Shown piece by piece: positions 1 to 64,000 of a stretch of 64,000 bases of DNA. The notes under the pieces were generated by a model. That model ran no database searches, was not told where the DNA came from, and saw only the letters and a program-made list of their open reading frames with translations. The number at the start of each line of letters is the position of its first letter. Positions within the stretch are counted from its first letter, which is position 1. The position numbers and the translations under genes were made by a program. Origin of the DNA: an uncultured Solirubrobacteraceae bacterium. GTDB taxonomy: Bacteria > Actinomycetota > Thermoleophilia > Solirubrobacterales > Solirubrobacteraceae. Where the stretch lies: assembly GCA_963843485.1 (NCBI GenBank), contig CAWJKK010000015.1, positions 213,128 through 277,127 on the forward strand. The letters are read 5' to 3'.

Positions 1-335
1 TGCGGCTCGCCGAGGCCGTGTGGGAGTCCGCCGACGCCGCGCGCGGCTGGAACTTCGGGCCCGCCGCGGCCGACGCACGCCCCGTGCGCGAGATCGCCGC
101 GCGCATGGGCGCGCCGGTGCAGGAGCGCCAGGTCGACGGCGGAGTCGAGGTCGCGGCCGTCGAGCTGGATGCCGCAGCAGCGCGCAGTACGCTGGGGTGG
201 ACTCCGGTCTGGGACCTCGACACCGCGCTCGAGGCCACGACCGCGTGGCACCGGGCCGTCGCCGCCGGACACGACGCGCGCGCCGTGACCCTGGACCAGA
301 TCGACCGCTTCGAACAGGATCTGATGAAGAGATGA
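1..335 (+). CDS. NAD-dependent sugar dehydratase, C-terminal fragment (CDP-glucose 4,6-dehydratase-like); 5' end lies outside the window
   Basis: The frame of ORF 18..335 is open to the window edge. The C-terminal pattern NFGP...LDAAAARSTLGWTPVWDLDTALEATTAWH is typical of RfbG-type dehydratases. Its stop overlaps the next start (ATGA at 332-335). Confidence 0.6.
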   Translation, partial: RLAEAVWESADAARGWNFGPAAADARPVREIAARMGAPVQERQVDGGVEVAAVELDAAAARSTLGWTPVWDLDTALEATTAWHRAVAAGHDARAVTLDQIDRFEQDLMKR

Positions 336-1570
336 GCATCGGCATCGTGGGACTCGGATACGTCGGCCTGCCACTGGCCGTGGCGTTCGCGGAGGCGGGC
401 GAGGAGGTCATCGGCGTCGACGTCGACCCCGGCCGCGTGGCCACGCTGAACGACGGCCGCTCGCCGATCGAGGACATCCCGGACGAGCGCCTGCACGGCG
501 TGCTCGGCGCCTGCCGCTTCACGACGCGATCGGTCGAGCTGCACGAGGCCGAGGCGATCCTCGTCTGCGTGCCGACGCCGCTGACCCGCAACCGCGAGCC
601 GGACCTCGGCCCGCTGCTCGCCGCCAGCCGCTCGCTCGCCGAGGTCGTCCGCCGCGGCCAGGTGATCGTGCTCGAGTCGACCACGTACCCGGGCACGACC
701 CGCGAGCACCTGGTCCCGCTGCTCGAGGAGTCCGGCCTCAGCGCGGGCCGCGACTTCGCGCTCGCGTTCTCGCCCGAGCGCGTCGACCCGGGCCGCACCG
801 ACTACACGATCCGGACCACGCCGAAGGTCGTCGGCGGGCTCACACCGGGCTGCACCGACCGCGCCTCGGAGGTCTACGGCCGCATCTGCGACCACGTGAT
901 CCCGGTCTCGACCCCCGAGGTCGCCGAGCTGTCGAAGCTGCTCGAGAACATCTTCCGCTCGGTCAACATCGCGCTGATGAACGAGCTGGCGCGGCTCGCC
1001 GACCGCATGGACATCGACATCTGGGAGGTCATCGACGCCGCCTCCACGAAGCCGTTCGGGTTCATGCGCTTCGAGCCCGGCCCGGGCATGGGCGGCCACT
1101 GCCTGCCGGTCGACCCGTTCTACCTGAGCTGGAAGGCGCGCGAGTACGACATCTCGGCCGAGTTCATCGAGCTGGCCGGCAAGGTCAACCAGTCGCAGCC
1201 GTACTTCTGCGTCGAGAAGATCGAGCGCGCGCTCAACGACGCCGGCAAGCCGGTCCGCGGCTCGCGCATCCTGATCCTCGGCGTCTCGTACAAGGCCGGC
1301 GTGGGCGACATGCGCGAGTCGCCGGCGCTGAAGATCATCGAGCTGCTGGCCGAGCGCGGCGGCGACGTGCGCTTCCACGACCCGCACATCGCCGAGCTGC
1401 CGGACCAGGGCCTGCGCTCGATCGGCCTGGACGAGGGGCTCGACGGCGTCGACCTCGCGGTCATCGTCACCGCGCACCCGGAGGTCGACCACGGCCATGT
1501 CGTGGAGCGCGCGCCGAGCGTGCTCGACCTGCGCGGCACCACGCGCCACCTCGGCGTGCCGCAGCTCTAG
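332..1570 (+). CDS. nucleotide-sugar dehydrogenase (UDP-glucose/GDP-mannose dehydrogenase family)
   Basis: The internal ATG at 332 in ORF 20..1570 gives MSIGIVGLGYVGLPLAVAF (Rossmann GxGxxG). Also present: CVPTPL, the catalytic GGHCLPVDP motif and the C-terminal UDP-binding domain. The frame is uninterrupted. Confidence 0.9.
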   Translation: MSIGIVGLGYVGLPLAVAFAEAGEEVIGVDVDPGRVATLNDGRSPIEDIPDERLHGVLGACRFTTRSVELHEAEAILVCVPTPLTRNREPDLGPLLAASRSLAEVVRRGQVIVLESTTYPGTTREHLVPLLEESGLSAGRDFALAFSPERVDPGRTDYTIRTTPKVVGGLTPGCTDRASEVYGRICDHVIPVSTPEVAELSKLLENIFRSVNIALMNELARLADRMDIDIWEVIDAASTKPFGFMRFEPGPGMGGHCLPVDPFYLSWKAREYDISAEFIELAGKVNQSQPYFCVEKIERALNDAGKPVRGSRILILGVSYKAGVGDMRESPALKIIELLAERGGDVRFHDPHIAELPDQGLRSIGLDEGLDGVDLAVIVTAHPEVDHGHVVERAPSVLDLRGTTRHLGVPQL

Positions 1571-2497
1571 TACGCGGCGGCCGCGCGCATCCAGTCACCG
1601 AGCTCGCGGTGCAGCCGCCGCGACGCGGCGAGCGCCCCGGTCATCTGGAAGAAGCCATGGATCATCCCCGGGTAGCGCCGCAGCTCGACGGGCACGCCGG
1701 CCTCGCGCAGATGTGCGGCGTGGCGTTCGCCGTCGTCGCGCAGCGGGTCGCATTCCGCGGTCACGATCAGCGTGGCGGGAAGGTCGCCGAGATCACGGTC
1801 GAAGAGCGGCGACACCCGCGGCGCCTGCCGGTCCACGTCCGCGGGCAGGTACTGGTCGAAGTACCAGCGCGACTTCTCGCTCGAGAAGCCGTAGCCCGCG
1901 GCGAACTCGTCGTAGGAGGGCGAGCTCGCGGTGGCGTCGAGCATCGGATAGATGAGCAGCTGGAAGGACGGTGGCCTGCCCTCGCGGGCGAGCACGTGGG
2001 TCACGCTCGCCGCGAGGTTCCCGCCTGAGCTGTCGCCGGCGACGGCGGGGGCGCTGCGCGACGCGCCGAGCGCCGGCGGCCTCGGCCGCGAGCCAGCGTG
2101 CCGCGGCGAGCGCGTCGTCGGCGGCGGCGGGGAACGGGTGCTCCGGGGCGAGCCGGCACTCGGGCGCCACGATCAGGCAGCCGCTCGCCAGCGCCAGCTC
2201 CCGCAGCGGCGCGTCGTAGCCGGCGCGGCCGAGCACGAAGCCGCCGCCGTGCAGGAACAGCACCGGATGCAGGACGCCCGGACGCGGCCGGTACACGCGC
2301 ACGGGCAGCGGGCGCTCCGGCCCGCCGACCTCGATGTCCTCGATCGCGTGCAGCTCGCCGGGCACACGCTGCAGGAGGTCGGCCGCGGCGAGGTCGTCCG
2401 CGCGGACCGCTTCCACCGTCAGCTCGTCGATCGGCGTGGCCGGCTCGGCCGCCGCTCGATCGAGCAGCTCGCGGACCTCGGGGTCGAGCTCGGTCAC
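1567..2497 (-). CDS. alpha/beta hydrolase, hormone-sensitive-lipase-type esterase (one frame break near 2050-2065)
   Basis: The N-terminal part with the HGGGF oxyanion motif is in ORF 1793..2497. The nucleophile motif GDSSGGN and the C-terminal DPLRDD...HGF part are in the frame of ORF 1567..2004. Confidence 0.8.
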
Positions 2498-3629
2498 GGC
2501 GCCGCGCCGGTCGGCACCGGGGCCCCGTCGTAGACGGCCCGCAGCCGCGCCGCGACCGCCGCGGGCGCGCAGCGGGCCCGGACGGCGGCCAGGGCGCGCT
2601 CTCCGGCGGCCTCGTCGCCGTACAGCGCCCGCGCCCGCAGCGCCAGCGCGGCGGCGTCAGCGGCCGGGTAGAGACCCTCGGCGGGCACGATCTCGGCCAG
2701 CCCGCCGCTCTCGGCGGCCACGACGGGCAGGCCCGCGGCCATCGCCTCGAGCGCGGCGAGCGGCAGGATCTCCGCGTAGCGCGAGGGCACGATCGCCAGC
2801 GCGGCCTGCCGCCGCAGCGCGGCGAGCTCGGCGGCGGCGATCGCGGCCGGTGAAGCGCACGTCGGCGCCCTCCGCCTGCGCGCGCAGGCGCGGCAGCTCG
2901 GGCCCGTCGCCGGCCACGACCAGCGGCAGCCCGGCGCTCGCGCAGGCCGCCACGGCGTCGGCGAAGCCCTTCTCGGCGCGTCAGCCGCCCGGCGGCGAGC
3001 GCGAAGCGACCCGCGGCCGCGCGCGAGCGGCCGGCGATGTCGCGCTGCACCGACGCGATCACGTGCGCGCGGTCGCCGAGCGGCGCCCCGAGCGTGCGCA
3101 GCCGGTCGAGCGCGAAGGCGCTCGGCACCACGAACGCGTCGGCGGCCGCGACCAGCCGCCGCTGCCAGAGCGCGAGCGCGGCGCCGTAGGTCACCGCCTC
3201 GGCGCGCGAGCCGCGGCAGTTCAGGCGCACGCCCGGCGCCGTGTTGACGCCGTGGCAGCGCGTGCAGTCCGCGCCGCGGGTGAAGCAGGTGCCGACCGCG
3301 CAGACGAGCCGGTAGTTGTGCAGGTGCAGGACGACGCGCGCGCCGGCCTCGCGGGCCGCGGCCAGCGCGCGCCAGCCGAACGCCGGGTGCACGTTGTGGG
3401 CGTGGACGACGCGGGCGCCGCTGCGCCGCACCGCCTCTCCGACCGCGTCCGGCTCGAGGCCGCCGCGCAGCAGCCCGGCCGCGGCGCGCGGCGCGCTCAG
3501 CGCGAGCGAGTCGCGCACGAAGACCTCGGACTGCTCGCCGAGCTGGTCGCGCACCAGCCAGGCGAGGTCCTCGACCGCGCGCTCCTCCCCGCCGGGCGTG
3601 CGGTAGCGGTTGTGCAGGAGCAGGATCAG
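2494..3629 (-). CDS. glycosyltransferase family 4 (at least 2 frame breaks, about 2800-2860 and 2960-3000)
   Basis: N-terminus LILLLHNRYRTPGGEERAV...HAHNVHP is in ORF 2001..4361. The middle segment LPLVVAGDGPELPRLRAQAEGADVRFTG is in ORF 2657..2953. The C-terminus PSRYAEILPLAALEAMAAGLPVVAAESGG is in ORF 2494..2790. The only start-like codon is CTG at 3629, overlapping the upstream stop (CTGA), so the start is uncertain. Confidence 0.7.
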
Positions 3630-4420
3630 CGGTCCGCGAGGCGGTCGAGCCGCCCTCCCACGACCGTCACCGTGCGGTGGACCGGGCGCATCAGCCACGG
3701 CGCGCGCACGTGCTTGGCCGCGAAGCGGTCGACCGAGGCGGCGAGGTGCGCGTCGCGCGCGGCGGTGACGCCGCCCGCGTGGCTCACGCGCACCGACGGC
3801 AGGTAGCGGACGCGGCCGCCCTGCCGGCGGATCCGCAGGAACAGGTCCTCCTCCTCCTTGTAGAGGAAGAACTCGGGGTCGAAGCCGCCGACGCCGTCGA
3901 ACGCCTCGCGGGTGACGAGGCACGCGGCGCCGGACACCCAGGCGGCGTCGACCACGTGGTCGCGCAGCCGGTAGTGGCTGTGCCCGGCCGCCAGGGCGAC
4001 GCGGGCGCGGAAGCCCTCGAGCTCGCCGTGGTCGCGCGGATCGACCGCGCCCGTGGGCGAGATCAGCTGCGGGCCGACGGCGGCGACGCCGTCGTCCAGC
4101 GCCGCGCGCAGGCGCTCGATCGTGCGCGGCTCGAACAGCAGCGAGTCCGGGTTGAGCAGGAACAGCGCACGCGCGTCGTGGCGCGCGGCGAGCAGGTTGT
4201 GGCCGCCGCCGAAGCCGAGGTTCTCCTCGGAATCGACGAACTCCACGGCGGGATGGTCCTCCGCGAGCCGGCCGAGGTCGTCCCCCGAGCCGTTCTCGAG
4301 CACGAGCACGCGGGCGCTGAAGTCCGCGCCCTCGAGGTCCGCGAGCACGCTGCGCAGGCACGGCTCGAGGTGACGGCGCGTGCGGAAGTTGATGACCTGG
4401 ACGGCAACGTCGAGTGGCAC
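3626..4420 (-). CDS. glycosyltransferase family 2
   Basis: Intact 264-aa ORF with VLENGSGDD, NLGFGGGHN and GAACLVTREAF..GGFDPEFFLYKEEEDL, typical of GT2 (GT-A fold, DxD-like). Confidence 0.85.
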   Translation of the reverse strand: MPLDVAVQVINFRTRRHLEPCLRSVLADLEGADFSARVLVLENGSGDDLGRLAEDHPAVEFVDSEENLGFGGGHNLLAARHDARALFLLNPDSLLFEPRTIERLRAALDDGVAAVGPQLISPTGAVDPRDHGELEGFRARVALAAGHSHYRLRDHVVDAAWVSGAACLVTREAFDGVGGFDPEFFLYKEEEDLFLRIRRQGGRVRYLPSVRVSHAGGVTAARDAHLAASVDRFAAKHVRAPWLMRPVHRTVTVVGGRLDRLADR

Positions 4421-4440
4421 GCCGCCATCATAGGTTCGCG

Positions 4441-5607
4441 ATGCGCGTCGCCATCGTCGCCGAGTACTACCCGCGGGCCGCCGACCCGGTCCTGGGCGTG
4501 TGGGCTCACCGCCAGGCCGTCGCGGCCGCCGCGGCGGGCGCGGACGTCCACGTCCTCGTCCTGCACCGGCCGCTGCCGTCGCGCGCCGCGCTGCGCTCGC
4601 GCAGCCCGCGCGCGCTGGTCGCGCCGCTGCGCCAGCCGCTGCGGAGCGAGCTCGACGGCGTGCCGGTCAGCTACGTGCCGTTCCTCGCCCCGCCGCGCCC
4701 GCGCAGCTACGAGAGCTGGGGCGCCTGGGCGGCGGCGCCGCTCGCGCTGGCGCTGCGGCGGCTGCGGCGGCACTTCCCGTTCGACCTCGTGCACGCGCAC
4801 TACGCCGCGCCGGCCGGCGACGCCGTGCGGCGGGCGCGCGTCGGCCGCCCGCTGGCGATCTCGGTCCACGGCGGCGACCTGCTGGCCGTCGCCGAGCAGT
4901 CGGAGACGGGCGCCCGGACGGTGCGCGACGCGCTCGGCCACGCCGCGGTCGTCCTCGCCAACTCGGCCGGCATGGAGCGGCGCGCGCGGCGCTTCGGCGC
5001 GGCCAACACGCGCGTCGTGCACCTCGGCAGCGACCTGCCGGACACGCCGGGCGCCGCCCCGGCCCGGCTCGTCACCGTCGGGCACCTGATCGCGCGCAAG
5101 CGCCACGCCGACGTCCTGCGCGCGCTGTGGCTGCTGCGCGACGCCCAGCCCGCCGTCGAGTGGGTCGTGGTCGGCGACGGGCCCGAGCGCGAGCCGCTGG
5201 AGCGGCTGGCCGCGGAGCTGGGCCTGGCCGAGCGCGTGCGCTTCACCGGCGCGCTGCCGCACGCGCGCGCACTCGAGGAGGCGCGCCGCGGCGGGGTGTT
5301 CGTGCTCCCGAGCGTCGACGAGGCGTTCGGCGTCGCCTACGTGGAGGCGATGGCGGGCGCGGTCCCGGCGATCGGCTGCCGCGGCGAGGACGGCCCGGAG
5401 GAGATCGCCGCCGCCGGCGAGGGGATCCGGCTCGTCGCGCCCGGCGACCCGGAGGACCTGGCGCGCGAGCTGGGCGCGCTGCTCGAGGCCGACGACTGGC
5501 GCCACGAGCTCGGCGCCGCCGCGCGCGCGACCGTCGAGCGCGCGTTCACCTGGGACGCCTGCGGCCGCGCGACCGTCGCGGCGTACGAGGACGCGCTCCG
5601 CGCATGA
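4441..5607 (+). CDS. glycosyltransferase family 4
   Basis: ATG at 4441 (MRVAIVAEYYP) lies within ORF 4414..5607. The C-terminal domain carries VLPSVDEAFGVAYVEAMAGAVPAIG (E-x7-E region). Intact. Confidence 0.85.
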   Translation: MRVAIVAEYYPRAADPVLGVWAHRQAVAAAAAGADVHVLVLHRPLPSRAALRSRSPRALVAPLRQPLRSELDGVPVSYVPFLAPPRPRSYESWGAWAAAPLALALRRLRRHFPFDLVHAHYAAPAGDAVRRARVGRPLAISVHGGDLLAVAEQSETGARTVRDALGHAAVVLANSAGMERRARRFGAANTRVVHLGSDLPDTPGAAPARLVTVGHLIARKRHADVLRALWLLRDAQPAVEWVVVGDGPEREPLERLAAELGLAERVRFTGALPHARALEEARRGGVFVLPSVDEAFGVAYVEAMAGAVPAIGCRGEDGPEEIAAAGEGIRLVAPGDPEDLARELGALLEADDWRHELGAAARATVERAFTWDACGRATVAAYEDALRA

Positions 5608-5616
5608 GCGGCACGC

Positions 5617-6536
5617 GTGACGGTCGCCATCCCCGTGCTCGACGGCGGGGCGCTGTTCGGCGAGGTGCTCGCGGCCGTGCGCGCGCAGGAGGTCGACCGG
5701 CCGGTCGAGCTGCTCGTGGCGGACTCGGGATCGGCGGACGGCTCGGCGGCGCTGGCCCGGCGGCTCGGGGCGCGCGTCCTCGAGGTCGCGCCGGGCGAGT
5801 TCTCGCATGGCGGCACGCGCAACCGGCTGGTCGCGCGAGGCGGCCGGCGACCACGTCGCGTTCCTCACCCAGGACTCGGTGCCCGCCGCACCGCGGCTGG
5901 CTCGCCGCGCTGCTGCGCGGCTTCACGCTCGCCGACGACGTGGCGCTCGCCTGCGGCCCCGCGCTGCCGCGCGAGGGCGACTCGCCGATGGTCCGCCGCG
6001 AGCTCGGCGAGTTCTTCGCCCGCTTCGGCGGCGAGCGGGTCGACCGCGGCGCCGCCGAGCTCGGCCCGGCATCGTTCTTCAGCAGCGCCAACGGGGCGAT
6101 CGCGCGCTGGGCGTGGGAGCGCGTGCCGCTGCGGGACGTGCCGTACGCCGAGGACCAGGTGCTCGCGCGCGACGTGCTCGCGGCCGGGCTGGCGAAGGCG
6201 TACGTGCCCGCCGCCGCCGTGGTGCACTCGCACGACCTGCCGCCGCTGGGCGCGCTGCGGCGCTACTTCGACGACTTCCGCGCGCTCGGCGAGGTCCACG
6301 GCCATCGCGAGCCGCTGAGCCCGCGCTACGTGGCGGCGCGCGTGCGCGGCGACGTCGCCGCCGACCGCGCGTACATGCGCCGCGAGGGGCTGCCGGTGCA
6401 GACCTGGCGCTCGCTGCGCCACCAGACCGCACGGGCACTCGGCCGCAGCCTCGGCGCGAACGCCGACCGCCTGCCGGCGCCCGCGCGCCGCGCGCTGTCG
6501 CACGACGGCCGCGCGACGTTCGAGGCCGTCCCATGA
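5617..6536 (+). CDS. glycosyltransferase family 2-like (rhamnosyltransferase-like); two frame breaks near 5835 and 5885
   Basis: A GTG start gives MTVAIPVLDGG...ADSGSADGS...HGGTRNRLV. The protein continues as EAAGDHVAFLTQDSVP in the frame of ORF 5807, then as GWLAALLRGF...YAEDQVLARD... to the stop at 6536 in the frame of ORF 4500..6536. Confidence 0.7.
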
Positions 6537-7665
6537 GCCGCCCCGTCCTGTTCGTCACGAACCACGCGCCCGCCTTCCGCCGCGGCGCGTTCGCGGCGCT
6601 GCACGAGCGCGAGGACGTGGTGTTCGCGCTGATCGGCGGCACGGTCAGGCACGGCGGCCAGACCTTGTCGCCGGGTTCGGGGGGTCAGACCCCGCCAGCG
6701 CCAGAGGAGGGCCGGACGCCGCGTTGAAGGGGTCAGACCCCGGTTTCGTGGTGCGGCCGTCTCAGCGGGGCGTGCTGCGGCTGGCGGCCTCGGGGCGCTT
6801 CCGCGCGGTCGTGGCCGGGTTGAGCGGGCGGGTGGCGCTGCCCGCCGCGTACGCCGGCGCGCGGATCGCGGGCGTGCCGTTCGTGCTGTGGGCGACGATC
6901 TGGGCGCATCCGCGGACGCCTGCGCACGCCCTCTCCTACCTCCCGCTGCGGCACATCTACCGCAACGCCGACGCGATCGCGACCTACGGCACGCACGTCT
7001 CCGCCTACGTCCGCGCCCAGGGCGCGCGGGGCCCCGTGTTCGAGGCTCCGCAGAGCGTCGACGACGCGTTCTGGACCGGCCCGGCGTCCGAGTTCCGACG
7101 CGCCCCGTTCCAGGTCCTGTTTGCCGGCCGTGCGGCGCGGGAAAAGGGATCCGGGGTGCTTCTGCAGGCTTGGAGTTCCACCGGCCTGTCCGCACCCCGA
7201 GCCGCGCTAGTAATGGTCGGCGGCGGTCCGTTCCGAGCCCGGACCGTCGCCGCCAGCGCGGTGCTGCCCGAACCGCCCGCCGACCCGGAGACGCTCCGCA
7301 ACTTCTACGCGGGGTCGGACGTTGTGGTCGTACCGTCGATCCCCACCCGCGACTTCCTCGAGCCGTGGGGCCTGGTGGTCAACGAAGCCTTCGACCGGGG
7401 GGTTCCCGTGATCGCAACCGATGCCGTCGGCGCCGCAGCCGGCGGGCTCGTGCAGCACGAACGCACCGGCCTCGTCGTCCCGGCGGGCGACTCCGCCGCG
7501 CTCGCCGCCGCCATCCGCCGCCTGCACGACGACCCCGCGCTGCGCGCCCGCCTGGGCGCCGCGGCACGCGCGGCCGTGCGCTCGTTCGACCACGCCGCGT
7601 GGGCCGCGGGGATGGGTCGCGCGCTCGCCGCGGCAGGTGCCGGACGCGCTCAGGAGGGCTGCTAG
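6533..7665 (+). CDS. glycosyltransferase family 4 (frame break near 6655; an unusual hairpin-containing segment at 6650-6750)
   Basis: ATG at 6533 (ATGA overlap) gives MSRPVLFVTNHAPAFRRG...VVFALIGG. The rest is in the frame of ORF 6724..7665: FAGRAAREKG, VVVPSIPTRDFLEPWGLVVNEAFDRGVPVIATD. Confidence 0.7.
6679..6743. repeat. two copies of the 13-nt hairpin-forming motif GGGGTCAGACCCC (6681-6693 and 6729-6741)
   Basis: Read directly from the sequence. Stem GGGGT/ACCCC with loop CAG; the copies are 48 nt apart inside the GT4 gene, where GC3 drops. Confidence 0.6.
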
Positions 7666-7678
7666 CGTGCTGCGACCG

Positions 7679-8279
7679 ATGCCGCGCACGACGGTCTTTC
7701 TCGCGTGCCTGCTGGCGCTGCTGATGGCCGCGCCCGCGAGCGCGCAGAGCACCCGCACCAAGATCCTCCAGGAGTGCCAGGACGGAGCCCTCAAGGGCGA
7801 CTACTCGGCGCGGGAGATCCGCGACGCCCGCAACAACATCCCGGACGACATCGACCAGTACTCGAGCTGCCGCGGAGTCCTCTCGAACGCGCTCGCGGAC
7901 CGCGTCGGCGGCTCCGGCGCCGGCGCTGACGGCGGGGCCGGCGGCGGCGTCGGCGGCGCCGGGGGCACGGGCGACGGCGGCGCCGGTGGCGCCGGTGGCG
8001 CTCCGCTGACGCCTTCGACCGACCAGGATCGCCAGGCGCTCAACGACGCGGCCACCGGCGGCGGCGCGCCGCTGGAGATCGGCGGGCAGCGCGTCGTGCC
8101 CGGTGCGGCGGCCTCCGTGCGCAACGACCTTCCGCCGACCCTGCTCGTGGTGCTGATCCTGCTCGCCGTCGGCGGCGGCGATCGGGGCGAGCCCGGTGCT
8201 GCGCCGGCGCACCTTCGCGCCGCTCGCCGGAGTCGGCGCCGCCATCCGCTCCCGTGTCCTTCCTGGCCGACCCGGTTAG
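7679..8279 (+). CDS. secreted Gly-rich protein with C-terminal membrane anchor (frame break near 8180)
   Basis: ATG at 7679 gives the signal peptide MPRTTVFLACLLALLMAAPASAQ. Then a GGAGG-rich segment and a TM segment LPPTLLVVLILLAVGG. After a 1-nt shift the frame reads AIGASPVLRRRTF... to TAG at 8277-8279. Confidence 0.55.
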
Positions 8280-10384
8280 CACCGCCCGCCGCAGGCGGAC
8301 GATCACGATCCCGGTCCCGCGCGTCGCGGGCGACGCGGCGCTGGCCGCGGGGACCGCGCTCGCGCTCGTGCTGGCGGCGTTCGTCGCCGCCGGCGGGCTG
8401 CGACTCGAGCGCACGGCGAACGTCCTGATCGCGCTGATGCTGGCCGGTGCCGCGCTCGTGGCCGCCGCGGTGATCCGGCGCCCGCGCACGGCCGACGCGC
8501 CGCTCTACGGCGGCGTGCCGCTGCTGCTCTTCGGCCTGCTGAGCGCGTTCACCGCGCTGTCGGTGCTGTGGTCGATCGCCCCGTCGGACTCGTGGGTCGA
8601 GGCCAGCCGCACGCTCGCCTACCTCGCGGTGTTCGCGGCGGCCATCGCGCTCGTGCGCCTGATCCCGCACCAGTGGTCCGGGCTGCTGCTCGGGCTCGGC
8701 GCGGGCTGCCTGCTGATCACCGTGTGGGCGCTGCTGAGCAAGGTCTTCCCGCAGTCGCTGGCGCCCGACGAGACCTACGCCCGCCTGCGCGAGCCGTTCG
8801 CGTACTGGAACTCGGTCGGCCTGATGGCGGCGATGGGCGCGCTCCCGATGCTGTGGCTCGCGGCGCGCCGCAACGGCCACGCGGCCGTCAACGCGATCGC
8901 CTGGCCGGCGCTGGCGCTGCTGTTCGTGACCGTCATGCTCGCCTACTCGCGCGGCGCCCTCGCGGCGCTCGTGATCGGCATCGGCCTCTGGTTCATCCTC
9001 GTGCCGCTGCGGCTGCGCGGCCTCGTGGCGCTGGCCGCCTCGGTGCTCGGCGCCGGGCTGCTGGTCGTCTGGGCGTTCTCGCAGGACGGGCTGACCACCG
9101 ACGAGGCGCCGATGGCGGCGCGCGTCGACGCCGGGCACGAGTTCGGCGCGCTGCTGCTGCTGCTGAGCGTCGTGCTGCTCGCCGCCGGCCTCGCCGTCCA
9201 GTTCGCCATCGCCCAGCGGCCGCCGGGGCCGCGCACGCGACGCAACGCCGGCCGCGCCGCGCTCGCCGTGCTGGCGCTGCTGCCGATCGTCGCGCTGCTC
9301 GCGCTCGCGACCGCGGAGGGCGGCATCGACGGCCAGGTCAGCAAGGCCTGGAACCAGCTCACCGACCCCGACGCCCGCACGCCCGCCAACGAGCCGGGCC
9401 GCTTCACCGAGGCGTCCTCCGTGCGCGCCCGCTACTGGCAGGAGGCGTTCGACATCCACGCCACGAGCCCGTGGGTCGGCACCGGGGCGGGCGCGTACGT
9501 GGTCGCGCGGACCCGCTTCCGCGACGACGCGCTGGAGGTCCGCCACGCCCACGGCTACGCGGTCCAGACGCTCGCCGACCTCGGCTGGGCCGGGCTCGCC
9601 CTGTCGCTGCTGCTGGCCGTCGCCTGGCTCGTGAGCGCGTTGCGCGCCACCGGCCTGCGCCGGCGCGACCGCGGGCTGCCGTACGACGCCGAGCGCGTCG
9701 GGCTGCTGACGCTGCTGGTCGTCGTGGTCGTCTTCGCGGTGCACTCGTTCGTCGACTGGACGTGGTTCGTGCCCGCCAACGCGGCCGTGGCGCTGCTCGC
9801 CGCCGGCTGGGTCGCCGGCCGCACGCCGCTGCGGCGGCGGCTCGAGGCGCCCGAGCCCGAGCCGGCGCCGGTGCCCGGCTGGATCGACGCCGGCCGGCTG
9901 CGCGCGCCTGCGCCGCTCCGTGCCGCCGCTGCGCGGGGCGATCGCCGCGCTGATCGCCGTGATCGCGCTCGCCGCCGCGTGGACGACCTACCAGCCCGTG
10001 CGCTCCGTGCACGCGGGCGACGAGGCGTTCGACCGGCTCGACCTCGGGCAGATCGAGGCCGCGGTCTCGATCGCCACGATCGCCGGCGACCGCAACCCGC
10101 TCTCGCCCGAGCCGCTGTTCGAGCTCGCCGCGATCGAGCAGGCGCGCGGCAACACCGAGGCCGCCCAGCGGGCGCTCGAGCGCGCGGTGCACCTGCAGCC
10201 CGCGAACGCCGAGACGTGGCGGCGGCTCGGCCAGTTCCGGCTCGGCGTGCTCCAGGACCCGCAGGGCGCGCTCGACGCCTTCAAGGCCGCGTACTACCTC
10301 GACCCGCGGTCGCCGGCCTCGACGAACGACATCCTCGCGGCGAGCCGCGCCGGCGCCTCGGCGCCGCCCGCTACGACGCCCTGA
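8254..10384 (+). CDS. O-antigen ligase/polymerase-like polytopic membrane protein with C-terminal TPR segment (frame break near 9915)
   Basis: ORF 8254..10494 encodes more than 10 TM helices and a Wzy_C-like core (LAYSRGALAALVIG). The C-terminus continues in ORF 9920..10384 with TPR-like repeats (AIEQARGNTEAAQRALERAVHLQPANAETW). Confidence 0.75.
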
Positions 10385-10979
10385 CGGCGCGCGCCAGCAG
10401 GCTCCGCCGCAGCAGCGGCGGCCCGCCCCACGACCGCACCTGCGCCGGCAGCCCGGCGCGCTCGAGCTGCGCGGCGAGCGACCGGGCCGTGTAGAAGCGC
10501 AGGTGGTCGCCGGCCGGGTCGAAGTGGCGCTCGAAGGCGGTCAGCGCCGTCCAGGCGCCCTTGACGCGCCCGTGGAACGGCGTCGTCACCACGAAGCGGC
10601 CCTGCGGCCGCAGCACCCGCCGCACCTCGACCAGCAGGCCGTCGGTGTCGGCCACGTGCTCGAGCACCTCCGAGCACCACACGAGGTCGACCGAGCCGTG
10701 GTCGAGCGGCAGCGAGCCGTCGTCCTCGACGCGCCGCAGGTCGGCGCCCGGCACGTTGCGGCGCGCCCGCTCGAGCGCGCCGTCGGCGACCTCGACGCCG
10801 ACCGGGTCGGCCCCGTGGTCGCGCAGCGCCGCGACGAAGCGGCCCGCCCCGCAGCCGAGGTCGAGCACCCGCTCGCCCGGCCGCGCCGTGCCGAGCAGCA
10901 GCGCGCGGCGGCGCTCCCACGCCCACGGCTCGGGGTCGTCCGGGGCGTCGGCCCAGGGCTGCTCGTAGAACGCTCGCAC
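10371..10979 (-). CDS. class I SAM-dependent methyltransferase
   Basis: GTG at 10979 lies within ORF 10371..11930. Motif I VLDLGCGAGRF and post-I DLVWCSEVLEHV are present. Intact, 202 aa. Confidence 0.85.
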   Translation of the reverse strand: MRAFYEQPWADAPDDPEPWAWERRRALLLGTARPGERVLDLGCGAGRFVAALRDHGADPVGVEVADGALERARRNVPGADLRRVEDDGSLPLDHGSVDLVWCSEVLEHVADTDGLLVEVRRVLRPQGRFVVTTPFHGRVKGAWTALTAFERHFDPAGDHLRFYTARSLAAQLERAGLPAQVRSWGGPPLLRRSLLARAVRAS

Positions 10980-11006
10980 GGGCCCCGAGGCTACGCTTCG
11001 TGCGCG

Positions 11007-11759
11007 ATGCGCCTGCGTCTGATCCGCAACGCCACGCTGCGCGTGAAGCTCGGCGGCAAGCTCCTGCTGATCGACCCGATGCTCGATCCCGCCGGGGCGC
11101 GCGAGCCGGTCGAGGACACGCCGAACCCGCGTCGCAACCCGCTCGTCGAGCTCCCCGAGCCGCCCGCGATCGTGGTCGGCGGCATCGACGGGATCATCGT
11201 CACCCACCTGCACCGCGACCACCTCGACGCGACCGCGATCGAGCTGCTGCCGAAGCACCTGCCGCTGTTCTGCCAGCCGCCGGACGCCCAGACGCTGCGC
11301 GACCACGGCTTCGGCGACGTGCGGCCGGTCGACGACGCGGTCGACTTCGACGGCCTGCGGATCGCGCGCACGGCCGGGCGGCACGGCAGCGGCGAGATCG
11401 GCGCCGCGCTGGCGCCGGTCAGCGGCTTCGCGCTCGGCGGCCCGGACGGCCTCTACGTCGCCGGCGACACGATCTGGTGCGACGAGGTGCGCGCGGCGAT
11501 CGCCGAGCACCGGCCGGCCGCGATCGTCGTCAACGCCGGCGGCGCGCGCTTCCTCACCGGCGACCCGATCGTGATGACCACCGACGACGTCGTCGCCGTC
11601 GCCCGCCACGCCCCGCAGGCGCGGATCATCGCGGTCCACCTGGAGGCGATCAACCACTGCCTGCAGACGCGCGCCGACCTGCACCAGCGCCTGCGCGACG
11701 AGCGCCTCACCGATCAGGTCACCGTCCCCGAGGACGGCGCCGAGGTCCCGCTGCCCTAG
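11007..11759 (+). CDS. MBL-fold metallo-hydrolase
   Basis: ATG at 11007 lies within ORF 10503..11759. It carries THLHRDH (an HxHxDH-type motif) and C-terminal His/Asp ligands. Intact. Confidence 0.8.
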   Translation: MRLRLIRNATLRVKLGGKLLLIDPMLDPAGAREPVEDTPNPRRNPLVELPEPPAIVVGGIDGIIVTHLHRDHLDATAIELLPKHLPLFCQPPDAQTLRDHGFGDVRPVDDAVDFDGLRIARTAGRHGSGEIGAALAPVSGFALGGPDGLYVAGDTIWCDEVRAAIAEHRPAAIVVNAGGARFLTGDPIVMTTDDVVAVARHAPQARIIAVHLEAINHCLQTRADLHQRLRDERLTDQVTVPEDGAEVPLP

Positions 11760-11761
11760 CG

Positions 11762-12292
11762 CTACTCGGCGCCCGCGGGGTGCGGAGCCGTCGGGTCCTC
11801 GCTCTCCTCGCCGGCGTGCTCGCGCGCCAGGTAGTTCTCGATCTCCATCGGATCGTCCTTGGAGCGGTCGACCACGCGCAGCAGGTCGGACATCGTCGCG
11901 ACCTCCTCGATCTGCTCCTTGATGAACCACTGCATGAACTGCTCGCTCGCGTAGTCGCCCGCCTCGCGGGCGGCGGCGGCGAGGCCGTTGATCTGCTCGG
12001 TGACCCGCTTCTCCTGCGCGAGCGCGAGCCTGACCGGGGCGACGATGTCCTCGAACCGGGTCTCCGGCGCGGCGACGCCCGGCACGATCACCTCGGCGTC
12101 GGCGTCGACGAGGTACTGGACCATCATCATCGCGTGGTCGCGCTCCTCGAGCGCCTGGCGGTAGAAGAAGCGCGCGAGCTGCGGCAGCGTCTCGGCGTCG
12201 TAGTGCACGGCGGCCGCGACGTACTGCTGGTGGGCGGCGAACTCGTTCCCGATCTGCTCGTTGAGCCGGGTGACGAAGGCTTCGGCTGGCAT
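11762..12292 (-). CDS. ferritin (non-heme, bacterial ferritin family)
   Basis: Intact 176-aa ORF with the ferroxidase-centre pattern NEFAAHQQY...EERDHAMMM...EKRVTEQI...EQIEE. Confidence 0.85.
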   Translation of the reverse strand: MPAEAFVTRLNEQIGNEFAAHQQYVAAAVHYDAETLPQLARFFYRQALEERDHAMMMVQYLVDADAEVIVPGVAAPETRFEDIVAPVRLALAQEKRVTEQINGLAAAAREAGDYASEQFMQWFIKEQIEEVATMSDLLRVVDRSKDDPMEIENYLAREHAGEESEDPTAPHPAGAE

Positions 12293-12311
12293 AGGACTGG
12301 ACCTTACGTCA

Positions 12312-12327
12312 GTTAGGGCTCCCTAAC
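12312..12327. promoter_or_regulatory. perfect 7-2-7 palindrome GTTAGGGctCCCTAAC between the divergent ferritin and Cys-rich microprotein genes (candidate operator)
   Basis: Read directly. The TTAGG/CCTAA half-sites resemble DtxR/IdeR iron-box half-sites, but the spacing differs. Confidence 0.3.
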
Positions 12328-12349
12328 GGGGTGCTAGCCTCGGCGCAAC

Positions 12350-12535
12350 GTGCCCGAGGCGAAGATCGTCAAGCCCAAGAAGCGCTGCTGCAAGGACAAG
12401 CCGCGCTGCAAGAAGTGCCCCGTCGTCTGCAAGCGGCTGATGACCGAAGGGCTCGCCGAGCGGCTCGACAACGGGCGCTACATGCTCGATCCGGGGCTGC
12501 GCAAGAAAGCCCTCAAGGCGGCGCGCGCCCGGTAG
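12350..12535 (+). CDS. small basic Cys-rich protein (61 aa, CC-x5-C-x2-C-x3-C), function unknown
   Basis: GTG-start ORF with nearly all G/C at third codon positions: MPEAKIVKPKKRCCKDKPRCKKCPVVCKRL... Confidence 0.6.
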   Translation: MPEAKIVKPKKRCCKDKPRCKKCPVVCKRLMTEGLAERLDNGRYMLDPGLRKKALKAARAR

Positions 12536-12556
12536 CAGCGTTATCCTGCCCCCGTC

Positions 12557-13502
12557 ATGGCCACCTGCGTTGTCACGGGTGGCGCGGGATTCCTCGGGTC
12601 GCATCTGTGCGACGAGCTGCTTCGCCGCGGCCACCACGTCATCTGCGTGGACAACTTCGAGACGGGATCCCTCGCCAACATCGAGCACATCCGCGTGCCG
12701 GAGTTCCGGCACATCCACACGGACATCATCGAGCCCTTCTTCGTCGACGAGCACGTCGACTTCGTCTACCACTTCGCCTCCCCGGCGTCGCCGATCGACT
12801 ACCTGCGGCTGCCGCTGCACACGCTCAAGGTCGGCTCCTACGGGACGCACAACGCGCTCGGCCTGGCCAAGCACCACCGCGCGCGCTTCCTGACCGCCTC
12901 GACCTCCGAGGTCTACGGCGACCCGCAGGTCCACCCGCAGCCCGAGACCTACTGGGGCCACGTGAACCCGATCGGGCCGCGCGGCGTGTACGACGAGGCC
13001 AAGCGCTACGCCGAGGCGCTGACGATGGCCTACCACCGCCAGCAGGGCGTGGACACGGCGATCGTGCGCATCTTCAACACGTACGGGCCGCGGATGCGCC
13101 CGCACGACGGCCGCGCGATCCCGACGTTCATGCGCCAGGCGCTGCAGGACCGGCCGATCACCGTCTTCGGCGACGGCTCCCAGACCCGCTCCTTCTGCTT
13201 ACGTCAGCGACCTGATCGACGGCATCATCCGGCTCGCGGAGTCGGGCATCCACCATCCCGTCAACATCGGCAACCCGAACGAGTTCACGCTGCTCGAGCT
13301 GGCCACCGCGGTGATCGAGGTCACCGGTTCGCGGTCGGAGATCGTGCACGAGGCACTCCCCACGGACGACCCGAAGGTCCGCCAGCCCGACATCTCGCTC
13401 GCGCGCGAGCTGCTCGGCTGGGAGCCGACAGTCGAGCTGCGCGAGGGCCTGCAGCGCACGCTCGAGCGACTCGGGCGTCGAGGCGCTGACCGGCAGCGGT
13501 AG
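12557..13502 (+). CDS. UDP-glucuronate decarboxylase (UDP-xylose synthase-type SDR); extra T at 13199/13200 breaks the frame
   Basis: Contains [19 protein letters not shown] and the YDEAKR catalytic triad region. After ...[10 protein letters not shown] the protein continues as YVSDLIDGI...NIGNPNEFT... in the frame of ORF 13311..13502. Confidence 0.85.
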
Positions 13503-13558
13503 CTCCTAACACCGCTACATCCGTCTCCGTGAGGCGTTGACAGCTCACGGCACGACTC

Positions 13559-15080
13559 TTGGCTGAAGCACCGACCCAGACCCCGCAGCGCCCGCGCAGC
13601 ACCGCAGAGCCGGTGGTGCCGAGGCTCCCCTCCGTCGACGTCCGCCGCAAGCGGCCGCCGGCGCTCGCCTTCCTGCTGCGCATGGAGACGCTGCGCCGCG
13701 CCCTGCGCGTGGGCTCGCTGCTGGTGCTCGACTTCGCCGGCCTGTTCTCCGCGATCTGGGTCGCGCTGATGGTCAAGGCGATCGTGCGCGACGGCGAGTG
13801 GGCGCTCCACGCCTCCTACGTCGAGTCGCGCGAGACGGTCGCCTTCGCGTACCTGCTCGACCGTGCTGCTGTTCGCCCGCTCGGGGCTCTACGCCTCGCG
13901 CGCCGAGCGGCCCGGCCTCGCGCGCATCGTCTCCTCGCTGTTCCAGGTGACGGTCGTCGCGCTGATCTTCGCGCTCGTCCAGGGCGAGGAGTACTCGAGC
14001 TACTACATCTTCTACGGCACGCTGGCGTTCGCGATCTGCTTCATCGGCTCGATCCGCTGGGTCTACGAGCAGGTCACCGGCATGGTGCTGCGCGCGGCCG
14101 GCTACCGCCGCCGCGCGGTGCTGGTCGGCTCGGGCAAGCACATCGAGGACGTCGCCCACGCGCTGGTCGACGAGGTGCACGCGCCGGTCGAGATGGTCGG
14201 CTTCATCTCGCTCACGCCGCGGCCCGACAACGGCCTCAAGTCGCTCGGGCGGATCGAGGACCTCGCCGAGGTGCTCGACGTGCACCGCGTGCAGGAGGTG
14301 ATCATCGCCGACCCGGACTTCCCGCAGGAGCGCGCGGTCGAGCTGGTCGACCAGTGCCACCGGCGGGCGGTGACCGTGCGGATCGCGCCGTCGACGATGG
14401 AGATCCTCGTGCACCGGGCCGAGTTCGTGCCCGGCGCGTCGGTGCCGCTGTTCGAGCTGCGGCCGCCGGTGTTCGACGGCTTCGACTACGTCCTCAAGCG
14501 GTCGTTCGACTTCTTCGTGGCGCTGCTGCTGACGCTCGTGCTCAGCCCGCTGCTGCTGCTGATCTCGGTCGCGGTGGCGATCTCCTCGCGCGGGCCGGTC
14601 TTCTACCGGTCGCAGCGGCCGGGCATCGGCGGCGAGGCGTTCGCGTGCCTGAAGTTCCGCACGATGCGCTCGGGCGCCGACCAGATGCAGGCCGACCTGG
14701 AGAGCCTGAACGAGGCGTCGGGCGCGCTGTTCAAGATCCGCCGCGACCCGCGGCTCACGCGCGTCGGCGTGCTGCTGCGGCGCTACTCGCTCGACGAGCT
14801 GCCGCAGCTGTTCAACGTGCTCGCCGGCCAGATGTCGCTCGTCGGCCCGCGGCCGCTGCCGCAGCGCGACTTCGACCAGCTCGAGGACTGGCACAAGAAG
14901 CGCTACCTCGTGCTGCCGGGGATCACCGGCCTGTGGCAGGTGTCGGGGCGCTCGGAGCTCGACTTCGACGACCTCGTGCGGCTCGACTTCCTCTACCTCG
15001 AGCGCTGGTCGGTCGGTCTCGACCTGGCGATCCTGCTCAAGACCGTGCCCGCGGTCCTGAGCCGCCGCGGCGCCTTCTGA
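13559..15080 (+). CDS. polyprenyl-phosphate glycosylphosphotransferase (WbaP/CpsE-type priming sugar transferase); frame break near 13860
   Basis: The N-terminal TM region is in ORF 13559. The remainder is in ORF 13863..15080, with KRSFDFFVALLL, KFRTM, the SLDELPQLFNVLAGQMSLVGPRP catalytic domain and a central CoA_binding-like domain. Confidence 0.85.
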
Positions 15081-15081
15081 C

Positions 15082-15850
15082 GTGATCGCCGACGCGCCCC
15101 CGGGCGACGTCGCGCACCGGTTCGCGGTCTCCGTCGCTCGCGGCGGCGCGCGCCCCGCCGCGAGCGTGCGCGAGCGGCGCGCCCAGCTGCGCCTGCGGGA
15201 CCGGTTCGGCAACGCCGGGCTGACCGTGCGGGTGCAGCGCTTCGGCACGCCGCGCGGGCCGTCGCGGAACGTGATCGGCGTCTGGGACGGCAGCGGCACC
15301 TGCGTGCGGGTGCTGATGGCGCACGCCGACACCGTCCCGCCCAGCCCCGGCGCCGAGGACAACGCCTCCGGGCTCGGGCTGCTGGCCGCCCTGGCGCCGC
15401 GGCTGCGCGTGCTGGCGCCGCGCTGCGACGTCTGGCTCGTCGCCACCGGCGCCGAGGAGCGGATCCACACGGGCTCGCCGGACCACCTGGGCGCGCTGGC
15501 GCTGGCGCGGATCGTCCCGCGGCGGCGCCTGCGCTACGCGCTCTCGCTCGACGAGGTCGGGCGCGGCTCCGCGTTCCGGCTGCGCTCGCCCGCGGCGGCG
15601 CCGCGGCGGCGGGTCGAGGGCGAGCTGCTGGCCGCCGCACGGCGCACGCGCGTGGCCGTGCGACTGGCTGCGCGACGACGGCACCGGCAACTCCGACCAC
15701 CGCGAGTTCGAGCTCGCCGGGCTGCCCGGCGTCAAGCTCGGTGGGCGGGAGAATGCATGCCGCCACTCGGCGTGCGATACCGTCGACCGACTCGAGCGGC
15801 GCGCGCTCGGCCGGGTCCAGCGGGTGGTCGAGGCAGTGTTGCGTCGCTGA
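15082..15850 (+). CDS. M28 family metallopeptidase (frame break near 15660)
   Basis: GTG at 15082. Contains VLMAHADTVPPSPGAEDNASGLG and EERIHTGS. After the shift the frame reads WLRDDGTGNSDHREFELAGLPGVKL...ACDTVD... to TGA at 15848-15850. Confidence 0.6.
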
Positions 15851-15895
15851 CCCCGCGTCAAGGCGCGCGTACGACGTGCCGACGAAGGTCCCAAG

Positions 15896-17231
15896 GTGTC
15901 ACGGATCCCCGAATATGGCGGTCGGTTCGGGCCGGAGCAGGCGCGCCGGCTGCTCTGGCGTGCGGGCTTCGGGCCCTCGCGCGGGCAGGCCGAGCGGCTC
16001 GCCCGCATGGGCCTCGACCGCGCCGTGCGCTCGCTGACGCATCCGCGTTCGACGCGCCTCGACGGCCGCCCGGCGCGCGACGAGGACGGGCGCGCGCTGG
16101 CGCCGCGCGACGCCTGGGGCCACGACCACTGCTGGTGGCTCGACCGGATGGTGCGCACGCGCGCGCCGCTCGTGGAGCGGATGACGCTCGTCTGGCACGA
16201 CTGGTTCGCGACCTCCAAGGGCCGGTGCGACGCAGACGCTGATGCTGCGCCAGAACGCGATGCTGCGCCGCCACGCGCTCGGCTCGTTCGAGGCGCTGAC
16301 GCGCGACGTCACGCGCGACCCGGCGATGCTGCTGTGGCTCAACGGGATCACGAACTCGCGCGGGAGCCGAACGAGAACTACGCGCGCGAGCTGCAGGAGC
16401 TGTTCACGCTCGGCGCCGGCCGCGGCTACGGCGAGCGCGACGTGCGCGCGATGGCGCGCGCGCTGACCGGCTGGCGCAGCGAGTGGAGCGACGGCCGCGG
16501 CCCGCACTCGTTCCGCTTCGACCGCGAGTCTGCACGACCGCGGCGTCAAGCGCATCTACGGCCGCCGCGGGCGCTACGGCTGGGAGGACGCCGTACGGCT
16601 CGCCGTGCGCCACCGCCAGCACCCGTCGTTCATGGTCCGCAAGCTCTGGGGCTACTTCATCCCGACGCCGCCGCCGCGCGGCACGGCGCGCGACCTCGAG
16701 CGGCTGTACGTGCGCTCCGGCCGGCGGGTGCGCCCGCTGCTGGACGCGATCCTGCGCCACCCGCACCTCTACGACCCCGGCCGCCGGATGGCCAAGCCGC
16801 CGGTCGTGCAGGCCGCCGGGATGCTGCGGGCGCGCGGGCGCGGCGTCGACACCACCGCGTGGTCGTGGCTCTGCGAGCAGGCCGGGCAGATGCTGTTCGA
16901 GCCGCCGAACGTCTCCGGCTGGGACGACGAGAGCTGGCTCGACACCGGCACGTTCCGCGCGCGCTGGTGGATGGCGGCCGAGATCTGCAACCGCGAGCGG
17001 CTCGACGACGGCGCCAAGGCGCCCGCGAACGCCGCGAAGCTCGTCGACCGCGCCACCGCCTTCTGGGACGGCACGCCGCTGACCCGGCCGACGCGCCAGG
17101 CGCTCGAGCGCTACGCCCGCGGCGCGCTCGCGACCGCCGACCAGGAGTGGAAGCGCGAGGCGTACCCGCCGCTGATCGAGAACGCGCTCCGGATGCTGAT
17201 CGCCGTCTCCCCCGACTACCTGACCGCATGA
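15896..17231 (+). CDS. DUF1800 domain protein (at least 3 frame breaks near 16225, 16365 and 16530)
   Basis: Segments MTLVWHDWFATS, MLRQNAMLRRHALGSFEALTRDVTRDPAMLLWLN, NENYARELQELFTLG and the intact C-terminal ORF 16605..17231 together match the DUF1800 architecture. Confidence 0.75.
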
Positions 17232-18574
17232 GCCACGACACCACCGTCTGCTGCGCCGAGCACGGCCTCCCCGGCATCGAGACGGGCATGCCCGCGCCCG
17301 CGGGGACCGGGCTGTCGCGGCGCTCGTTCGTGCTGCGCTCGGCCGGGCTCGCGCTGTCGGTCTACGGCGCCGGCCGGCTCGGCGGCCTGCCGGCGTTCGA
17401 GGAGGGCGTGGCGCGCGCGCAGGGCGGCGGACCGGGCACGGTGCTCGTCAGCGTGTTCCTCGACGGCGGCGCGGACAGCCTCTCGATCCTGGCGCCGGTC
17501 GGCGATCCCGCCTACCGCAAGCTGCGGCCGGGCCTCGCGGTCGCCGGCGGGACGCCGTTCGCCGAGGACGGGCGGCTCGCCTGGCACCCCGCGGCCACGC
17601 CGCTGGCCGCAGCTGCACGCCGAGGGCAAGCTCACCGTGCTGCCCGCCGTCGGCTACGCCAGCCCGGACCAGTCGCACTTCGTCTCGCGCCACTTCTGGG
17701 AGGTCGGCGCGCTCGACCCGCAGCTGCGCTCCGGCTGGATGGGCCGGCTGCTCGACCGCATCGGCACCGCCGACAACCCGCTCCAGGGCGTGTCGATGGG
17801 CGGCAGCCTCGGCCCGTCGCTGGCCGCGGCGCGCGTGCCGGTCGCGGCGGTCGACGCGCCCGAGGACTTCGGCTTCTGGGCCCCGGGCGCGTGGGGGCCG
17901 CCGGGCGACCTCGCGGTCGAGGCGTTCGCCGACGTCGGCCACGCGCTGAAGGGCTCGCGCGATCCGGCGCTCGCCCAGGCCGCGCGCGCGGCGGCGTTCG
18001 CCGGCGGCGTGCGGCGGTCGCTGGCGCCGCTCGGCCGCGACGGCGAGCCGGCGTACACGCCCGCCGCCGCCTACCCGGCGTCCGACGACCGCTTCCCGCG
18101 CCGGCTCGCCGGCCTGGCGGCGATGCTCGCCGCCGGGCTGCCCGTGCGCTGCGCGACGATCAACGCGCCGGGCGCCTGGGACACGCACGCCAACCAGGAG
18201 CGCGAGCTGCACGGAGAACCTGTCGCTGACCAGCGCGTCGCTGCTGGCCTTCCAGCGCGACCTCGAGGCGCGCGGGCTCGCCGGCCGCGTGCTCACGCTC
18301 GTCTGGTCCGAGTTCGGCCGCCGGGCGGCGGAGAACGGCTCCGGCACCGACCACGGCGCGGCCGGCATCGGGTTCATCATGGGCACGCGCGCGAGCGGGC
18401 GCATGATCGGCGAGTTCCCGGGCCTCGGCGTCGCTCGACCCCGACGGCAACCTGCGCGCGACCTCCGACTTCCGCGGCCTCTACGCCGCGCTCTCCGCCG
18501 ACTGGTTCGGCGTCGACCCGGCCGCCGTGCTGCCCGGCCTGGGCGGCCTCGGGCGCCCGAGGATCCTCAAGTGA
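17228..18574 (+). CDS. DUF1501 domain protein with Tat-type signal (at least 3 frame breaks)
   Basis: ATG at 17228 (ATGA overlap). Contains the RRSFVLRSAG twin-arginine signal, SVFLDGGADSLS, GYASPDQSHF, WDTHANQ, SEFGRRAAENGSGTDHG and the C-terminus DFRGLYAALSADWFG... ending at TGA 18572-18574. Confidence 0.75.
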
Positions 18575-18921
18575 GCCGCGCGCTGCTGCTCGCGCTGGTG
18601 CTGCTCGCCGCGCTGCCGGGCGCGGCCTCGGCGGCGCCCGCGCGCCTGCTCGTCGAGGCGCGCGAGTTCAACCTCGTGCTCTCGCGCCCGGCGGTCAAGG
18701 CGGGCCGCGCGATCGTGCAGCTCGCCAATCGCGGCGAGGACCCGCACGACCTGCGCATCGTCCGCTTCGGCGGGCGCACCGCCGGCACGATCGGCGAGGT
18801 GCTGCCGGGCGAGGTCGGCGAGTGGGAGGGCCGCCTGCGGCGCGGCCGCTACCGGCTCGTCTGCACGCTCGAAGGCCACCGCTCGTACGGCATGCGCGCG
18901 GTCCTGCGCGCCCGCCGCTAG
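18571..18921 (+). CDS. secreted cupredoxin-like (type-1 copper site-like) protein
   Basis: GTG at 18571 (GTGA overlap with the DUF1501 stop). Signal peptide VSRALLLALVLLAALPGAASA. Ligand-like pattern: DPHD...C-TLEG-H-RSYG-M. Confidence 0.6.
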   Translation: MSRALLLALVLLAALPGAASAAPARLLVEAREFNLVLSRPAVKAGRAIVQLANRGEDPHDLRIVRFGGRTAGTIGEVLPGEVGEWEGRLRRGRYRLVCTLEGHRSYGMRAVLRARR

Positions 18922-20386
18922 CGGCGCCCGCGCAGCACCCGCTCGTCGCCGCGCCGGAGCGTGACGCGCTCGGCGTCGAGGCGCTCGAGGTACGCCTGGG
19001 CGAAGCGGCGCGAGGTGCCGAGCTCGTCGCGCGCGCCGGCCAGCGTGATCGAGCCGTCGCGCTCGATCGCCGCGACGATCGCCTCGCGCGACGGCGGCGA
19101 GCGCGTCGGGGTGGACGTGCAGCGAGCGCCCGAGCCGCACCGCGCGACCGTGCGCGCGCAGCGCCGCGAGCTCCGCGGGCGTGCCGATCGTCGGCCGGCG
19201 GCTCGGTCCCGGCCGCGCGCAGCCGCTCCTCGACGGCGAGCGCGGCCTCGGTCAGCGGCGGCGGCGCGGGCGGCGGCGGCGCGGCGCGGCGGCGGCGGCG
19301 GCGGCGGGCTGCCTCGCCGGCGAGCCGCGCGACCACCTCGGGCGACGGCCCGTGCCGGCGCGGCGCCGGCATCGAGGACGACGCCGCCGCCGAGCGTGTC
19401 CGGCGGCGACGTCGCGCGCATCACGACGCGGTCGCCGCGCACGGCCACGATCGGGCCGCTCGAGCCGCAGCTGCCAGAACCGCCCGCCGAGCGCGACGAG
19501 CGCGCGCCGGCGTGTCGCGCGTGCCGTGGTGCACGACGACCGCGCGCCGCCGGCGGCAGCACGAGGTCCAGCTCGACGTCGACCCGGTACGTCGCCGCGA
19601 TCGCGTCGCCGAGCCGACCACGACGTCGCCGCGCGCGACCTCCTCGCGGCCGAGCGCCGGCGAGGTTGAGCGCGACGCGCTGGCCGGCCTCGGCGCGCTC
19701 GACCGGCTCGTCGTGGACCTCGACGGAGCGGATGCGGGCGCGTCAGGCCGGACGGGAGGACCGTGACGGCGTCGCCGCGGGCGGCGGTCCCCGACCAGAG
19801 CGTGCCGGTCACGACCGTGCCCGCGCCGCGCACGCTGAACGCGCGGTCGACGTGCAGGCGCAGCGGCGCCGCCGGCGCCCGCCCGGCCGGGCACCGCCGC
19901 GGCCGCGCGTTCGAGCGCGGCGCGCAGCGCGTCGAGCCCCGCCCCGGTGCGCGCCGACACCGGCACGACGGCAGCGCCCGGCAGCAGCGCCGCCGCTTCG
20001 GCGGCCGCGCGCTCGGGGCCGGCCAGGTCGGCCTTCGTGATCGCCACGACGCCCGTCGTCACGCCGAGCGCGGCGAGCACGGTCGCGTGCTCGCGGGTCT
20101 GCGGCATCACGCCGTCGTCGGCGGCGACGATCATCAGGCAGCAGGTCGATCCCGGTCGCGCCCGCGACCATCGTGCGCACGAACCGCTCGTGGCCCGGCA
20201 CGTCGACCACCGACAGCCGCCGGCCCGACGGCAGCTCGAGCGGCGCGTAGCCGAGCTCGATCGAGATCCCGCGCTCGCGCTCCTCCGGCAGCCGGTCGGT
20301 GTCGACGCCGGTCAGCGCCTGCACGAGCGCGGTCTTGCCGTGGTCGATGTGCCCCGCCGTGCCGAGCGTGAGCGGCGACGGCTCAT
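18918..20386 (-). CDS. selB: selenocysteine-specific elongation factor SelB (at least 5 frame breaks)
   Basis: Contains [14 protein letters not shown] (G1), DVPGHERF (G3) and ITKADL (G4). Domain II: [18 protein letters not shown]-terminal winged-helix region: [25 protein letters not shown]. The pieces are spread over ORFs 19809.., 19421.., 19252.. and 18918... Confidence 0.8.
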
Positions 20387-21702
20387 GCGACGACGCGCGC
20401 GCGACCTCGACGGCCTCGGCGTCGGTGAGCGTGCGCGGGTCGAGCAGCAGCCGCGCCGTCCTCGATCCGCCCGACGACCGGCGGGTCGCCCGCGCGCAGC
20501 CGCGCGGCGAGCTCGTCGCGCGAGACGCCCGTCGACGGTCACCGCCACCACCGGGCCGGGGAGCTCGAGCAGCGGCAGCGCGCCGCCGCCGACGCGCGCG
20601 ACCGCGTCGACGACCTCGCGCGCCCGCCGATCGCCGCCGCCAGGCGCTCGCGCCCGCGCCGCGCAGCTCGCCTCGCCGGCGGTCAGCATCGCGAGCACCG
20701 GGATCTCGCGCGCGCGCCGGCCGGGTCGCGGTGGAGGCGCAGCGTCGCCTCGAGCGCGGCGAGGGAGAGCTTGTCGAGCCGCAGCGCGCGGGCGAGCGGG
20801 TGCGCGCGGGCGGCGGCGACCGCGTCCGCGCGCCCGACGAGCAGGCCCGCCTGCGGCCCGCCGAGCAGCTTGTCGCCCGAGAAGCAGACGAGCGCGGCGC
20901 CGGCGCGCGACCGAGCGGCGCACCGGCGGCTCGTCGCGCAGGGCGTCGAAGTCGTCGCCGAGCACGCCCGAGCCGACGTCGTCGATCACCGGCACGCCGA
21001 GCTCGCACAGCTCCTCGATCTCGACGCTCCTGCGACGAAGCCGAGCTGGCGGAAGTTCGACGGGTGGACGCGCAGGATCGCGCCGGTGGCCGGGCCGAGC
21101 GCGCGCTCGTAGTCCGCGCGGCGCGTGCGGTTCGTGGTCCCGACCTCGACCAGCCGCGCGCCCGCCTGCGCGATCACGTCCGGGATCCGGAAGCCGCCGC
21201 CGATCTCGACGAGCTGCCCGCGCGAGACGACCACCTCGCGGCCCGGGCCGGCGAGCGCCGCGGCCGCGAGCAGCGTCGCGCCGGCGCCGTTGTTGACCAC
21301 CAGCGCCGCCTCGGCGCCGGTCAGCTCGCACAGCAGCGCCTCGACGTGGTCGTGGCGCGAGCCGCGGGCGCCGCGTCGCGAGGTCGAGCTCGAGGTTCGA
21401 GTAGCCCTCCGCCGCCCGCGCGACCGCCGCGCGCGCCGCGGCGGCCAGCGGCGCGCGGCCGAGGTTCGTGTGCACGATCACGCCGGTCGCGTTCAGCACC
21501 CGCCGCAGCCGCGGGCGCTCGGAGGCCTCGGCCCAGGCCCGCGCGCGCGCCGCCAGATCGGCGTCGCCCGTCGTCGCCGGCGCGCAGCTCCGCGCGCCGC
21601 TCCGCCAGCACCGCCCGTGCGGCCGCGAGCGCCACCGCGCGCGGCGCGTCGACCTCCGCCGCGAGAGCGTCGACCGGGGGCAGCGCAGCGCAGGTCGGAC
21701 AC
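20383..21702 (-). CDS. selA: L-seryl-tRNA(Sec) selenium transferase SelA (at least 5 frame breaks)
   Basis: GTG at 21702 gives MSDLR then (A)LPPVDAL after a 1-nt break. Contains [53 protein letters not shown] and [13 protein letters not shown] (PLP lysine region). The pieces lie in several frames. Confidence 0.8.
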
Positions 21703-21725
21703 CGCGCCGAGGGTACCCTTCCGGC

Positions 21726-23348
21726 ATGGCCATCGAGGACGACGACGCGGTCGACGACTCGGTCGCGCCGGTCGTCGGCCCGGACGACCCGCGGCGGTTC
21801 ACGGACTCCGGGATCGAGGTCAAGCCGGTCTACGGCGCGGACGACGCCCCCGCCGACCTCGACCTGGGCGAGCCCGGCGAGTTCCCGTTCACGCGCGGGA
21901 TCCACGCCGAGATGTACCGCAAGCGGCTGTGGACGATGCGCCAGTACGCCGGCTACGCCTCCGCCAAGGAGTCCAACGCCCGCTACAAGTACCTGCTCGC
22001 GCACGGCTCGACCGGCCTCAGCATGGCCTTCGACCTGCCGACGCAGCTCGGGCTCGACTCCGACGATCCGCGCAGCCTCGGCGAGGTCGGGCGCACCGGC
22101 GTCGCGATCGACACGCTCGACGACATGCGGACCGCGTTCGACGGCATCCCGCTCGACGAGGTCTCGACGTCGATGACGATCAACGCGCCCGCGGCCGTGC
22201 TGCTGCTGCTGTACGAGCTCGTCGCCGAGGAGCAGGGCGTCGCGAGCACCGACCTGCGCGGGACGGTGCAGAACGACATCCTCAAGGAGTACGTCGCGCG
22301 CGGGAACTTCATCTTCCCGCCCGAGCCGAGCATGCGGCTGACGACGGACCTGTTCGCGTACTGCCACGAGCGGATCCCGAAGTGGAACACGGTCTCGATC
22401 TCCGGCTACCACTTCCGCGAGAAGGGCGCCTCGGCGGTGCAGGAGGTCGCGTTCACGCTCGCCTCCGGCATGGCCTACGTGCAGGCGGCGCTCGACGCGG
22501 GGCTGAAGGTCGACGACTTCGCGCCGCGGCTCGCGTTCTTCTTCAACGGCCACAACAACGTGTTCCAGGAGGTGGCGAAGTTCCGCGCCGCCCGCAACAT
22601 GTGGGCGCACGCGATGCGCGAGCGCTTCGGCGCGCAGGACGCGCGCTCGATGATGCTGCGGTTCCACACGCAGACGGGCGGCGTGACGCTGACCGCCCAG
22701 CAGCCGCAGAACAACACCGTGCGCGTGGCCCTGCAGGCGTTCGCGGCGGTCTGCGGCGGGACCCAGTCGCTGCACACGAACGGCTACGACGAGGCGCTCG
22801 CGCTGCCGACCGAGCGCGCCGCCAAGCTCGCGCTGCGGACGCAGCAGATCATCGCCCACGAGTCGGGCGCGACCGACACGGTCGATCCGTTCGCCGGCTC
22901 CTACTACGTCGAGTCGCTGACCGCCGACATCGAGCGCCGCGCCTGGGCGCTGATCGAGCGCATCGACGGCATGGGCGGCTCGGTCGAGGCGATCGCGTTC
23001 ATCAAGAACGAGATCGAGGAGTCGGCGTTCGGCTACCACGAGCGCTACCGCACCGGGCAGGACGTCGTGGTCGGCGTGAACCGGTACGTGGAGGAGGACG
23101 TCGAGGTCGAGGACATCCTGTCGGTCGATCCGCAGGGCGAGCGTGCGCAGTGCGAGCGCCTGCAGGCGTACAAGCGCGATCGCGACGGCGCCGCGGTCGA
23201 GCGGCGGCTCGAGGAGCTGCGCGAGGCGTGCCGCGGCTCCGGCAACCTGATGCACCCGATCCGGGCGGCGCTCGCCGACCGCGCCTCGATCGGCGAGGTC
23301 TGCGGCGCGATGCGCGACGTCTTCGGCGAGTACCAGCCGGACATCTAG
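21726..23348 (+). CDS. acyl-CoA (methylmalonyl-CoA-type) mutase, catalytic TIM-barrel subunit without fused B12-binding domain
   Basis: ATG at 21726 lies within ORF 21468..23348. Contains [35 protein letters not shown] and [14 protein letters not shown]. Intact, 540 aa. Confidence 0.9.
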
Positions 23349-23404
23349 GCGACTTCGTAACAGAGCGCATGAAGTTCCGCGCGCCGCGGGGATAAGGCGG
23401 CCAC

Positions 23405-24941
23405 GTGCTGACGTGGGCAAGAGCTGCGGTCGCAGCGGCGAGTGTCGGAGCCGCGCTGCTGGCGAGCGCCGGCAGCGCCTCGGCCGCGGACGGCTCCAAC
23501 CCCGCTGGACCACTGCTCGACGCGGTCACGGGGGTGACCGAGCGCACGACCGAGACCGTGCGCCAGACCGGCGAGACGGTGGCGGCGACCACGGGCCAGG
23601 TCGCTGCGGTCGTCGACAACACCGGATCCCAGGTCGCGGCCGCGACCCAGGGCGTGGCCCAGGCCGTGCGCGAGATCGCACCCGCTCCGGCGCCGCGCCC
23701 CGCGCCCGCCGCAGATCCCGGCTCCGGCTCGGCCGGCGGCGGTTCCGGCGCGACCGGCGGCTCCGGCTCGTCCGGCGCCGACCGGCGGGGTCCGGCTCGA
23801 CCGGCGCGTCCGGCGGGTCCGGCGCGACCGGCGGGTCCGGCTCGTCCGGCGCGGTCCGGGTCCGGCCGAGTCGGCGCGTCCGGCTCGTCCGGCCCGGTCG
23901 GCGGGTCCGGTCCGATCGCCGTCCGGCGGGTCCGGCGCGGCCGGCGGCTCCGGTTCGATCGGCGGGTCCGGCGCAGCCGGCGGCCCGGCGTCCGGCCCGA
24001 TCGGCGGCTCCGGTCCGATCGGCTCGTCCGGCTCGTCCGGCGCGGCCGGCGGCGTCCGATCCGATCGGCGTCGGTCCGGCGGTCGGTCCGGCTCCGGCCG
24101 GCGGCGGGTCCGGTCCGACCGGTGGGTCCGGTCAGGCCGGCGGCGGACTCGCGGCGGCGACGCGCTGATCGGCGGCGCGACTCGCGGCGGCGACGCGCTG
24201 ATCGGCGGCTCGCTCGTGACCGTGCTCGACGCCGCGCCGACCGCCATCACCGGCCTGCTCGGCGCGATCGCGGTGACCGTGGACGGGACCGGCCAGGTGG
24301 TCGCCGGCGTCGCGAACGGGCTGGCGACGACCGTCGAGGGCACCGGCATCGCGGTGGACGGCCTGCTCGACGAGCTGGCCACGACCGTCGACGAGACCGT
24401 CTCGGGCGTCATCCAGCCTCCGCCGCCGACCGCGGAGCCGCCACCGGCGGCCGTCGAGACGAAGACGCCGCCCGGCACGGCCGCTGCGCCACCCGCGCCC
24501 GCTGCGGCGCCGCTGCCCGCTGCCGTGCTCGCCGCACCACCACCACCATCTTCGCCCGTGCCGTTTGCCGGTCGCGCTCCACGCCCGCGCGCACCCCGTC
24601 CCGGCGCTCGTCGCGGTGACGCATGACCGGGCAGCGGCCGCGCGGCCGGTGCCGGAGACGCCTGCGGCCACCGCCCCGGCGACCGTCGCGGCGCGGCCCG
24701 AGGCCGTAGGCGGCGGCAGCACGCAGCAGCGCGCTCCGCCGCTCATGACGGCGCCGCCGCCGCGGGCAGCGGCCTCGCCGGCGCGGCCTCGGCCGCAGCG
24801 GCGGCGGCCACCTCGGCCGCTCCCGCGATCCTTCTCGCCGCGGCGCTGCTCGCCGCAGGCTTCCTCCTCGCCCGGCTGCTCGCGCCCTACGCGCAGCGGC
24901 CGGCGCTCGCGTTCGTCGCAGTTCTCGAACGGCCTGGCTGA
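23405..24941 (+). CDS. secreted repetitive protein: signal peptide, GGSGxx hexapeptide repeats, Pro-rich segment, C-terminal TM helix (several frame breaks in the repeats)
   Basis: GTG at 23405 gives MLTWARAAVAAASVGAALLASAGSASA. The repeats lie at 23718-24146. The segment TRGGDALIGG...TVDGTGQVVAGV... is in the frame of ORF 24216. The tail AILLAAALLAAGFLLARLL runs to TGA at 24939-24941. It could be two genes. Confidence 0.5.
23718..24146 (+). repeat. degenerate 18-bp tandem repeat encoding GGSG(A/S/P)(T/S/A/I) units
   Basis: Units such as ggcgggtccggcgcgacc / ggcgggtccggctcgtcc / ggcggctccggtccgatc are read directly, about 20 or more units. Confidence 0.7.
24147..24212 (+). repeat. 33-bp tandem duplication (ACTCGCGGCGGCGACGCGCTGATCGGCGGC...), encoding TRGGDALIGG twice
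   Basis: The two copies start at 24147 and 24180 and are identical over 30 nt. Confidence 0.8.
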
Positions 24942-24951
24942 GTCGCCCCTC

Positions 24952-24979
24952 TAGGGCCGCGCCAGCGCGGACGGCCCTA
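24952..24979 (+). terminator. GC-rich hairpin TAGGGCCG(cgccagcgcgga)CGGCCCTA just after the repeat-protein stop
   Basis: An 8-bp perfect outer stem plus an inner CGC/GCG stem, 10 nt after the stop. There is no U-tract, which is common in high-GC genomes. Confidence 0.45.
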
Positions 24980-25019
24980 CCCGCGACCAGTCCATTCGAG
25001 AACCGAAGGAGCATCGACG

Positions 25020-25833
25020 ATGTGGCGTTCCGCGACAGCGGCAGTTGCCGTCACGCTCACGCTCGCTGTAGCACCAGCGGGCGCGGGAGCCCAGACACCG
25101 CAGGTAGCCGGCACGGTCCAGGCCGCGCTGGCCACCCCGGTCACGGCCGCCGTCCCGGCGGTCGCACAGGAAAGCGACGACTCGGCCGCCGCGGTCGAGA
25201 TCGAGCCCGTACCAGCCACCGCCGCGCCGATCACGGTCGAGAGCGGCAGCGCGCCAGCGACGCTCCTGGATTCGGCGGACGCGCCGATACGTGTCGTGGC
25301 CCCTGAGAACCGCGAAGCGTCGACGTCGACCGGTGGTACCGGCGGGGCCACCGGCGACGTCGCGATCGGGACAGCGCAGCCCGGACCGGCCGGGCTCGCC
25401 GGCGACGACGCGGGCCCCCAGGATCTGGGGGATCCCGACGAGCCGCTCGGCGAGCCGGCCGATCCGGTCCCGGCCGTGCCCGACGACGGCGGCGTCGGCG
25501 TCCCGCAGCCGGCGGCACCCGACGACGAGGCGGCAGGCGGCGAGCCCGAAGGCGAGCGACCGCCGGCCGCGGACGACGAGGCCACCGGTGGCGCCGAGTC
25601 GCCCACCGCGGGCGATGACGGGGACGTAGCGCCGGACACGGGCGGTGACGCAGCGCCGCGCGAGAGCGACCGCGAGGCGGCACCGGATGCCCCGGCGCAG
25701 GCCCCCGACCCCGACCGGCGGCGGCGAGGCGGAGACGCTGCCGTTCACGGGCCTCGGTGTCGGCCTGCTCGTCCTACTCGGCGCGCTGTGCCTGACCTTC
25801 GGACTCGCGGGGTGGCGCCTGGCCGCGCGCTGA
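25020..25833 (+). CDS. acidic surface protein with N-terminal signal peptide and C-terminal LPXTG-type sorting signal (frame break near 25705)
   Basis: Starts MWRSATAAVAVTLTLAVAPAGAGAQ, followed by a D/E/P/A-rich body. The C-terminus in the frame of ORF 25645..25833 reads LPFTG-LGVGLLVLLGALCLTFGLAGW-RLAAR. Confidence 0.65.
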
Positions 25834-25847
25834 GCCACCAAGACCTC

Positions 25848-25864
25848 CCCCAGGCCCCCTGGGG
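25848..25864 (+). terminator. hairpin CCCCAGG-ccc-CCTGGGG downstream of the LPXTG gene
   Basis: A perfect 7-bp stem, 15 nt after the stop at 25833, in a convergent intergenic region. Confidence 0.45.
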
Positions 25865-25974
25865 CGATGTGGGCGCGCGCAGGCGAGGACGGCGGTACCG
25901 GCGGGGTCGCCGTCCCCCGACGCGGGCGACCCACGCCGGCAGCGCCGGTCGCCAGCGAGCGGCCGGCGCTCCGG

Positions 25975-27148
25975 CTACCGCCGGTTCACGTTCTCGCAGT
26001 TGCTGGTGCGGACGCTCCGGTTGGTCCCGACGTTGACCGTGTCGCCGCCCGGCCCGCAGTCGATCGTGACCGCGGAGCGCGAGTAGGCGTCGATGCGATC
26101 GTTGCCCGTCCCGGCCTGCACGACGTTGGTGCCCGAGCCGCGCAGGTAGATGTGGTCGTCGCCCCAGCCGCCGAGGATCGTGTTCGAGGACGGGCCGCCC
26201 TGGAGGTAGTCGTTGCCGCCCTCGCCGTCGATCACGTTGCGCCCGCGGCCGCCGTAGACGGTGTCGGCGCCGTCGCCGGCCGCGATCCGGTCGGTGCCGC
26301 GCGAGCGGCCGGACGGGAGGCGGTTGCCCCACAGGATGTCGTCGCCGCCGAGCCCGATCAGGACGTCGCCGCCCGGCCCGCCGAGCAGCGTGTCGTTGCG
26401 CTCGGTGCCGCGCAGGCGGCTGCCGTTGTCTGGAGCGCGCGAACTTGGTCCGGCCCTCGGTCGGGTCCTTCTCGCGCGCCGCCGCGATGATCGACTCGCA
26501 GTTGCGGATCTCGCGCTGCCGGATCGACTTGCGGTGCGACGGCCCGCCTTCGCCGTTCGGCGGGTCGATGTAGATCGTGTCCGCGCCCGGGCCGCAGTCG
26601 ACGAGCTCGATCTTGTCGCCGACGTTGATGTGCACGCGGTCGTTGCCCTCGCCGCCGAGGATCGTCTCCGGCCCGGAGTCGGAGTGGATCTCGTCGTCGC
26701 CCGAGCCGCCGTCGAGCACGTCGGCCGCACCGCCGCCGTGGATCAGGTCGTTGCCCGAGCCGCCGCTCGCGCGGTCGCCCGCCCCGCCGGTGTCGATGTT
26801 GTCGTTGCCGGCGCCGCCGTCGATGTCGTCGCGCCCGAAGTCGCCGACGATCGTGTCGTCGCCGTCGCCGCCGTCGATCTCGTCGTCGCCCGAGCCGCCG
26901 TTGATCAGGTCGTTGCCGCCACGGCCCTGGATCCGGTCGCCGCCGGTCTCGCCCCAGAGCGTGTCGGCCGCCGAGCCCCCGTACAGGCGGTCGCCGCCGC
27001 CCATCCCGAAGATCTCCGTCGGTACGCCGGGACGCGCCCGCAGCGTGTCCCGCCCGGGCGTGCCGCTCTTGGTCTGGGCGGCCGCTTCCGCGGCCGGCAA
27101 TGCGGCGAGCAGCACCGCGCTGATGAAGAGAGTGATCGATCGGGACAA
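25975..27148 (-). CDS. secreted RTX-type calcium-binding repeat protein (frame break near 26430)
   Basis: Signal peptide [25 protein letters not shown]. Many GGxGxD nonapeptides ([19 protein letters not shown]...). Each of the two RTX blocks ends in a DCGPGxDT...NCE module. The C-terminal half is in ORF 25975..26730. Confidence 0.75.
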
Positions 27149-27222
27149 GGGTCTCGGCCTTCCGCCAGGGGTCGATTGTCACCCGCAACGGTAGGAGGCG
27201 CGCCGGTAGAGTCGTCGCGTCC

Positions 27223-28793
<1,571 letters not shown>

Positions 28794-28799
28794 CGAGCC

Positions 28800-29352
28800 T
28801 CAGGCCTTGCCCGGGCCGTAGGAGAGGTTCAGCACGCCGCGTCCCGAACGCCTCCGAGCTCAGGAGCTCGAGCGGGATCGTCGGCTCGTCCGCCGGGAAC
28901 AGCCGGGCGAGCCCGCCGCCGACGGCGATCGGGTGCACGAGCAGGTTGAGCTCGTCCAGGAGACCCTCGCGCAGCAGCCAGCGGACGGTGGTGGCGCTGC
29001 CGGACATGGTGATGTCGCCGCCGTCCTGCGCCTTGAGGTCGGCCAGCTTGCGGGCCGCGTCGCCGCCGCTGATGAGCTCCGTGTTCTCCCACTCCGCGGC
29101 CTGCAGGCTGTCGGAGACGACGTACTTCTTGATCGGGTTGATCACGTCGCCGAACGGCTCGTCGGCGTGGTCGGGCCAGTACGCGGCCCACTCGTCGTAG
29201 AGCACGCGGCCCATCAGCATGGCCTCCGTGGTGGCGAAGCCGGCGCCGACCGCGGCGCCCATCTCGTCGTCGAAGTAGGGGAAGTGCCACTGGTCGGGCG
29301 ACTCGACGACGCCGTCGAGGGAGATGAAGAAGTTCGACTTGATCTTGCGCAC
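28800..29352 (-). CDS. dihydrofolate reductase family protein (RibD C-terminal domain type); frame break near the 3' end
   Basis: GTG at 29352 gives [19 protein letters not shown]...MGRVLYDEW...[28 protein letters not shown]. The final residues [14 protein letters not shown] appear after removal of one C. Confidence 0.75.
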
Positions 29353-29873
29353 TAGAGCGCCTCCTGGTCCGTGTTGTCCGGTCGTGTGTCTGCCGCGAGG
29401 AGCGCGTCCATCTGGGCGACGGACTGCGGGAACACGTCGAACGCGCCCCAGCGCTCCAGCTGCTGCATGTGGTCGCTCGAGGCGAAGACGAAGCGCAGCT
29501 CCATGCGGGTGCCGCCGTCGCGCTCGGTCAGTTCCACCTGCACCGCGGTGGTCGGCGTGCCGGCGTTCGGGGTCCCGTCCCGGTTGGCGTATCCGTCGGT
29601 GAACTCGAGCGACCGCGGCGGGGCGACCGCGGTGACCCGCCACCAGCCGCGCGACTGCTCGCCCTCCGGGCCGGTCATGACGTAGGTGACCTCCCCGCCG
29701 GCGGCGAGGTCGTGCTTGTCGACGACCGCCGGGTGGGTCGGCGGCCCCCACCAGCGCTCGAGCTGCCGCGGGTCGGCCCACAGATCCCACACGCGCTCGA
29801 TCGGGGCGTCGAAGTCGGCGATCAGGAGCAGGCTCAGGCCATCCAGGTCCTTCTCGACCTTGACGACGCTCAC
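29352..29873 (-). CDS. SRPBCC superfamily protein (AHSA1/START-like)
   Basis: Intact 173-aa ORF with IERVWDLWADPRQLERWWGP, typical of the Aha1-like SRPBCC family. It is co-oriented with, and overlaps, the ArsR gene. Confidence 0.8.
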   Translation of the reverse strand: MSVVKVEKDLDGLSLLLIADFDAPIERVWDLWADPRQLERWWGPPTHPAVVDKHDLAAGGEVTYVMTGPEGEQSRGWWRVTAVAPPRSLEFTDGYANRDGTPNAGTPTTAVQVELTERDGGTRMELRFVFASSDHMQQLERWGAFDVFPQSVAQMDALLAADTRPDNTDQEAL

Positions 29874-30205
29874 GCGCCGTGCCCCAGCAGATCCGCCATC
29901 CGATCGACGCGCCCGCGCCAGGCCGTCTCGAGCTCGTCGAGCACCCTGCGCGCCTGGTCCACGGCGTCGCGGTCGGTGTGCACGAGCTGCTCGCGCCCGC
30001 GGCGCTGCTTGGTGACCAGGCCGGCCCGCTCCAGCACCGCGACGTGCTTCTGCACCGCGGCGAAGCTCATCGGATAGACGTCGGCGAGCCGCGACACCGA
30101 CGGCTCGCCGCTGACGCAGCGGTGGAGGATGTCGCGGCGCGTGCCGTCGGCCAGCGCGTGGAACACGCGGTCCACCTCCTCGTCGGTCTTCAAACCTACA
30201 ACCAT
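29870..30205 (-). CDS. ArsR/SmtB family transcriptional regulator
   Basis: Intact 111-aa ORF with FHALADGTRRDIL...SVSRLADVYPMSFAAVQKHVAVLERAGLV (winged HTH). Confidence 0.85.
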   Translation of the reverse strand: MVVGLKTDEEVDRVFHALADGTRRDILHRCVSGEPSVSRLADVYPMSFAAVQKHVAVLERAGLVTKQRRGREQLVHTDRDAVDQARRVLDELETAWRGRVDRMADLLGHGA

Positions 30206-30238
30206 TCAGTTGTAGGTTAGCGGACCGCTACGGTCCGC
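30193..30238. promoter_or_regulatory. two adjacent perfect palindromes in the 37-bp ArsR/PPOX divergent region: AACCTACAAC-N6-GTTGTAGGTT and GCGGACCG-cta-CGGTCCGC
   Basis: Read directly. The first palindrome (30193-30218) contains the ArsR start codon (30203-30205) in its loop. The second is at 30220-30238. Confidence 0.45.
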
Positions 30239-30242
30239 GCTC

Positions 30243-30623
30243 ATGAGCAGCGTCTTCAGGGCCGCCGAGCGGGCGTACCTGGTCGGCGGGCGGCAGCTCG
30301 GGCGGATCGCGACGGTCGGCGCGGACGGCACGCCGCACGTCGTGCCGGTCGCATGGATCTACAACGCGGTGCGGGAGACGATCGACGTCGGCGGCTCCGA
30401 GCTCGAGCGATCGAAGAAGTTCCGCGACGTGGCCCGGACGGGGCGCGCCGCGATCGTGATCGACGACCTGGCGAGCACCGACCCGTGGCGTCCGCGCGGG
30501 ATCGAGGTCCGCGGCCGCGGCGAGGCGATCGCGCTGCCGACGGCGCTGATCCGGATCCATCCCGAGCGGATCGTCAGCTGGGGGCTCGAACCGGGACGCA
30601 GCGCCCGCACGGTGGCGCGCTAG
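30243..30623 (+). CDS. PPOX-class (pyridoxamine 5'-phosphate oxidase-like) probable F420-dependent protein
   Basis: Intact 126-aa ORF with GRIATVGADGTPHVVPVAW...GRAAIVIDD, typical of the split beta-barrel PPOX family. Confidence 0.75.
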   Translation: MSSVFRAAERAYLVGGRQLGRIATVGADGTPHVVPVAWIYNAVRETIDVGGSELERSKKFRDVARTGRAAIVIDDLASTDPWRPRGIEVRGRGEAIALPTALIRIHPERIVSWGLEPGRSARTVAR

Positions 30624-31118
30624 TCCGCCGGCAGGCCGAGCTGCAGCGAGCGCAGCAGGCCGGCGAGCCGCTCGCGCTCGGCGGCGCTGAGAGGCCGCGA
30701 GCAGCCGCGCCTCGTTCGCCAGGTGCGCCGCGGTCACCGAGTCGATCAGGTCGTGGCCGGCGGCGGTGAGGGTGATCAGCGTGCCGCGGCGGTCGTCGGG
30801 GTCCGGCGTGCGCTCGATCAGCCCGGCCTGCTCGAGCCGGTCGAGCCGCTTGGTCGTGCCGCTGGAGGTGAGCATCAGCGAGCCCGTGAAGTCGCTCGGG
30901 CGCAGCCGGTGCGGCGGACCGATGCGCCGCAGCGTCGCCAGCACGTCGTGCCAGCCGGGCTCGAGCCCGTGCGCGCGGTAGACGGGCTCCAGCCGCTGCT
31001 CGAGCTCGCGTGCCAGCCGCGAGATCCGCCCGATCACGCCGATCGGCGACGGGTCGAGGTCGGGGCGTTCGCGACGCCACATGTCGATGATCTCGTCGAC
31101 GCCGTCGCGGTCGGTCAC
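30620..31118 (-). CDS. MarR family transcriptional regulator (frame break near 30690)
   Basis: GTG at 31118 lies within ORF 30228..31169. Contains LTSSGTTKRLDRLEQAGLIERTPDPDDRRGTLITLT. The tail LSAAERERLAGLLRSLQLGLPAD ends at 30620. Confidence 0.8.
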
Positions 31119-31214
31119 GGTTCGAACACTAGACTTCACAACACCGACAGGTGCTCGAGCCCCCTGCATCTTCGAGTGGCGAGGTCCATCCCTGGGGGCG
31201 AGTTAGGTGGCGCG

Positions 31215-31427
31215 ATGAGCGACACGAGCAAGAAGCAGCGCCCTCCGGCCCCTCCGAAGCGCGGCGACGCCGCCTGGCGAGAGCAGAAGGACGCGATCGC
31301 GCGTCGCAACGAGCAGGCCTGCAAGGTTGCGCAGGACCGGCGCCGCGCGCGCGACGACGAGCACGCCGCCGCCTTGCGTGCAGCCGAGCTGGCGGAGCGG
31401 GCGCAGCTGGCGGGCAGGCAGGCCTGA
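31215..31427 (+). CDS. small basic hypothetical protein (70 aa)
   Basis: ATG at 31215 in the frame of ORF 30723..31427, with high GC3. Sequence: MSDTSKKQRPPAPPKRGDAAWREQKDAIARRNEQ... Confidence 0.45.
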   Translation: MSDTSKKQRPPAPPKRGDAAWREQKDAIARRNEQACKVAQDRRRARDDEHAAALRAAELAERAQLAGRQA

Positions 31428-31513
31428 CCCGGCCGGGAGCCGCCGCGATCGCGTAGAAGGAAATATCTCTGCGGGAAGTTGCGTCCTAGGAAGATACGTA
31501 GTAGGATGCCTTC

Positions 31514-31606
31514 ATGTTCAAGTTCACGAAGGCACTCCACCGCCGTCCTCGCACCCGCCGCAGCCTGCGGCCGCCCGAGCCGCAGCCGCGCATGAGCTGG
31601 TACTGA
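31514..31606 (+). CDS. candidate 30-aa Arg-rich micro-ORF MFKFTKALHRRPRTRRSLRPPEPQPRMSWY (not in the supplied ORF track)
   Basis: ATG at 31514 is preceded by AGGA 8 nt upstream, inside a locally AT-rich island. 27 of 30 codons end in G/C. TGA at 31604-31606. It lies 44 nt upstream of the zinc-ribbon peptidase gene. Confidence 0.4.
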   Translation: MFKFTKALHRRPRTRRSLRPPEPQPRMSWY

Positions 31607-31650
31607 GCCGGCCGTGCTGCTGCACCCCGTCCTAGCCTGGGCGGGACCCG

Positions 31651-32581
31651 ATGCGCACCTTCGCCTGCCAGACCTGCGGCCAGCTCGTCTTCTTCGACAA
31701 CTCCGCCTGCTTGCGCTGCGGCACGACGCTCGGGTTCGCCTGGCCCGAGCGCGAGCTGGTGAAGGCGGACGCGCCGTACTGCGCGAACGCCGACGTCGCG
31801 GGCTGCAACTGGCTCGTCGCCACACCCGGCGAGCTGTGCGCCTCGTGCCGGCTCACGCGCACCCGCCCTGCCGACGGCGACGCCGCCGGCCTCGCCGCAC
31901 TCCAGACCGCCGAGACCGCCAAGCGCCGCCTCCTGTTCGAGCTCGGCGAGCTCGAGCTCCCGCTCGACGGCCTCGTCTTCGACCTGCTGTCGAGCGAGGC
32001 CGAGCCCGTCACGACCGGCCACGCGGACGGCGTGGTCACGCTCGACCTCGCCGAGTCCGACGACCCGCACCGCGAGCGCATGCGGCAGGAGCTCGGTGAG
32101 CCCTACCGGACGGTGCTCGGCCACCTGCGCCACGAGGTCGGCCACTTCTTCTGGACCGTCCTCGCCGCCGACGAGCCCACGCGCGAGCGCGCCCGGCTGC
32201 TGTTCGGCGACGAGCGCACGGACTACCGGCAGGCGCTCGACCGCCACTACGCGTCCGGCCCGCCGGACGGCTGGGAGGACGAGCACGTCAGCGCCTACGC
32301 GACCATGCACCCGTCCGAGGACTGGGCGGAGACGTTCGCGCACTACCTCCACATCCGCGACACGCTGCAGACCGCGGCCGCGTACGAGGTCAGCGCCCTC
32401 GGCACGCGCGTCGGACGCGAGCGCGGACGGCTTCGCGGCGCTGCTCGAGGACTGGCTGCCGCTCACGTTCGCGCTCAACGCGCTGAACCGCAGCATGGGC
32501 CGCGACGACCTCTACCCGTTCGTGCTGCCGCCGCCGGTCGTCGCCAAGCTGAGCTTCGTGCACGACCGCGTCCGCGGCTGA
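31651..32581 (+). CDS. zinc-ribbon plus HExxH zinc-binding metallopeptidase family protein (frame break about 32390-32420)
   Basis: Contains MRTFACQTCGQLVFFDNSACLRCG (zinc ribbon), a second Cys cluster and LRHEVGHFFW (HExxH). The C-terminus LEDWLPLTFALNALNRSMGRDDLYPF... is in ORF 32096..32581. Confidence 0.75.
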
Positions 32582-32643
32582 CGCGGCAGCGGTACGCTGG
32601 GCAGCAATGCGCCGCCGTCTGACACCGGTCGACCGCGTCGGGC

Positions 32644-33496
32644 GTGGACGAGCGCGCCGCCTGGCTCGGCCGCCGCTCGATCAAGGCCGAGTCGCAGCTC
32701 GCGGCGATCCGGCTCGCGGTCTCGATGGTGGACCTGACGACGCTCGAGGGCCAGGACACGCCCGGCAAGGTCGCGCAGCTCGCGGCCAAGGCGGTCTGCC
32801 CCGCGCCCGGACATGCCCGAGATCCCGTCCTGCGCCGCGCTCTGCGTCTACCCGTTGCGCGTGCCCGACGCGCGCCGCGCGCTCGCCGGCAGCGGCGTCG
32901 CGGTCGCCGCCGTCGCCACCGGCTTCCCGTCCGGCCAGACGTCGATGGAGATCAAGCTGCAGGAGACGCGCGAGGCGGTCGCGGCCGGCGCCGACGAGAT
33001 CGACATGGTGATCCCGCGCGACGCCTACCTGGCCGGTGACGACGCGCGCGTCGTCGAGGAGGTCGAGCAGGTCAAGGCGGCCTGCGGGGCCGCCCACCTG
33101 AAGGTCATCGTCGAGGCCGACGAGCTCGGCGGCTACGACCACATCCGCCACGCGACGCTGCTCTCGATGGAGGGCGGCGCGGACTTCGTCAAGACGTCGA
33201 CGGGCAAGGTCGGCAAGGGCGCGACGCCCGGCGCCACGCTCGTGATGCTCGAGGCGGTGCGCGACTACGCCTGGCGCAGCGGCCGCGAGGTCGGCATGAA
33301 GGCGGCGGGCGGCATCCGCAACAGCAAGGGCGCGATCCACCAGCTCGTGCTCGTCAAGGAGACGCTCGGCGACGAGTGGCTGACCCCCGACCGCTTCCGG
33401 ATCGGCGCCTCGTCGCTGCTCAACGACCTGCTCATGCAGTACGAGCACGGGACCACCGGCCGCTACGCGCGGCCGGAGGACTTCAGCAAGGAGTGA
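32644..33496 (+). CDS. deoC: deoxyribose-phosphate aldolase (frame break near 32810)
   Basis: GTG at 32644. Contains MVDLTTLEG, VATGFPSGQ, DEIDMVI, DFVKTSTGK (Schiff-base Lys) and KAAGGIR. The long actinobacterial form. Confidence 0.85.
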
Positions 33497-33500
33497 CCTG

Positions 33501-34957
33501 ATGGCCGCCCCCACCCGCGCCGCCCTGGCCTGGGAGTACTCCCCGGCGCCCGAGAGCACCGACCACATCCGGCTGGCGGACCGCTACGAGCCTGTTCGTC
33601 GGCGGCGCCTTCAAGGAGGCCGAGGAGTACGCGCCGACGCTCAACCCGGCGACCGAGGAGCCGCTGGCCGAGATCGCCCAGGCGAGCGACGCCGACGTCG
33701 ACGCCGCGGTCGCCGCCGCCCGCGCCGCGCTGCCGCGCTGGCAGGCGCTGCCGGCGCTCGAGCGCGGCAAGTACGTCTTCCGGATCGCGCGCCTGATCCA
33801 GGAGCGCGCGCGCGAGCTGGCGATCGTCGAGACGCTCGACGGCGGCAAGCCGATCCGCGAGTCGCGCGACGTCGACGTCCCGCTCGCCGCCGCCCACTTC
33901 TTCTACTACGCCGGCTGGGCCGACAAGCTGCGCTACGGGCTCGCCGGCCGCCCCGCCGAGCCGATGGGCGTCGTCGGCCAGATCGTCCCGTGGAACTTCC
34001 CGCTGCTGATGGCGGCCTGGAAGCTCGCCCCGGCGCTCGCCTGCGGCAACACCGCCGTCCTCAAGCCGGCCGAGACGACGCCGCTGACCGCGCTGCTGCT
34101 GGCCGAGATCTGCCAGGAGGCCGAGCTGCCGGACGGCGTCGTGAACATCATCACCGGCGCCGGCGCGACCGGCGCGGCGCTCGTCCGCCACCCGGACATC
34201 GACAAGATCGCCTTCACCGGCTCGACCGAGGTCGGCAAGGACATCCAGGCGGCGCACCGCGGGCCGCGACGTCGGCCTCACGCTCGAGCTCGGCGGCAAG
34301 TCGGCCAACATCGTCTTCGACGACGCCGCGATCGACCAGGCCGTCGAGGGCATCGTCAACGGGATCTTCTTCAACCAGGGCCACGTCTGCTGCGCCGGCT
34401 CGCGGCTGCTGCTGCAGGAGAGCGTCGCCGAGGAGGTCATCGAGAAGCTGTGGCGGCGGATGCGGCTGCTGCGCCTCGGCGACCCGCTCGACAAGAACAC
34501 CGACGTCGGCGCGATCAACAGCGCCGCGCAGCTGCAGCGGATCGAGGCGCTGGTCGCCGCCGGCGAGCAGGAGGGCGCGACGCGCCGCACGGTGGCGTGC
34601 GACCTCCCCGACCGCGGCTTCTGGTTCGCCCCCACGCTGTTCACGGACGTCGCGCCCGCGCACCGGATCGCCGCCGAGGAGATCTTCGGCCCGGTCGTCT
34701 CGGTGCTCACGTTCCGCACGCAGGCCGAGGCGGTCGAGAAGGCCAACGCATCGGCCTACGGGCTCGCCGCCGGCGTCTGGACCGACAAGGGCTCGCGGGC
34801 GCTGGCCGTGGCGCGCGCGCTCAAGGCCGGCGTCGTGTGGCAGAACACGTACAACCAGTTCGACCCGACGTCGCCGTTCGGCGGCTACAAGGAGAGCGGC
34901 TTCGGCCGCGAGGGCGGCGCCGCCGGCCTGCGGCCCTACCTGCGGGTGACGCGATGA
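33501..34957 (+). CDS. NAD(P)-dependent aldehyde dehydrogenase (frame breaks near 33590 and 34260)
   Basis: Contains IVPWNFPLLMAAWKLAPALACGNTAVLKPAE, LELGGKSA, GHVCCAGSRLL (catalytic Cys) and EEIFGPV. The pieces are in ORFs 33501, 33964 and 34460. Confidence 0.85.
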
Positions 34958-35808
34958 GCCGCGTGCCCGTCGCCAAGACGTACAAGCTCTACATCGGCGG
35001 CGCGTTCGCGCGCAGCGAGTCGGGCCGTCACCTGGCGGTCACCGACCACGCCGGCGCCGAGGTCGCGAACGTGCCGCGCGCGAGCCGCAAGGACGTGCGC
35101 GACGCCGTCCGCGCGGCCCGCGGCGCGCTGCCGGGCTGGCAGGGCCGGACCGCGTACAACCGCGGCCAGATCCTCTACCGCCTGGGCGAGGCGCTCGAGT
35201 CGCGCGCCGGCGAGCTGGCGGCGGACACCGCGCGGCTGCGCGGCATCGGCGAGGCCGCGGCGCGCGCCGAGATCGACGCGGCCGTGGACAGCGCCGTGCA
35301 CTTCGCGGGCTGGACGGACAAGCTGCACGCGGTGCTCGGCACGGTCAACCCCGTCGCCGCCCCGCACTTCGGCTTCTCGATGCCCGAGCCGAGCGGCGTC
35401 GTCGGCGTGATCGCGCCCGACGAGCCGGACGTGCTCGGCCTCGTGGCCGAGATCCTGCCGCCGCTGGCCGCCGGCAACGTCGTCGTCGCGCTCGTCTCCG
35501 AGCGCCATCCGCTGCTCTCGCTGCACCTCGGCGAGGTGCTCGGCGTGGCCGACTTCCCCGCCGGCGTGGTGAACCTGCTGTCCGGCCTGCGCTCCGAGCT
35601 GGTGGCGCCGCTCGCCGGGCACCGCGACGTCGACGGGATCGTCGACACGACCCGCGATCCCGAGGTCGTGCGGCTGGCGGCGGGCAGCGTCACGCGCGTC
35701 GCGCAGCCCGCGGAGCGCGACTACCTCGACGTCGCAGGGCTCGACGGGCTGACCCGGATCGAGCCGTTCGTCGAGCTCAAGACCGCCTGGCATCCCGTCG
35801 GGACGTGA
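34954..35808 (+). CDS. aldehyde dehydrogenase family protein, short form (284 aa)
   Basis: ATG at 34954 (ATGA overlap) in the frame of ORF 33964..35808. Starts KLYIGGAFARSESG... with ALDH-like N-terminal and cofactor domains. No obvious catalytic Cys region. Confidence 0.7.
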   Translation: MSRVPVAKTYKLYIGGAFARSESGRHLAVTDHAGAEVANVPRASRKDVRDAVRAARGALPGWQGRTAYNRGQILYRLGEALESRAGELAADTARLRGIGEAAARAEIDAAVDSAVHFAGWTDKLHAVLGTVNPVAAPHFGFSMPEPSGVVGVIAPDEPDVLGLVAEILPPLAAGNVVVALVSERHPLLSLHLGEVLGVADFPAGVVNLLSGLRSELVAPLAGHRDVDGIVDTTRDPEVVRLAAGSVTRVAQPAERDYLDVAGLDGLTRIEPFVELKTAWHPVGT

Positions 35809-36989
35809 CCGCGCTCGTCCTGCGCGGCGGCCGGCCCTGGGGCCACGCGGACGCGGCCGACGTGCTCGTGCGCGACGGGCGCATCGAGGCGATCGAGCCG
35901 GGCATCGAGGCGCCGGGCGCGGACGCGCTCGACGTCACCGGCCGGCTCGTGCTGCCCGGCCTCGTCGACGCCCACACGCACCTCGACAAGACGCTGTTCG
36001 GCGGCCCGTGGGTGCCGCACTCGGCCGGCGACGCGCTCGCCGACCGCGTCGCCAACGAGCGCGCCCGCCGCTTCGAGCTCGGCCTCCCGAACGCCGACAA
36101 CGTGACCGCGCTGCTCGAGCGGATGGTCGCCTGCGGCACCACGCACGTGCGCAGCCACACCGACGTCGACCCGGAGGTCGGCCTGCGCGGCGTCGAAGCG
36201 GTCCGCGAGGCCGTCGAGCGGCTCGACGGCCGCGTGGACGTGCAGCAGGTCGCGTTCCCGCAGAGCGGCGTGATCGCCAGCCCGGGCACCGAGGAGCTGC
36301 TCGACGCGGCGCTCGCGAGCGGCGTCGAGGCGATCGGCGGCATCGACCCGGCGGGCGTCGACCGCGACCCGGTGCGGCACCTCGACGTCGTCTTCGGCCT
36401 CGCCGCGCGGCACGCGGCCCGCATCGACCTGCACCTGCACGACCTCGGCGCGCTCGGCGCCTGGGAGCTCGAGCTGATCGCCGAGCGGACGGTCGCCGGC
36501 GGGCTGCAGGGGCGCGTCACGGTCAGCCACGCCTACGGCTTCGCGCAGGTCGACGCGGCCCACCAGGAGCGGCTGATCGACCAGCTCGCCGAGGCCGGGG
36601 TGACGATCCTGACCGCCGCCGTCTACAGCTTCCCGGTGCCGCCGGTCAAGCGCCTGCGGGCCAAGGGCGTGAACGTCGCCTGCGGGCACGACGGGATCTG
36701 CGACCTCTGGGGCCCGTACGGCAGCGGCGACATGCTCGAGCGCGCGATGCACCTCGCCTACCGCAGCACGTTCCGGCGCGACGAGGACATCGCGCTGGCG
36801 CTGGAGGCGGCGACCTACGGCGGTGCCCGCGCGCTCGGCCTCGAGCGCTACGGGCTCGAGCCCGGCGCGCCGGCCGACCTCGTCGTGGTCGCCGCGCGCA
36901 CGCCGGCCGAGGCGGTCGTCACGCGGCCGCCGCGCGAGCTGGTGCTGAAGGCCGGGCGCGTCGTCGCACGCGCCGGTGCGCTCGTGTGA
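35805..36989 (+). CDS. amidohydrolase (cytosine deaminase-like)
   Basis: Intact 394-aa ORF with LPGLVDAHTHLDK, HLH, SHAYG and the DLWGPYGSGDML pattern of the metal-dependent hydrolase superfamily. Confidence 0.85.
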   Translation: MTALVLRGGRPWGHADAADVLVRDGRIEAIEPGIEAPGADALDVTGRLVLPGLVDAHTHLDKTLFGGPWVPHSAGDALADRVANERARRFELGLPNADNVTALLERMVACGTTHVRSHTDVDPEVGLRGVEAVREAVERLDGRVDVQQVAFPQSGVIASPGTEELLDAALASGVEAIGGIDPAGVDRDPVRHLDVVFGLAARHAARIDLHLHDLGALGAWELELIAERTVAGGLQGRVTVSHAYGFAQVDAAHQERLIDQLAEAGVTILTAAVYSFPVPPVKRLRAKGVNVACGHDGICDLWGPYGSGDMLERAMHLAYRSTFRRDEDIALALEAATYGGARALGLERYGLEPGAPADLVVVAARTPAEAVVTRPPRELVLKAGRVVARAGALV

Positions 36990-37024
36990 CCCGCGCGCAC
37001 CCCGGGCGGCGATATGTTCCGCAG

Positions 37025-38657
37025 ATGGTCTCCCGCCGGCAGTTCCTCGCCCGCTCCGGCACCGCCGGCGCCGCCCTCGTCGTCGCCCCGCAGACCGCGC
37101 TCGAGGCGTTCGCCGCCCCGCGCGGCGCCGCCGCCAGGCTGCTGCGCGGCGGACGCTTCCGCCAGGGCGTGCTGTCGGGCGACCCGTCGCCGCGCGGCGC
37201 GACGCTGCTGACGATCGTCGACGACGTCTCGGGCGCCGGCTCGGTCCGCCTCGAGGTGGCGCGCGACCGCGGGTTCCGCAACGTCGTGGCGCGCCGGACG
37301 ATCGCCACGAGCGGCCGCCGCGGCCACTCGGTCAAGGCCCGCGTCGGCGGCCTGCGGCCGGACGAGCGCTACTTCTACCGCTTCGAGACGCGCGACGAGC
37401 AGAGCCCGGTCGGCCGCTTCCAGACCGCCCTGCCGGCCGACTCGAACCGGCCGGTGAACTTCGCGTTCTTCTCCTGCGCCGAGTACACGCACGGGCTACT
37501 ACAACGCGCTACGCGCTGATGGCGGACGACGACCTCGACTTCGTCGTCTGCCTCGGCGACTACATGTACTCCGAGGCGTACCACTCGCGCGCCGGCGGCA
37601 CGGGCGTGCGCGACGACCGCGTCGGCCGCGACCCGGCACCCGGGAACACGGCGATCGTGCGCGAGGCCGTCTCGCTGCAGGACTACCGCGCCAAGTACGC
37701 GCTCTACCGCTCCGACAAGCGCCTGCGCGCGCTGCACGCGAAGTTCCCGATGGTCGCCGTCTGGGACGACCACGAGGTGCAGGACAACTACGCGGGCGAG
37801 GCGCCCGGCGGCGGGCTGGACCCGGCCAAGCGCTTCAGCTCCTCGCGCCGCCGCAACGCGCAGAAGGCGTACTTCGAGGCGATGCCGTACTTCCCGGCCG
37901 GCGACAGCCGCATCTACCGCGCGCAGCCGCACGGCCGCACGGTCGACCTGATCATGCTCGACCAGCGCCAGTACCGCGCCGACCAGCCGTGCGGCGACGC
38001 GATCGCCGCCGCCGTGCGCCGACTGGCAGCAGCCGCGGCCGTTCCTCGGCCGCCGCCAGATGAACTGGCTCAAGCGCCGGCTGGCGACCTCGCGCGCGAC
38101 CTGGAAGGTCGTCGGCTCGCAGACGATGATGATGCCGGCGCGGGTGCTCGGCGGCGCCTTCTACCAGTTCGACTCCTGGCAGGGCTACCCGACCGAGCGC
38201 GAGGAGCTGCTGCAGCACATCGGCACGCGCGGGATCGACGACGTCGTGTTCCTCACCGGCGACATCCACCTGTTCGTCGCCGGCGACGTGCGCACGAACA
38301 TGGGCGACGGCGAGAGCGTCGCGGTCGAGTTCGTCGGCGGCTCGGTGACGTCGACCAACTTCGGCGAGATGGACCTCAACGCCGGCGGCGGCGTCGTGAT
38401 CCAGGGCAACGACGCGAACCCGCGCACCGACCCGGGGATCGTCGAGGCGCTGCGCGGCATCAACCCGTGGGTCGACCAGGCCGACCTCGACCACCACGGC
38501 TACGGCCTCGTGCGCGCGTCGCGCTCGTCGTTCGACGTGCACGCTGCGGCGGCTGGAGACGATCAAGCGCCGCTCGCTGCGCGAGCTGCCCACCTCCGGC
38601 TACCGCTATCGCGTGGCGCGCGGCCAGAAGTCGATCAAGGGCGCGAGCATCACGTGA
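37025..38657 (+). CDS. phoD: alkaline phosphatase D family protein with Tat signal (3-4 frame breaks)
   Basis: Contains MVSRRQFLARSGTAGAAL, GVLSGDPSP, FAFFSCAEY, CLGDYMYSE, VAVWDDHEV and FLTGDIH. Ends ...GQKSIKGASIT with TGA at 38655-38657. Confidence 0.8.
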
Positions 38658-38846
38658 ACCGCCGGCCCCGCCTCGGAGCTGCGCGGCACGAGCGCGACGC
38701 CCGAGGAGGCGGCCGCCGTGATGGCCGCGGTCGAGCAGTACCTGCGCGACACGACGCCGCCGCCGGCGCCCGCCGAGGAGCGGCCGTGCGCCGTGGGTGC
38801 GGCGGCGCTGCGCGAGGGCGTGGACCGCATCTCCCAACTGGGGTAA
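38653..38846 (+). CDS. small Ala/Pro-rich protein, about 63 aa (start inferred; one extra A near 38656-38657 breaks GTG-start continuity)
   Basis: The frame following the phoD TGA has about 97 percent G/C at third positions: TAGPASELRGTSATPEEAAAVMAAVEQYLRDTTPPPAPAEERP...ISQLG, ending with TAA at 38844-38846. A GTGA overlap with phoD would be restored by deleting one A. Confidence 0.4.
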
Positions 38847-38884
38847 ATACTCGAATTCCGACAGGGATTTGCTACTTTGGCCGG

Positions 38885-40703
38885 ATGGAGCCTTCGACCA
38901 CGCGCTGGGCGGAAGGGGACGCTGGAGAACCCCGAGGTCCGCGAGGACGTCCCCGGCCACGTCATCCCGATCCTGCAGCGCGAGTTCGACGACTTCGACA
39001 ACGAGGCCGAGAAGTTCCTCGCCGGCGACACGCCCGAGGACCAGTTCATCGGCTTCCGGCTGAAGCAGGGCGTCTACGGCCAGCGCCAGGCCGACGTCCA
39101 GATGATCCGGGTCAAGCTGCCCGTTCGGCGGCATCACGCCGGAGCAGATGGACACGTTCGCCGACGTCGTCGAGAAGTACGCGCCGCTCGACAAGGCGCA
39201 CATCACGACGCGCCAGAACATCCAGATCCACCACGTCCCGCTGCGCGACGCGGCGGCGCTGATCCGCGAGATCTCCGACGCCGGGCTCTCCAGCCGCGAG
39301 GGCTGCGGCAACACCGTCCGCAACGTGACCGCCGACCCGTGGGCCGGCGTCTGCCACGACGAGCTGTTCGACCCGACGCCGTACGTCGGCGCGTACGTGC
39401 GCTACTTCGTGCGCCACCCCACGACGCAGCTGATGCCGCGCAAGGTCAAGACCGCGTTCACCGGCTCGGACACCGACCGCGCGCTGACCGGCATCCACGA
39501 CATCGCGTTCATCGCCCGCGAGCGCGACGGCGTCAAGGGCTTCGAGATCCGCGATCGGCGGCGGCACGTCGATCATGCCGCGGATCGCGCCGACGCTGAT
39601 CGACTTCGTGACGCGCCGACGACGGCGAGTACCTCAAGTACGCCGAGGCCGTCTTCCGGATCTTCGACCGCCAGGACTGGCTGCGCGTGAACCGCGCCCG
39701 CGCGCGCATCAAGGTGCTGGTCGACAAGATCGGCATCGAGGCGATGCGCGAGCTGGTCGAGGAGGAGCTGCAGGGCGACTGGGTCGCCGAGCGCGACTTC
39801 TCGGTCGACCACCGGCTGTTCCTGCACGACGAGGAGGCCGACGCGCCCGGCCCGGCCGGCGGCCGCCGGCTCGCCGAACGGCGACCTCACCGAGTTCCGC
39901 CGCTTCCGCGACGCGAACGTCGAGGCGCAGCGCCAGGAGGGCTTCTCGGCCGTCCAGGTCCACGTCCCGCGCGGCGACCTCACGCCGGCGCAGTTCCGCG
40001 GGCTCGGCCAGATCATGCGCGACTTCTCGGGCGGCTACGCGCGCACGACCGTGCACCAGAACCTGCTGCTGCGCTGGGTCCGCGACGAGGCGGTCTACGA
40101 CGTCTGGCGCGCGCTCTCCGAGCTCGGCCTCGGCGGCTTCGGCGCCGACCAGATCAACGACGTCGTGTCGTGCCCCGGCACCGACTCCTGCAAGCTCGGC
40201 ATCACGTCCTCGATGGGGCTCAACCGCGCGGTCGTCGGAGCGGATCGAGACGATGGGGATCACCGACCCGCTGACGCGCGGGATCCACATCAAGATGTCC
40301 GGCTGCCCGAACGGCTGCAGCCAGCACCACATCGGCAACATCGGGTTCTACGGCGCGTCGATCAAGGTCGGCGAGCACACGATCCCCGCCTACGTCGCCC
40401 ACATCGGCGGCAACTACGAGGGCGGCGAGATCGTGTACGGCACGCGCCTGAAGGTCCGCCTGCCCGCCAAGCGCGTGCCCGACGCGGTCGAGCGCTGGCT
40501 GCGCAAGTACGAGGCCGAGCGCGAGGACGGCGAGGGGTTCAACGCCTACGCCGCGCGCGTCGGCACCACGGAGTTCGAGGACGCGGTCCGCGACCTCGCC
40601 ATGCCGGTCGAGTTCGGCCTGGAGACGATGAACGAGTTCATCGACTGGAACCGCGAAGGTCCCGTTCGAGGTCATCCGCGGCGAGGGCGAGTGCGCGGTC
40701 TGA
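38885..40703 (+). CDS. ferredoxin-type sulfite/nitrite reductase hemoprotein (at least 6 frame breaks)
   Basis: Contains FRLKQGVYGQRQ, TTRQNIQIHHV, SREGCGNTVRNVT, CPGTDSCKLG and SGCPNGCSQHHIGNIGF (siroheme/4Fe-4S Cys cluster). Ends EVIRGEGECAV with TGA at 40701-40703. Confidence 0.8.
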
Positions 40704-41574
40704 TGGACCACCTCGAGCAGCTCGAAGCCGAAGCCGATACACGTCATCCGCGAGGTCGCCGCCGAGCTCGAGCGGCCCGTGCTGCTGTTCAGCGGCGGCA
40801 AGGACTCGATCGTGCTCCTGCACCTGGCGCGCAAGGCGTTCCGGCCGGGCGAGGTCCCGTTCCCGGTCATGCACGTCGACACCGGGCACAACTTCCCCGA
40901 GGTCATCCGCTTCCGCGACCGCCACGTGCCCGACGCGATCGTCGCCTCCGTGCAGGAGTCGATCGAGCGCGGCCGCGTGCAGGACGCGCCGTCGCGCAAC
41001 CAGCTGCAGACGACGACGCTGCTCGACGCGATCGAGCACCATCGCTTCGACGCCGCGTTCGGCGGCGCGCGCCGCGACGAGGAGCGCGCCCGCGCGAAGG
41101 AGCGCGTGTTCTCGTTCCGCGACGACTTCGGCCAGTGGGACCCGCGGCGCCAGCGGCCCGAGCTGTGGGACCTCTACAACGGCCGCGTCCGCCCGGGCGA
41201 GCACGTGCGCGTGTTCCCGCTCTCGAACTGGACCGAGCTCGACGTCTGGGACTACATCCGCGAGGAGGAGCTCGAGATCCCGCCGATCTACTTCGCCCAC
41301 GAGCGCGAGGTGTTCGAGCGCGACGGCATGCTCTACGCCGTCTCGGAGTTCCTGCCGCAGCGGCGACGACGAGCCGCCGTTCCGCGCGTCCGTCCGCTAC
41401 CGCACGGTCGGCGACATGACGTGCACCGGCGCCGTCCGCTCCGAGGCCGCCGAGCTCGACGACGTGATCGCCGAGATCGCCGCCACGCGCATCACCGAGC
41501 GCGGCGAGACGCGCGCCGACGACCGCGTCAGCGAGGCCGCCATGGAAGACCGCAAGCGCGTGGGGTACTTCTAG
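40703..41574 (+). CDS. cysD: sulfate adenylyltransferase subunit 2 (frame breaks near 40736 and 41360)
   Basis: MDHLEQLEAEA then IHVIREVAAE...LLFSGGKDSIVLLHLA (PP-loop), HVDTGHNFPE, FGGARRDEE and C-terminal VRYRTVGDMTCTGAV...KRVGYF. Confidence 0.85.
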
Positions 41575-42754
41575 TGCTGCGCGTCGCCACCGCCGGCTCG
41601 GTCGACGACGGCAAGTCGACGCTGATCGGCCGCCTGCTGCACGACTCGAAGTCGCTGATGGCCGACGAGCTCGGCACCGCCGCCGACCTCGCGCGGCTGA
41701 CCGACGGGCTGCGCGCCGAGCGCGAGCAGGGCATCACGATCGACGTCGCCTACCGCCACTTCGCCACGCCGACCCGCCGCTTCGTGCTGCACGACTGCCC
41801 CGGGCACGCGCAGTACACGCGCAACATGGCCACGGGCGCCTCGACCGCCGACCTCGCGCTCGTGCTCGTCGACGCGCGGCGCGGGATGACCGAGCAGTCG
41901 CGCCGCCACCTGGCGATCGCCGCGCTGCTCGGCGTGCCGGGCGTGACCGTGCTCGTCAACAAGATGGACCTCGCGGGCTACGCCGAGGAGCGCTTCGACG
42001 CGGTCGTGCGCGAGGTGATCGACTGGTCCGCCCAGCTCGGCCTGCACGGCGTCGCCTTCATCCCGGTCTCGGCGCTGCACGGCGACAACGTGGTCGAGCG
42101 GTCCGAGGCGATGCCGTGGTACGCCGGCGAGTCGCTGCTCGAGCACCTCGAGGCGGTCCCGGCCGGGGTCGCGGCCGCCGACGGCCCCGCGCGGCTCCCG
42201 GTCCAGTACGTGATCCGCGCCGCGGGCCGCCGCTGGTACGCCGGCCGCCTCGCCGCCGGCACGCTGCAGGTCGGCGACGAGGTCGTCGTGCTGCCCTCGG
42301 GCACGCGCAGCCGCGTCGCCGCGTTCGAGGACGGCCGCGAGCAGGCCGCCGCGCCGCGCTCGGTCGCGGTCGCGCTCGCCGACGAGCTCGACGCCGGCCG
42401 CGGCGACGCTCCTCGCCCACGCCGACGGCGCGCCGGAGCCCGTGCGCGAGCTGACGGCGACGGTCTTCTGGCTCGGCGACGAGCCGGCCCGCCCGGGCGC
42501 GCGCTACCTCGTCAAGCACACGACCCGCGCGGTGCCCGGCCAAGCTCGAGGCGATCGAGCACCGGCTCGACGTGACGACGCTGGCCGAGGATCCCGCGCA
42601 CGAGCTCGAGCTGAACGCGATCGGCCGCGTGCGGCTGCGGCTCGGCTCGCCGCTCGTGCCCGACCCGTACGACCGCGTCCGCGCCACCGGCGCGTTCATC
42701 CTCGTCGACGAGGCCACGAACGACACCGTCGGCGCCGGAATGGTCGCCGGCTGA
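41574..42754 (+). CDS. cysN: sulfate adenylyltransferase subunit 1, GTPase, without fused APS kinase domain (frame breaks near 42410 and 42540)
   Basis: GTG at 41574 overlaps the cysD TAG. Contains GSVDDGKSTLIGRLL (G1), DCPGHAQY (G3) and NKMDL (G4). The C-terminus FILVDEATNDTVGAGMV is in ORF 42572..42754. Confidence 0.85.
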
Positions 42755-42791
42755 CGATCGCGGCGCTATCTTGGTCCGGCTCGGAGCGCGG

Positions 42792-43076
42792 ATGCCGGGA
42801 TTCCAGGTGAACACGGACGAGCTCGCCGCGGGCGGCGGGCAGCAGGGCGTAGTCGCCGCCGCGGTCGGCAGCACCGCCGGGCTGGTCCGCGCCGCCGGGT
42901 CCGCGATCTCTGAGGGCGCCGGCCACTCGGGCGCCTCCGCCGCCGGCGAGGCCTGGGGCGGCGCCTGGCAGGCCGAGCTGGCCGCGCGCGCCGAGGTGCT
43001 GCGCCGCGCCGCCGCGAACCTGAACGCGGCCGCCGAGGCCTACCGCGAGACCGACGACGGGCAGATGCGCGGGTGA
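42792..43076 (+). CDS. WXG100/EspC-like small helical protein (94 aa)
   Basis: ATG at 42792 lies within ORF 42771..43076. It has a central W-G-G motif (GEAWGGAW) and a C-terminal AAEAYRETDDG, typical of ESX-type small secreted proteins. Its stop overlaps the next start (GTGA). Confidence 0.6.
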   Translation: MPGFQVNTDELAAGGGQQGVVAAAVGSTAGLVRAAGSAISEGAGHSGASAAGEAWGGAWQAELAARAEVLRRAAANLNAAAEAYRETDDGQMRG

Positions 43077-44713
43077 CGCGGCCGGGCGAGTCCGTCGAGG
43101 GCATCAGCGTCCCGCGCGGCAGCCCCGGCGCGCTGCGCGGCGCCTCCTCCCAGCTGCAGGGCGTCGGAGCGCAGCTCAGCGCGTACTCGAGCCAGATCGC
43201 CGGCCTGCCCTCGCTGATGCAGAGCTGGGCCGGCCCCGGCAGCTCGGTCTTCGCACAGCTCACCGGCCAGGAGTCGACGTCGATGGACGCGACGGCGAGC
43301 CAGGTCACGTTCGCGGCCATCAGCGTCGGCAACGCGGCCGAGGCGCTCGCGGACGCGCAGCGCAAGGCGCGCCGGGCGATCGCGCGGGCCGAGCGTGCCC
43401 GCGACGGAGATCGACCAGGCGCGCGAGGCGATCCGCGAGGCGAAGGAGGCGCAGGAGACGGCGCGCGGGCGGATGGTCTTGGCCGCGGCCGCACGCGAGG
43501 CGGCCGAGGTGCAGATGCTGGCGGCGGTGGTCGACATGGTCGCCGGCGACGGCGCGGCCGCGGCGGCGCGCGACGCGGCCGACCGCGGAGTACCGCGACG
43601 CCGAGCGCGACCTGCAGGAGGCCGAGCGGCGCGAGCGGCGCGCGCGCGACCGGCTCGACGAGGCCGAGGACGACATGCGGCGGGCGCGCGCGGACGGGCG
43701 CGAGGCGGCGCAGGACGCGGAGCTGACCGCCAGCGGCCTGCAGATGACGATGTCGACGCTCCCGGCGGCGGCGTTCGCGATGCCGGGCGCGCCGGCGCGC
43801 GAGCACATCGCGGCCGCCGGCGGCATCCCGCGCACGCAGCCGCGCGACGTGCCGCTCTCCGAGCGCGAGCCGCCGGAGAGCTGGCCCGGGTTCATGAAGG
43901 AGTGGTACAAGGTCGGCCGCGGCGGGGCGACCGCGATCGACGGGGTCGATCGGCCTCGGCGAGAAGGCGGTCGAGAACCCGGAGCGGATCCCCGGCGCGC
44001 TCGGCGCGCTCGGCCGCAGCGCCTACGACGACCCGATCGGCACCGGCAAGTCGCTGGTCGGCTACGACGAGCTGGCCGCGGGCCGCTACTCGGACTGGCT
44101 CGGCCAGTTCGGCATCGGCGCCCTGGCCGGCGGGGCGGGAACCGTGCCCGCGCGGGCCTCGCGGATGAACCGCGTGGTCGGCAGCCCGCGCGTCCAGCCG
44201 CTCGGGCGCAAGCCGATGCCGGACAACGCGGGCAAGTTCGCCGGCCGCCGGTTCGACTTCGGCCGCGACGGCTTCGGGGCGCGGCCCGGCTACTCGGCGC
44301 CGGCGCTCTCCGCCGCCGAGCGCTCGTACCTCGCCGAGCGCTACCCGCGCGGCGTGCGCTTCACCCGTGCCGGCTACCCGGTGTTCACGCCGTACGCCGC
44401 CGAGCGCGTGGTCGTCCCTGACCTCGACGGCACCGCCGACGACTTCGAGCGGGCGAACGAGGCCGCCGGTCTGCCGGCCAAGCCGAAGGGCTACACGTGG
44501 CACCACGTCGAGGACGGGCGGACGATGGAGCTCGTCGAGACGCGCCTGCACCGGGCGGTGCGCCACACCGGCGGCGCCGCGGGCCTGCCCGAGACGAGGG
44601 GCACGATCGCGCCCGGAGGCGCGTTCACGCCGTTCGAGCGCGGCGCCGCGCAGGGCGGCGGCGCGGCGGGCTTCCTGGCCGCGCCGATCGGCGCCGAGGC
44701 GAGCGCGCCGTGA
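43073..44713 (+). CDS. polymorphic toxin: N-terminal WXG-type domain, coiled-coil linker, C-terminal WHH-type HNH/EndoVII nuclease (about 3 frame breaks)
   Basis: The N-terminus has LMQSWAGPGSSVF (WxG at 43226-43234). The middle has charged coiled-coil segments (EIDQAREAIREAKEAQE; EYRDAERDLQEAERRERRARDRLDEAEDD). The C-terminus in ORF 44144..44713 reads AGYPVFTPY...DDFERAN...KGYTWHHVEDGRTMELVETRLHRAVRHTGG (WHH at 44498-44506). Confidence 0.7.
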
Positions 44714-45235
44714 TCGAGCTGGACGAGCCGAGGCCTCCGGCGACCGCGGAGGACGTCGCCGACGCCGAGCGCGCACTGGCCGAGTTCGGCCATACGCTGC
44801 CGGCCGGCTATCGCGCGTTCCTCGCCGAGCACGACGGCGGGCGCCCGGTCAGGACCGTGTTCGCCTACGAGCAGGACAACGAGACCAAGGAGAGCGTCGT
44901 CGACGCCTTCCTCGGCGTGGCGCCGGTGGAGTCGCCCGGGCTGAACCTGCAGTCGACCGTCGGCATCCTCGGCGAGCGCATGCTCCCCGGCGTGGTCCCG
45001 ATCGCCGACGACCCGTTCGGCAACCTCGTCTGCATCGACACCCGCGAGGCCGACGACGGCCCGATCGTCTTCTGGGACCACGAGTACGAGGGCGACCCGC
45101 CCGACGCGGCGAACCTCTACCCGATCGCGCCCGACCTGGAGCGCTTCCTGGCTTCGCTGCGCAAGCGCGAGCCGCTGCCGCCGCGGGAGCCGAGCCGAGC
45201 CGCGCGGGCTCAAGCGCCTGTTCGGCCGCCGGTGA
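44710..45235 (+). CDS. SMI1/KNR4 (SUKH-1) family immunity protein (frame break near 45190)
   Basis: GTG at 44710 (GTGA overlap with the toxin stop). Contains DVADAERALAEFGHTLPAGYRAFLAEHDGG...IADDPFGNLVCID...IVFWDHE. The inferred tail GLKRLFGRR ends at TGA 45233-45235. Confidence 0.7.
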
Positions 45236-45650
45236 TCGACCTCGACCTGCGCGGGCTGCTGGAGCTGCGCGCCGAGCTCGAGAGCGGCGCGCTGTTCGGC
45301 CCGGCGCAGGGAGCGCCGCCGTACGACCCGGAGCTGCCGCCGCTGCTCACGGTCGCGTGGCTCGAAGAGCCGCCGGGAGCACGCTCGAGGACGTCGTCGG
45401 CGAGGAGCTGGCCCGCGGCGGCCCGGCGACGCTGCTGATCGACCGCGAGACCGTGCGGCTCGGCGACGCCGACGCGGTGCGCACGTTCACCCTGCACCGC
45501 GGGCCGCTGGGGCAGGCGACGGCGAGCGAGCAGTGGCGCGCGCTGGCCGGCGGGCGCCGCTGGACGGTCTCCGCCCTGACCGCGCTGCACGACCAGCCGC
45601 AATGGGGCCCGCGGCTGGCCGCGATCGCCGGCGGCCTGCGCCCGCGATGA
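45232..45650 (+). CDS. hypothetical protein translationally coupled to the immunity gene (frame break near 45375)
   Basis: GTG at 45232 (GTGA overlap) with high GC3. VIDLDLRGLLELRAELESGALFG... continues in the frame of ORF 44367..45650. No recognisable domain. Confidence 0.45.
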
Positions 45651-46276
45651 GCGCGCTGATGTTCGACGAGGCGACCGGCGAGGTCAGCGGGCCGGCCGCC
45701 GAGGTCGACGCGCTGATCGACGGCGGGGCGGCCGGCGTCCCGTGGCTGGCTGCCGCAGCCGCGGCGGCGCGGGCGCCGCGGCTGGTCGTGACGCTGCTCG
45801 GCGAGGTCCCGCCGCTGCGGATCGCCGGCGACGCCGCGCACTGCCTCGTCACGACCGACCTGCCGGGCGGCCGCCGCACCGCGCTCGCGATCGCGGCCGG
45901 CGACGTCGCGGTCGTGATCGCCGCGCGCGTCGGTCTCGAGCCGCGCCCGCGGCCGTCCGAGCCCGCGATCCGGCTCGCGCCCGGCGCGATGGCGACGCTG
46001 ATCGGCCACCGGCGGGCGCACGGCCACGGCCTCGAGCCGGGAGTCGCGGCCTCCCTCCAGCGCAGGCTCGACCACGGCGTGCGCCACTGGACGGTGCGGA
46101 TCGCGCGCGGCGAGGCGCGGCGGAACCTCGAGGTCGTCGACGGGCCGGGCGGGATCTGGCGAGTGCGCCCGGTAGGAGAGCTCGTCGAGCTCTCCCCGTC
46201 CGCCGGCACCGAGGTGCTGCGCGAGCTGGTCGCGCTGGTGGGTGACAGGGAAGCGGCACGGCCCACGGCCCCATGA
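45647..46276 (+). CDS. hypothetical protein, 209 aa (weak EspG-like impression only)
   Basis: ATG at 45647 (ATGA overlap) lies within ORF 45533..46276. Intact, with high GC3. Segments ...AARVGLEPRPRP... and ...LEVVDGPGGIWRVRP..ELVELSPSAGTEVLRELVALV recall T7SS EspG chaperones from memory only. Confidence 0.5.
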   Translation: MSALMFDEATGEVSGPAAEVDALIDGGAAGVPWLAAAAAAARAPRLVVTLLGEVPPLRIAGDAAHCLVTTDLPGGRRTALAIAAGDVAVVIAARVGLEPRPRPSEPAIRLAPGAMATLIGHRRAHGHGLEPGVAASLQRRLDHGVRHWTVRIARGEARRNLEVVDGPGGIWRVRPVGELVELSPSAGTEVLRELVALVGDREAARPTAP

Positions 46277-46294
46277 TGCGGGCCGGCCGCTTCC

Positions 46295-47494
46295 CTATCG
46301 GACTGAGCGGAATCCGCTCAGCGGCTTGTTCCCCGCTCCCTTCAACGCGGCGCGGGCACCGAACTGGCGGTCGATCCACGCGATCCTGCGCTTGAGCCAT
46401 CCGCGCAGGAAGCGCATCTCGGCGCGGTGGCTGCCGCGCGCCACCGGGTTCGGCCAGATCTCGCGGTCCAGGATCGGCCAGCGCGGAAGTTGGCGACGAC
46501 CGCGCCGCGTCAGCTCGCGCTCGGCGCGAGCGACGGTCGCGAGCACGTCGCGCCGCAGCCCGGCGCGGCGCAGCGCGCGCCAGCGCTGCGCGTAGCGGCG
46601 CGTGAAGCGGCGATCGCGAACAGCCGCTCGGCCCAGTCGCGCTGCTGCGAGCATCCAGCCGCGCGAGGCGGCGGCTCGGCCCGTAGTCCGAGTTGCCCAT
46701 CGAGATGTCGAAGTCCCAGATCGGGCCGAGGCGCAGCTTCCCGTCGCCGTGCAGCGCCATGTACGTGCTGGCGTGGAAGCCGTCCTCGTTCTTGAACAGC
46801 TCGTTGAGCAGCACGAAGTCGACCGCCGAGCGCCTCGTCGATCCAGCGCCGCCAGCTGCCCGGCCCGTAGAGCGCGCGCTCGGCGGCGCGGACCGGCCGC
46901 GCCAGCCGCTCGGCGCGGGCCGCGCGAGAGGTCGCCGCGCTCCGGGTCCTCCCAGACGATCGGCCGCCGCTTGACCGGGGTGCGGAACGACGGCGTCCTT
47001 CGACTGCGCCTGGAACGGGAAGGTGAACTCGTACAGCGCCTCGCCCTGCACCCGGTCGTCGCCGAGCTCGAGCTGCTCCATCAGCACGTAGACGCCGTGG
47101 TGGCGCCCGTTCAGGCGCAGTTCACGAACCGCGTCCGCGCGGCGAAGCGGCCGATCGCGCGCGCCGTCCGGTACGCGACGACGTTGCGCATCAGCGTCTT
47201 GTCGTTGTACGGCGCGTAGAGCACCCAGTCGTCGTCCTCGGGCAGGCCGAGCAGCGCGGTGTCGTCGGCCAGCTCGAGCGCGTACGACTTCTTCGGGAAC
47301 ATCTGCGAGGACTGGCCGCGGGTCTCGATCTCGATCCGGCCGCGGTAGCCGGGCATCCGCAGCTGCGCGCCGATCTTCGGCTCGTTCGGGATCTCGCGCG
47401 CAGCGTCGATCCGGACGACCGGCAGGTCGGCGGAAGCGGCGGCCGGCGCGAGCAGGCCCGCGGCCGCGGCCAGGATGGGGATGATCCAGCGCAT
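46295..47494 (-). CDS. CotH kinase family protein, secreted (paralog 1; several frame breaks)
   Basis: Signal peptide MRWIIPILAAAAGLLAPAAASA. Contains FPKKSYALEL, DDDWVLYAPYNDKTLMRN, NGRHHGVYVLMEQLE, LNELFKNEDGFHASTYM, GPIWDFDISMGNS and C-terminal RFLRGWLKRRIAWID. Confidence 0.75.
46303..46321. terminator. hairpin CTGAGCGG-aat-CCGCTCAG between convergent genes (overlaps the last codons of the CotH gene)
   Basis: A perfect 8-bp stem, read directly. Confidence 0.4.
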
Positions 47495-47520
47495 CGCTGC
47501 GCAGACCGTACGCCCGCGCC

Positions 47521-47558
47521 ATGAGACGCACTCTCATGCGCGATGAGAGACCGCTCAT
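47521..47558. promoter_or_regulatory. phased pentamer array, site 1: ATGAG(47521) CTCAT(47533) ATGAG(47543) CTCAT(47554); contains CGATGAG-N6-CTCATCG
   Basis: Read directly. It lies in the divergent region between CotH paralog 1 and the membrane-protein/HK/RR unit. See findings. Confidence 0.5.
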
Positions 47559-47589
47559 CGGTGGCTCTTAGATTTGCCGTCGACCGCAC

Positions 47590-47963
47590 ATGGCCATCCA
47601 GCGCATCCTCCTGGCGCTCGCCGCGATCTCCGCGCTCGCGCTCGTGTTCCTGCTTCCGCGCATCTTCGAGGAGACCGACGAGGCCGGCGTGCCGCCGGTC
47701 GAGCTGCGCGCGGCGCTTCGCGCCCGACCGAGCAGGGCGACCGGCCCGAGCGCACGCGACGCAGGCGCAGCGCCGGCGGGCGGAGCGACGCCGGGCGCCG
47801 AGCGGCGGCCGGCGCGCAGCCGCGACCGCGCGGCCGGCGCCGCGCCGGCCGGCGGCCACGCCCGCGCCGCCGCGCCGCCCGCACCGGCGCCCGCACCCGC
47901 CGCCGCCGCCGCCCGCCGCCGGCCGACGACGACGACGACGATGACGACGACGAGCGGCGATGA
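47590..47963 (+). CDS. small membrane-anchored low-complexity protein (Ala/Pro/Arg-rich, poly-Asp or poly-Thr tail depending on frame)
   Basis: The N-terminal 45 codons (MAIQRILLALAAISALALVFLLPRIFEE...) have a clear TM helix and high GC3. The downstream frame and stop are ambiguous because of the (GAC)n tract at 47925-47975. Confidence 0.4.
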
Positions 47964-49414
47964 CGACGACGACGGGCGACGCCCGACGCTAGCGCTGAGC
48001 TGCGCCGCCTGCTGCGCGGCGCGCGCACGCGGATCCTCGCCGCGTTCGTGATCCTGCTCGCGTTCTCGACCCTGCTGTCGGTGCTGGCGATCCGCGCAGC
48101 TGCTGCTCGTGCGCACCGGCGACCGCGTCGACGCGGCGCTGCACCAGGAGGTCGACGAGTTCCGCCCGCTCGTCGCGCGGCAACGACCCGGCAGACGGGC
48201 GAGCGCCTTCCGCGGCCGCCTCAACCGCATCTTCGACGTCTACTTCGAGCGCAACGTGCCCGGCGGCGGGCGAGACGCTGATCGCGTTCTTCGGCGCGGC
48301 CGCTAGTACTTCGACGAGTCGGGCGCCACGCGGCGGCGCGCATCCCGGAGGACGCCGCCGGCGCGCTGGGCGACGCTGGCCGAGCCCGAGCGCGGCGACA
48401 TCGAGACGCCGATCGGGACCGTCCGCTACCTCGCGGTGCCCGTCGCGCTTCGGCAACGAGGTGCGCGGCGTGTTCGTGGTCGCCGCCTCGCTCGGCTCCG
48501 AGCGCGACGAGGTCGAGGAGGCCGTGCGGCTGGCCGCGCTCGTGCTGGTCTCGGTGCTGCTGATCGCCTCCGCGCTCGCCTGGGTCGTCGCCGGCCGCGT
48601 GCTCGCGCCGCTGCGGCTGCTGGCCGACACCGCGCGCTCGATCGGCGAGAGCGACCTCACGCGCCGCATCCCGGTGACCGGCCAGCGACGAGATCGCCGA
48701 GCTGGCGCACGACGTTCAACGCCATGCTCGACCGGCTCGAGGCCGCGTTCGCGACCCAGCGCGCGTTCGTCAGCGACGCCAGCCACGAGCTGCGCACGCC
48801 GATCACGATCGTCCGCGGCCACCTCGAGCTGCTCGGCGACGACCCGCGACGAGCGGCGCGAGACGATCGCGCTCGTCACCGACGAGCTCGACCGCATGAG
48901 CCGCTTCGTCGACGACCTGCTGCTGCTGGCCAAGGCCGAGCGCGACGACTTCCTGCACGGTCGTCCGAGCTCGAGCTCGGCGCGCTGACCGACGAGCTGT
49001 TCGACAAGGCGGTCGCGCTCGGCCACGCGCGACTGGCGGCTCGAGGCCGCGCGGCGAGGCGCTGCTGGTCGCCGACCGCCAGCGCCTGACGCAGGCGGTC
49101 ATGGGCCTGGCCCAGAACGCCGTGCAGCACACGGCGGACGGCGACCCGATCTGGATCGGCACCGAGGCCGACCACCGCGAGGCGCGCCTGTGGGTGCGCG
49201 ACACCGGGCCCGGCATCGCGCCCGACGACCAGGAGCGGATCTTCGAGCGCTTCGCGCGCGCGAGCGCCAGCCGCCGGCGGTCGGAGGGCGCCGGGCTCGG
49301 CCTGGCGATCGTCCGCGCGATCGCCGAGGCGCACGGCGGCCGCGTGCGGCGCTCTCGAGCCGGCCCGGCGCCGGCGCCACGTTCACCTTGATCATCCCGT
49401 TGGAGGGCATCATG
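47941..49414 (+). CDS. sensor histidine kinase (TM-HAMP-HisKA-HATPase; several frame breaks; both boundaries uncertain)
   Basis: Contains [21 protein letters not shown] (TM1), the HAMP segment [40 protein letters not shown], the H-box [14 protein letters not shown], the N-box AQNAVQHT, G1 [12 protein letters not shown] and G2 GAGLGLAIV. As given, the frame runs into the RR start without a stop. Confidence 0.7.
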
Positions 49415-50079
49415 AGCCGGATCCTGATCGCCGAGGACGAGCCGCGCCTGTCGAGCTTCCTGGAGAAGGGCCTGCGGGCGGCCGGCTACAGCACGACCGT
49501 CGTGCGACGACGGCGTCGCGCGCGGCGACGCTGGCGCGCGACGCCGAGTTCGACCTGCTGATCCTCGACATCGGGCTGCCGGGCCAGGACGGCTTCGCGG
49601 TCCTGCGGACGATCCGCGGCGCGCGGCGAGAAGCTGCCGGTGCTGATCCTGACGGCGCGCGACGAGGTCGTCGACACGGTCACCGGTCTCGACAGCGGCG
49701 CCGACGACTACGTGACCAAGCCGTTCGTGTTCGAGGAGCTGCTGGCCCGGGTGCGCGCGCGACTGCGAGCACCGCGAGGCAGGGCGACTCGGCCCTCGAG
49801 CTGACCGGCGGCGGCGTCCGGCTCGACGTGCGCACGCGCCGCGCCGAGGTCGACGGCGACGAGGTCGAGCTGACCGCGAAGGAGTTCACGCTGCTGGAGA
49901 CGTTCCTGCGCCACCCCGGCCAGGTGCTCAGCCGCGAGCAGCTGCTCTCGCACGTCTGGGGCTACGACTTCGACCCCGGCTCGAACGTCGTCGACGTGTA
50001 CGTCGGCTACCTGCGCCGCAAGCTCGGCTCCGAGCGGTTCGAGACCGTGCGCGGGATGGGCTACCGGCTCAAGCCTTGA
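49412..50079 (+). CDS. OmpR/PhoB-family response regulator (about 3 frame breaks)
   Basis: Contains [34 protein letters not shown] and the winged helix [26 protein letters not shown]...[10 protein letters not shown]...RGMGYRL (ORF 49828..50079). Confidence 0.8.
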
Positions 50080-51398
50080 GCGCGGGCAGCAGCACCTCGA
50101 CCGTGATGCCGCCGTCGGGCCCGGGCGCGACGGAGCAGCGCCCGCCGAGCGACTCCGCGCGCTCCATCAGGCCGACCGGCAGCGGCCGCGCCGCGTCCCC
50201 GTCGTCGGAGATCCGCAGCCGCACGCCGCCGGCGTCGCGCAGCTCGACCGACACGTGGCGCGCGCCGCCGTGGCGCGCGGCCGCCGCGACGGCCTCGCGC
50301 ACGATCCGCGGCAGCGCCTCGCGCCACGGGCCGGGCACGACCGCGTCCGGGTCGATCGCGACGTCGATGCCCGCACCGAAGGCGACCGCCACCTCCTCCG
50401 CGGTGCGGTCCGAGCGTCACGTGGAACGGCTCGTCGACCGGCCGGGCCAGCGCCGAGATCGCGCCGCGCGTCTCGTCGAGCGCGCGCTCGACCGCCGCGC
50501 GGATCTGCACCGCCGCCTCGCCCTCCGGCGGCGAGCGTGTGCATCTGCGTCGAGATCAGCGCCAGCTCCTGGGCGATGCCGTCGTGCGCGTCGCGCGCCA
50601 CGCGCCGGCGCTCCTCGAACACCTCCGCTCCCGCGTAGGCCTCCTGGTAGCGGCCGATCACGGCGATCGTGCCCACGCCCCAGACGATCGCGACCGCCGC
50701 GTGGAAGAGGTCGCCGACGTAGACGAAGTCCGTGAACGCCGACGGCAGCAGCGCGTAGTTGACGTAGGCGGCGGCGGCGACGATCGCGCCCGCGCCGAGC
50801 CACAGCAGGAAGACGTCGGCCTCGCGGTCGGACCGGCGCGCGAACGCGAGCCGGCGGCGAGGAACAGCGCCGCGGTCACCAGCGCGGCCACGATCAGGCC
50901 CGGCGACTGGCTCAGCCGCTGCAGCTCGGCGGCGGTCTCGGGCTGCTCGGAGAACGCCGGCGGCACGTCGGCGAAGGCGGCGACCGCGACGCACAGCGCG
51001 AGGACCGCGACGCAGGCGGCCGCCGTCAGCGCCAGCGCGCGGCCGGGGTCGCGGAGCCGCCGCTCCGGCGCCAGGGCCGCGCCGGCGAGCAGACCGGCGC
51101 CGAGCACGCCCGCGCTCGTCGACACCCAGGTGGTGACGGGCCCCGACGTCTCCGGCAGCACCGCGGTCAGGACCGCCAGCAGCAGGTTCTCGAACGCGAG
51201 CACGACGACGGCCGCGAGCGCGAGCAGGTCGAGCCGCCGCCGCCCGCGCCGCAGGCGGCCGGTCAGCAGGGCCGCCACGAGGATCAGGACGAGCGCGCAC
51301 GCCGTGTCCTTGCCGACGTGCAGGGCACGGCTCGGGTACGCCGGATCGATCGCGTTCAGGAACAGCGTGAGCGCGAGCCCGGCCAGCACGGTGGCCAC
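50069..51398 (-). CDS. membrane sensor histidine kinase, HisKA_3/NarX-LiaS type (frame breaks)
   Basis: The polytopic N-terminus is in ORF 50658..51398. Contains the H-box [19 protein letters not shown] and the HATPase domain [11 protein letters not shown]...RISDDG...[11 protein letters not shown] (ORF 50069..50392). It is a paralog of 53912..55369. Confidence 0.7.
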
Positions 51399-51649
51399 GA
51401 CGAGGAAGCGCGACGGCGTGATCGGCGGAGGCTAGCCCCCAGCGTGCACGCGGTCCATCCTGCCGTCCTCACGACTGGTACCGGTCCACGGAAGTACGTG
51501 CGGTCGCCGGTGGTCGCCGGCGCCGGCTGACGCCGCACGGTGACCGGAAGCGTGCCGGTGGCACATGACCGGGCACCGGGTGGCGTCAGCCGGTGATCGG
51601 CGGCGCCGGAACCGTGCGCACTGCGGGGGCCGGTACTAGGCTAGGCGCG

Positions 51650-51949
51650 ATGCGCGCGTCAGTGCTCGCCGCCGCCGTCCTCTGCGCCGCCGTCCTCGCC
51701 GCCTGCAGCTCCGGTCAGTCGAACGCGGAGCGGACGGCCCGCGGCGCGGACGCGGTGGCGGCCTGCCAGGACCACGGCGGGGTGGCCGCGTTCGACGACG
51801 ACGCGGTGATCTGCGAGGACGGCACGGCGCGTGACGAGCGCGGCGTGGGAGCGGTCGAGGCCTGCCGCGATCGCGACGGCGTGAGCGCGTTCGACGACGA
51901 CATCGTCATCTGCCGCGACGGCTCGTTCCACGAAGCCGCGGGCGGCTAG
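51650..51949 (+). CDS. lipoprotein with two tandem Cys-containing modules of about 29 aa
   Basis: ATG at 51650 lies within ORF 51593..51949. Lipobox VLAAC-SS. The modules are AVAACQDHGGVAAFDDDAVICEDGT and AVEACRDRDGVSAFDDDIVICRDGS. Confidence 0.6.
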   Translation: MRASVLAAAVLCAAVLAACSSGQSNAERTARGADAVAACQDHGGVAAFDDDAVICEDGTARDERGVGAVEACRDRDGVSAFDDDIVICRDGSFHEAAGG

Positions 51950-51952
51950 CGC

Positions 51953-52629
51953 TCAGTCGTCGTCGTCTTCGCCGGCGTCGTCGGCGTCGTCGTCGCCGCC
52001 GTCGTCAGCGTCATCGTCGTCTCGTCGCTCGTCGAGGAGCAGGAGCAGGAGCAGGAGCAGGAGTCGACGGGGCCGGCGCCGGCGGCGGCGCAGCAGCACG
52101 CTCGTCGTCGTCGTCGCCGGCCCCGTCGTCATCGCCGTCCCCGGCTCCCCGATCCCCCTGATCGAAGTCGTCGTCGTCGTCATCGTCGTCGCTGACCACC
52201 GTGTCACGCGTCGGCGTGCCGCCGGTGTCGGGCGCGGGCGCCGGCGCGCTCGTCTCGCGCTCTGCCGGTCAAGCCGCCGCCACCGCTGCTGGCCTGGCGC
52301 CGCGCCGCCCGCTTGCGGGTGCGGGTGCGGCGCACGGCGCGCTCGCGCGCGGCCGTCGCGGCGGCCTCGGCGCGCTCGATGCGCGCGGCCCGGACCGCGG
52401 CTCGGCGCTTGCCGGCGCGCTCGGAGCGCTGCGTGACGGTCTCGCGTACGGCCTCCGCCTCGTTCAGCGTGCGCGGCCCTTCGTCGAGCTGCACGGCCTT
52501 CGTGTCGCCGTCGCGCGTCGCCGCTCCCGTGAGCACGACCGTGAGGGCCGCGACGGCGAAGCAGGCGAGAATCGTCAGTCCGTAACGCTTCACGGGCCAG
52601 AAGATCCCGGTTGCACCTGAGCGATGCAT
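51953..52629 (-). CDS. membrane-anchored low-complexity protein: TM helix, Arg/Ala-rich basic segment, poly-Asp/PAPAP acidic tail (frame and 3' end ambiguous)
   Basis: ORF 52204..52629 starts MHRSGATGIFWPVKRYGLTILACFAVAALTVVLTG, with GGAG 3 nt upstream of the ATG. The tail pieces [13 protein letters not shown]... and PAPAPAPAP lie in the frames of ORFs 52011..52199 and 51953..52654. Confidence 0.4.
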
Positions 52630-52666
52630 GAGCTCCGGGTGAGAAAGCTCTCATCCGCCCTCATCG
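52628..52666. promoter_or_regulatory. phased pentamer array, site 4: ATGAG(52628) GTGAG(52639) CTCAT(52650) CTCAT(52660)CG
   Basis: Read directly. It lies between the acidic-tail membrane protein gene (start 52629, minus strand) and the response regulator gene at 52711. Confidence 0.5.
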
Positions 52667-52710
52667 CGCCTTCACCGTGCTCTCACGCAGCCGCAGCAAG
52701 ATCGCGGCCG

Positions 52711-53128
52711 ATGGTCACGCCCGAGCCGCTCCGCGTCGTGATCGCGGACGACCACCCCATGTATCGCGACGGCCTCGCGCGCGCGCTGCGCGCGAGCGGG
52801 ATCGACGTCGTCGCCGAGGCGGCGAACGGCGAGGCCGCCGTGCAGGCCGTGGCCGCGACGGCAGCCCGACGTCGTCGTGATGGACCTCAGCATGCCCGGC
52901 GTCTCCGGGCTCGAGGCGATCCGCATCGTGGTCGAGCACGCGTCGACCACGCGCGTGCTCGTGCTCAGCGTCTCGGCCGAGGCGCGCGACATCGACGACG
53001 CGATGACGGCCGGCGCCGGCGGCTACGTCCTCAAGGACGAGCCGGTCGAGGACCTGATCGCCGCCGTGCGCGCCACCGCGGTCGGCCACCGGCGGATCTC
53101 GCCGGGCTCGGGGCGCACCGGACCATGA
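52711..53128 (+). CDS. response regulator receiver domain, truncated paralog lacking the LuxR HTH (frame break near 52865)
   Basis: ATG at 52711. Contains LRVVIADDHPMYRDGLARAL, VVVMDLSMPGVSGLEA and GAGGYVLKDEP. It ends shortly after the receiver, where similarity to the downstream copy stops. Confidence 0.6.
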
Positions 53129-53178
53129 CGGCCTGGGCTGGACCGGCGCGGTCGAGTCGGGCAGGATCAGGTTTACAG

Positions 53179-53847
53179 GTGATCGAGCCGACCCCTCAGC
53201 CCGAGCCGCTCCGCGTCGTGCTCGCGGACGACCACCCGTTCTACCGCGACGGCCTCGCGCGCCTGCTCGAGCAGAGCGGGATCGACGTCGTGGCCGCCGT
53301 CGGCAACGGCGAGGCGGCGGTCCGCGCGGTGGCCGAGACGGCCCCGGACGTCGTCGTGATGGACCTCAACATGCCGGGCATGTCCGGGCTCGAGGCGACG
53401 CGGCATCCTCGGCCGGCGCTCGCCCCGCCTCGCGCGTGCTCGTGCTGAGCGTGTCGGCGCAGGCGGAGGACGTGACCGAGGCGGTGCTCGCGGTGCGTGC
53501 GGCTACGTGCTCAAGGAGGCGCCGGTCGAGGAGGTCGTCGCCGGCATCCGCGCCGCCGCCGACGGGCAGTCGCTGATCTCGCCGCGGATCGCGAGCGTGC
53601 TGCTGCGGCGGGTACGCGAGGCGGCCGCCGACGAGGCGACTGACCTGCGCGCCGTGCAGCTGTCACCGCGCGAGCTACGAGGTGCTCGGCCTGCTCGCCG
53701 AGGGCCGTGCCAACCACGAGATCGCCGACCGAGCTGGTGATCAGCCCGAGCACGGTGCACAACCACGTCTCGAGCATCCTGATCAAGCTCCAGGTCGAGA
53801 ACCGCGTGCAGGCCGCGGTGCGGGCCGTGCGCGACGGCCTCGTCTAA
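53179..53847 (+). CDS. NarL/FixJ-family response regulator (receiver plus LuxR-type HTH; about 4 frame breaks)
   Basis: GTG at 53179. Contains LRVVLADDHPFYRDGLARLL, VVVMDLNMPGMSGLEA, GYVLKEAP, LSPRELEVLGLLAEGRANHEIA and LVISPSTVHNHVSSILIKLQVENR. TAA at 53845-53847. Confidence 0.8.
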
Positions 53848-53911
53848 GGTCGTGCCGCGGCGGTTGCGGCGGTCGCCGCCGCGGGTTTAGGCTCGCCTCC
53901 GGGCGCCATCG

Positions 53912-55369
53912 ATGGCGGTCCGGGGGAAAACTCTGACGCGCAACCGGCACGAAAGCAGGGAGCGCCGAGTCACTTCGGCGGACGCGCTGTACGCCGCGTC
54001 GATCGCGGCCAGCGTCTGCCTGGCGCGTCACGCTGATCGTCAACCTCGCGCCGCCGCTCGACCCGTCGATCGGCAGCCGGCGCTTCCACGTCGCGCTCGA
54101 GACCTCCGCGGCGATGGTGCTGATGTTCGTCTCGGCGGTGCTGCTCGGCCGCTTCCGGCTCAACAGCTCGCTGCGCACGCTGCTGAAGTTCACGGCGACG
54201 TTCTCGCTCGCGCTCGAGAACCTCGTCTCGGCGGTGCTGACGATCGCGCTCGACGGCGACGACACGAACTTCGTCGACCTGGGCGACCGCGATCGCCGGG
54301 CTGCTCGGCGCGACGCTGCTGGCGTCGGCGGCGCTGCTACCTGACCGCCACGTCGCGCGCCAGAGCCGCGCGATCGCGATCGCCGTCGGCGCGAGCGTCG
54401 CGGTGCTCGCGCCGCTCGTCGCGCTGACCGCGTTCTTCTCGAGCTCGCTGCCGGGCGCGTTCGACGTGCCCCCGGAGTCGCTGACCGGTCTGCAGCGGCT
54501 CAGCGAGCACCCGGCGCTGATCGTGATCGAGGCGCTGACGGCGACCGGCTTCGGCGTCGCCGCGGTCGCGTTCGCGCGGCTGGCCGCAGGAGCGCGACGA
54601 CGAGTTCCTCAAGTGGCTCGGCGTCGCCTCGTGATCGCCTCGGTCGGCGTTCCTGAACTACGCGCTCTTCCCGTCGCAGTTCACCGAGCTGATCTACAGC
54701 GGCGACCTGTTCTTCATCGCCGCGATGGTCGCGCTCGCGTACGCCGCGGTGCGCGAGATCGCCAACGAGGAGGCGGCGAACATCCGCTCGGCCGTGCTCG
54801 AGGAGCGGCGGCGCGTGGCGCGCGACCTGCACGACGGCGTCGCCCAGGAGCTGGCGTTCATCGCCTCGCAGACGCGCTGGTTCATCCGCCGAGCCGAACG
54901 ACGGCCAGCCGCTCGAGCAGATCATGGACGCGGTCGAGCGCGCGCTCGACGAGTCGCGCGGGGCGATCGCCGCGCTCAGCCGCCCGATCGACGAGCCGCT
55001 CGACCTCGCGCTCGGCCAGGCGGCCCAGGACGTCGCGAACCGGATCGGCGCGCGGCTGCAGCTCGACCTCGACGCCGCGCGTCGAGGTGCCGCCCGACTG
55101 GCGCGACGCGCTGCTGCGGATCGCCCGCGAGGCGGTCGGCAACGCGGTCCGCCACGGCCGCGCGCGCACGGTCAGCCTGCAGCTGCACGAGGCCGACTCG
55201 GTCACGCTGCGCGTCACCGACGACGGCGACGGCTTCGATCCCGACGCACCGCGGTCGACGCTCAGCTACGGTCTGACCAGCATGCGCGAGCGCACCGAGT
55301 CCCTCGGCGGGGAGTTCCGATCTCGTCCGTCGAGGGCGCCGGCACGACGATCGAGGTGGTGCTCCCTGA
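53912..55369 (+). CDS. membrane sensor histidine kinase, HisKA_3 type (frame breaks); paralog of 50069..51398
   Basis: Polytopic N-terminus (MVLMFVSAVLLGRF..., ALENLVSAVLTIAL). Contains the H-box [19 protein letters not shown], plus REAVGNAVRHG, RVTDDGDGF and GLTSMRERTESLGGEF. Confidence 0.7.
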
Positions 55370-56027
55370 TGACGGCGACACGTCCGCGCGTGCTGATCGC
55401 CGACGACCACGCGCCGACGCGGACCGGCGTGCGGATGGCGCTCGAGCGCCGACGGCCTGCGCGGTCTGCGCCGAGGCCGCGAACGCCGGCGAGGCGGTCC
55501 GCGCCGCGGTGCGCCGAGCGCCCGGACGTCTGCCTCGTCGACCTCGGCATGCCGGGCGACGGCCTGCGGGCGGTGGCCGGCATCGCCGCGGCGCTGCCGG
55601 AGACGCCCGGTGCTCGTGCTCACGGTCTCGCGCGTCGGGCGACGACCTGCTCGACTCGCTGCGCGCCGGCGCCGTCCGGCTACCTGCTCAAGGACATGGA
55701 CCCGGCGCAGCTGCGCCGGCTCCGTGCGCGCGACGCTCGAGGGCGAGGCGCCGCTGCCCGGCTTCATGGCCGCGCGCCTGATCGAGGAGTTCCGCTTCCG
55801 CGGCGCCGCACCACAGCATCGTCGTCCAGAACCGCCGGGTCGAGCTGACGCCGCGCGAGTGGGAAGTGCTCGAGCTGCTCAGCGACGGACTGTCGACGGC
55901 CGAGATCGCCGCCCAGCTGGAGCTCTCGCAGGTCACCGTCCGGCGCCACCTGTCGATGCTCGAGCACCGCCTGCAGGTGAGCTCGCGCGAAGAGGCCGTA
56001 CGCCTGTTCTGCGCGCGTCAGTCGTAG
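55369..56027 (+). CDS. NarL/FixJ-family response regulator (frame breaks)
   Basis: ATG at 55369. Contains RVLIADDHAPTRTGVRMAL, CLVDLGMPGDG, GYLLKDMDP, LTPREWEVLELLSDGLSTAEIA and LSQVTVRRHLSML. TAG at 56025-56027. Confidence 0.75.
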
Positions 56028-56302
56028 TCGAGCCGCAGCAGCGCCAGGTCGCGCGGCGCCAGCTCGACCTCGTACTCGCGCCCGCCCTGGCGCGATCGCG
56101 ACCTCCCACTTGCCGTTGTCGCGGTCGCGGCGGACGTCGAGCACGCGCGCCCGGGACGACCTCGAGCGCGGCGGCGACGGCGCGCTGCGCGGCCGGCGTG
56201 GCCGGGTCGACCGGCAGATCGTCCTCCTCGGGCCAGACCAGCAGCACGACGCCGACCACCACGGCGGCGGCGGCGATCAGCGCGACCGAGGCGCCGCTTC
56301 AC
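56018..56302 (-). CDS. small membrane-anchored PepSY domain protein (2-3 frame breaks)
   Basis: GTG at 56302 (GTGA overlap with the kinase stop). VKRR then ASVALIAAAAVVVGVVLLVW (TM), then AAQRAVAAALEVVPGARVLDVRRDRDNGKWEVAI...GREYEVELAPRDLALLRLDYD. Confidence 0.55.
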   Translation of the reverse strand: MKRRLGRADRRRRRGGRRRAAGLARGGRSAGRPGHAGRAARRRRRARGRPGRACSTSAATATTASGRSRSRQGGREYEVELAPRDLALLRLDYD

Positions 56303-57124
56303 GCGGTGAGCGGACGCAGCCGTTCCATCACCTCGTCGAGCGACGGGCGATCGTCGGGCTCGGTCGCCAGGCAGGCGTCGATCGCCTCCGCCAGCGCCGC
56401 CGGCACGCTGCCCGCAGCGGCGGACGGCGCCGGCCCGTCGAGCTGCGGGTAGCCCGCCGCGAGCTGCTCGCCGGTGCTCCAGGTGCGCGGCGTGACCGCG
56501 GCGCCCTCCGCCGTGTCGGACGCGTCGGTCCAGGACTCGTCGTCGTCGAACGCCGGCTCGCCGGTCGCGGCCTCGTAGAGCACGGTGCCGAGGCCCCAGA
56601 CGTCGGCCGCCGGGCCCGAGCTCGTCGCCGCGCGCCTGCTCGGGCGAGAGGTTGCACCAGGTGCCGAGGCCGGCGCGGTAGCGGCCCGGCGCGCGGGCGA
56701 GCGAGAGGTCGATCAGCTTCGCGCGGCCGCCGTCGGCGACCACGTTGGAGGGCTTGACGTCGAGGTGCAGGACGCCGTGGCGGTGCAGGTAGCGCAGCGC
56801 CGAGGCGAGGTGCAGGCCGAGCCAGGCGACGTCCTCGGCGGCCAGCCCGTCCGGGTGGCGGTCGACGAGGTGCGCGAGCGTCTCGCCGTCGAGCGTCTCC
56901 ATCACGACGACGAGCTCGGGCTCGCGCAGCAGCTCGTAGCCGCGGACGATGTGCGGGTGGGTGAGCGCCGTCAGCAGGCGGCCCTCGGCGAGCAGCGCCG
57001 CGCGGGCGCGCTCGTCGTCGCGGCGGTCGGGCCGCAGCGTCTTGGCCACGCACGAGCACGCGCGCTCCTCGCTCCACACCTCGTAGGTGTCCAGCCGGCG
57101 CGTGCGGCTGAGGTGCTCGATCAC
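56299..57124 (-). CDS. short Ser/Thr protein kinase, catalytic domain only (frame break near 56590)
   Basis: Contains VAK (beta3 Lys), LHRHGVLHLDVKPSNVV (catalytic loop), the DLS variant of DFG, SPEQ and DVWGLGTVLYE (ORF 56299..56583). The start is taken as GTG 57124 (GTGA overlap with the ABC stop); ATG 57157 is the alternative. Confidence 0.75.
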
Positions 57125-58946
57125 GAGCCCGGTGCGAGCCGGTGCCGGCCACGGCATGTCGGCGCACTCATGCCGCCGCGATCGCAGCTCGCGCCGCGCG
57201 CCACGCGCCCGTCGCGCAGCACGATCGACCTCGTCGGCCGCCGCGGCCAGCTCGAGGTCGTGCGTGATCAGCAGCGTCGCGCGGTCGCGCATCAGCCGCC
57301 GCAGCGGCGCGACCAGGCGGCGCGAGGTCTCGGCGTCGAGCCCGGCGGACGGCTCGTCGAGCACGAGCACCGGCGCGTCCTGGAGCAGCGCGCGCGCCAT
57401 CGCGACGCGCCGGCGCTGGCCGCCGGAGAGCGCGCGCCCGCGCTGGCCGGTGCGCGTGGCGGAGGCCGTCGGGCAGCTCGTCGGCCGAGCCCGCGGCGGC
57501 GGCCGCGGCGAGCGCGCCGCGGACCTCGCTCGTCGGTCGCCTGCGGCCGCCCGTAGGCGACGTTCTCGCGCACGGTGCCGTCGAACAGCGGCGCGTCCTG
57601 CAGCAGCAGCGCGACGTTGTCGCGCAGCGAGCGCAGCGTCACGTCGCGCACGTCGTGGCCGTCGAGCCGCACGACGCCCTGGTCCGGGTCGGCGAAGCGC
57701 AGCGCGAGCTTGGCGAGCGTCGACTTGCCCGGCGCCGCTCGGCGCCGACGACCGCGACGCAGCGGCCGGGCCGCACGAGCAGGCTGACGCCGGCGAGCGC
57801 CGGGCGCTCGGAGCCGGGGTAGCGTGTAGCTGACCTCGTCGAGCTCGAGCTGGCCGCGCACGCGGTCGAGCGGCCGCGCGTCCGGGCGCTCGCGCACCGC
57901 GCGGCTCGGTGTCGAGCAGCTCGATCACGCGCTCGGCGCCGGCCGTGCGCCTCGAACACCGTCTGGCCGAGCCGCGAGAGGTCGCGCACCGGGCGGTAGA
58001 GCTGCGAGAGGTAGGCGAGGAACGCGAGCAGGCCGCCGATCGTGAGGTCGCCGGCGGTCAGCGCCCAGGTGCCGAGCACGATGATCAGTGATCGCGCCCG
58101 CGAGCTCGATCAGGTCGATGATCGGGGCGAACAGGCCGGCGATGCGGGTGCCGGCCAGCTCGGCGGCCATCGCGCCCTCGTTCTCGCGCCGGAAGCGCTG
58201 CAGCTCGTGCTCCTGCGCGTTGGCCGACTGCACGAGCGCGGCGTTGGCGAGCGCCTCCTCGGCGACCGCGGTCAGCGAGCCGCTGCGGCGGCGGCGCTCG
58301 CGCGCGGCGCGGCGGGCCAGGCGCGCGAAGCGGTGGGCGGCGAAGTAGAAGACCGGGACGACGATCAGCGAGGCGAGCGCGAGCTTCCAGGAGAGCAGGC
58401 ACAGCGCGCCGGCGAAGAACAGCAGCCGCGCGGCGGCCTGCACGACCTCGGCGATCGCCGACAGCAGCAGCGTCTCGATCGCGTGCACGTCGCCGGTGAC
58501 CCGCGCGAGCACGTCGCCGTGGCGGCGGCGGTCGAGCGCGTCGGGCTCGAGCGGCTGCAGGTGCGCGAGCAGCCGCGTGCGCAGGGCGAGCGTGAAGCGC
58601 TCGCCGACCCAGGTGGCGGCGTACTCGTCGCCGAAGGACAGCAGCGCGCCGAGCAGCGCGAGGCCGACCATCACCGGCACGTAGACGGCGAGCGGGCCGA
58701 GCGACTCGGCGACGAGCACGTCGTCGACGATCAGCTTGAAGATCCAGATCTCCGCGGCCTCGACGGCCGGCAGCAGCGCGGCGAGCGCGACGCCGGCGAC
58801 GAACGGCTTGCGGTAGCGTGCGCGCCAGCGGCCAGAAGCGGCGGACGACCTCGCGCAGCGGGACCGTCGGGCGCGGCCGCGACGACCTTGTCGTCGTCGG
58901 GGGCGGGCGCGAGGGAGGTGGCGAGTCGGTCGAGGAGGAGGCGCAT
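57121..58946 (-). CDS. ABC transporter, fused permease/ATPase exporter type (several frame breaks)
   Basis: The TMD is in ORF 57925..58719 (six TM helices). Contains Walker A G.GKSTLAKL, the signature LSGGQRRRVAMARALL, Walker B VLVLDEPSAGLD and the H-loop ITHD. ATG at 58946 is followed by high GC3. Confidence 0.8.
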
Positions 58947-59028
58947 GGGGCGTGCGTGCGATGCGGGGCGGAACGAGGACGGGGCGGCGGAGGCGGGTGG
59001 TCCTCCGCCGCCCCGATGGTGTGGCGGC

Positions 59029-59171
59029 CTAGCTGTTCGAGCTGCGGCTGCGGCGGTTGCGACGGCGACGGCGCCGGCGCCGGCGACGCCGGCCGGAGTT
59101 GTGTCGCTGTTGCTCTTGCTGGCGGAGAGGCGCGCCGCGGCGCTGATGCCCTTGAACGAACGGTGGGCCAT
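59029..59171 (-). CDS. candidate small ORF with strong Shine-Dalgarno (MAHRSFKGISAAARLSASKSNSD...; 3' frame ambiguous, Ala/Val/Gly-rich or poly-Arg reading, likely ending ...SSNS at TAG 59031-59029)
   Basis: AAGGAGG lies 5 nt upstream of ATG 59171. The first 37 or so codons are about 92 percent G/C at third positions. After that the best-coding frame shifts. As written, the frame runs into the ABC start without a stop. Confidence 0.35.
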
Positions 59172-59225
59172 GTCGGCCTCCTTGCGTCGGGGTTTCCCTG
59201 TCGAAGACAAAGATGCCCGCGCGCG

Positions 59226-59273
59226 GTGAGCGATCCGTGAGGCGCCGATGAGAAGACGCTCACCGAGCATGAG
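59226..59273. promoter_or_regulatory. phased pentamer array, site 2: GTGAG(59226) GTGAG(59237) ATGAG(59248) CTCAC(59259) ATGAG(59269)
   Basis: Read directly. 59235-59254 is the exact reverse complement of 63732-63751. The array lies upstream of the small ORF/ABC/kinase/PepSY unit. Confidence 0.5.
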
Positions 59274-59864
59274 CAACGCCAGGCGGCTGTGCGCCCGCGC
59301 CATCAGCCGCACCAGCACGGCCGAGAGGACGGCCAGCGGAGCCGCCAGGAGCATCACGCCGAGCGCCTCGAGCAGCGTGTCGACGTTCAGGACGCCGAAC
59401 TCGACGCCGTCGGGGATCGACCAGTACCAGAGCGGCAGCGTGGCCGCGCCGAGCGTGTAGCCGACGAGCGCGACGGCGACGATGCCGAAGGCCATGCCGA
59501 CCACCGAGTGGGTGATCAGCCAGGCGAGGTCCTTCCACGTCTGCGGGTCGCGGAACGTGCGCGAGAGGCGCATCAGGATCGGGCCGCTGTGGTCGCGGTA
59601 GCGCGCCTTCACCGGAGCGCCGAAGACGAGCGCGGCGTTCTGGCGGTCGAGCTCGACGGTCCAGCGGAACACGATCGCGGTCACCAGCGCGACGGGCAGG
59701 CCGACGATGAAGACGGCCAGCGAGAGGGTGACGCTCACTCCCGTGATCCAGACGGCGAGCGCCAGGATGCTGGTGGCGAGCCCGAACGTGAGGTACAGCG
59801 TGTCGCGCCCGAGCCTGCGGATCCACGCCTGCGGCACCGGGACGTTGAGGGCAGTCGTCGTCAT
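59260..59864 (-). CDS. stand-alone putative-sensor-domain membrane protein (N-terminal module of actinobacterial LiaS-like kinases, no kinase domain); 3' end uncertain
   Basis: ATG at 59864 lies within ORF 58731..59918. Contains RDTLYLTFGLATSILALAVWITGVSVTLSLAVFIVGLPV..., FRDPQTWKDLAWLITHSVVGMAFGIVAVAL and LPLWYWSIP. GC3 collapses after about 59265. Confidence 0.55.
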
Positions 59865-59934
59865 GCCCTCAGGATCGGTTCTGCGGGGCCCGGCCGCCAT
59901 GACGCCGGCAGGCGTCATGGCGGTGGGGAAAACC

Positions 59935-61100
59935 TCAGCGCAACGCTGTGTCCAGCCACGCCGTGCGGCGCGTGAGCCAGTCCTTCAGTGGCGGCGACGG
60001 CCGCCGTCGTGCGAGCCGTGCACGGGCTGGTTGACGGAACAGCGGGCGGTCGAGCACGTCGCCAGCGGGCGAAGTTGCGCCGCGCCGGGCCGCGCAGCTC
60101 GCGCGCGTGGCGGTCGGCGCTCGCCAGCAGCGCCTCGAGGATCCCGTCGGCGCGCAGCTCGCGCCAGCGCGCGCGCGAGCGCGGCCTGGAACGCCGGGTC
60201 GGCCAGCAGCGCGGCTCGCCCACGGGCGGTCCGCCAGCAGCCAGCCGTCGGGCGCCGACATGGCGCGGATCGATCGTGTTGCCGGCGCTGAGGTCGAAGT
60301 CCCAGACCGGGCCGAGGTGCGAGCTTGCCGTCCTCGGGCTGATGCGAGGTACGTGCTCGAGAGGAACGCGTCCTGGTTCTTGAACAGCTCGGCGTGCAGC
60401 ACGTAGTCGACCGCCGACGCCTCGTCGAGGTGCGCGGCGCCAGCCCGGGCCGCCGAGCGCGGCCTCGAACGCCTCGACGCAGGCGCGCGGCCCGCGCTCC
60501 TTCTCGTCGGCCTCGTCGGGCTCGGCGTGGACCACGGTCAGCCCGCTGGCGGACGCGGAACGACTCGTCGTCGGCGTCGAGCCTTGTCGCGGCTCGGTCA
60601 GCTCGAGCAGCGCGTCGCCCTGCACGCGCGGTCGCTAGCTCGGCGGCTCGATCAGCACGTACACGCCGCGGTAGCGGCGGTTGACGCGCAGCTCGACGAA
60701 GCGCGTGCGGCTGCGCCGCGAGCCCGATCCGCCGCGCCGTGCGCGTGCGCGAGCACGTCGCGCAGCAGCGTCGGGTCGGTGTGGAACGCGTTCAGGTCCC
60801 AGTCGTTCTCGCGCGGCATGCCCGAGCAGCCGCACGTCGCTTGTCGGTCTCGATCGCGTACGGCTTCTTGGCGAACGCGCTGCGAGGACTGAGCCGCGCA
60901 GCTCGATGCCGACGCTGGTAGGTGCCGGCTGCCGACCGTTGAGCCGGGCCGGGACCTTCGGGTCGTCGCGGATCTGCTTCTTCGCCGTCGATGCGCGACC
61001 TTCGGGACGTCGGCCGGCAGCCGCCTCGGCGCGTCAGCGCGAGCGCGACCGCGGCGACCGGGGCGGCGCGGAAGTGCCGCGCGCAGCAGCGGCCGCAGGC
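59935..61100 (-). CDS. CotH kinase family protein (paralog 2; many frame breaks; 5' boundary approximate)
   Basis: Pieces: FAKKPYAIETDK, GMPRENDWDLNAFHTDPTLLRDVLAH, TRFVELRVNRRYRGVYVLIEP, ELFKNQDAF, LGPVWDFDLSAGN, RARWRELRADGILEALL and C-terminal LKDWLTRRTAWLD. Confidence 0.65.
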
Positions 61101-61845
61101 GGTTGCTCGCGCACGCCGGGCCGCGTGAAGCGCGACGCCGAGGCAGTACTTCGAGCAGCCGTCGGCCGGGCCGCGCGCCGAGCGCGCGCAGCACGCGGTC
61201 GGCCGACCGCGTTGCCGCGCGGCGACTTGCTCTCGACGATCACGCGCGCCGGCGGCGAGCCGCCCGCGGCGCCGTCGGGCGCGCGGAAGGCGAGGTCGAA
61301 GTCGCACGTCAGCGCGCTCGCCGAGCTCGGGCGCGGCGAGCGTCACGCGCGTGTAGGCGACGGCCAGCGCCGGCCGCAGGCCGCCGCTCGGGCGCGCGCC
61401 CGTAGGCGCGCTCGACGCACTCGCGCAGGAACGCGCAGCGCGGGCTCGGAGAGCGCGTCGCGCGGCTCGCGCGTCGTACGGCCATCCGGTGCTTGACCGT
61501 GCGGCCGCGCGCGCCCCTTGAGCTTGACCTCGAAGGTGCACAGGCCGCTGTCGACGTACTCGCGCGAGCGGCACTTGTAGCGCCGCCGGCGCTGCTGGAC
61601 GTGGTCGCGGAACGCGCGCAGCTCGGCGTGTCGAAGTACGTCGTGCGGTAGCGCGAACGCGCGCCGGCCGTCGATCTCGAGCACCGCGTGGGTGCCGCGC
61701 AGCCGCTCGGCGAGCGCGCGCGAACGGCTCGAGCGGGACGACGTACTTGACGTCCATGCGGTCCTGCAGCGCGGCGGCCGCCTCGAGCTCGGCGAGCCCG
61801 ACGGGCGGGAAGCGACTCAGCGACGAGCGAGGCGACCGGGCGCAT
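61100..61845 (-). CDS. VTC (polyphosphate-polymerase-like) domain protein (many frame breaks; 3' boundary approximate)
   Basis: ATG at 61845. Pieces: LQDRMDVKYVVPLE, LEIDGRRAF, RRRRYKCRSREYVDSGLCTFEVKLKG, AVAYTRVTL, VIVESKSPRG and SKYCLG. Confidence 0.65.
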
Positions 61846-62434
61846 CGAGCGCCTCCTCGGGGACGGCGTCGGCGGGGCGTCGGACGTAGCGCACCTCGGC
61901 GCGCGTGGTCTCGCGCACGTAGTCGATCTCGCGCACGGTCACCTCGAGCACCTGCGCGTTGAGCCGCTCCTCGAGGTGGCGGCGCAGCGCCTCGTCGTCG
62001 GCGAACACGAGCTCGAGCGTCACCTCGAGCCGGCTGCGTCGGCGCGGCTCAGCCGCGGGTGGTCGATCAGCCAGGCGGCGGCGAGCGCGATCGCGGCCAG
62101 CAGCGCCGGCGATAGGCGGCGTCGCCGAGGTCGATCGCGCAGACGAGCGCGAGCACGAGCGCGACGAAGAAGTAGGCCAGCTCGCGGTTGGAGAACGGCT
62201 CGCTGCGCAGCCGCACGATCGAGAGCACGGCGAACAGGCCGAAGCCGACGCCCATGCTCGACCTCGCCGCCGGCGATCACCGACAGCGCGAGGAACAGGC
62301 CGACGTTGAACAGCGCGTAGACGACCGACGAGGTCCATGCGCCGGTGGCGCGGATGGAAGAGGCCGTAGACGAGCACGGCGATCGCCACGACGTCGATGG
62401 CCAGCCGCACGAGGACGTCGCCGAGGTCGATCAT
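61817..62434 (-). CDS. DUF4956 domain membrane protein (frame breaks)
   Basis: ATG at 62434 is preceded by GGGAGGA. Contains MIDLGDVLVRLAIDVVAIAVLVYGLF, MGVGFGLFAVLSIVRLRSEPFSNRELAYFFVALVLAL and the C-terminus LEVTLELVFADDEALRRHLEERL...REIDYVRETT. Confidence 0.7.
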   Translation of the reverse strand: MIDLGDVLVRLAIDVVAIAVLVYGLFHPRHRRMDLVGRLRAVQRRPVPRAVGDRRRRGRAWASASACSPCSRSCGCAASRSPTASWPTSSSRSCSRSSARSTSATPPIAGAAGRDRARRRLADRPPAAEPRRRSRLEVTLELVFADDEALRRHLEERLNAQVLEVTVREIDYVRETTRAEVRYVRRPADAVPEEALDAPGRLARR

Positions 62435-62489
62435 GCCCGATGTCCTCCCCAGCGCGGTGAGTCGTTCGGAGGCGGCGATGAGGAACTTC

Positions 62490-63674
62490 TCACCCGAGTC
62501 GCGGCAGGTTGCCGTCCAGCCAGGCGATCCGGCGGTCGAGCCAGCGCTCGCAGCGCGCGCACGTGGCCGCGTGCGGCTGCCGCGCGGGCGGTCGCCGCCG
62601 GCGGGCCAGCGCGCGGCTGTCGCGCCGGCGGCCGCCGCGCGCAGGCGCGCGCTCGTGCGTTCGCGACCTGCGCAGCAGCCGCGCCGCGCAGGCCGTCGCG
62701 GCGCAGCTCGCGCCAGCGGCGCGCCATCGCGCGGGCGAACGCGCGGTCGCGGTAGAGCGCGCTCGGCCCACGGGCGGTCGGCGAGCATCCAGCCCGTCGA
62801 GCGCGCGCGCTCGGCGCCACGCGGCCGCGCGCCCATCGAGATGTCGAAGTCCCAGATCGGGCCCGAGCCGCAGCCGGCCGCCCGGCGCGCCGGTCATGAA
62901 CGTGCTCGCGCGCATCCCGTCCTGGTTCTTGAACAGCTCGTTGAGCAGCAGGTGGTCGACCGCCGCTGCGCGCGTGCAGGTGGCGCCGCCAGGCGCCGGG
63001 CCGGCCGCGGTAGAGCGCGCGCTCGGCGCGCGCGACGCGGCGCGCGGATCGCGCGCGCCTCGCGGCGCTCGAGAGGTCCTCGCGCTCCGGGTCCTCCCAC
63101 ACGACCGGCAGGCCGCGTGACCGGCGTCCGGAACGACGGGTCCTTGCGCGCGCGCCTGCCGCGCGCGAGGTCAGCTCGAGCAGGAAGCGCGTCGTCGCCG
63201 CCCGCACGCGGTCGTCGTGGAGCTTGAGCTTCTCCATCAGCACGTAGACGCCGTGCGTAGCGGCCGTTGATCGCGAGCTCGACGAAGCGCGTGCGCGCGG
63301 CGTAGCGGCCGATCCAGCGCGCGGTCTCGTAGGCGAGCACGTTGCGCATCAGCGTGCGGTCGTTGTAGGCGGCGTACAGGACCCAGTCGTCGTCGGCCGG
63401 CATCCCGAGCAGCGGCGACGTCGCGGTTCTCGCCCTCGGCGTCGCGCAGCTCGACGGCGTAGGACTTCTTCGGGAAGCGTGCGCGACCAGCTGGCCGCGC
63501 AGCTCGATCGCGACGGCGCCCGTCGAAGCCGGGCGCGCGCAGCGCGCCGGGACGTCCGTCGTCGCCGATGCCGCGCTCGGGCTCGACGTGACGCGCGGCA
63601 GCGCGCGGCGGCGGCGGCGGCGGCGGCAGCGCGAGCGCGACGGCGCGGCGAGGGCGGTCGAGGGCGGAGGGCAT
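62490..63674 (-). CDS. CotH kinase family protein (paralog 3; many frame breaks)
   Basis: ATG at 63674. Pieces: FPKKSYAVELRDAEGE, MPADDDWVLYAAYNDRTLMRNVLAYETARWIGRYAARTRFVEL, VYVLMEKLKLHDDRV, WDFDISMG-type region, AMARRWRELRRDGL and C-terminal ERWLDRRIAWLD. Confidence 0.7.
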
Positions 63675-63711
63675 GCCGATCACGGTCGCGCGCGCGCCGG
63701 TAAGACGGCCC

Positions 63712-63760
63712 GTGAAACGGCGATGAGGACGTTCTCATCGGCGCCTCACGGCCGGCTCAT
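63712..63760. promoter_or_regulatory. phased pentamer array, site 3: GTGAA(63712) ATGAG(63723) CTCAT(63734) CTCAC(63745) CTCAT(63756); contains CGATGAG-N6-CTCATCGG
   Basis: Read directly, with exact 11-bp spacing. It lies between CotH paralog 3 (start 63674, minus strand) and the Ser/Thr kinase gene (start 63785, plus strand). Confidence 0.5.
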
Positions 63761-63784
63761 CGGCCGCCGGCGACGGTGCCTGCC

Positions 63785-64000
63785 ATGAACGCATCGGCAC
63801 TTCCACGCCAGGGCGACGAGATCGCCCCCGGCCTGCGGGCGCGTCCGCCTGCTCGGCGGCGGCCGCCGCTACGAGGCCCACCTCGCGCTCGGCCGACCAC
63901 CTGCGCGCGCTCGTCGTCGTCGAAGGTCCTGCGCCCCGAGCCGGTCGACGACGCCGGCGCGCTCGCCGGCCTGCGCGGCGAGGCGCGCGATGCTGCGACC
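63785..64000 (+). CDS. Ser/Thr protein kinase, N-terminal fragment (continues beyond the window; frame breaks)
   Basis: ATG at 63785. MNASALPRQGDEIAPGLRA..RLLGGGRRYEAHLA..DHLRALVVVKVLRPE..., showing the Gly-loop and beta3 Lys region. It resembles the N-terminus of the kinase at 56299..57124. Confidence 0.55.
   Translation, partial: MNASALPRQGDEIAPGLRARPPARRRPPLRGPPRARPTTCARSSSSKVLRPEPVDDAGALAGLRGEARDAAT

Follow-up and report, generated by a model that had tools for sequence, protein, structure and literature searches.

The five overlapping genes at positions 42792–46276 (+ strand) probably constitute a translationally coupled type VII (ESX-like) polymorphic toxin cassette, whose DNase toxin would be delivered with the help of chaperones and neutralized by a SUKH protein. 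The window, by which we mean the whole analyzed stretch of 64,000 nucleotides, stems from a high-GC bacterium near Solirubrobacteraceae metagenome genomes (Thermoleophilia-class relatives). The gene order is g1, toxin, SUKH, g4 and g5, and each gene shares four nucleotides with the next, namely GTGA at 43073–43076, 44710–44713 and 45232–45235 and ATGA at 45647–45650. An earlier note on this DNA had described a cassette of three genes at 42792–45235. The sequence features that it quoted are all present and its three genes are real and GTGA-joined, but the cassette is five genes long since two further overlapping genes follow downstream. Its type VII polymorphic-toxin reading is supported by the WHH and SMI1_KNR4 domains, the T7SS_signal domain in homologues, the EspG fold of g5 and the exchange of toxin C-termini. 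The small helical partner, the toxin with a helical N-domain and the downstream immunity gene are laid out as in cassettes of the PEST, Eat and LXG kind. The position behind cysDN, which had appeared abrupt like that of a fresh insertion, is on the contrary conserved: at least six related Solirubrobacteraceae metagenome contigs carry all five genes in this order and with 4-nt overlaps 3′ of cysDN (L002, L003, L005, L008, L009 and L085/L086). The features of the cassette are compiled in Table 1.

Table 1. Coordinates of the cassette genes, toxin domains and toxin frameshifts, counted from the first nucleotide of the window
Feature	Position	Strand	Description
g1	42792–43076	+	Intact ORF, 94 aa, ATG 42792 to TGA 43076; PE/EsxB/Tap-like helical partner
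Toxin gene	43073–44713	+	About 545 aa after frame correction; GTGA overlap with g1
Toxin N-domain	43073–43765	+	aa 1 to ~230; W-x-G loop SWAGPG at aa 51–56, then long antiparallel helical hairpin
Toxin frameshift 1	43393–43403	+	One extra base, GACGAG>GACGGAG; frame switch 2>0; removal restores RAR(D/E)EIDQ as in homologues
Toxin frameshift 2	43583–43586	+	One extra base, GACGCG>GACCGCG; frame switch 0>1; homologues read AAD-AEYR
Linker/pre-toxin region	43766–44182	+	aa ~231–366; motifs EPPExWPG and GTGK..GYDEL..DW.GQ; end of the shared delivery module
Toxin frameshift 3	43945–43950	+	One extra base; frame switch 1>2; homologues read AI.GV.GL
WHH (HNH/EndoVII) nuclease domain	44354–44596	+	Variable C-terminal payload; Pfam and PDB matches
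SUKH-1 (SMI1/KNR4) immunity gene	44710–45235	+	About 173–176 aa after correction; GTGA overlap with the toxin gene
g4	45232–45650	+	About 139 aa; distantly DcrB/DUF1795-like (PsbP/Mog1-like fold); putative co-chaperone or adaptor
g5	45647–46276	+	Intact ORF, 209 aa, compact EspG fold; ATGA overlap with g4; putative type VII substrate chaperone

The toxin had been described as a protein of about 545 aa with an N-terminal WxG. The motif is indeed found (QSWAGPG), but the gene reads as a single ORF only after three corrections of one nucleotide each, which were derived from a GC3 frame plot (frame path 2>0>1>2), a frame HMM and colinear intact homologues of about 546 aa. The SUKH gene likewise requires one correction near 45193 to reach its TGA at 45233–45235. 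DNA alignment to L088, a short-read contig 97% identical to the window that served as reference for the indels of SUKH and g4, locates a 4-nt insertion near 45193–45196 (AGCC of a GAGCC repeat, absent from L088, which reads through) and a 1-nt deletion in g4 (CCC>CC near 45373). If the three interrupted genes (toxin, SUKH and g4) were truly frameshifted, the cassette would be a decayed remnant from which orphan immunity and accessory genes survive. Such a course would agree with the corrections needed (three in the toxin, one each in SUKH and g4) and with the existence of toxin-free orphan SUKH-g4-g5 loci (L087), yet we consider it very unlikely. Putative frameshifts number about 94 over 55.5 kb of coding sequence window-wide, i.e. 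about one per 590 coding nucleotides, and the toxin is no exception with one per 547 nt. Even the essential sulfur-assimilation genes, which are 82–94% identical in protein to intact orthologues, contain two to six frameshifts each (sir 6, cysD 2, cysN 2). The indels relative to L088 amount to one homopolymer loss and one short-repeat gain, GC3 stays at 0.97–1.0 throughout the corrected-frame pieces, and in-frame stops and degraded stretches are absent. Since such indels occur window-wide, including in sir, cysD and cysN, the toxin frameshifts are better explained as assembly errors than as decay, and with those of SUKH and g4 understood in the same way the cassette is, judged from its sequence, most likely functional. 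As a practical warning, at an indel rate of about one per 600 coding bases an ORF-based annotation of the window would miss the toxin altogether.

At its C-terminus the toxin reads AGYPVFTPY...DDFERAN...KGYTWHHVEDGRTMELV...LH..VRHTGG, which the earlier note had taken as the hallmark of the WHH clade of HNH/EndoVII toxin nucleases. An HMM check bears this out, as Pfam WHH (PF14414) matches aa 470–504 with 57.2 bits against a cut-off of 25.1 (E = 1.4e-15) and matches 41 of 41 homologues; Colicin-DNase is matched as well (4e-11). W475, H476, H477, H492 and H497 of the catalytic core are invariant in 41 sequences, and it is by a motif of one W plus four H that WHH nucleases are defined (PMC13515810). 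The C-terminal domain further matches the solved RhsP-WHH toxin in sequence (8bd1_A, 6.9e-21; also 8h8a/b/c), and the structural model of a homologue, P0001, matches the RhsP-WHH/RhsPI entry 8bd1_A in Foldseek (4.7e-5, TMt 0.76).

Homologues of the whole toxin (n = 64) are mostly 541–552 aa long where full-length and align colinearly at 48–62% identity and 95–100% query coverage. Four relatives share only aa 1 to ~365 of the toxin, at 48–61% identity, and end differently: P0049 and P0050 in a Col-Pyo_DNase-like domain, P0054 and P0061 in C-termini of unknown type. The similarity to the window toxin stops at residue 364–366 in P0049, P0050 and P0054 and at 345 in P0061. Invariant columns of the linker extend to W341 and G343 even among relatives with other toxin domains. 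Since the first ~365 aa are thus common to proteins with different C-terminal toxin domains, the toxin is polymorphic.

In the P0001 model, the helices of the toxin N-domain span residues 18–43, 55–153 and, after a turn, 160–227 (pLDDT 80–98), and the W-x-G lies in the loop between the first two; model confidence is low across the linker region. W52 is invariant and G54 at least 90% conserved in 41 sequences. The Pfam T7SS_signal domain (PF21725) matches 22 of the 41 toxin homologues at E ≤ 0.1, the best being P0036 with 27.9 bits against a cut-off of 27, and relatives with other payloads reach 24.1–24.6 bits; the toxin of the window itself has no match at this threshold. Its N-domain matches EsxA (3zbh) weakly (E = 0.08–0.1), and a fold search returned only generic long-helix (F-BAR) matches and neither PPE nor LXG. 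Pfam PE (PF00934), PPE (PF00823) and LXG (PF04740) were found neither in g1 and the toxin (E ≤ 1) nor in the 41 homologues (E ≤ 0.1). The resemblance of g1 and toxin to PE/PPE and LXG proteins is functional only.

The start of g1 lies 37 nt 3′ of the cysN stop and is preceded by GGAG 8 nt upstream, and in relatives the gene is always found directly upstream of the toxin. The earlier note had called its product WXG100-like and pointed to a central W-G-G. The small helical protein is there, with EAWGGAW and AAEAYRETDD, but it passes no curated WXG100 or EspC threshold: TIGR03930 (WXG100) scores 12.9 bits against a cut-off of 44.85 (E = 0.099), PF06013 gives no match, and Pfam EspC (PF10824) reaches 20.2 bits, below its cut-off of 23.5 (E = 8e-4). 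Nor is the W-G-G the hallmark of the family. A conserved W-x-G turn is absent, the orthologues having FGT, FAG, YGA or WGV at this site (W/F/Y-G/A-x-x-W), and only the downstream W59 is invariant. What is conserved is a C-terminal YxxxD (AYRETD), with Y84, E86, T87 and D88 invariant and a length of 94 aa in nine of nine orthologues. g1 therewith combines a size of ~100 aa with a C-terminal YxxxD/E motif of the EsxB/PE type. When combined into a profile, the nine orthologues match EsxB/CFP-10 (3fav) over the full length, albeit at E = 1.7, and mutual homology between g1 and the toxin N-domain was not detected.

The third gene follows the toxin directly, an order that is the same in all relatives. 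Its assignment as SMI1/KNR4 (SUKH-1) holds at the curated threshold, with 72.2 bits against a cut-off of 25.4 for SMI1_KNR4 (PF09346, 7.6e-20), and SUKH_6 is matched with 55.4 bits against 27 (1.1e-14). The protein contains LPAGYRAFLAEHDGG and FGNLVCID.

Both of the remaining genes are connected to known families by remote relatives and, in the case of g5, by fold. For g4, which has an intact homologue with 97% identity (P0137), no direct Pfam or NCBIfam match exists, and DcrB (PF08786), which we take to be the former DUF1795, is found neither in seven orthologues nor in P0137. A profile search gave 52 representative matches. Among 38 remote relatives (library-wide E 1.2e-10 to 7.3e-4), ten match DcrB (best 4.4e-8), one matches PsbP and two are fused to EspG, so that at the sequence level g4 is linked to DcrB transitively only. 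The AF2 model of g5 (pLDDT 92.8, pTM 0.85) gave a clearer picture: its best 18 Foldseek matches in the PDB are all EspG1, EspG3 or EspG5 (6.7e-8 to 1.4e-4, prob 1.0, TM 0.45–0.55), and the next matches follow after a clear gap at prob ≤ 0.33. g5 is about 50–90 aa shorter than EspG, and Pfam EspG (PF14011) matches none of 54 family members at E ≤ 1. The sequence link is again transitive only and runs through the fusion proteins P0224 and P0235, whose g5-like C-terminal halves align with g5 (hhalign 96.6–96.7%); that of P0224 scores 27.2 bits against PF14011 (cut-off 27). Searches with g5 and g4 yielded 72 and 55 sequences, respectively, with chaperone-related Pfam annotation in neither set.

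The genomic context of the two genes can be read in two ways. g5 shares one overlapping gene string with a putative type VII substrate, and natural g4-g5 fusions occur among the relatives. On L099 and L100, a 95-aa protein, a 417-aa T7SS_signal protein and a 153-aa protein are followed by a 404-aa g4-g5 fusion. The fusions thus hold the same cassette position while payload and immunity differ and the N-domain is T7SS_signal, which argues that g4-g5 track the delivery domain and not the payload. In the same vein, a single g4-g5 pair on L001 accompanies several toxins with a common N-domain. On L087, SUKH-g4-g5 is retained although neither g1 nor a toxin lies within 10 kb, which also fits g4 and g5 acting on the immunity side, and on L001 and L006 they stand after arrays of SUKH genes. 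Together with the lack of a direct family match for both, this would be expected if g4 and g5 were extra or orphan immunity proteins or an unrelated two-gene unit travelling with SUKH. We regard this as unlikely because EspG chaperones are the sole significant structural relatives of g5, and because the remote relatives of g4 belong to DcrB/PsbP-like families, the fold class of the type VI-linked DUF1795 (PMC3239186). Based on the EspG fold, the DcrB-like remote relatives, the fusions and the strict linkage to T7SS_signal toxins, the g4 and g5 families are likely export chaperones.

A Pfam scan of the frame-corrected translation, covering nearly the whole window, found no type VII core gene within the 64 kb, in agreement with the earlier statement that EccB/C/D, MycP and other secretion-machinery genes are absent from the window. 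The homologous cassette on L001, which carries further sets of partner, toxin and immunity genes, is flanked by a YukD+CbiA protein and a 1352-aa FtsK_SpoIIIE ATPase (EccC-like). L090 encodes an EccC-like ATPase that contains three FtsK domains and, after it, a WXG100-fronted protein of 549 aa. With the EspG fold of g5 and the YukD protein and ATPase of L001, the case for type VII is stronger than could be seen in the earlier note. If the nuclease were instead an intracellular toxin-antitoxin or anti-phage module, or left the cell by another route, a window devoid of secretion machinery would be unsurprising, as would the weak match of the SUKH protein to the candidate defence protein PDC-M40A (7.5e-6). 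This reading is most improbable, since a conserved non-catalytic module such as the N-terminal ~365 aa, combined with interchangeable C-termini, is what characterizes delivered polymorphic toxins, homologues carry T7SS_signal, the neighbour g5 has the EspG fold, and an EccC-like ATPase and a YukD protein adjoin homologous cassettes. The PADLOC matches on the toxin (JetC, LmuB) are coiled-coil noise. By eye, the toxin N-terminus shows no signal-peptide-like or transmembrane stretch.

For the type VII cassette we propose the following mechanism, in which g1–toxin pairing, chaperone binding, type VII export, DNase activity and SUKH neutralization are all inferred. The N-terminal ~230 aa of the toxin, a WxG helical domain, would pair with g1, whose invariant YxxxD would complete a two-part type VII export signal; such a pairing would mirror PE-PPE, EsxA-EsxB, Tap-EatA and Lap-LXG. 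With its EspG fold, g5 may keep the elongated g1–toxin complex soluble, probably in concert with the DcrB/DUF1795-like g4, and the pair may pass the complex to an EccC-type ATPase presumably encoded elsewhere in the genome. Once exported, the WHH (HNH/EndoVII) nuclease would degrade the DNA of competing cells, while the producer would be protected by SUKH-1 binding to the nuclease domain.

Cassettes of a partner, a WXG-fronted toxin and an immunity protein were predicted in 2011–2012 and have since been shown in mycobacteria and Firmicutes. The three-gene core of partner, WXG-fronted nuclease toxin and SUKH therefore adds nothing conceptually, and the five-gene module matches known kinds, i.e. 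the mycobacterial PEST and Eat loci and EsaD/EsaE of S. aureus. What is new is g4-g5 as a pair of unannotated, likely chaperones in Thermoleophilia-class relatives. Through the cassette, the known range of this toxin class comes to include Thermoleophilia-class (Solirubrobacteraceae-like) soil bacteria, which the type VII literature that we compared does not mention. The g4 and g5 families might serve as genomic markers for type VII toxins, and the pair offers a small, tractable system for how EspG-type chaperones recognize their substrates. More tentatively, and with somewhat less than even confidence, we suggest that g4-g5 represent a dedicated chaperone kit for type VII antibacterial toxins, consisting of a minimal EspG-fold and a DcrB/DUF1795-like protein that are sometimes fused. 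If true, EspG-type chaperoning would not be a speciality of mycobacterial PE/PPE proteins but would be old and widespread where deep-branching Actinomycetota export toxins, and type VII would make use of a fold that is known from the delivery of type VI toxins. In that case, g4-g5 might point to new type VII toxins and to a type VII variant not yet described in Thermoleophilia-class relatives, one that has an EccC-like ATPase together with a YukD-ParA fusion.

Among characterized systems, payload and immunity of the cassette have counterparts in the Rhs-WHH toxins, RhsP-WHH/RhsPI of V. parahaemolyticus (8BD1) and YPO3609-YPO3610 of Y. pestis (PMC13515810), which possess the same nuclease domain. 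YPO3610 is an SMI1/KNR4 immunity protein, and DNA degradation by WHH and its neutralization have been shown (PMC13515810). These toxins are delivered on Rhs proteins, RhsP being linked to type VI, whereas the window cassette shares the payload/immunity pair only. Type VI also provides the precedent for g4, whose remote relatives match DcrB and PsbP: DUF1795 proteins are MOG1/PsbP-like and were predicted to associate with the toxin during type VI delivery (PMC3239186), whereas the context of g4 is type VII. Our literature search found no report of the DUF1795/PsbP-like fold in a type VII context.

Within the type VII pathway, the PEST cassettes (phage-encoded ESX-secreted toxins) of Mycobacterium prophages are alike by description. 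Their cassettes of WXG partner, WXG-fronted toxin and immunity protein are toxic and neutralized in M. smegmatis, and the heterodimer is predicted to be PE/PPE-like (PMC10654092). PEST cassettes reside in prophages, whereas the window cassette occupies a conserved chromosomal position behind cysDN in Solirubrobacteraceae-like genomes and adds DcrB-like and EspG-fold genes that have not been reported for PEST (PMC10654092). EatA of M. abscessus is exported via ESX-4 with Tap partners, and Eat-type loci are reported from throughout the Actinomycetota, where HNH/ENDO nucleases belong to the most frequent payloads (PMC13444075). As described there, the Eat locus (TapA1/TapA2-EatA-EatI) resembles the window cassette in its upstream helical accessory, elongated helical toxin N-domain and downstream immunity gene, but has two partners instead of one and a GH183 arabinanase instead of WHH as payload. 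In the passages searched, EspG is mentioned in introduction and references only, not at Eat loci, and Thermoleophilia are not mentioned.

The chaperone component has its counterparts in two further systems. In the PE-PPE-EspG complexes (PDB 4W4L, 4KXR and 6VHR), whose EspG chains are the best structural matches of g5, the small partner likewise bears YxxxD/E and the larger partner WxG, and an EspG-fold protein is encoded with them. g5 is much smaller than EspG (209 aa vs 257–297 aa), the window toxin has considerably longer helices than PPE, its cargo role is that of a putative antibacterial nuclease and not of a PE/PPE surface protein, and Pfam PE/PPE matches are absent. The EsaD/EsaG/EsaE system of S. 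aureus with EsxB, EsxC and EsxD (T7SSb; PMC10653861, PMC11217815) shares with the window cassette, by description, a nuclease toxin, small helical partners, immunity and an EspG-fold chaperone. It differs in phylum and in using T7SSb, an LXG N-domain, three partners and DUF600 immunity with no DcrB-like gene. The EsaD nuclease needs the chaperone EsaE (PMC11217815), whose EspG fold was predicted despite negligible sequence identity.

The window has a G+C content of ~75%, and spurious ORFs are plentiful in all frames. We located the true frame by third-position G+C and additionally with an HMM of position-specific composition in all six frames, for which tblastn-supported pieces served as training data. 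All strings cited in the earlier note were found in the window sequence. While that note had described a cassette of three genes, there are actually five, since two further genes, g4 and g5, follow the SUKH gene. A 4-nt overlap joins the genes at every junction (GTGA, GTGA, GTGA and ATGA), and the order g1-toxin-SUKH-g4-g5 recurs as a unit in related loci (tblastn), where the gene calls likewise show 4-nt overlaps throughout. The cysN stop and the g1 start (42754-42792) are separated by a gap of only 37 nt and a scan of 42500-46800 found no promoter- or terminator-like site. The cassette may share a transcript with the sulfate-assimilation genes.

Coordinates of the cassette genes, of related loci and of other features of the window
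Feature	Position	Strand	Remarks
g1	window 42792-43076	+	94 aa
Toxin gene	window 43073-44713	+	frame path 2>0>1>2, switches near 43393, 43583, 43949
SUKH gene	window 44710 to TGA 45233-45235	+	frame switch near 45193
g4	window 45232-45650	+	frame switch near 45370
g5	window 45647-46276	+	intact
Fusion cassette, L099	5997-9215		layout as window cassette, more distant; last protein a 404-aa fusion of g4-like and g5-like halves
Fusion cassette, L100	862-4080		as L099
L001, flanking genes	3571-5133 and 18476-19944		YukD/EccD-N-like ubiquitin fold fused to CbiA/ParA-type ATPase, and EccC-like ATPase
SUKH-g4-g5 module, L087	9050-10612		orphan
selA-selB	window 18923-21568	-	adjoining
Tandem array	window 23723-24146		~37 copies of a 9-nt unit
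RTX-repeat protein	window 25394-27016	-	
CotH-kinase-like gene	window 46685-47485	-	
CotH-kinase-like gene	window 60345-60820	-	
CotH-kinase-like gene	window 63169-63477	-	

The frame switches within the cassette could mean that the frameshifts are real and the cassette is pseudogenised, a reading that is less likely in view of several comparisons. The toxin, after frame corrections of one surplus base each, is colinear with dozens of intact proteins, mostly of 541-552 aa, over 95-100% of its length. Housekeeping genes are frameshifted as well: tblastn with the intact orthologues of L003, a related locus, revealed 6 frameshifts in sir (sulfite reductase) and 2 each in cysD and cysN, with protein identities of mostly 82-94% over the matched pieces. 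A count of same-strand frame switches without a nearby stop codon puts the putative frameshifts of the whole window (1-64000) at ~94 over 55.5 kb of coding DNA, a density of 1 per ~590 nt; for the toxin gene, the density is 1 per 547 nt. Single-base and short indels occur throughout positions 1-64000; relative to L088, a short-read contig that is 97% identical, they are located in a homopolymer and a short repeat, as the window gains AGCC inside a GAGCC repeat at the end of the SUKH gene and drops one C of a CCC run in g4. L088 reads uninterrupted across both places. Since intact colinear homologues exist, housekeeping genes are affected at an equal window-wide density and L088 reads through, the frameshifts are assembly errors, and we rejected pseudogene decay and treat the cassette as intact. 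Most genes will come out in pieces if this sequence is annotated by ORF-based gene calling.

The toxin C-terminus matches the Pfam families WHH (PF14414, E=1.4e-15) and Colicin-DNase (4e-11), both passing, and a profile of 41 toxin homologues matched the solved RhsP-WHH toxin 8bd1_A at 6.9e-21. The same structure was matched by fold with a model of the toxin homologue P0001 (4.7e-5, TMt 0.76). Active WHH nucleases are defined by a tryptophan and four histidines (PMC13515810), all of which are invariant in the toxin family. Gene 3 passes for SMI1_KNR4 (7.6e-20) and SUKH_6 in Pfam, so that the WHH nuclease and SUKH identities proposed in the earlier note both hold. For the N-terminal domain of the window toxin Pfam gave no match; T7SS_signal (PF21725, 'Putative T7SS secretion signal domain') is present in 22 of the 41 family members, in 1 above the curated cut-off. 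In the P0001 model this domain consists of a short helix, an invariant WxG loop and a ~95-residue helix doubling back on a ~70-residue helix. From the PDB its profile retrieved EsxA at E=0.08 and otherwise coiled-coil noise, and in the fold search with the full-length model it gave F-BAR-type long helices only, which do not discriminate between a PPE-like and an LXG-like domain. Over the first ~365 residues, 48-61% identity is shared with proteins ending in Col-Pyo_DNase-like or unknown C-termini, the WHH payload alone is found at 50-63% identity in Clostridia, Bacilli, Burkholderia and many others, and the best full-length relatives in the genome collection are 44-57% identical. This shared N-terminal part with varied C-termini is the polymorphic-toxin signature. 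PADLOC assigned no defence-system identity to the cassette; an intracellular toxin-antitoxin role was considered and rejected.

The description of g1 as WXG100-like stood only in part: the W-G-G is present in the window copy but is not conserved, and g1 stays under all curated thresholds (EspC, 20.2 bits versus 23.5; TIGR03930, 12.9 versus 44.85). Invariant instead is the C-terminal A-Y-R-E-T-D, a YxxxD motif. The g1 profile had no significant match among PDB sequences (EsxB at E=1.7), and profile-profile comparison found no relationship with the toxin family (probability 0.5%). In PE/PPE pairs, the WxG of PPE lies beside the YxxxD/E of PE, likely as a composite signal (PMC13444075).

Neither g5 nor its 54 aligned relatives matched a family in Pfam or NCBIfam, and the g5 profile had no match among PDB sequences. 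A confident AlphaFold2 model from the alignment of the 54 relatives (pLDDT 92.8, pTM 0.85) was compared to the PDB with Foldseek, and 18 of 18 significant matches are EspG1, EspG3 and EspG5 chains (6.7e-8 to 1.4e-4), below which the list falls sharply to sliding-clamp noise. EspG is a chaperone that binds PE-PPE helical bundles at their tip and directs them to the cognate ESX system (PMC11217815). g4 had no match in direct Pfam and NCBIfam scans, its profile retrieved only ABC-transporter noise from PDB sequences, and hhalign found it unrelated to g5. The g4 profile (46 relatives) identified 52 proteins among 1.84 billion representative proteins; of its remote relatives, 10 of 38 carry Pfam DcrB (PF08786, best 4.4e-8) and 1 of 38 PsbP. 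Three remote relatives are longer (359-404 aa). Two of these, P0224 and P0235, are fusion proteins whose C-terminal half is a g5 homologue by hhalign (96.6-96.7%), and Pfam EspG (PF14011, cut-off 27) scores 27.2 bits in the C-terminal half of P0224 and 26.7 bits in that of P0241. The EspG assignment of g5 is supported by the predicted fold and, transitively, by sequence.

P0235 is the last protein of a cassette found in L099 and L100, where a 95-aa protein, a 417-aa T7SS_signal protein and a 153-aa protein precede it; the payload family of the 417-aa toxin and the family of the 153-aa putative immunity protein are not recognisable. This natural fusion within a T7SS_signal cassette indicates that g4 and g5 form a functional pair, which appears to track the delivery domain and not the payload. 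The locus L001 holds, beside its homologous cassette, a Colicin_E5-type toxin, a second WHH toxin and several SUKH genes, with a single g4-g5 pair. That g4 and g5 are immunity-side proteins is less likely, even if L087 contains SUKH-g4-g5 while the 10 kb to each side include neither g1 nor a toxin; this module either stayed behind when the toxin was lost or hints at an additional immunity-side role.

The cassette was previously said to sit abruptly after cysDN. Its site after sir-cysD-cysN is common to L002, L003, L005, L008, L009 and L085/L086, and the four loci present in the genome collection (L005, L007, L008 and L009, with L003 and L007 being the same contig) are labelled Solirubrobacteraceae MAGs. 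As the site is conserved in relatives, we rejected a recent insertion; the locus is old and stable. Compared to L003, the cassette proteins are 49-61% identical, the flanking cysD and most of cysN ~89-90%. Rapid divergence is usual among conflict genes.

In agreement with the earlier note, the window is without FtsK_SpoIIIE, YukD, EccB/D/E and mycosin genes, as determined by Pfam on ~16,200 aa of frame-corrected translation, and, for the sir-cysDN-cassette stretch, by tblastn and a Pfam scan of its own. A role other than type VII could be considered for a cassette placed apart from such genes, but is less likely: in L001, the homologous cassette has on one side a 520-aa YukD+CbiA protein, whose N-terminus also matches the EccD model TIGR03920, and on the other a 1352-aa FtsK_SpoIIIE-domain ATPase. 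L090 encodes an EccC-like ATPase containing three FtsK domains and, after it, a 549-aa protein fronted by WXG100. The L001 combination of a YukD-CbiA/ParA fusion with an EccC-like ATPase was not found in the parts consulted of the type VII variant survey PMC11217815 and may represent a hitherto undescribed variant among Thermoleophilia-class relatives.

Elsewhere in the window, selA (SelA, 4.4e-119) adjoins selB (GTP_EFTU and SelB-wing_3), hence the organism uses selenocysteine; a tRNA scan of the window found neither tRNA-Sec nor any other tRNA, and an Rfam scan nothing. The tandem array (TCCGGCGCG), downstream of a methylmalonyl-CoA mutase gene, reads as Gly-Ala-Ser repeats in one frame and might encode a collagen-like G-X-Y protein; by the frame HMM, the region is non-coding. 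The RTX protein carries many HemolysinCabind calcium-binding nonapeptide repeats (Pfam 3.7e-36), and no neighbouring type I secretion genes were noticed. Three CotH-kinase-like genes lie within 17 kb, the first immediately downstream of the cassette and oppositely oriented, the last adjoining a DUF4956 membrane protein.

The cassette is best read as a polymorphic toxin module of the type VII (ESX-like) kind, and the interpretation in the earlier note was essentially right. From the observed domain identities, linkage, fusions and context we infer pairing, chaperoning, export and activity: g1 would pair with the WxG helical domain of the toxin to build a composite export signal, the EspG-fold g5 and g4 would hold the elongated complex and pass it to an EccC-type ATPase encoded elsewhere, the WHH nuclease would kill recipient cells and the SUKH protein would protect the producer.

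A prediction from 2011 already paired WXG-fronted toxins of Actinobacteria with SUKH immunity (PMC3239186), and WHH with SMI1/KNR4 is an experimentally demonstrated toxin-immunity pair (PMC13515810). A compact EspG-fold plus DcrB-like pair in such cassettes, a g4-g5-type fusion and a treatment of Thermoleophilia were not found in the cited type VII and toxin papers or in targeted literature searches. The same architecture is seen in the PEST cassettes of Mycobacterium prophages (PMC10654092) and in the M. abscessus Eat loci (PMC13444075). The latter depend on ESX-4 and are reported from across Actinomycetota, where HNH/ENDO nucleases rank among the commonest payloads. S. aureus EsaD/EsaE offers a precedent for a nuclease toxin with a neighbouring EspG-fold chaperone gene (PMC11217815). 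The cassette is real and a variation on this known theme, not new in principle; the present analysis extends it to five genes, assigns likely chaperone roles to g4 and g5 and shows the frameshifts to be artefacts.

Follow-up and report, generated by a model that had tools for sequence, protein, structure and literature searches.

The SARP regulators (AfsR, ActII-ORF4, DnrI) bind heptamer repeats that are set at 11-bp spacing and overlap the -35 region, the last of them lying about 8 bp from the -10 box, and at PhoB-dependent promoters a box whose end lies 10 bp before the -10 substitutes for the -35 element. PHO boxes are built from 11-nt direct repeat units in which about 7 bases are conserved and 4 vary, and the number of units differs from operator to operator (PMC4415409, PMC6754071). 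The direct repeats recognised by M. tuberculosis PhoP are 7 bp long and 4 bp apart (PMC4832192), and the palindrome TGACAAnnTTGTCA, to which E. coli CusR binds, separates divergent operons that include CusR's own (PMC11195947). Here we analyse a 64-kb stretch of DNA (the window) in which phased (A/G)TGAG / CTCA(T/C) arrays prove to be genuine promoter elements that are conserved.

Like the PHO boxes (PhoB of E. coli; PhoP/PolR of Streptomyces and Microlunatus), the arrays consist of 11-nt direct repeats in variable number and end 10 bp upstream of the -10 box, where they would likewise stand in for the -35 element; their predicted binder is also an autoregulating OmpR-family regulator. Unlike PHO boxes, whose unit is CTGTCAT or GTTCACC, they are made of CTCAY units, they also carry inverted units, usually distal or as a central palindrome, they have no phosphate-uptake targets, and the regulator linked to them scores below the PhoB equivalog cut-off (197 bits against 296). 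With the copper box of CusR, CopR and PcoR (TGACAAnnTTGTCA) the arrays share a 5-4-5 palindrome, divergent operons and, probably, an OmpR-family regulator. Their core, TGAGA-N4-TCTCA, differs from the copper box TGACA-N4-TGTCA by one base per half-site, and among NCBIfam models the linked regulator matches the heavy-metal subfamily TIGR01387 best, although its score of 223 is below the cut-off of 279. In contrast to the copper box, the arrays reach 4-8 units through further 11-bp direct repeats, and they serve a large regulon rather than a single locus, with no copper efflux or oxidase genes among their targets. The SARP heptamers are similar in their 11-bp spacing and overlap of the -35 region, but SARPs have a BTAD domain and no phosphorylation-dependent receiver, whereas the array-linked protein has a receiver, a Trans_reg_C domain and a cognate kinase. 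The closest solved structures to this protein are M. tuberculosis PhoP and PrrA (PrrA, 176 bits, E 6e-51, a family-level match only); the repeat sequences differ and orthology is not supported.

A first-pass annotation of the window had listed four such arrays, and its pentamer positions are all correct on re-reading, as are the cores of sites 1 and 3 in their extended form CGATGAG-N6-CTCATCG and the exact reverse complementarity of 59235-59254 and 63732-63751, both read off the sequence. RTGAG/CTCAY pentamers occur 88 times in the 64 kb, against 185 ± 13 in dinucleotide shuffles. Chains of at least four pentamers at 10-12 bp number four in the window, exactly the four sites already listed and no others, against none in 300 shuffles, while chains of at least three had a mean of 0.02 per shuffle. 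The distances between pentamers in the window peak at 11, 22, 32-33, 43 and 54 bp. Neighbouring units are 11 bp apart in 45 of 46 direct and 19 of 21 convergent pairs. The reported absence of the pattern from the first 46 kb also holds, a position scan finding there no pentamer pair spaced 10-12 bp. All four arrays are real; a fifth, at 62457-62493, had been missed. The window assembly, from a Solirubrobacteraceae bacterium, is indel-ridden, with many frameshifts, and genes were mapped by tblastn from clean relatives; the earlier gene assignments beside the arrays proved right despite these frameshifts.

Site 1 (47521..47558; ATGAG 47521, CTCAT 47533, ATGAG 47543, CTCAT 47554) is common to two divergent promoters. 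On the plus strand the -10-like hexamer TAGATT (47569..47574), 10 nt past the last unit and in the same geometry as in the metagenome matrix described below, would drive an operon with ATG at 47590 that encodes a small acidic-tail protein, a histidine kinase (HK) and an OmpR-family response regulator (RR). The first gene (47590..48051, +, by tblastn, 3' end uncertain owing to frameshifts) codes for a small membrane or secreted protein, whose L207 homologue has 99 aa and the C-terminus DDDDDGDDD. The kinase that partners the OmpR-type regulator (48009..49408, +, by tblastn, with Pfam on L207 and L208) has 2 TM segments, a ~140-aa extracytoplasmic loop and the order HAMP-HisKA-HATPase. The regulator itself (49412..50073, +, by tblastn, frameshifted in the window) has a receiver and a Trans_reg_C domain, and site 1 is its predicted promoter array. 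On the minus strand TACGGT (47505..47510), 10 nt past the outermost unit, would drive CotH-1 from a near-leaderless ATG at 47494; this CotH kinase-family gene (46370..47494, -) is frameshifted in the window and was located by tblastn with the L207 and L083 CotH proteins, Pfam CotH being assigned on homologues. The F-R-F-R array between CotH and the small-protein/HK/RR operon is also found in L001 and L207.

Site 4 had been read as four units, which are right, but it holds seven in all (52617..52685; CTGAG 52617, ATGAG 52628, GTGAG 52639, CTCAT 52650, CTCAT 52660, TTCAC 52671, CTCAC 52681), and it is kept in L001 and L083. GATCTT (52601..52606, -) lies 10 nt past CTGAG, and GTG 52593, 7 nt on, is the predicted leaderless start of a 129-aa membrane protein. 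On the other side CAAGAT (52696..52701, +) lies 10 nt past CTCAC 52681, with ATG 52710 8 nt on, from which the genes run in the order receiver-only RR, NarL-type RR, HisKA_3 kinase and second NarL-type RR. Site 2 (59226..59273; GTGAG 59226, GTGAG 59237, ATGAG 59248, CTCAC 59259, ATGAG 59269) reads R-F-R-R-R on the minus strand, toward a small ORF, and is kept in L001, L002, L083, L084, L005 and L207. It starts at the stop codon of the sensor-domain gene, through which the ORF in the window runs solely via a homopolymer indel (GGGTGAGG in L002 against GGTGAGC in the window). CATCTT (59210..59215, -) is 10 nt past its last unit and is followed by a leader of ~30 nt with AAGGAGG and by ATG 59171, which opens an ORF for a Ser/Asn/Arg-rich small peptide (49 aa in the L207 homologue). 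The operon downstream (56021..59171, -, by tblastn, with Pfam on L083 and L207) comprises this peptide, an ABC exporter (57227-58940), a Ser/Thr kinase (56302-57170) and a PepSY-like protein (56021-56300).

The fifth array (62457..62493; GTGAG, CTCAT, CTCCG and CTCAC on the minus strand) separates the stop of CotH-3 from the start of DUF4956 (ATG 62434). Its CTCCG is a 1-nt deletion of CTCACG by comparison with L001 and L083, which is why the array was hidden in the window; L001, L002 and L083 have it intact, and its -10 in the window is poor (AGGACA). The block that follows (59262..62434, -) encodes DUF4956 (61832-62434), a VTC-CotH fusion (59950-61840) and a sensor-domain protein (PF13796, 59262-59918). 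The units given before for site 3 are right, but the array extends leftward (63700..63760; degenerate GTAAG 63700 and GTGAA 63712, then ATGAG 63723, CTCAT 63734, CTCAC 63745, CTCAT 63756), and its counterpart in L002 is a clean F-F-F-R-R-R. The CotH-3 gene (62493..63674, -) begins at ATG 63674, 7 nt past the -10-like GACCGT (63682-63687), and on the plus strand GACGGT (63772..63777) lies 11 nt past the last unit, with ATG 63785 7 nt on. The latter is the predicted leaderless start of a Ser/Thr kinase that extends beyond the window end; leaderless kinases homologous to it lie downstream of arrays in 9 metagenome loci.

Conservation upstream of orthologous loci had been proposed as a check, and arrays are indeed present at the same promoters, with diverged spacers, in L001, L002, L083, L084, L085, L003-L006 and L207, the VTC-CotH identity across array-bearing relative loci ranging from 91% down to 39%. 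No chain of at least four was found in CotH loci from other phyla (n=76, ~1.3 Mb). A metagenome scan gave 118 unique array sites; since these were picked by the exact four-unit pattern, only the unspecified columns of the resulting matrix are independent evidence. In those columns TGAG is followed by A (74%) and G (69%), the first CTCA is preceded by T (77%), and after the last unit there is A at +12 (90%) and T at +16 (86%). The core is TGAGA-N4-TCTCA, and conserved sequence is confined to the 5-7-nt units while the spacers vary. In register, an nANNNT -10 box stands exactly 10 nt past the last unit of these sites, often with a start codon 6-8 nt beyond (leaderless); T is found at its first position in only 22%, which makes it a weak -10. 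Among 22 arrays recovered by protein homology only, the terminal units face outward, toward the flanking genes, at 38 of 44 ends; nANNNT lies exactly 10 nt beyond 17 of these 38 and at 11 nt for 2 more (background 0.016 per position), several further outward ends have GAGAAC or GACAAC in its place, and some array ends are without a recognisable -10. The arrays are placed at a set distance from the -10 box, in a Pho-box-like geometry that would have them stand in for the -35 element.

The suggestion that one DNA-binding protein, oligomerising along one face of the helix, co-regulates the island is supported by all the computational tests run, and that of a local response regulator as this protein can be narrowed. 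Genomic linkage is to one OmpR regulator clade: of 120 array-selected metagenome loci (527 kb), 30 have an OmpR-family RR, which in 26 is at least 50% identical to the island RR, against 6 OmpR-family RRs in control loci (~1.3 Mb). Because this clade and the kinase partner are each found in 30 of the 120 loci and NarL-type RRs in 2, the candidate binder is the OmpR-type regulator at 49412 rather than any of the NarL-type regulators (52711, 53179 and 55369). Identity of the island regulator ranges from 83 to 100% over more than 120 protein clusters, and the linked OmpR-family regulators have a recognition-helix region of 16 residues in common. When loci were fetched via the RR alone (L206-L208), an array lay within 2 kb in all three, and the compact island of L207 has no NarL-type regulator. 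The linkage is frequent and not obligatory, since L085 has five arrays and no OmpR-type RR within 10 kb. The most likely binder of the arrays is the OmpR-type response regulator that the island itself encodes (49412-50073).

Our preferred explanation, which we consider probable, is that an OmpR/PhoB-family regulator occupies the phased arrays and activates the island promoters, its own operon included. Each array would be a row of 11-bp-phased units (consensus yCTCAYSG) for a winged-helix response regulator, in the window the protein of 49412-50073, paired with the kinase at ~48009-49408. The promoter-proximal unit would always be gene-directed and end 10 nt upstream of a weak nANNNT hexamer, which therefore places units at about -27/-23, -38/-34, -49/-45 and -60/-56, where they may take the place of the -35 element as in a Pho box. 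Divergent gene pairs use one common array with outward-facing halves (F-R-F-R, FF-RR, FFF-RRR), and many arrays have at their centre the TGAGA-N4-TCTCA palindrome with CusR-box geometry. The phosphorylated regulator, lined up along one helix face, would recruit RNA polymerase to mostly leaderless promoters, switching on its own operon (site 1), and also CotH-1, CotH-3, DUF4956/VTC-CotH/sensor and the peptide/ABC/kinase/PepSY operon, as well as the second Ser/Thr kinase, the membrane protein and the NarL-type two-component cascade. OmpR/PhoB proteins classically bind head-to-tail direct repeats, and mixed orientations (F-R-F-R, an inverted distal unit) would therefore require flexible protomers or a second binding mode. 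We infer that this OmpR-type protein binds the arrays, that it activates rather than represses, and that a signal is sensed.

Many actinobacterial promoters function without a -35 element, needing just a -10 box, so a protein at -23 to -60, the span of the array units, could repress instead of activate. The same regulator would then cover the -35 region of -10-only promoters that are otherwise constitutive, staying there until released by a signal, a reading we regard as rather unlikely: a box ending 10 nt from the -10 is the class II activator geometry known from PhoB. The family does both, CutR activating or repressing according to site position (PMC12802291), but the weak -10, with T at its first position in only 22% of sites, fits activator dependence, and a fixed gene-ward proximal unit matters for polymerase contact and not for simple occlusion. 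An unlinked regulator, either a global factor or a CRP/FNR-like dimer on TGAGA-N4-TCTCA together with another protein on the direct repeats, is improbable. In its favour, no OmpR regulator is encoded close by in L085, the 118-site matrix shows stronger conservation in the distal palindrome than in the proximal units, and the 5-4-5 palindrome has the spacing of the FNR box; however, every unit follows a single consensus and a single 11-bp register, the palindrome may be proximal (site 1) or central (site 4) and so is no separate fixed-position site, and the arrays show a strong and specific linkage to the OmpR clade and its kinase.

It is somewhat less probable still that an island NarL/GerE-type regulator (the 52711/53179/55369 units) binds the arrays, the OmpR-type regulator being merely a co-regulated target. 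Three receiver proteins, two with GerE domains, do lie directly downstream of site 4, and NarL-type proteins recognise short heptamers in mixed orientations, but only 2 of the 120 loci have a GerE-type RR while the OmpR clade is present in 30, the islands of L207 and L085 carry full array sets and no GerE regulator, and direct repeats in an 11-bp register that stops 10 nt short of the -10 are the mark of OmpR/PhoB and not of NarL proteins. That the arrays are PHO boxes of a phosphate-starvation regulator, with the island (VTC, CotH, histidine phosphatase) in its Pho regulon, is very improbable: the 11-nt units and the box-to-(-10) geometry are alike, one unit is TTCAC (compare GTTCAC) and the island has polyphosphate-type genes, yet the consensus CTCAY is neither GTTCAC nor CTGTCAT, the 95 genes downstream of arrays include no pst, pho or phosphatase-uptake gene, and the regulator falls short of the PhoB equivalog cut-off. 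Least credible, and disfavoured, is a dispersed repeat, mobile-element remnant or RNA structure that binds no protein. The short inverted repeats could form 5-bp hairpins, and sites 2 and 5, inside operons, would be transcribed by read-through; against this, conservation is limited to the 5-7-nt units and does not extend to the spacers, most arrays would be untranscribed, being upstream of -10 boxes and leaderless starts, and a phase of 11 bp reflects the DNA helix.

What does the regulon of this OmpR-type regulator contain? CotH kinases, polyphosphate-type proteins, an exporter and kinases are linked in the island, as the first-pass annotation had it, but CotH/VTC is a lineage-specific part and the regulon is wider than was proposed: in metagenomes it most often includes small acidic secreted proteins, a Hanks kinase and its own two-component system. 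The array regulon is previously undescribed and belongs to soil Solirubrobacter-like actinobacteria, in which it would, on the best reading of the sequences, be an autoregulated two-component regulon of CotH, VTC/DUF4956, Ser/Thr kinases, an ABC exporter and acidic secreted proteins.

A mechanical pattern search found 88 RTGAG or CTCAY pentamers (F and R units, respectively) in the 64-kb window, as against 185 ± 13 in dinucleotide-preserving shuffles. Chains of at least three units at 10-12 bp occur only at 47521-47558 (site 1), 52628-52664 (site 4), 59226-59273 (site 2) and 63723-63760 (site 3); in 300 shuffles such chains averaged 0.02, and chains of at least four were never obtained. At all four places the sequence reads exactly as the first-pass annotation wrote it, the 20-nt reverse-complement identity that it reported for sites 2 and 3 holds, and the pattern is indeed missing from the first 46 kb, where there are zero pentamer pairs at 10-12 bp. 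Its count of arrays, however, was low: a fifth (site 5, 62457-62493) lies between the CotH-3 stop codon and DUF4956, and site 4 is longer than it proposed, with seven units at 52617-52685 if CTGAG and TTCAC are admitted. One unit of site 5 is broken in the window by a 1-nt deletion and is intact in the related Thermoleophilia loci L001, L002 and L083, and site 3 extends leftward through degenerate units and takes a clean F-F-F-R-R-R form in L002. Distances between pentamers cluster at 11, 22, 32-33, 43 and 54 bp, and the step from one unit to the next is 11 bp in 45 of 46 direct pairs and 19 of 21 convergent pairs, which is the one-helical-turn repeat (10-11 bp) expected of OmpR/PhoB operators. 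Orientations are mixed within arrays (FRFR, FFRR, FRRR, FFFRRR), the promoter-proximal run of units being direct in most of them.

The window has a G+C content of 75%, and its sensor-domain protein (PF13796) and VTC-CotH fusion assign it to the Solirubrobacteraceae (Thermoleophilia, Actinomycetota). It has the look of a long-read metagenome assembly that was not polished. Compared with two public contigs 92-97% identical to it, there are 326 gaps in 12.4 kb, and the third-position G+C plot switches frame every few hundred bases; the assembly is therefore an error-prone one whose ORF lists cannot be trusted. Indels of 1 nt occur window-wide (for example at 59259-59275, 62467-62471 and within 49412-50073), almost every gene is frameshifted, and at least one indel, at the sensor-gene stop codon, falls in a G run. 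Because of the frameshifts an exact look-up of one window protein gave no match and GC3-based gene calling was unusable, so genes were placed by tblastn from L207, L083 and L002. On this mapping from clean relatives the gene assignments of the first-pass annotation are right. CotH-1 (-) precedes site 1, which is followed on the + strand by a small acidic-tail protein, a histidine kinase and an OmpR-type regulator. Between the regulator and site 4 lie a HisKA_3 kinase (-), a 99-aa protein and a 129-aa membrane protein (-), and after site 4 come a receiver-only response regulator, a NarL-type regulator, a HisKA_3 kinase and another NarL-type regulator, all on the + strand. A PepSY-like protein, a Ser/Thr kinase, an ABC exporter and a small peptide (all -) lead to site 2; a sensor-domain protein (PF13796), VTC-CotH and DUF4956 (all -) separate it from site 5, and CotH-3 (-) lies between sites 5 and 3, with a second Ser/Thr kinase (+) after site 3. 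The Ser/Asn/Arg-rich peptide (MAHRSF.GISAAARLS..., from 59171 to about 59022, - strand) that heads the exporter, kinase and PepSY operon has a 49-aa homologue at 13708-13857 of L207, and could undergo export or modification.

That the arrays stand at orthologous promoters was borne out in nine Thermoleophilia loci (L001-L006 and L083-L085), which have them beside the same genes; VTC-CotH identity across these loci falls from 91% to 39%, with the pentamers kept and the spacers altered. By contrast, in about 1.3 Mb of DNA around CotH homologues of other phyla (76 loci) there was no chain of four and a single chain of three. Arrays were also absent from two cultured Solirubrobacter loci (L209 and L210), reached via a sensor-domain paralogue, and the OmpR proteins there belong to a different clade; the regulon was not traced to any cultured host. 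In L085, whose VTC-CotH is 67% identical, five arrays lie within 4 kb (7777-11921), one of them ahead of a subtilisin-like protease; no OmpR-type regulator is found there within 10 kb, only a kinase and a receiver-only protein being nearby. Well-formed arrays were also seen at lower G+C, in the metagenome loci L122 (54%) and L138/L184 (66-71%), the latter with a more CusR-like regulator and an HtrA target. Since arrays occur on lower-G+C contigs and beside a CusR-like regulator, the reach of the motif may extend beyond the Solirubrobacteraceae.

The position of the arrays relative to the promoter was read from public metagenome contigs scanned for TGAG-N6-CTCAY-N6-CTCAY-N6-CTCAY. At least 120 stretches matched, those listed being nearly all 63-77% G+C, and conservation was read at columns outside the search pattern in the 118 unique sites among the matches listed. 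In these sites TGAG is followed by A (74%) and G (69%), and T precedes the first CTCA (77%), columns which define a TGAGA-N4-TCTCA core. Past the last unit there is A at +12 (90%) and T at +16 (86%), which places an nANNNT -10 hexamer at a distance of exactly 10 nt, while no TTGACA-like columns or -35 consensus appear in the same sites; this fixed distance to the -10 without a -35 consensus is the arrangement of class II, Pho-box-type promoters. The start codon often lies 6-8 nt past the hexamer, a distance consistent with leaderless starts. A further set of 22 arrays was located solely by protein homology, so that selection by the search pattern plays no part in it. Here an outward-facing unit stands at 38 of 44 array ends, and nANNNT follows at 10 nt in 17 of the 38 and at 11 nt in two more, the background being 0.016 per position. 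Among the other outward ends, several have GAGAAC or GACAAC.

Most promoters of the window have the same geometry. A -10-like hexamer begins 10 nt after the last unit on both sides of site 1 (TAGATT, 47569-47574, +, ATG at 47590; TACGGT, 47505-47510, -, ATG at 47494), on both sides of site 4 (GATCTT, 52601-52606, -, GTG at 52593; CAAGAT, 52696-52701, +, ATG at 52710) and on the - strand of site 2 (CATCTT, 59210-59215), where the ATG at 59171 leaves a leader of about 30 nt. At site 3 the distance is 11 nt on the + strand (GACGGT, 63772-63777, ATG at 63785), and on the - strand it is 12 nt after the degenerate unit GTAAG at 63700 (GACCGT, 63682-63687, ATG at 63674). If the hexamer is set at -12/-7, the units lie at about -27/-23, -38/-34, -49/-45 and -60/-56, on one face of the helix. 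At site 5, CTCAC-N11-CAGGTT (62489-62510, +) points antisense into the CotH-3 3' end, and may mark an antisense promoter or have arisen by chance.

Which protein would occupy these units? The first-pass annotation suggested that it was possibly one of the local response regulators, and the best-supported candidate for array binder and activator is the putatively autoregulated OmpR/PhoB-type regulator encoded at 49412-50073 (+). By tblastn, an OmpR-family regulator occurs in 30 of the 120 array-selected metagenome loci (in 26 at 50% identity or more to that of the island), its partner histidine kinase in 30 and a kinase-domain-only Hanks kinase in 26. These loci, among the matches listed, amount to 527 kb and are mostly just 1-5 kb long; control loci gave six OmpR-type matches in about 1.3 Mb. 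NarL/GerE-type regulators, another family that might bind the arrays, were found in only two of the 120, which argues against them. The stop codon of the OmpR-type regulator abuts the array in several array-selected loci, and the window regulator is 67-68% identical to the array-linked ones and has the recognition-helix region in common with them. Its clade has the receiver (PF00072) and winged-helix Trans_reg_C (PF00486) domains of OmpR/PhoB proteins, with a cognate HAMP-HisKA-HATPase kinase immediately upstream. Over more than 120 protein clusters the regulator is 83-100% identical, whereas identity is only about 60-67% for the VTC-CotH and sensor proteins beside it in the same lineages, and CotH is also far less conserved; such a difference suggests that the regulator is under unusually strong constraint. 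Reciprocally, in three loci fetched through the regulator alone, arrays were again present: L207 carries F-R-F-R precisely in the gap that separates CotH from the small-protein, kinase and regulator operon, in L208 a double array lies 600 bp past the regulator, downstream, and in L206 an array stands ahead of an operon whose last gene is the regulator. The compact island of L207 has two further arrays and no NarL-type regulator, which also disfavours that family. An unlinked factor as the array binder is likewise disfavoured.

We propose that the OmpR-type regulator would fill the 11-bp-phased units and activate -35-less, mostly leaderless promoters, including that of its own operon, and that divergent promoters would share a single array whose halves face outward. 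Binding, signal and direction of regulation are inferred throughout. Repression by the same regulator is less favoured, as activation fits better with a weak -10 and with a proximal unit whose orientation is fixed. The arrays might instead be a mobile repeat or an RNA element, a reading that we rejected because conservation is limited to the units and the arrays lie upstream of -10 boxes.

In PhoB-dependent promoters the Pho box ends 10 bp from the -10. Its repeat units are of 11 nt (PMC4415409), and the arrays resemble it in having 11-bp units, the last one ending 10 nt from the -10. A Pho regulon is nevertheless disfavoured; its motif, its targets and the score of the regulator led us to reject it: the linked regulator reaches 196.7 bits with TIGR02154 (PhoB), below the cut-off of 296.2, and phosphate genes are missing, with no pstSCAB, phoU or phosphatases among the 95 array-downstream ORFs of the metagenome loci or their clusters. 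The CusR palindrome TGACAAnnTTGTCA sits between divergent operons (PMC11195947); the array core has the same 5-4-5 spacing with one base different per half-site, and sites 1, 3 and 4 likewise lie between divergent genes. This palindrome is also the nearest precedent for the mixed unit orientation by which the arrays depart from the classical head-to-tail rule of OmpR/PhoB operators. In contrast to CusR, CopR and CzcR, the candidate does not pass the heavy-metal subfamily model TIGR01387 (223 bits, cut-off 279.2), its best match, nor any other curated equivalog model, and no metal efflux or oxidase genes are among the array-downstream targets; a metal link is no more than hinted at by the multihaem cytochromes and by the His-rich and Asp-rich secreted proteins. 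The best solved relatives of the candidate are PrrA, Mycobacterium tuberculosis PhoP and BasR. The secretion-stress regulators CutR/CssR, considered because of an HtrA-type target, were rejected, the CutR motif being TAWATAAA. The MprA box is CTCAG-like, and we claim no link between it and the arrays.

Many of the genes downstream of metagenome arrays code for small proteins that have a signal peptide, a KR[ED]DD box and a long Asp/Ser/Gly/His-rich tail; dozens of these in L086-L205 had no Pfam match. The other groups are Hanks kinases, APH-like phosphotransferases, HtrA/PDZ proteases, NapC/NirT multihaem cytochromes, CWB2 proteins, DUF4956, CotH and the OmpR-type regulators themselves. CotH was found in two array-selected loci and DUF4956 in four, and both are a minor, lineage-specific part of the regulon. 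The first gene of the kinase-regulator operon codes for an acidic-tail protein; small signal-peptide genes of the acidic type are found in the window at 47590-48051 and 52200-52593. The commonest enzyme beside arrays is a Hanks Ser/Thr kinase without extra domains, usually leaderless (63785-64000 and 56302-57170 in the window), whose substrates may be the two-component system or the secreted targets.

The kind of system, a two-component regulator with phased operator units, is well known, and this member of it is new: we found no description in the literature of the motif, the regulator clade or the regulon, nor any account of how the CotH, VTC and DUF4956 cluster is regulated. CotH proteins are atypical kinases, likened to Fam20C. 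From co-regulation and target composition one could suppose, though we think it improbable, that the two-component system turns on a coordinated system of extracytoplasmic phosphorylation and polyanions. Secreted CotH would provide the kinases and VTC/DUF4956 the polyphosphate module, and the Ser/Asp/His-rich disordered tails of dozens of signal-peptide proteins would be kinase substrates or cation binders. If true, bacteria would here have their own counterpart of the secretory-pathway phosphorylation of acidic matrix proteins, of use to soil Thermoleophilia in cation buffering, mineral interaction or envelope protection.

The Thermoleophilia are an abundant group of soil actinobacteria in which, to our knowledge, there has been almost no experimental genetics. 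For them the analysis defines a promoter architecture (unit consensus, 11-bp register, 10-nt gap to the -10 and putative leaderless starts), names a candidate regulator and outlines a first regulon. The mixed-orientation arrays offer a natural series on the use of inverted and direct units at divergent promoters by an OmpR-family protein. We know of no roles outside spore formers for bacterial CotH kinases, VTC/DUF4956 modules or kinase-domain-only Hanks kinases; the predicted regulon would place all of these, together with many unannotated acidic secreted proteins, under one signal.

Follow-up and report, generated by a model that had tools for sequence, protein, structure and literature searches.

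A DUF4956–VTC gene pair with a probable VTC–CotH fusion in a Solirubrobacteraceae bacterium: a possible link between polyphosphate and extracytoplasmic kinases

Introduction

What could a DUF4956 membrane protein, a polyphosphate polymerase-like VTC domain and secreted proteins of the CotH kinase family do together? The question is raised by a 64,000-nucleotide stretch of DNA (hereafter the window) from a soil actinobacterium (Solirubrobacteraceae-like), in which an earlier note had described these genes as an operon and read them as a possible extracytoplasmic phosphorylation or polyphosphate-handling system. The cotH/VTC/DUF4956 neighbourhood has already been described for pel loci of Gram-positive bacteria, without a demonstrated function. 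In streptococci, clostridia and bifidobacteria, pelDEADAFG directly adjoins cotH, a polyphosphate-polymerase gene, a DUF4956 gene and, in some cases, DUF4832, and CotH has been proposed to regulate Pel synthesis via protein phosphorylation (Whitfield et al., 2020; bioRxiv 10.1101/768473). Genes SIR_1594/1593/1592 of S. intermedius are the same accessory set, and the authors of that study suggest that polyphosphate may remain in the cytoplasm (bioRxiv 10.1101/2024.04.20.589940). The NELoc-2 locus of C. perfringens encodes VTC, a membrane protein annotated as 'tubulin/FtsZ' and CotH, and also carries a chitin-synthase-like gene (PMC2879425). No experiment on any bacterial VTC or DUF4956 protein was found in the searchable literature.

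Results

Sequence errors and frame correction

Single-base insertions occur all along the window, spaced by about 35-60 nt in the region of 60-63.7 kb. The CotH, DUF4956 and VTC genes lie on the minus strand where the earlier note had placed them or close by, but none is an intact ORF when left uncorrected: their ORF fragments are spread over all three frames, and uncorrected single-frame translations gave no VTC match and only partial CotH and DUF4956 matches in Pfam searches. Frames were stitched both by a codon-usage Viterbi path and by frameshift-tolerant protein-to-DNA alignment against intact orthologs.

The frameshifts are artefacts. The contig L003 is 93.7% identical to the window at the DNA level and carries the same genes intact, which identifies the frameshifts as sequence errors and not as gene decay. 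It is very improbable that the operon consists of pseudogenes in decay, although frame changes, of which a 3.7-kb segment has roughly 60, crowd most densely on the CotH, DUF4956 and VTC genes and spare the adjoining Sensor gene. Against decay, frameshifts are found throughout the whole 64 kb, housekeeping genes included. Over 8.1 kb compared with L003, single bases are inserted in the window at 127 sites and missing at 32; homopolymers are lengthened by just 22 of these insertions, and the inserted bases mirror genome composition. The corrected proteins are 75-96% identical to their intact L003 orthologs, and the sole in-frame stop, seen when the fusion described below is aligned to L003, disappears on the codon-model frame path. 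Similar errors affect related long-read contigs (the second CotH gene of L002 and the ABC gene of L003). The window itself contains too many errors for modelling, and the structural evidence given below was drawn from orthologs.

Gene content and order of the locus

After frame correction the genes of the earlier note were confirmed, with full-length Pfam matches for all three CotH proteins, DUF4956 and VTC. On the minus strand, the first CotH gene (62493..63683; about 380 aa, about 18 frameshifts) encodes a probably secreted protein that matches PF08757 over the complete profile (62493-63652, profile positions 1-322/322, E=7e-37), carries the motifs KNQDG and IWDFD and is identical to the intact L003 CotH at 287 of 383 positions. 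It is followed by the gene for a 204-aa DUF4956 membrane protein (61820..62434; six frameshifts; PF16316 over its full length, E=9e-50), which is 80% identical to the L001 protein, then by a VTC domain (61080..61845; PF09359, 2-233/235, E=6e-22) with a Vtc4-like triphosphate tunnel, and by a second CotH domain (59938..61000; PF08757, E=7e-38) with KNQDAF at 60364-60381 and VWDFD at 60293-60307.

The stand-alone Sensor protein, expected downstream on the same strand, is indeed there (59262..59918; PF13796, E=1e-29): a multi-pass membrane protein whose sequence is identical to the L001 protein at 146 of 201 residues, and which has the same position in L001 and L003. The same-strand run continues with an ABC exporter in which membrane and ATPase domains are fused (57200..58943; ABC_membrane E=2e-46, ABC_tran E=2e-23; 457/580 positions identical to an L005 ABC protein) and a Hanks-type Ser/Thr kinase (56302..57171; PF00069, E=1e-31; 257/286 residues identical to an L003 kinase). 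It ends with a small membrane-anchored PepSY-domain protein (56021..56302; 89/93 residues identical to L003), whose match to the NCBIfam model PepSY_MTB (E=1e-8) is under the model cut-off. Gene order is the same in five related loci (L001-L005), and this recurrence shows that the arrangement is not due to chance, in agreement with the operon-like organization first proposed.

Divergent from the operon, on the plus strand, lies the N-terminal part of a short soluble Hanks-type Ser/Thr kinase clipped by the end of the window (63785..64000; 53/71 residues identical to an L003 kinase). In L001, L002 and L003 its orthologs (PF00069, 270-273 aa) are likewise transcribed away from the operon. The suspected link to Hanks-type kinases holds more widely, since Pfam finds a divergent Pkinase in L001-L004, and in 12 loci in total the DUF4956-VTC pair has a Pkinase-cluster gene no more than four genes away. 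The promoter region between this kinase and the first CotH gene contains a palindrome of 21+21 nt without spacer (63710..63751; 81% complementary), with the core GATGAGGACGTTCTCATC. Three matches to the core were found against 0.02 expected, including a copy with three mismatches at 62477-62494, and the palindrome is possibly an operator. Of the operator arrays mentioned in the earlier note, this palindrome and this copy were all that was seen. Read by eye, the L003 intergenic sequence retains its outer arms, CCGTGA...TCACGG.

The third CotH paralog (46295..47494, minus strand; PF08757, E=2e-36) carries a predicted N-terminal signal peptide (MRWIIPILAAAAGLLAPAAASA) and the motifs KNEDG and IWDFD; it was aligned to the L002 CotH. 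It is divergent from a HAMP-HisKA histidine kinase (48012-49426) and an OmpR-type response regulator (49412-50076), both on the plus strand. This pair is orthologous to the kinase-regulator pairs that adjoin DUF4956-VTC in 13 actinomycete loci (44-46% identity over 98% of the length for the kinase, 58-65% for the regulator). In 11 of the 13 the two-component genes are directly upstream of DUF4956-VTC on the same strand; in L051 and L053 they are on the opposite strand. A locus that combines a two-component system with CotH, ABC, DUF4956 and VTC was also seen, and a JGI contig has an ABC exporter between CotH and DUF4956-VTC.

DUF4956 and VTC form the core, and CotH is a lineage-specific partner

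The invariant core of the locus is DUF4956 with VTC after it: of 80 species-genome loci, 76 have VTC directly behind DUF4956 and on its strand, as do distant representatives, and in L001, L003 and L004 the genes of the pair share an overlap of 29 nt. A profile search placed CotH beside the pair in L001-L005 alone; within two genes on either side of the pair at 36 further loci, it is not among the common families. CotH is thus a lineage-specific partner and not a general one, and its absence from most DUF4956-VTC loci means that it is not essential to the core. The earlier statement that the neighbourhood recurs in other bacteria without an established function agrees with the published loci; as a general rule, it does not extend to CotH. 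Nor is the system duplicated, as had been proposed, because DUF4956 and VTC are single and CotH alone is multi-copy. Elsewhere, the position equivalent to CotH is taken by Cthe_2159 (11 loci), a Lamin Tail Domain protein (five) or NAGPA (four), partners that we take to be extracytoplasmic. Their Pfam descriptions are those of carbohydrate-binding or glycosidase families. Glycan-related neighbours at other DUF4956-VTC loci include Cthe_2159, NAGPA and GT2-GtrA, and in L086 a large GT2 and a DUF5719 gene are directly upstream.

The AlphaFold model of the DUF4956 ortholog P0017 has a mean pLDDT of 91.8. Five membrane helices are predicted, followed by a C-terminal ACT-like beta-alpha-beta-beta domain. 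All basic loops are on the side that bears this domain, and the predicted cytoplasmic face is very basic; R74, R76 and S77 are invariant. A fold search of the PDB returned only weak ACT-domain matches; neither a solved channel nor a VTC membrane domain was detectably similar (best E=0.13), and no SPX domain was found in the system.

VTC is most likely fused to CotH

The two CotH regions do bracket VTC and DUF4956 in position, as the earlier note had it; in the closest relatives, however, VTC and the second CotH are one protein. In L003 this protein has 610 aa. The window most likely encodes the same fusion in a single ORF (59938-61845) that takes in the VTC domain and the CotH region at 59935-61100; after frame correction, 531 of the 624 alignment positions are identical to the L003 protein. 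At least 50 other protein clusters consist of such VTC-CotH fusions, 538-675 aa long and 49-83% identical to the query.

Frameshift-tolerant alignment places a hydrophobic linker, FRAAPVAAVALAL, between the two halves (61035..61073, minus strand). It is kept in 26 fusion proteins, with Arg/Lys before it and acidic residues after it, and its hydrophobicity is only moderate (over 19 residues the Kyte-Doolittle mean is below 1.6). Stand-alone CotH orthologs, P0171 and P0175 among them, start with a Sec signal peptide that looks cleavable and to which the linker is homologous; this homology implies a predicted topology with VTC on the cytoplasmic side of the membrane and CotH on the outer side, the linker serving as signal-anchor or internal signal peptide.

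Folds and catalytic residues

The AlphaFold model of the 610-aa fusion ortholog (pLDDT 82.6) matches yeast Vtc4 polyphosphate polymerase with E values from 7e-10 to 5e-9 (5IIG, E=7e-10; 3G3R, 3G3Q and 8I6V_E). The model's matches to other tunnel enzymes are weaker (ygiF, 2e-6), and CYTH proteins were also matched. When 33 bacterial VTC proteins were combined into a profile, it aligned to Vtc4 (E=9e-6). As the alignment begins at residue 195 of full-length 8I6V_E, the invariant DxKY lysine sits on Vtc4 K200; the equivalent lysine of the window is in DVKYV (61740-61754). The invariant bacterial KxRxRxY aligns to Vtc4 HRLRWY, whose arginines we take to be R264 and R266. K200, R264 and R266 were reportedly found to be catalytic by Hothorn in 2009. 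Judged from these alignments, the Vtc4 catalytic residues are conserved. Polymerase activity is not thereby guaranteed, since tunnel enzymes have many activities, triphosphatase and cyclase among them.

The CotH half of the same model matches B. cereus CotH (5JDA, E=2.6e-15), and the motifs NQD and WDFD align to its QNFD and WDYD. By their spacing, the motif aspartates correspond to D228 and D251 of B. subtilis CotH, a Ser/Thr protein kinase that loses activity when these residues are mutated (PMC7821199). By this alignment, the CotH catalytic residues are conserved too. Crystallization with Mg2+/AMP indicates that B. cereus CotH binds adenine nucleotide.

Discussion

The Vtc4-like and CotH-like folds of the models, the aligned catalytic residues and the signal-peptide-like linker fit the original notion of extracytoplasmic phosphorylation or polyphosphate handling, and that interpretation as a whole is partly supported. 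We tentatively favour a membrane-spanning module in which polyphosphate is made, exported through the membrane and coupled to extracytoplasmic CotH kinases. The steps that we infer are as follows. The VTC domain would polymerise inorganic polyphosphate from nucleoside triphosphate on the cytoplasmic side, and DUF4956, as its obligate membrane partner, would conduct or hand the chain across the membrane, being a functional analogue, not a homologue, of the yeast VTC membrane channel. In this lineage the signal-anchor would tie VTC to a CotH kinase-fold domain outside, the two further CotH proteins being secreted. The CotH domains may act on or with the exported polymer, which could for instance serve as their phosphoryl donor where ATP is scarce, with surface or secreted substrates as targets; given the absence of CotH from most DUF4956-VTC loci, this donor idea is lineage-specific at best. 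The dedicated HAMP-HisKA/OmpR system and the two adjacent Hanks-type kinases would govern expression or activity.

Several observations were counted against this reading: the DUF4956 fold, which is not channel-like, the lack of SPX, the modest hydrophobicity of the linker, the adenine nucleotide in the B. cereus structure, the protein kinase activity of B. subtilis CotH and the view of the S. intermedius authors. Some of them also speak for a cluster devoted to signalling or envelope modification, whose genes would share regulation without any mechanistic coupling across the membrane. In such a cluster a cytoplasmic VTC would be a polyphosphate polymerase, a triphosphatase or a phosphate-polymer sensor, DUF4956 would anchor or regulate it through the ACT-like domain, and the CotH proteins would be conventional ATP-using kinases that independently phosphorylate secreted or envelope proteins or glycans. 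The diversity of tunnel enzymes, with ygiF and CYTH proteins among the matches, the ACT-like matches of DUF4956, the many loci without CotH, the cytoplasmic polyphosphate favoured in S. intermedius and the regulatory role proposed for CotH in Pel synthesis all argue in this direction. We nevertheless regard it as rather unlikely: the conserved joining of VTC, through a signal-anchor, to an exported CotH in one polypeptide is difficult to account for unless the two sides of the membrane are functionally linked, the families that replace CotH are described in Pfam as carbohydrate-binding or glycosidase families and are presumably extracytoplasmic, and the ATP supply of an extracytoplasmic kinase is not obvious. 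Cthe_2159 and NAGPA, the GT2 genes, the pel loci themselves and the chitin-synthase-like gene of NELoc-2 point to a module that is accessory to an exopolysaccharide or to a cell-wall glycopolymer, with CotH as glycan kinase or phosphotransferase and VTC and DUF4956 supplying phosphate or polyphosphate to decorate the extracellular polysaccharide. For this locus such a role is unlikely, as no pel, glycosyltransferase or polysaccharide-export genes were found in the scanned parts of 26-64 kb or in the L001-L004 flanks, and the genes around it in this lineage encode kinases, sensors and an ABC exporter.

The locus resembles the pel accessory set in having the same three families contiguous on one strand, with CotH predicted to be secreted, VTC predicted to be cytoplasmic, both with catalytic residues kept, and a multi-pass DUF4956 with an ACT-like tail. 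Unlike that set, it has no DUF4832 and, in the parts scanned, no pel or other polysaccharide genes, its host is an actinobacterium, VTC is most likely joined to one CotH through a signal-anchor, and extra CotH paralogs, two Hanks kinases, the Sensor, the ABC exporter and a dedicated two-component system are present. With the yeast VTC complex (Vtc4/Vtc3/Vtc1; 7YTJ, 8I6V, 3G3Q) it shares the tunnel fold and the aligned Lys/Arg residues and, by analogy, the coupling to a membrane protein, here encoded alongside, and a product that would reach the non-cytoplasmic side. It differs in lacking SPX and the C-terminal three-helix VTC membrane domain, in a DUF4956 without detectable sequence or fold similarity to Vtc1, and in a putative activity at a bacterial plasma membrane. 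Bacillus CotH, the spore-coat Ser/Thr kinase (5JD9/5JDA), belongs to the same Pfam family, with the same fold and equivalent aspartates, at about 18% sequence identity; it is put on the forespore from the mother-cell cytoplasm, whereas the CotH proteins described here are predicted to be exported by a signal peptide or anchor and are partnered with VTC and DUF4956. We know of no endospore formation in the host group.

The probable VTC-CotH fusion points to a way of testing what the operon does.

Results

Frame changes in the window

The window has a G+C content of about 75%, and the protein motifs found at 59.9–63.8 kb are spread across all three minus-strand frames. When one-base shifts were allowed in a codon-usage Viterbi analysis, about 50 frame changes were required in this interval; over much of the window they occur at 1–5 per 500 nt, the highest density being at 46.5–64 kb. 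Almost every gene is frameshifted (clean stretches include 59186–59988 and 58087–58819), so that any ORF-based reading of the window needs frame correction. As the Sensor gene runs for 600 nt without a frameshift, the density of errors is uneven. No sequencing run contained more than 7% of the region's 31-mers and, the source reads not having been found, the frameshifts were judged by comparison with L003, a metagenome contig (ENA ERZ25039504 contig_40188, 304 kb) that is collinear with the window at 55.9–64.0 kb and 93.7% identical to it in the aligned bases. The operon genes are all open on L003, the ABC gene excepted. Over 8.1 kb the window shows 127 one-base insertions and 32 one-base deletions relative to L003. 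An identical base adjoins only 22 of the 127 insertions, and 81% of the inserted bases are G or C, matching the composition of the genome. That the operon genes, with their many frame changes, are real pseudogenes is most unlikely: the excess of insertions, their weak tie to homopolymers and their genome-like composition point to uncorrected read errors rather than gene decay. Related contigs with long-read-style names show errors of their own, in the CotH2 gene of relative locus L002 and in the ABC gene of L003. The C-terminus of the former (9251–10384) leaves the frame at the same place as that of the window's third CotH; in the latter (12919–15452) a frameshift removes the ATPase domain, and the gene merges into the kinase call.

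Gene content of the operon

Frames were stitched by frameshift-tolerant protein-to-DNA alignment guided by intact orthologs, and Pfam was run on residues taken from the window's own DNA. Uncorrected translations, in which the CotH and DUF4956 matches were fragmentary and the VTC match absent, were superseded by these sequences. The frame-corrected translations match CotH (three genes), DUF4956, VTC and the protein kinases, and the gene list proposed in the earlier note is therefore correct. A CotH gene (62493–63652; PF08757, E = 7e-37, full length), a DUF4956 gene (61820–62434; PF16316, E = 9e-50, full length) and a VTC domain followed by a CotH domain (59938–61845; E = 6e-22 and 7e-38, near full length) are contiguous in this order on the minus strand. 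The same strand continues downstream with Sensor (PF13796, 59262–59918), an ABC exporter (57200–58943), a protein kinase (Pkinase, 56302–57171) and a small PepSY protein (56021–56302), and a second Pkinase gene starts at 63785 on the plus strand. The third CotH gene is found at 46295–47494, also on the minus strand (E = 2e-36, full length). We conclude that the noisy sequence contains a genuine operon, which is conserved.

The earlier note had also drawn the VTC and second CotH domains as separate genes. Split forms occur on L002 and L005, and the separate-gene model is thus a real variant, though not the one expected for the window: in three other loci of close relatives, L001 (611 aa), L003 (610 aa) and L004 (628 aa), the VTC and CotH orthologs form a single ORF. 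Searched with the stitched protein of the window, the database yielded more than 50 clusters of fusion proteins of 538–675 aa that contain both Pfam domains and are 49–83% identical to it; their sources are soil metagenomes and genomes named Solirubrobacteraceae by NCBI. One fused gene is the form to be expected for the window from these relatives.

A promoter and terminator scan at 75% G+C, made uninformative by the high G+C, gave no promoters and two terminators, against one expected. The interval that separates the divergent kinase from the first CotH contains a 42-nt palindrome (63710–63751; core GATGAGGACGTTCTCATC); the outer arms of the palindrome are kept in L003, and a copy of the core with three mismatches is present at 62477–62494, between the first CotH and DUF4956. 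It could act as an operator or form a hairpin in RNA.

VTC and CotH domains

The VTC domain scores 78.7 bits (cut-off 23) over positions 2–233 of the 235 in PF09359. Fold evidence was taken from the AlphaFold model (pLDDT 82.6) of an ortholog of the fusion, P0121, which is 85% identical to the window protein. The N-terminal half of this model matches yeast Vtc4 (5IIG, 7e-10; 3G3R, 1e-9; 8I6V_E, 1e-9; also 3G3Q), other tunnel enzymes matching it less well (ygiF, 2e-6; CYTH proteins, about 1e-5). By sequence alone, Vtc4 was reached with a profile built from 33 diverse bacterial VTC proteins (E = 9e-6), but with neither a single fusion sequence nor a profile of 26 fusion proteins. In the alignment of the bacterial profile to 3G3Q, 5IIQ and 8I6V_E, invariant K33 of the 'RvDrKY' motif falls on Vtc4 K200, and invariant R92 and R94 of 'KxRxRxY' fall on the RLR of Vtc4 HRLRWY. 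Vtc4 residues K200, R264 and R266 are catalytic, as Hothorn and colleagues reportedly established in 2009. Further invariant Glu, Lys, Arg and Asp residues of the profile align with the tunnel strands of Vtc4. Pfam shows VTC and CotH only, with neither an SPX domain nor the C-terminal three-helix VTC membrane domain, and the fusion has one hydrophobic linker; we therefore regard the protein as a member of the VTC domain family and not as a VTC-complex subunit. Taken together, sequence and model show a Vtc4-type tunnel domain that carries the catalytic set, and polyphosphate polymerase activity is predicted.

The three frame-corrected CotH genes score 128.1, 131.4 and 126.5 bits against PF08757 (cut-off 23.8), over profile positions 1–322. 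The C-terminal half of the P0121 model matches the Bacillus cereus CotH kinase 5JDA (E = 2.6e-15, target-normalised TM-score 0.66), a structure in which adenine nucleotide is bound. Each of the three genes carries an N-Q/E-D and a W-D-F-D motif, which line up with QNFD and WDYD, respectively, of B. cereus. With numbering mapped onto the B. cereus chain by spacing, the aspartates of these motifs would correspond to B. subtilis D228 and D251. It has been shown that D228Q and D251A inactivate the B. subtilis CotH kinase (PMC7821199). The CotH proteins have the kinase fold, their catalytic aspartates are intact and they are exported; one is joined covalently to the VTC domain across the membrane. 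Kinase activity is predicted.

Topology of the fusion protein

The junction between the VTC and CotH domains reads ...LLRRHFRAAPVAAVALALGAAAPAAAADVPR... and is conserved among the fusions. In stand-alone CotH orthologs, 65–72% identical to the fused domain, this segment is found at the N-terminus, where it forms a Sec-type signal peptide (MSLRRHLLAAPVAAVALTLGAAAPAAAADLPR in P0171, one such ortholog); the fusion linker is therefore a signal peptide turned signal-anchor. As basic residues precede the linker and acidic residues follow it, the VTC domain would be cytoplasmic and the CotH domain outside the cell. Cleavage by signal peptidase between the two domains is possible in this predicted topology.

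DUF4956 and its pairing with VTC

DUF4956 scores 169.1 bits (cut-off 30.6) over all 169 positions of PF16316. The model of an ortholog, P0017 (pLDDT 91.8), contains five helices of membrane-spanning length and a C-terminal beta-alpha-beta-beta domain. Its sole structural neighbours are ACT domains, which match weakly (best E = 0.13). A relationship to Vtc1 or to a known channel was rejected, there being no fold match to VTC complex chains or to membrane channels; a functional analogy to a Vtc1-like channel partner is possible. By the positive-inside rule, the N-terminus is likely to be outside, and the loops RRHRR, RLRSE (with invariant R74, R76 and S77) and HPRLSRPSRR inside together with the ACT-like domain.

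A DUF4956 profile built from 22 sequences was used to scan genomes. The species genomes with a relative numbered at least 584; Actinomycetota and Chloroflexota account for the best 80 loci. VTC directly follows DUF4956 on the same strand in 76 of these best 80 loci, and the pairing is also seen in two distant representatives. An overlap of 29 nt between the two genes is seen in L001, L003 and L004. Fusions of DUF4956 to VTC were considered as a further sign of coupling and set aside, as ten long DUF4956 representatives contain no second Pfam domain. DUF4956 is an obligate membrane partner of VTC with a predicted arginine-rich cytoplasmic face, and the two are probably translationally coupled.

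The five close relatives, L001–L005, keep the divergent kinase, DUF4956 and the VTC and CotH domains; the variable extras are the upstream CotH, Sensor, ABC, second kinase, PepSY, a subtilase, and a histidine kinase with response regulator. The kinases, which are of the Hanks type, are conserved. A CotH profile detected CotH in these five alone (L005 being a MAG labelled Solirubrobacteraceae), and CotH was not among the 25 commonest Pfam families within two genes either side of the pair at 36 further loci. CotH is dispensable for the DUF4956–VTC core. A HAMP-HisKA kinase with an OmpR-type regulator is a neighbour at about 25 loci, in 11 of which it immediately precedes the pair on that strand, and Pkinase occurs within four genes of the pair in 12. 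Cthe_2159 is directly downstream at 11 loci and a Lamin Tail Domain protein at five. GT2-GtrA is found at five (directly upstream in four), an ABC exporter in variable position at five, and a NAGPA phosphodiester glycosidase within two genes at four. The Cthe_2159 carbohydrate-binding proteins (about 535–590 aa, in actinobacterial loci) and the small Lamin Tail Domain proteins immediately follow VTC, L033, L039, L043, L065, L073, L077 and L081 being among these loci, and hold the position taken by CotH in the window. At L086, L087 and L088 (2017–10176), identical in one NCBI genome and two JGI metagenomes, whiB, a large GT2 (about 1040 aa), DUF5719, DUF4956, VTC and a 583-aa protein run on one strand; the GT2–DUF5719 run ties the core pair to envelope glycan genes. 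Past the divergent kinase, beyond what corresponds to the window's right edge, L001 (8508–9086) and L002 (5231–5737) encode a membrane-anchored Gly/Asp-rich repeat protein (GDGDRTRGNDGTxGGxNT) that matches no Pfam family.

The two-component system and other genes of the window

The kinase and regulator at 48012–50076, beside the third CotH, are orthologous to the pair that recurs at DUF4956–VTC loci: the kinase is 44–46% identical over 98% of its length, sensor part included, and the regulator 58–65% identical. One JGI contig groups regulator, kinase, CotH, ABC, DUF4956 and VTC. We therefore assign the third CotH, with its two-component system, to one system with the operon that lies 12 kb from it. 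Assignment to a named two-component system was rejected, as NCBIfam equivalogs (PhoR, MtrB, CseC and others) all fall below cut-off; the closest is the heavy-metal sensor subfamily (209 bits, cut-off 292).

Between the operon and the third CotH, at 50000–56000, lies a dense block of HisKA_3 kinases and LuxR-type (GerE) regulators, with at least two kinases and at least three receiver domains, conserved in L003 at 15700–21500. The stand-alone Sensor domain of the operon is one that we take to be usually the N-terminus of this kinase class. On the plus strand at about 44400–45200 is a polymorphic-toxin pair. A long protein ends in a nuclease toxin domain of the WHH/HNH type (PF14414, E = 4e-15; Colicin-DNase, 5e-11), and after it comes an immunity protein of the SMI1/KNR4 (SUKH) family (E = 4e-18); a small protein upstream may be WXG-like, judging by eye from its EAYRETDDGQM motif. 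A PhoD-like phosphatase (PF09423, E = 9e-88) is encoded at about 37160–38530 (plus strand), 8 kb from the third CotH, and on L002 only 2.5 kb separate a PhoD gene (12855–14030) from the operon; this proximity may reflect a link to phosphate starvation or mere synteny. At 25900–27100 (minus strand) there is an RTX/HemolysinCabind calcium-binding repeat protein (E = 1.5e-39), and the same family occurs near the operon on L002 (16608–17858). A known anti-phage defence system was considered and rejected: PADLOC gives no match for DUF4956, VTC–CotH, CotH or Sensor, and for the divergent kinase generic kinase-domain matches only.

Discussion

CotH-family kinases are common in non-spore-forming bacteria, including at streptococcal Pel biofilm loci and a C. 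perfringens pathogenicity locus; we know of no role or phosphate donor for them there. Bacterial polyphosphate synthesis is ascribed to PPK1 and PPK2, and the Vtc4-type polymerase is regarded as eukaryotic. The trio itself is already described, and the gene set is not categorically new. In streptococci, clostridia and bifidobacteria, an accessory set of cotH, polyphosphate polymerase and DUF4956 genes adjoins pelDEADAFG (bioRxiv 10.1101/768473), the S. intermedius trio has been analysed by structure prediction (bioRxiv 10.1101/2024.04.20.589940), and C. perfringens NELoc-2 contains VTC-domain genes, a CotH gene and genes annotated 'tubulin/FtsZ' beside the VTC genes (PMC2879425); none of these three studies tested a function. 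The window shares with the pel-associated module (Whitfield 2020) the contiguity of its cotH, VTC-type polymerase and DUF4956 genes on one strand, but these are not contiguous with pelDEADAFG. Pel, glycosyltransferase and polysaccharide-export families were absent from L001–L004 and from the scanned parts of 26–64 kb, the Pfam scan of the window having covered the sequence outside 1–26, 27–29 and 38.6–42 kb. The fourth gene of the pel-associated module is DUF4832 or a diguanylate cyclase/phosphodiesterase, whereas the window has the PF13796 Sensor in fourth place, with ABC and Pkinase after it. Unlike the yeast VTC complex, the window and ortholog proteins lack SPX, the three-helix membrane domain and the Vtc1-like fold. 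A literature search returned no paper on a bacterial VTC enzyme and seldom a mention of DUF4956, and neither NCBIfam nor PADLOC has a model for the core proteins. What is new here is the VTC–signal-anchor–CotH fusion with the topology it implies, the measured near-invariance of the DUF4956–VTC pair, the conserved two-component system, and the kinase-rich actinobacterial context without pel genes.

We tentatively propose a general scheme, to which we give somewhat less than an even chance. Polyphosphate would be made by VTC at the membrane, and DUF4956 would hand the polymer outward, comparably to the VTC membrane ring of yeast. Partners outside the cell would then bind, process or use it; these would be CotH in the window lineage and carbohydrate-binding or phosphodiester-cleaving proteins elsewhere. 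An attractive version for CotH, and in our judgement an improbable one, is that the polymer serves as phosphoryl donor where ATP is lacking. The fusion, with VTC inside, a signal-anchor and CotH outside, provides gene-fusion-type evidence from the window lineage. Against the scheme, DUF4956 has no detectable relationship to channels, CotH is dispensable for the core, tunnel enzymes catalyse many chemistries, Bacillus CotH was crystallised with adenine nucleotide (5JDA), and the literature search found no biochemistry of bacterial members. A rival reading, in which VTC has a cytoplasmic function and the CotH proteins are independent kinases using ATP, we hold to be rather unlikely; the fusion joins in one chain what this reading keeps apart. 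Less probable still is a glycan-decoration module as at pel loci, which overlaps the scheme proposed here. Envelope glycan genes accompany the core pair at some loci, and pel genes are missing from the scanned sequence around the operon.

The boldest form of the proposed scheme is distinctly improbable in our judgement: a third bacterial polyphosphate route, of the VTC type and additional to PPK1 and PPK2, in which DUF4956 and VTC make the polymer and push it through the cytoplasmic membrane, and exported CotH-fold kinases phosphorylate extracellular proteins or glycans with it in place of ATP. With the polymer as donor, the VTC–signal-anchor–CotH fusion would be a fossil of the coupling between synthesis and kinase. 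If such coupling were true, the phosphate supply of an extracytoplasmic kinase would be explained, and two large families without a function, DUF4956 and bacterial VTC, would be given one. The fusion, the near-invariant DUF4956–VTC pair and the dedicated two-component system raise specific questions about topology, about how polyphosphate is made and exported, and about which donor is used, and make this locus an unusually clear route to the roles of bacterial VTC, DUF4956 and exported CotH.
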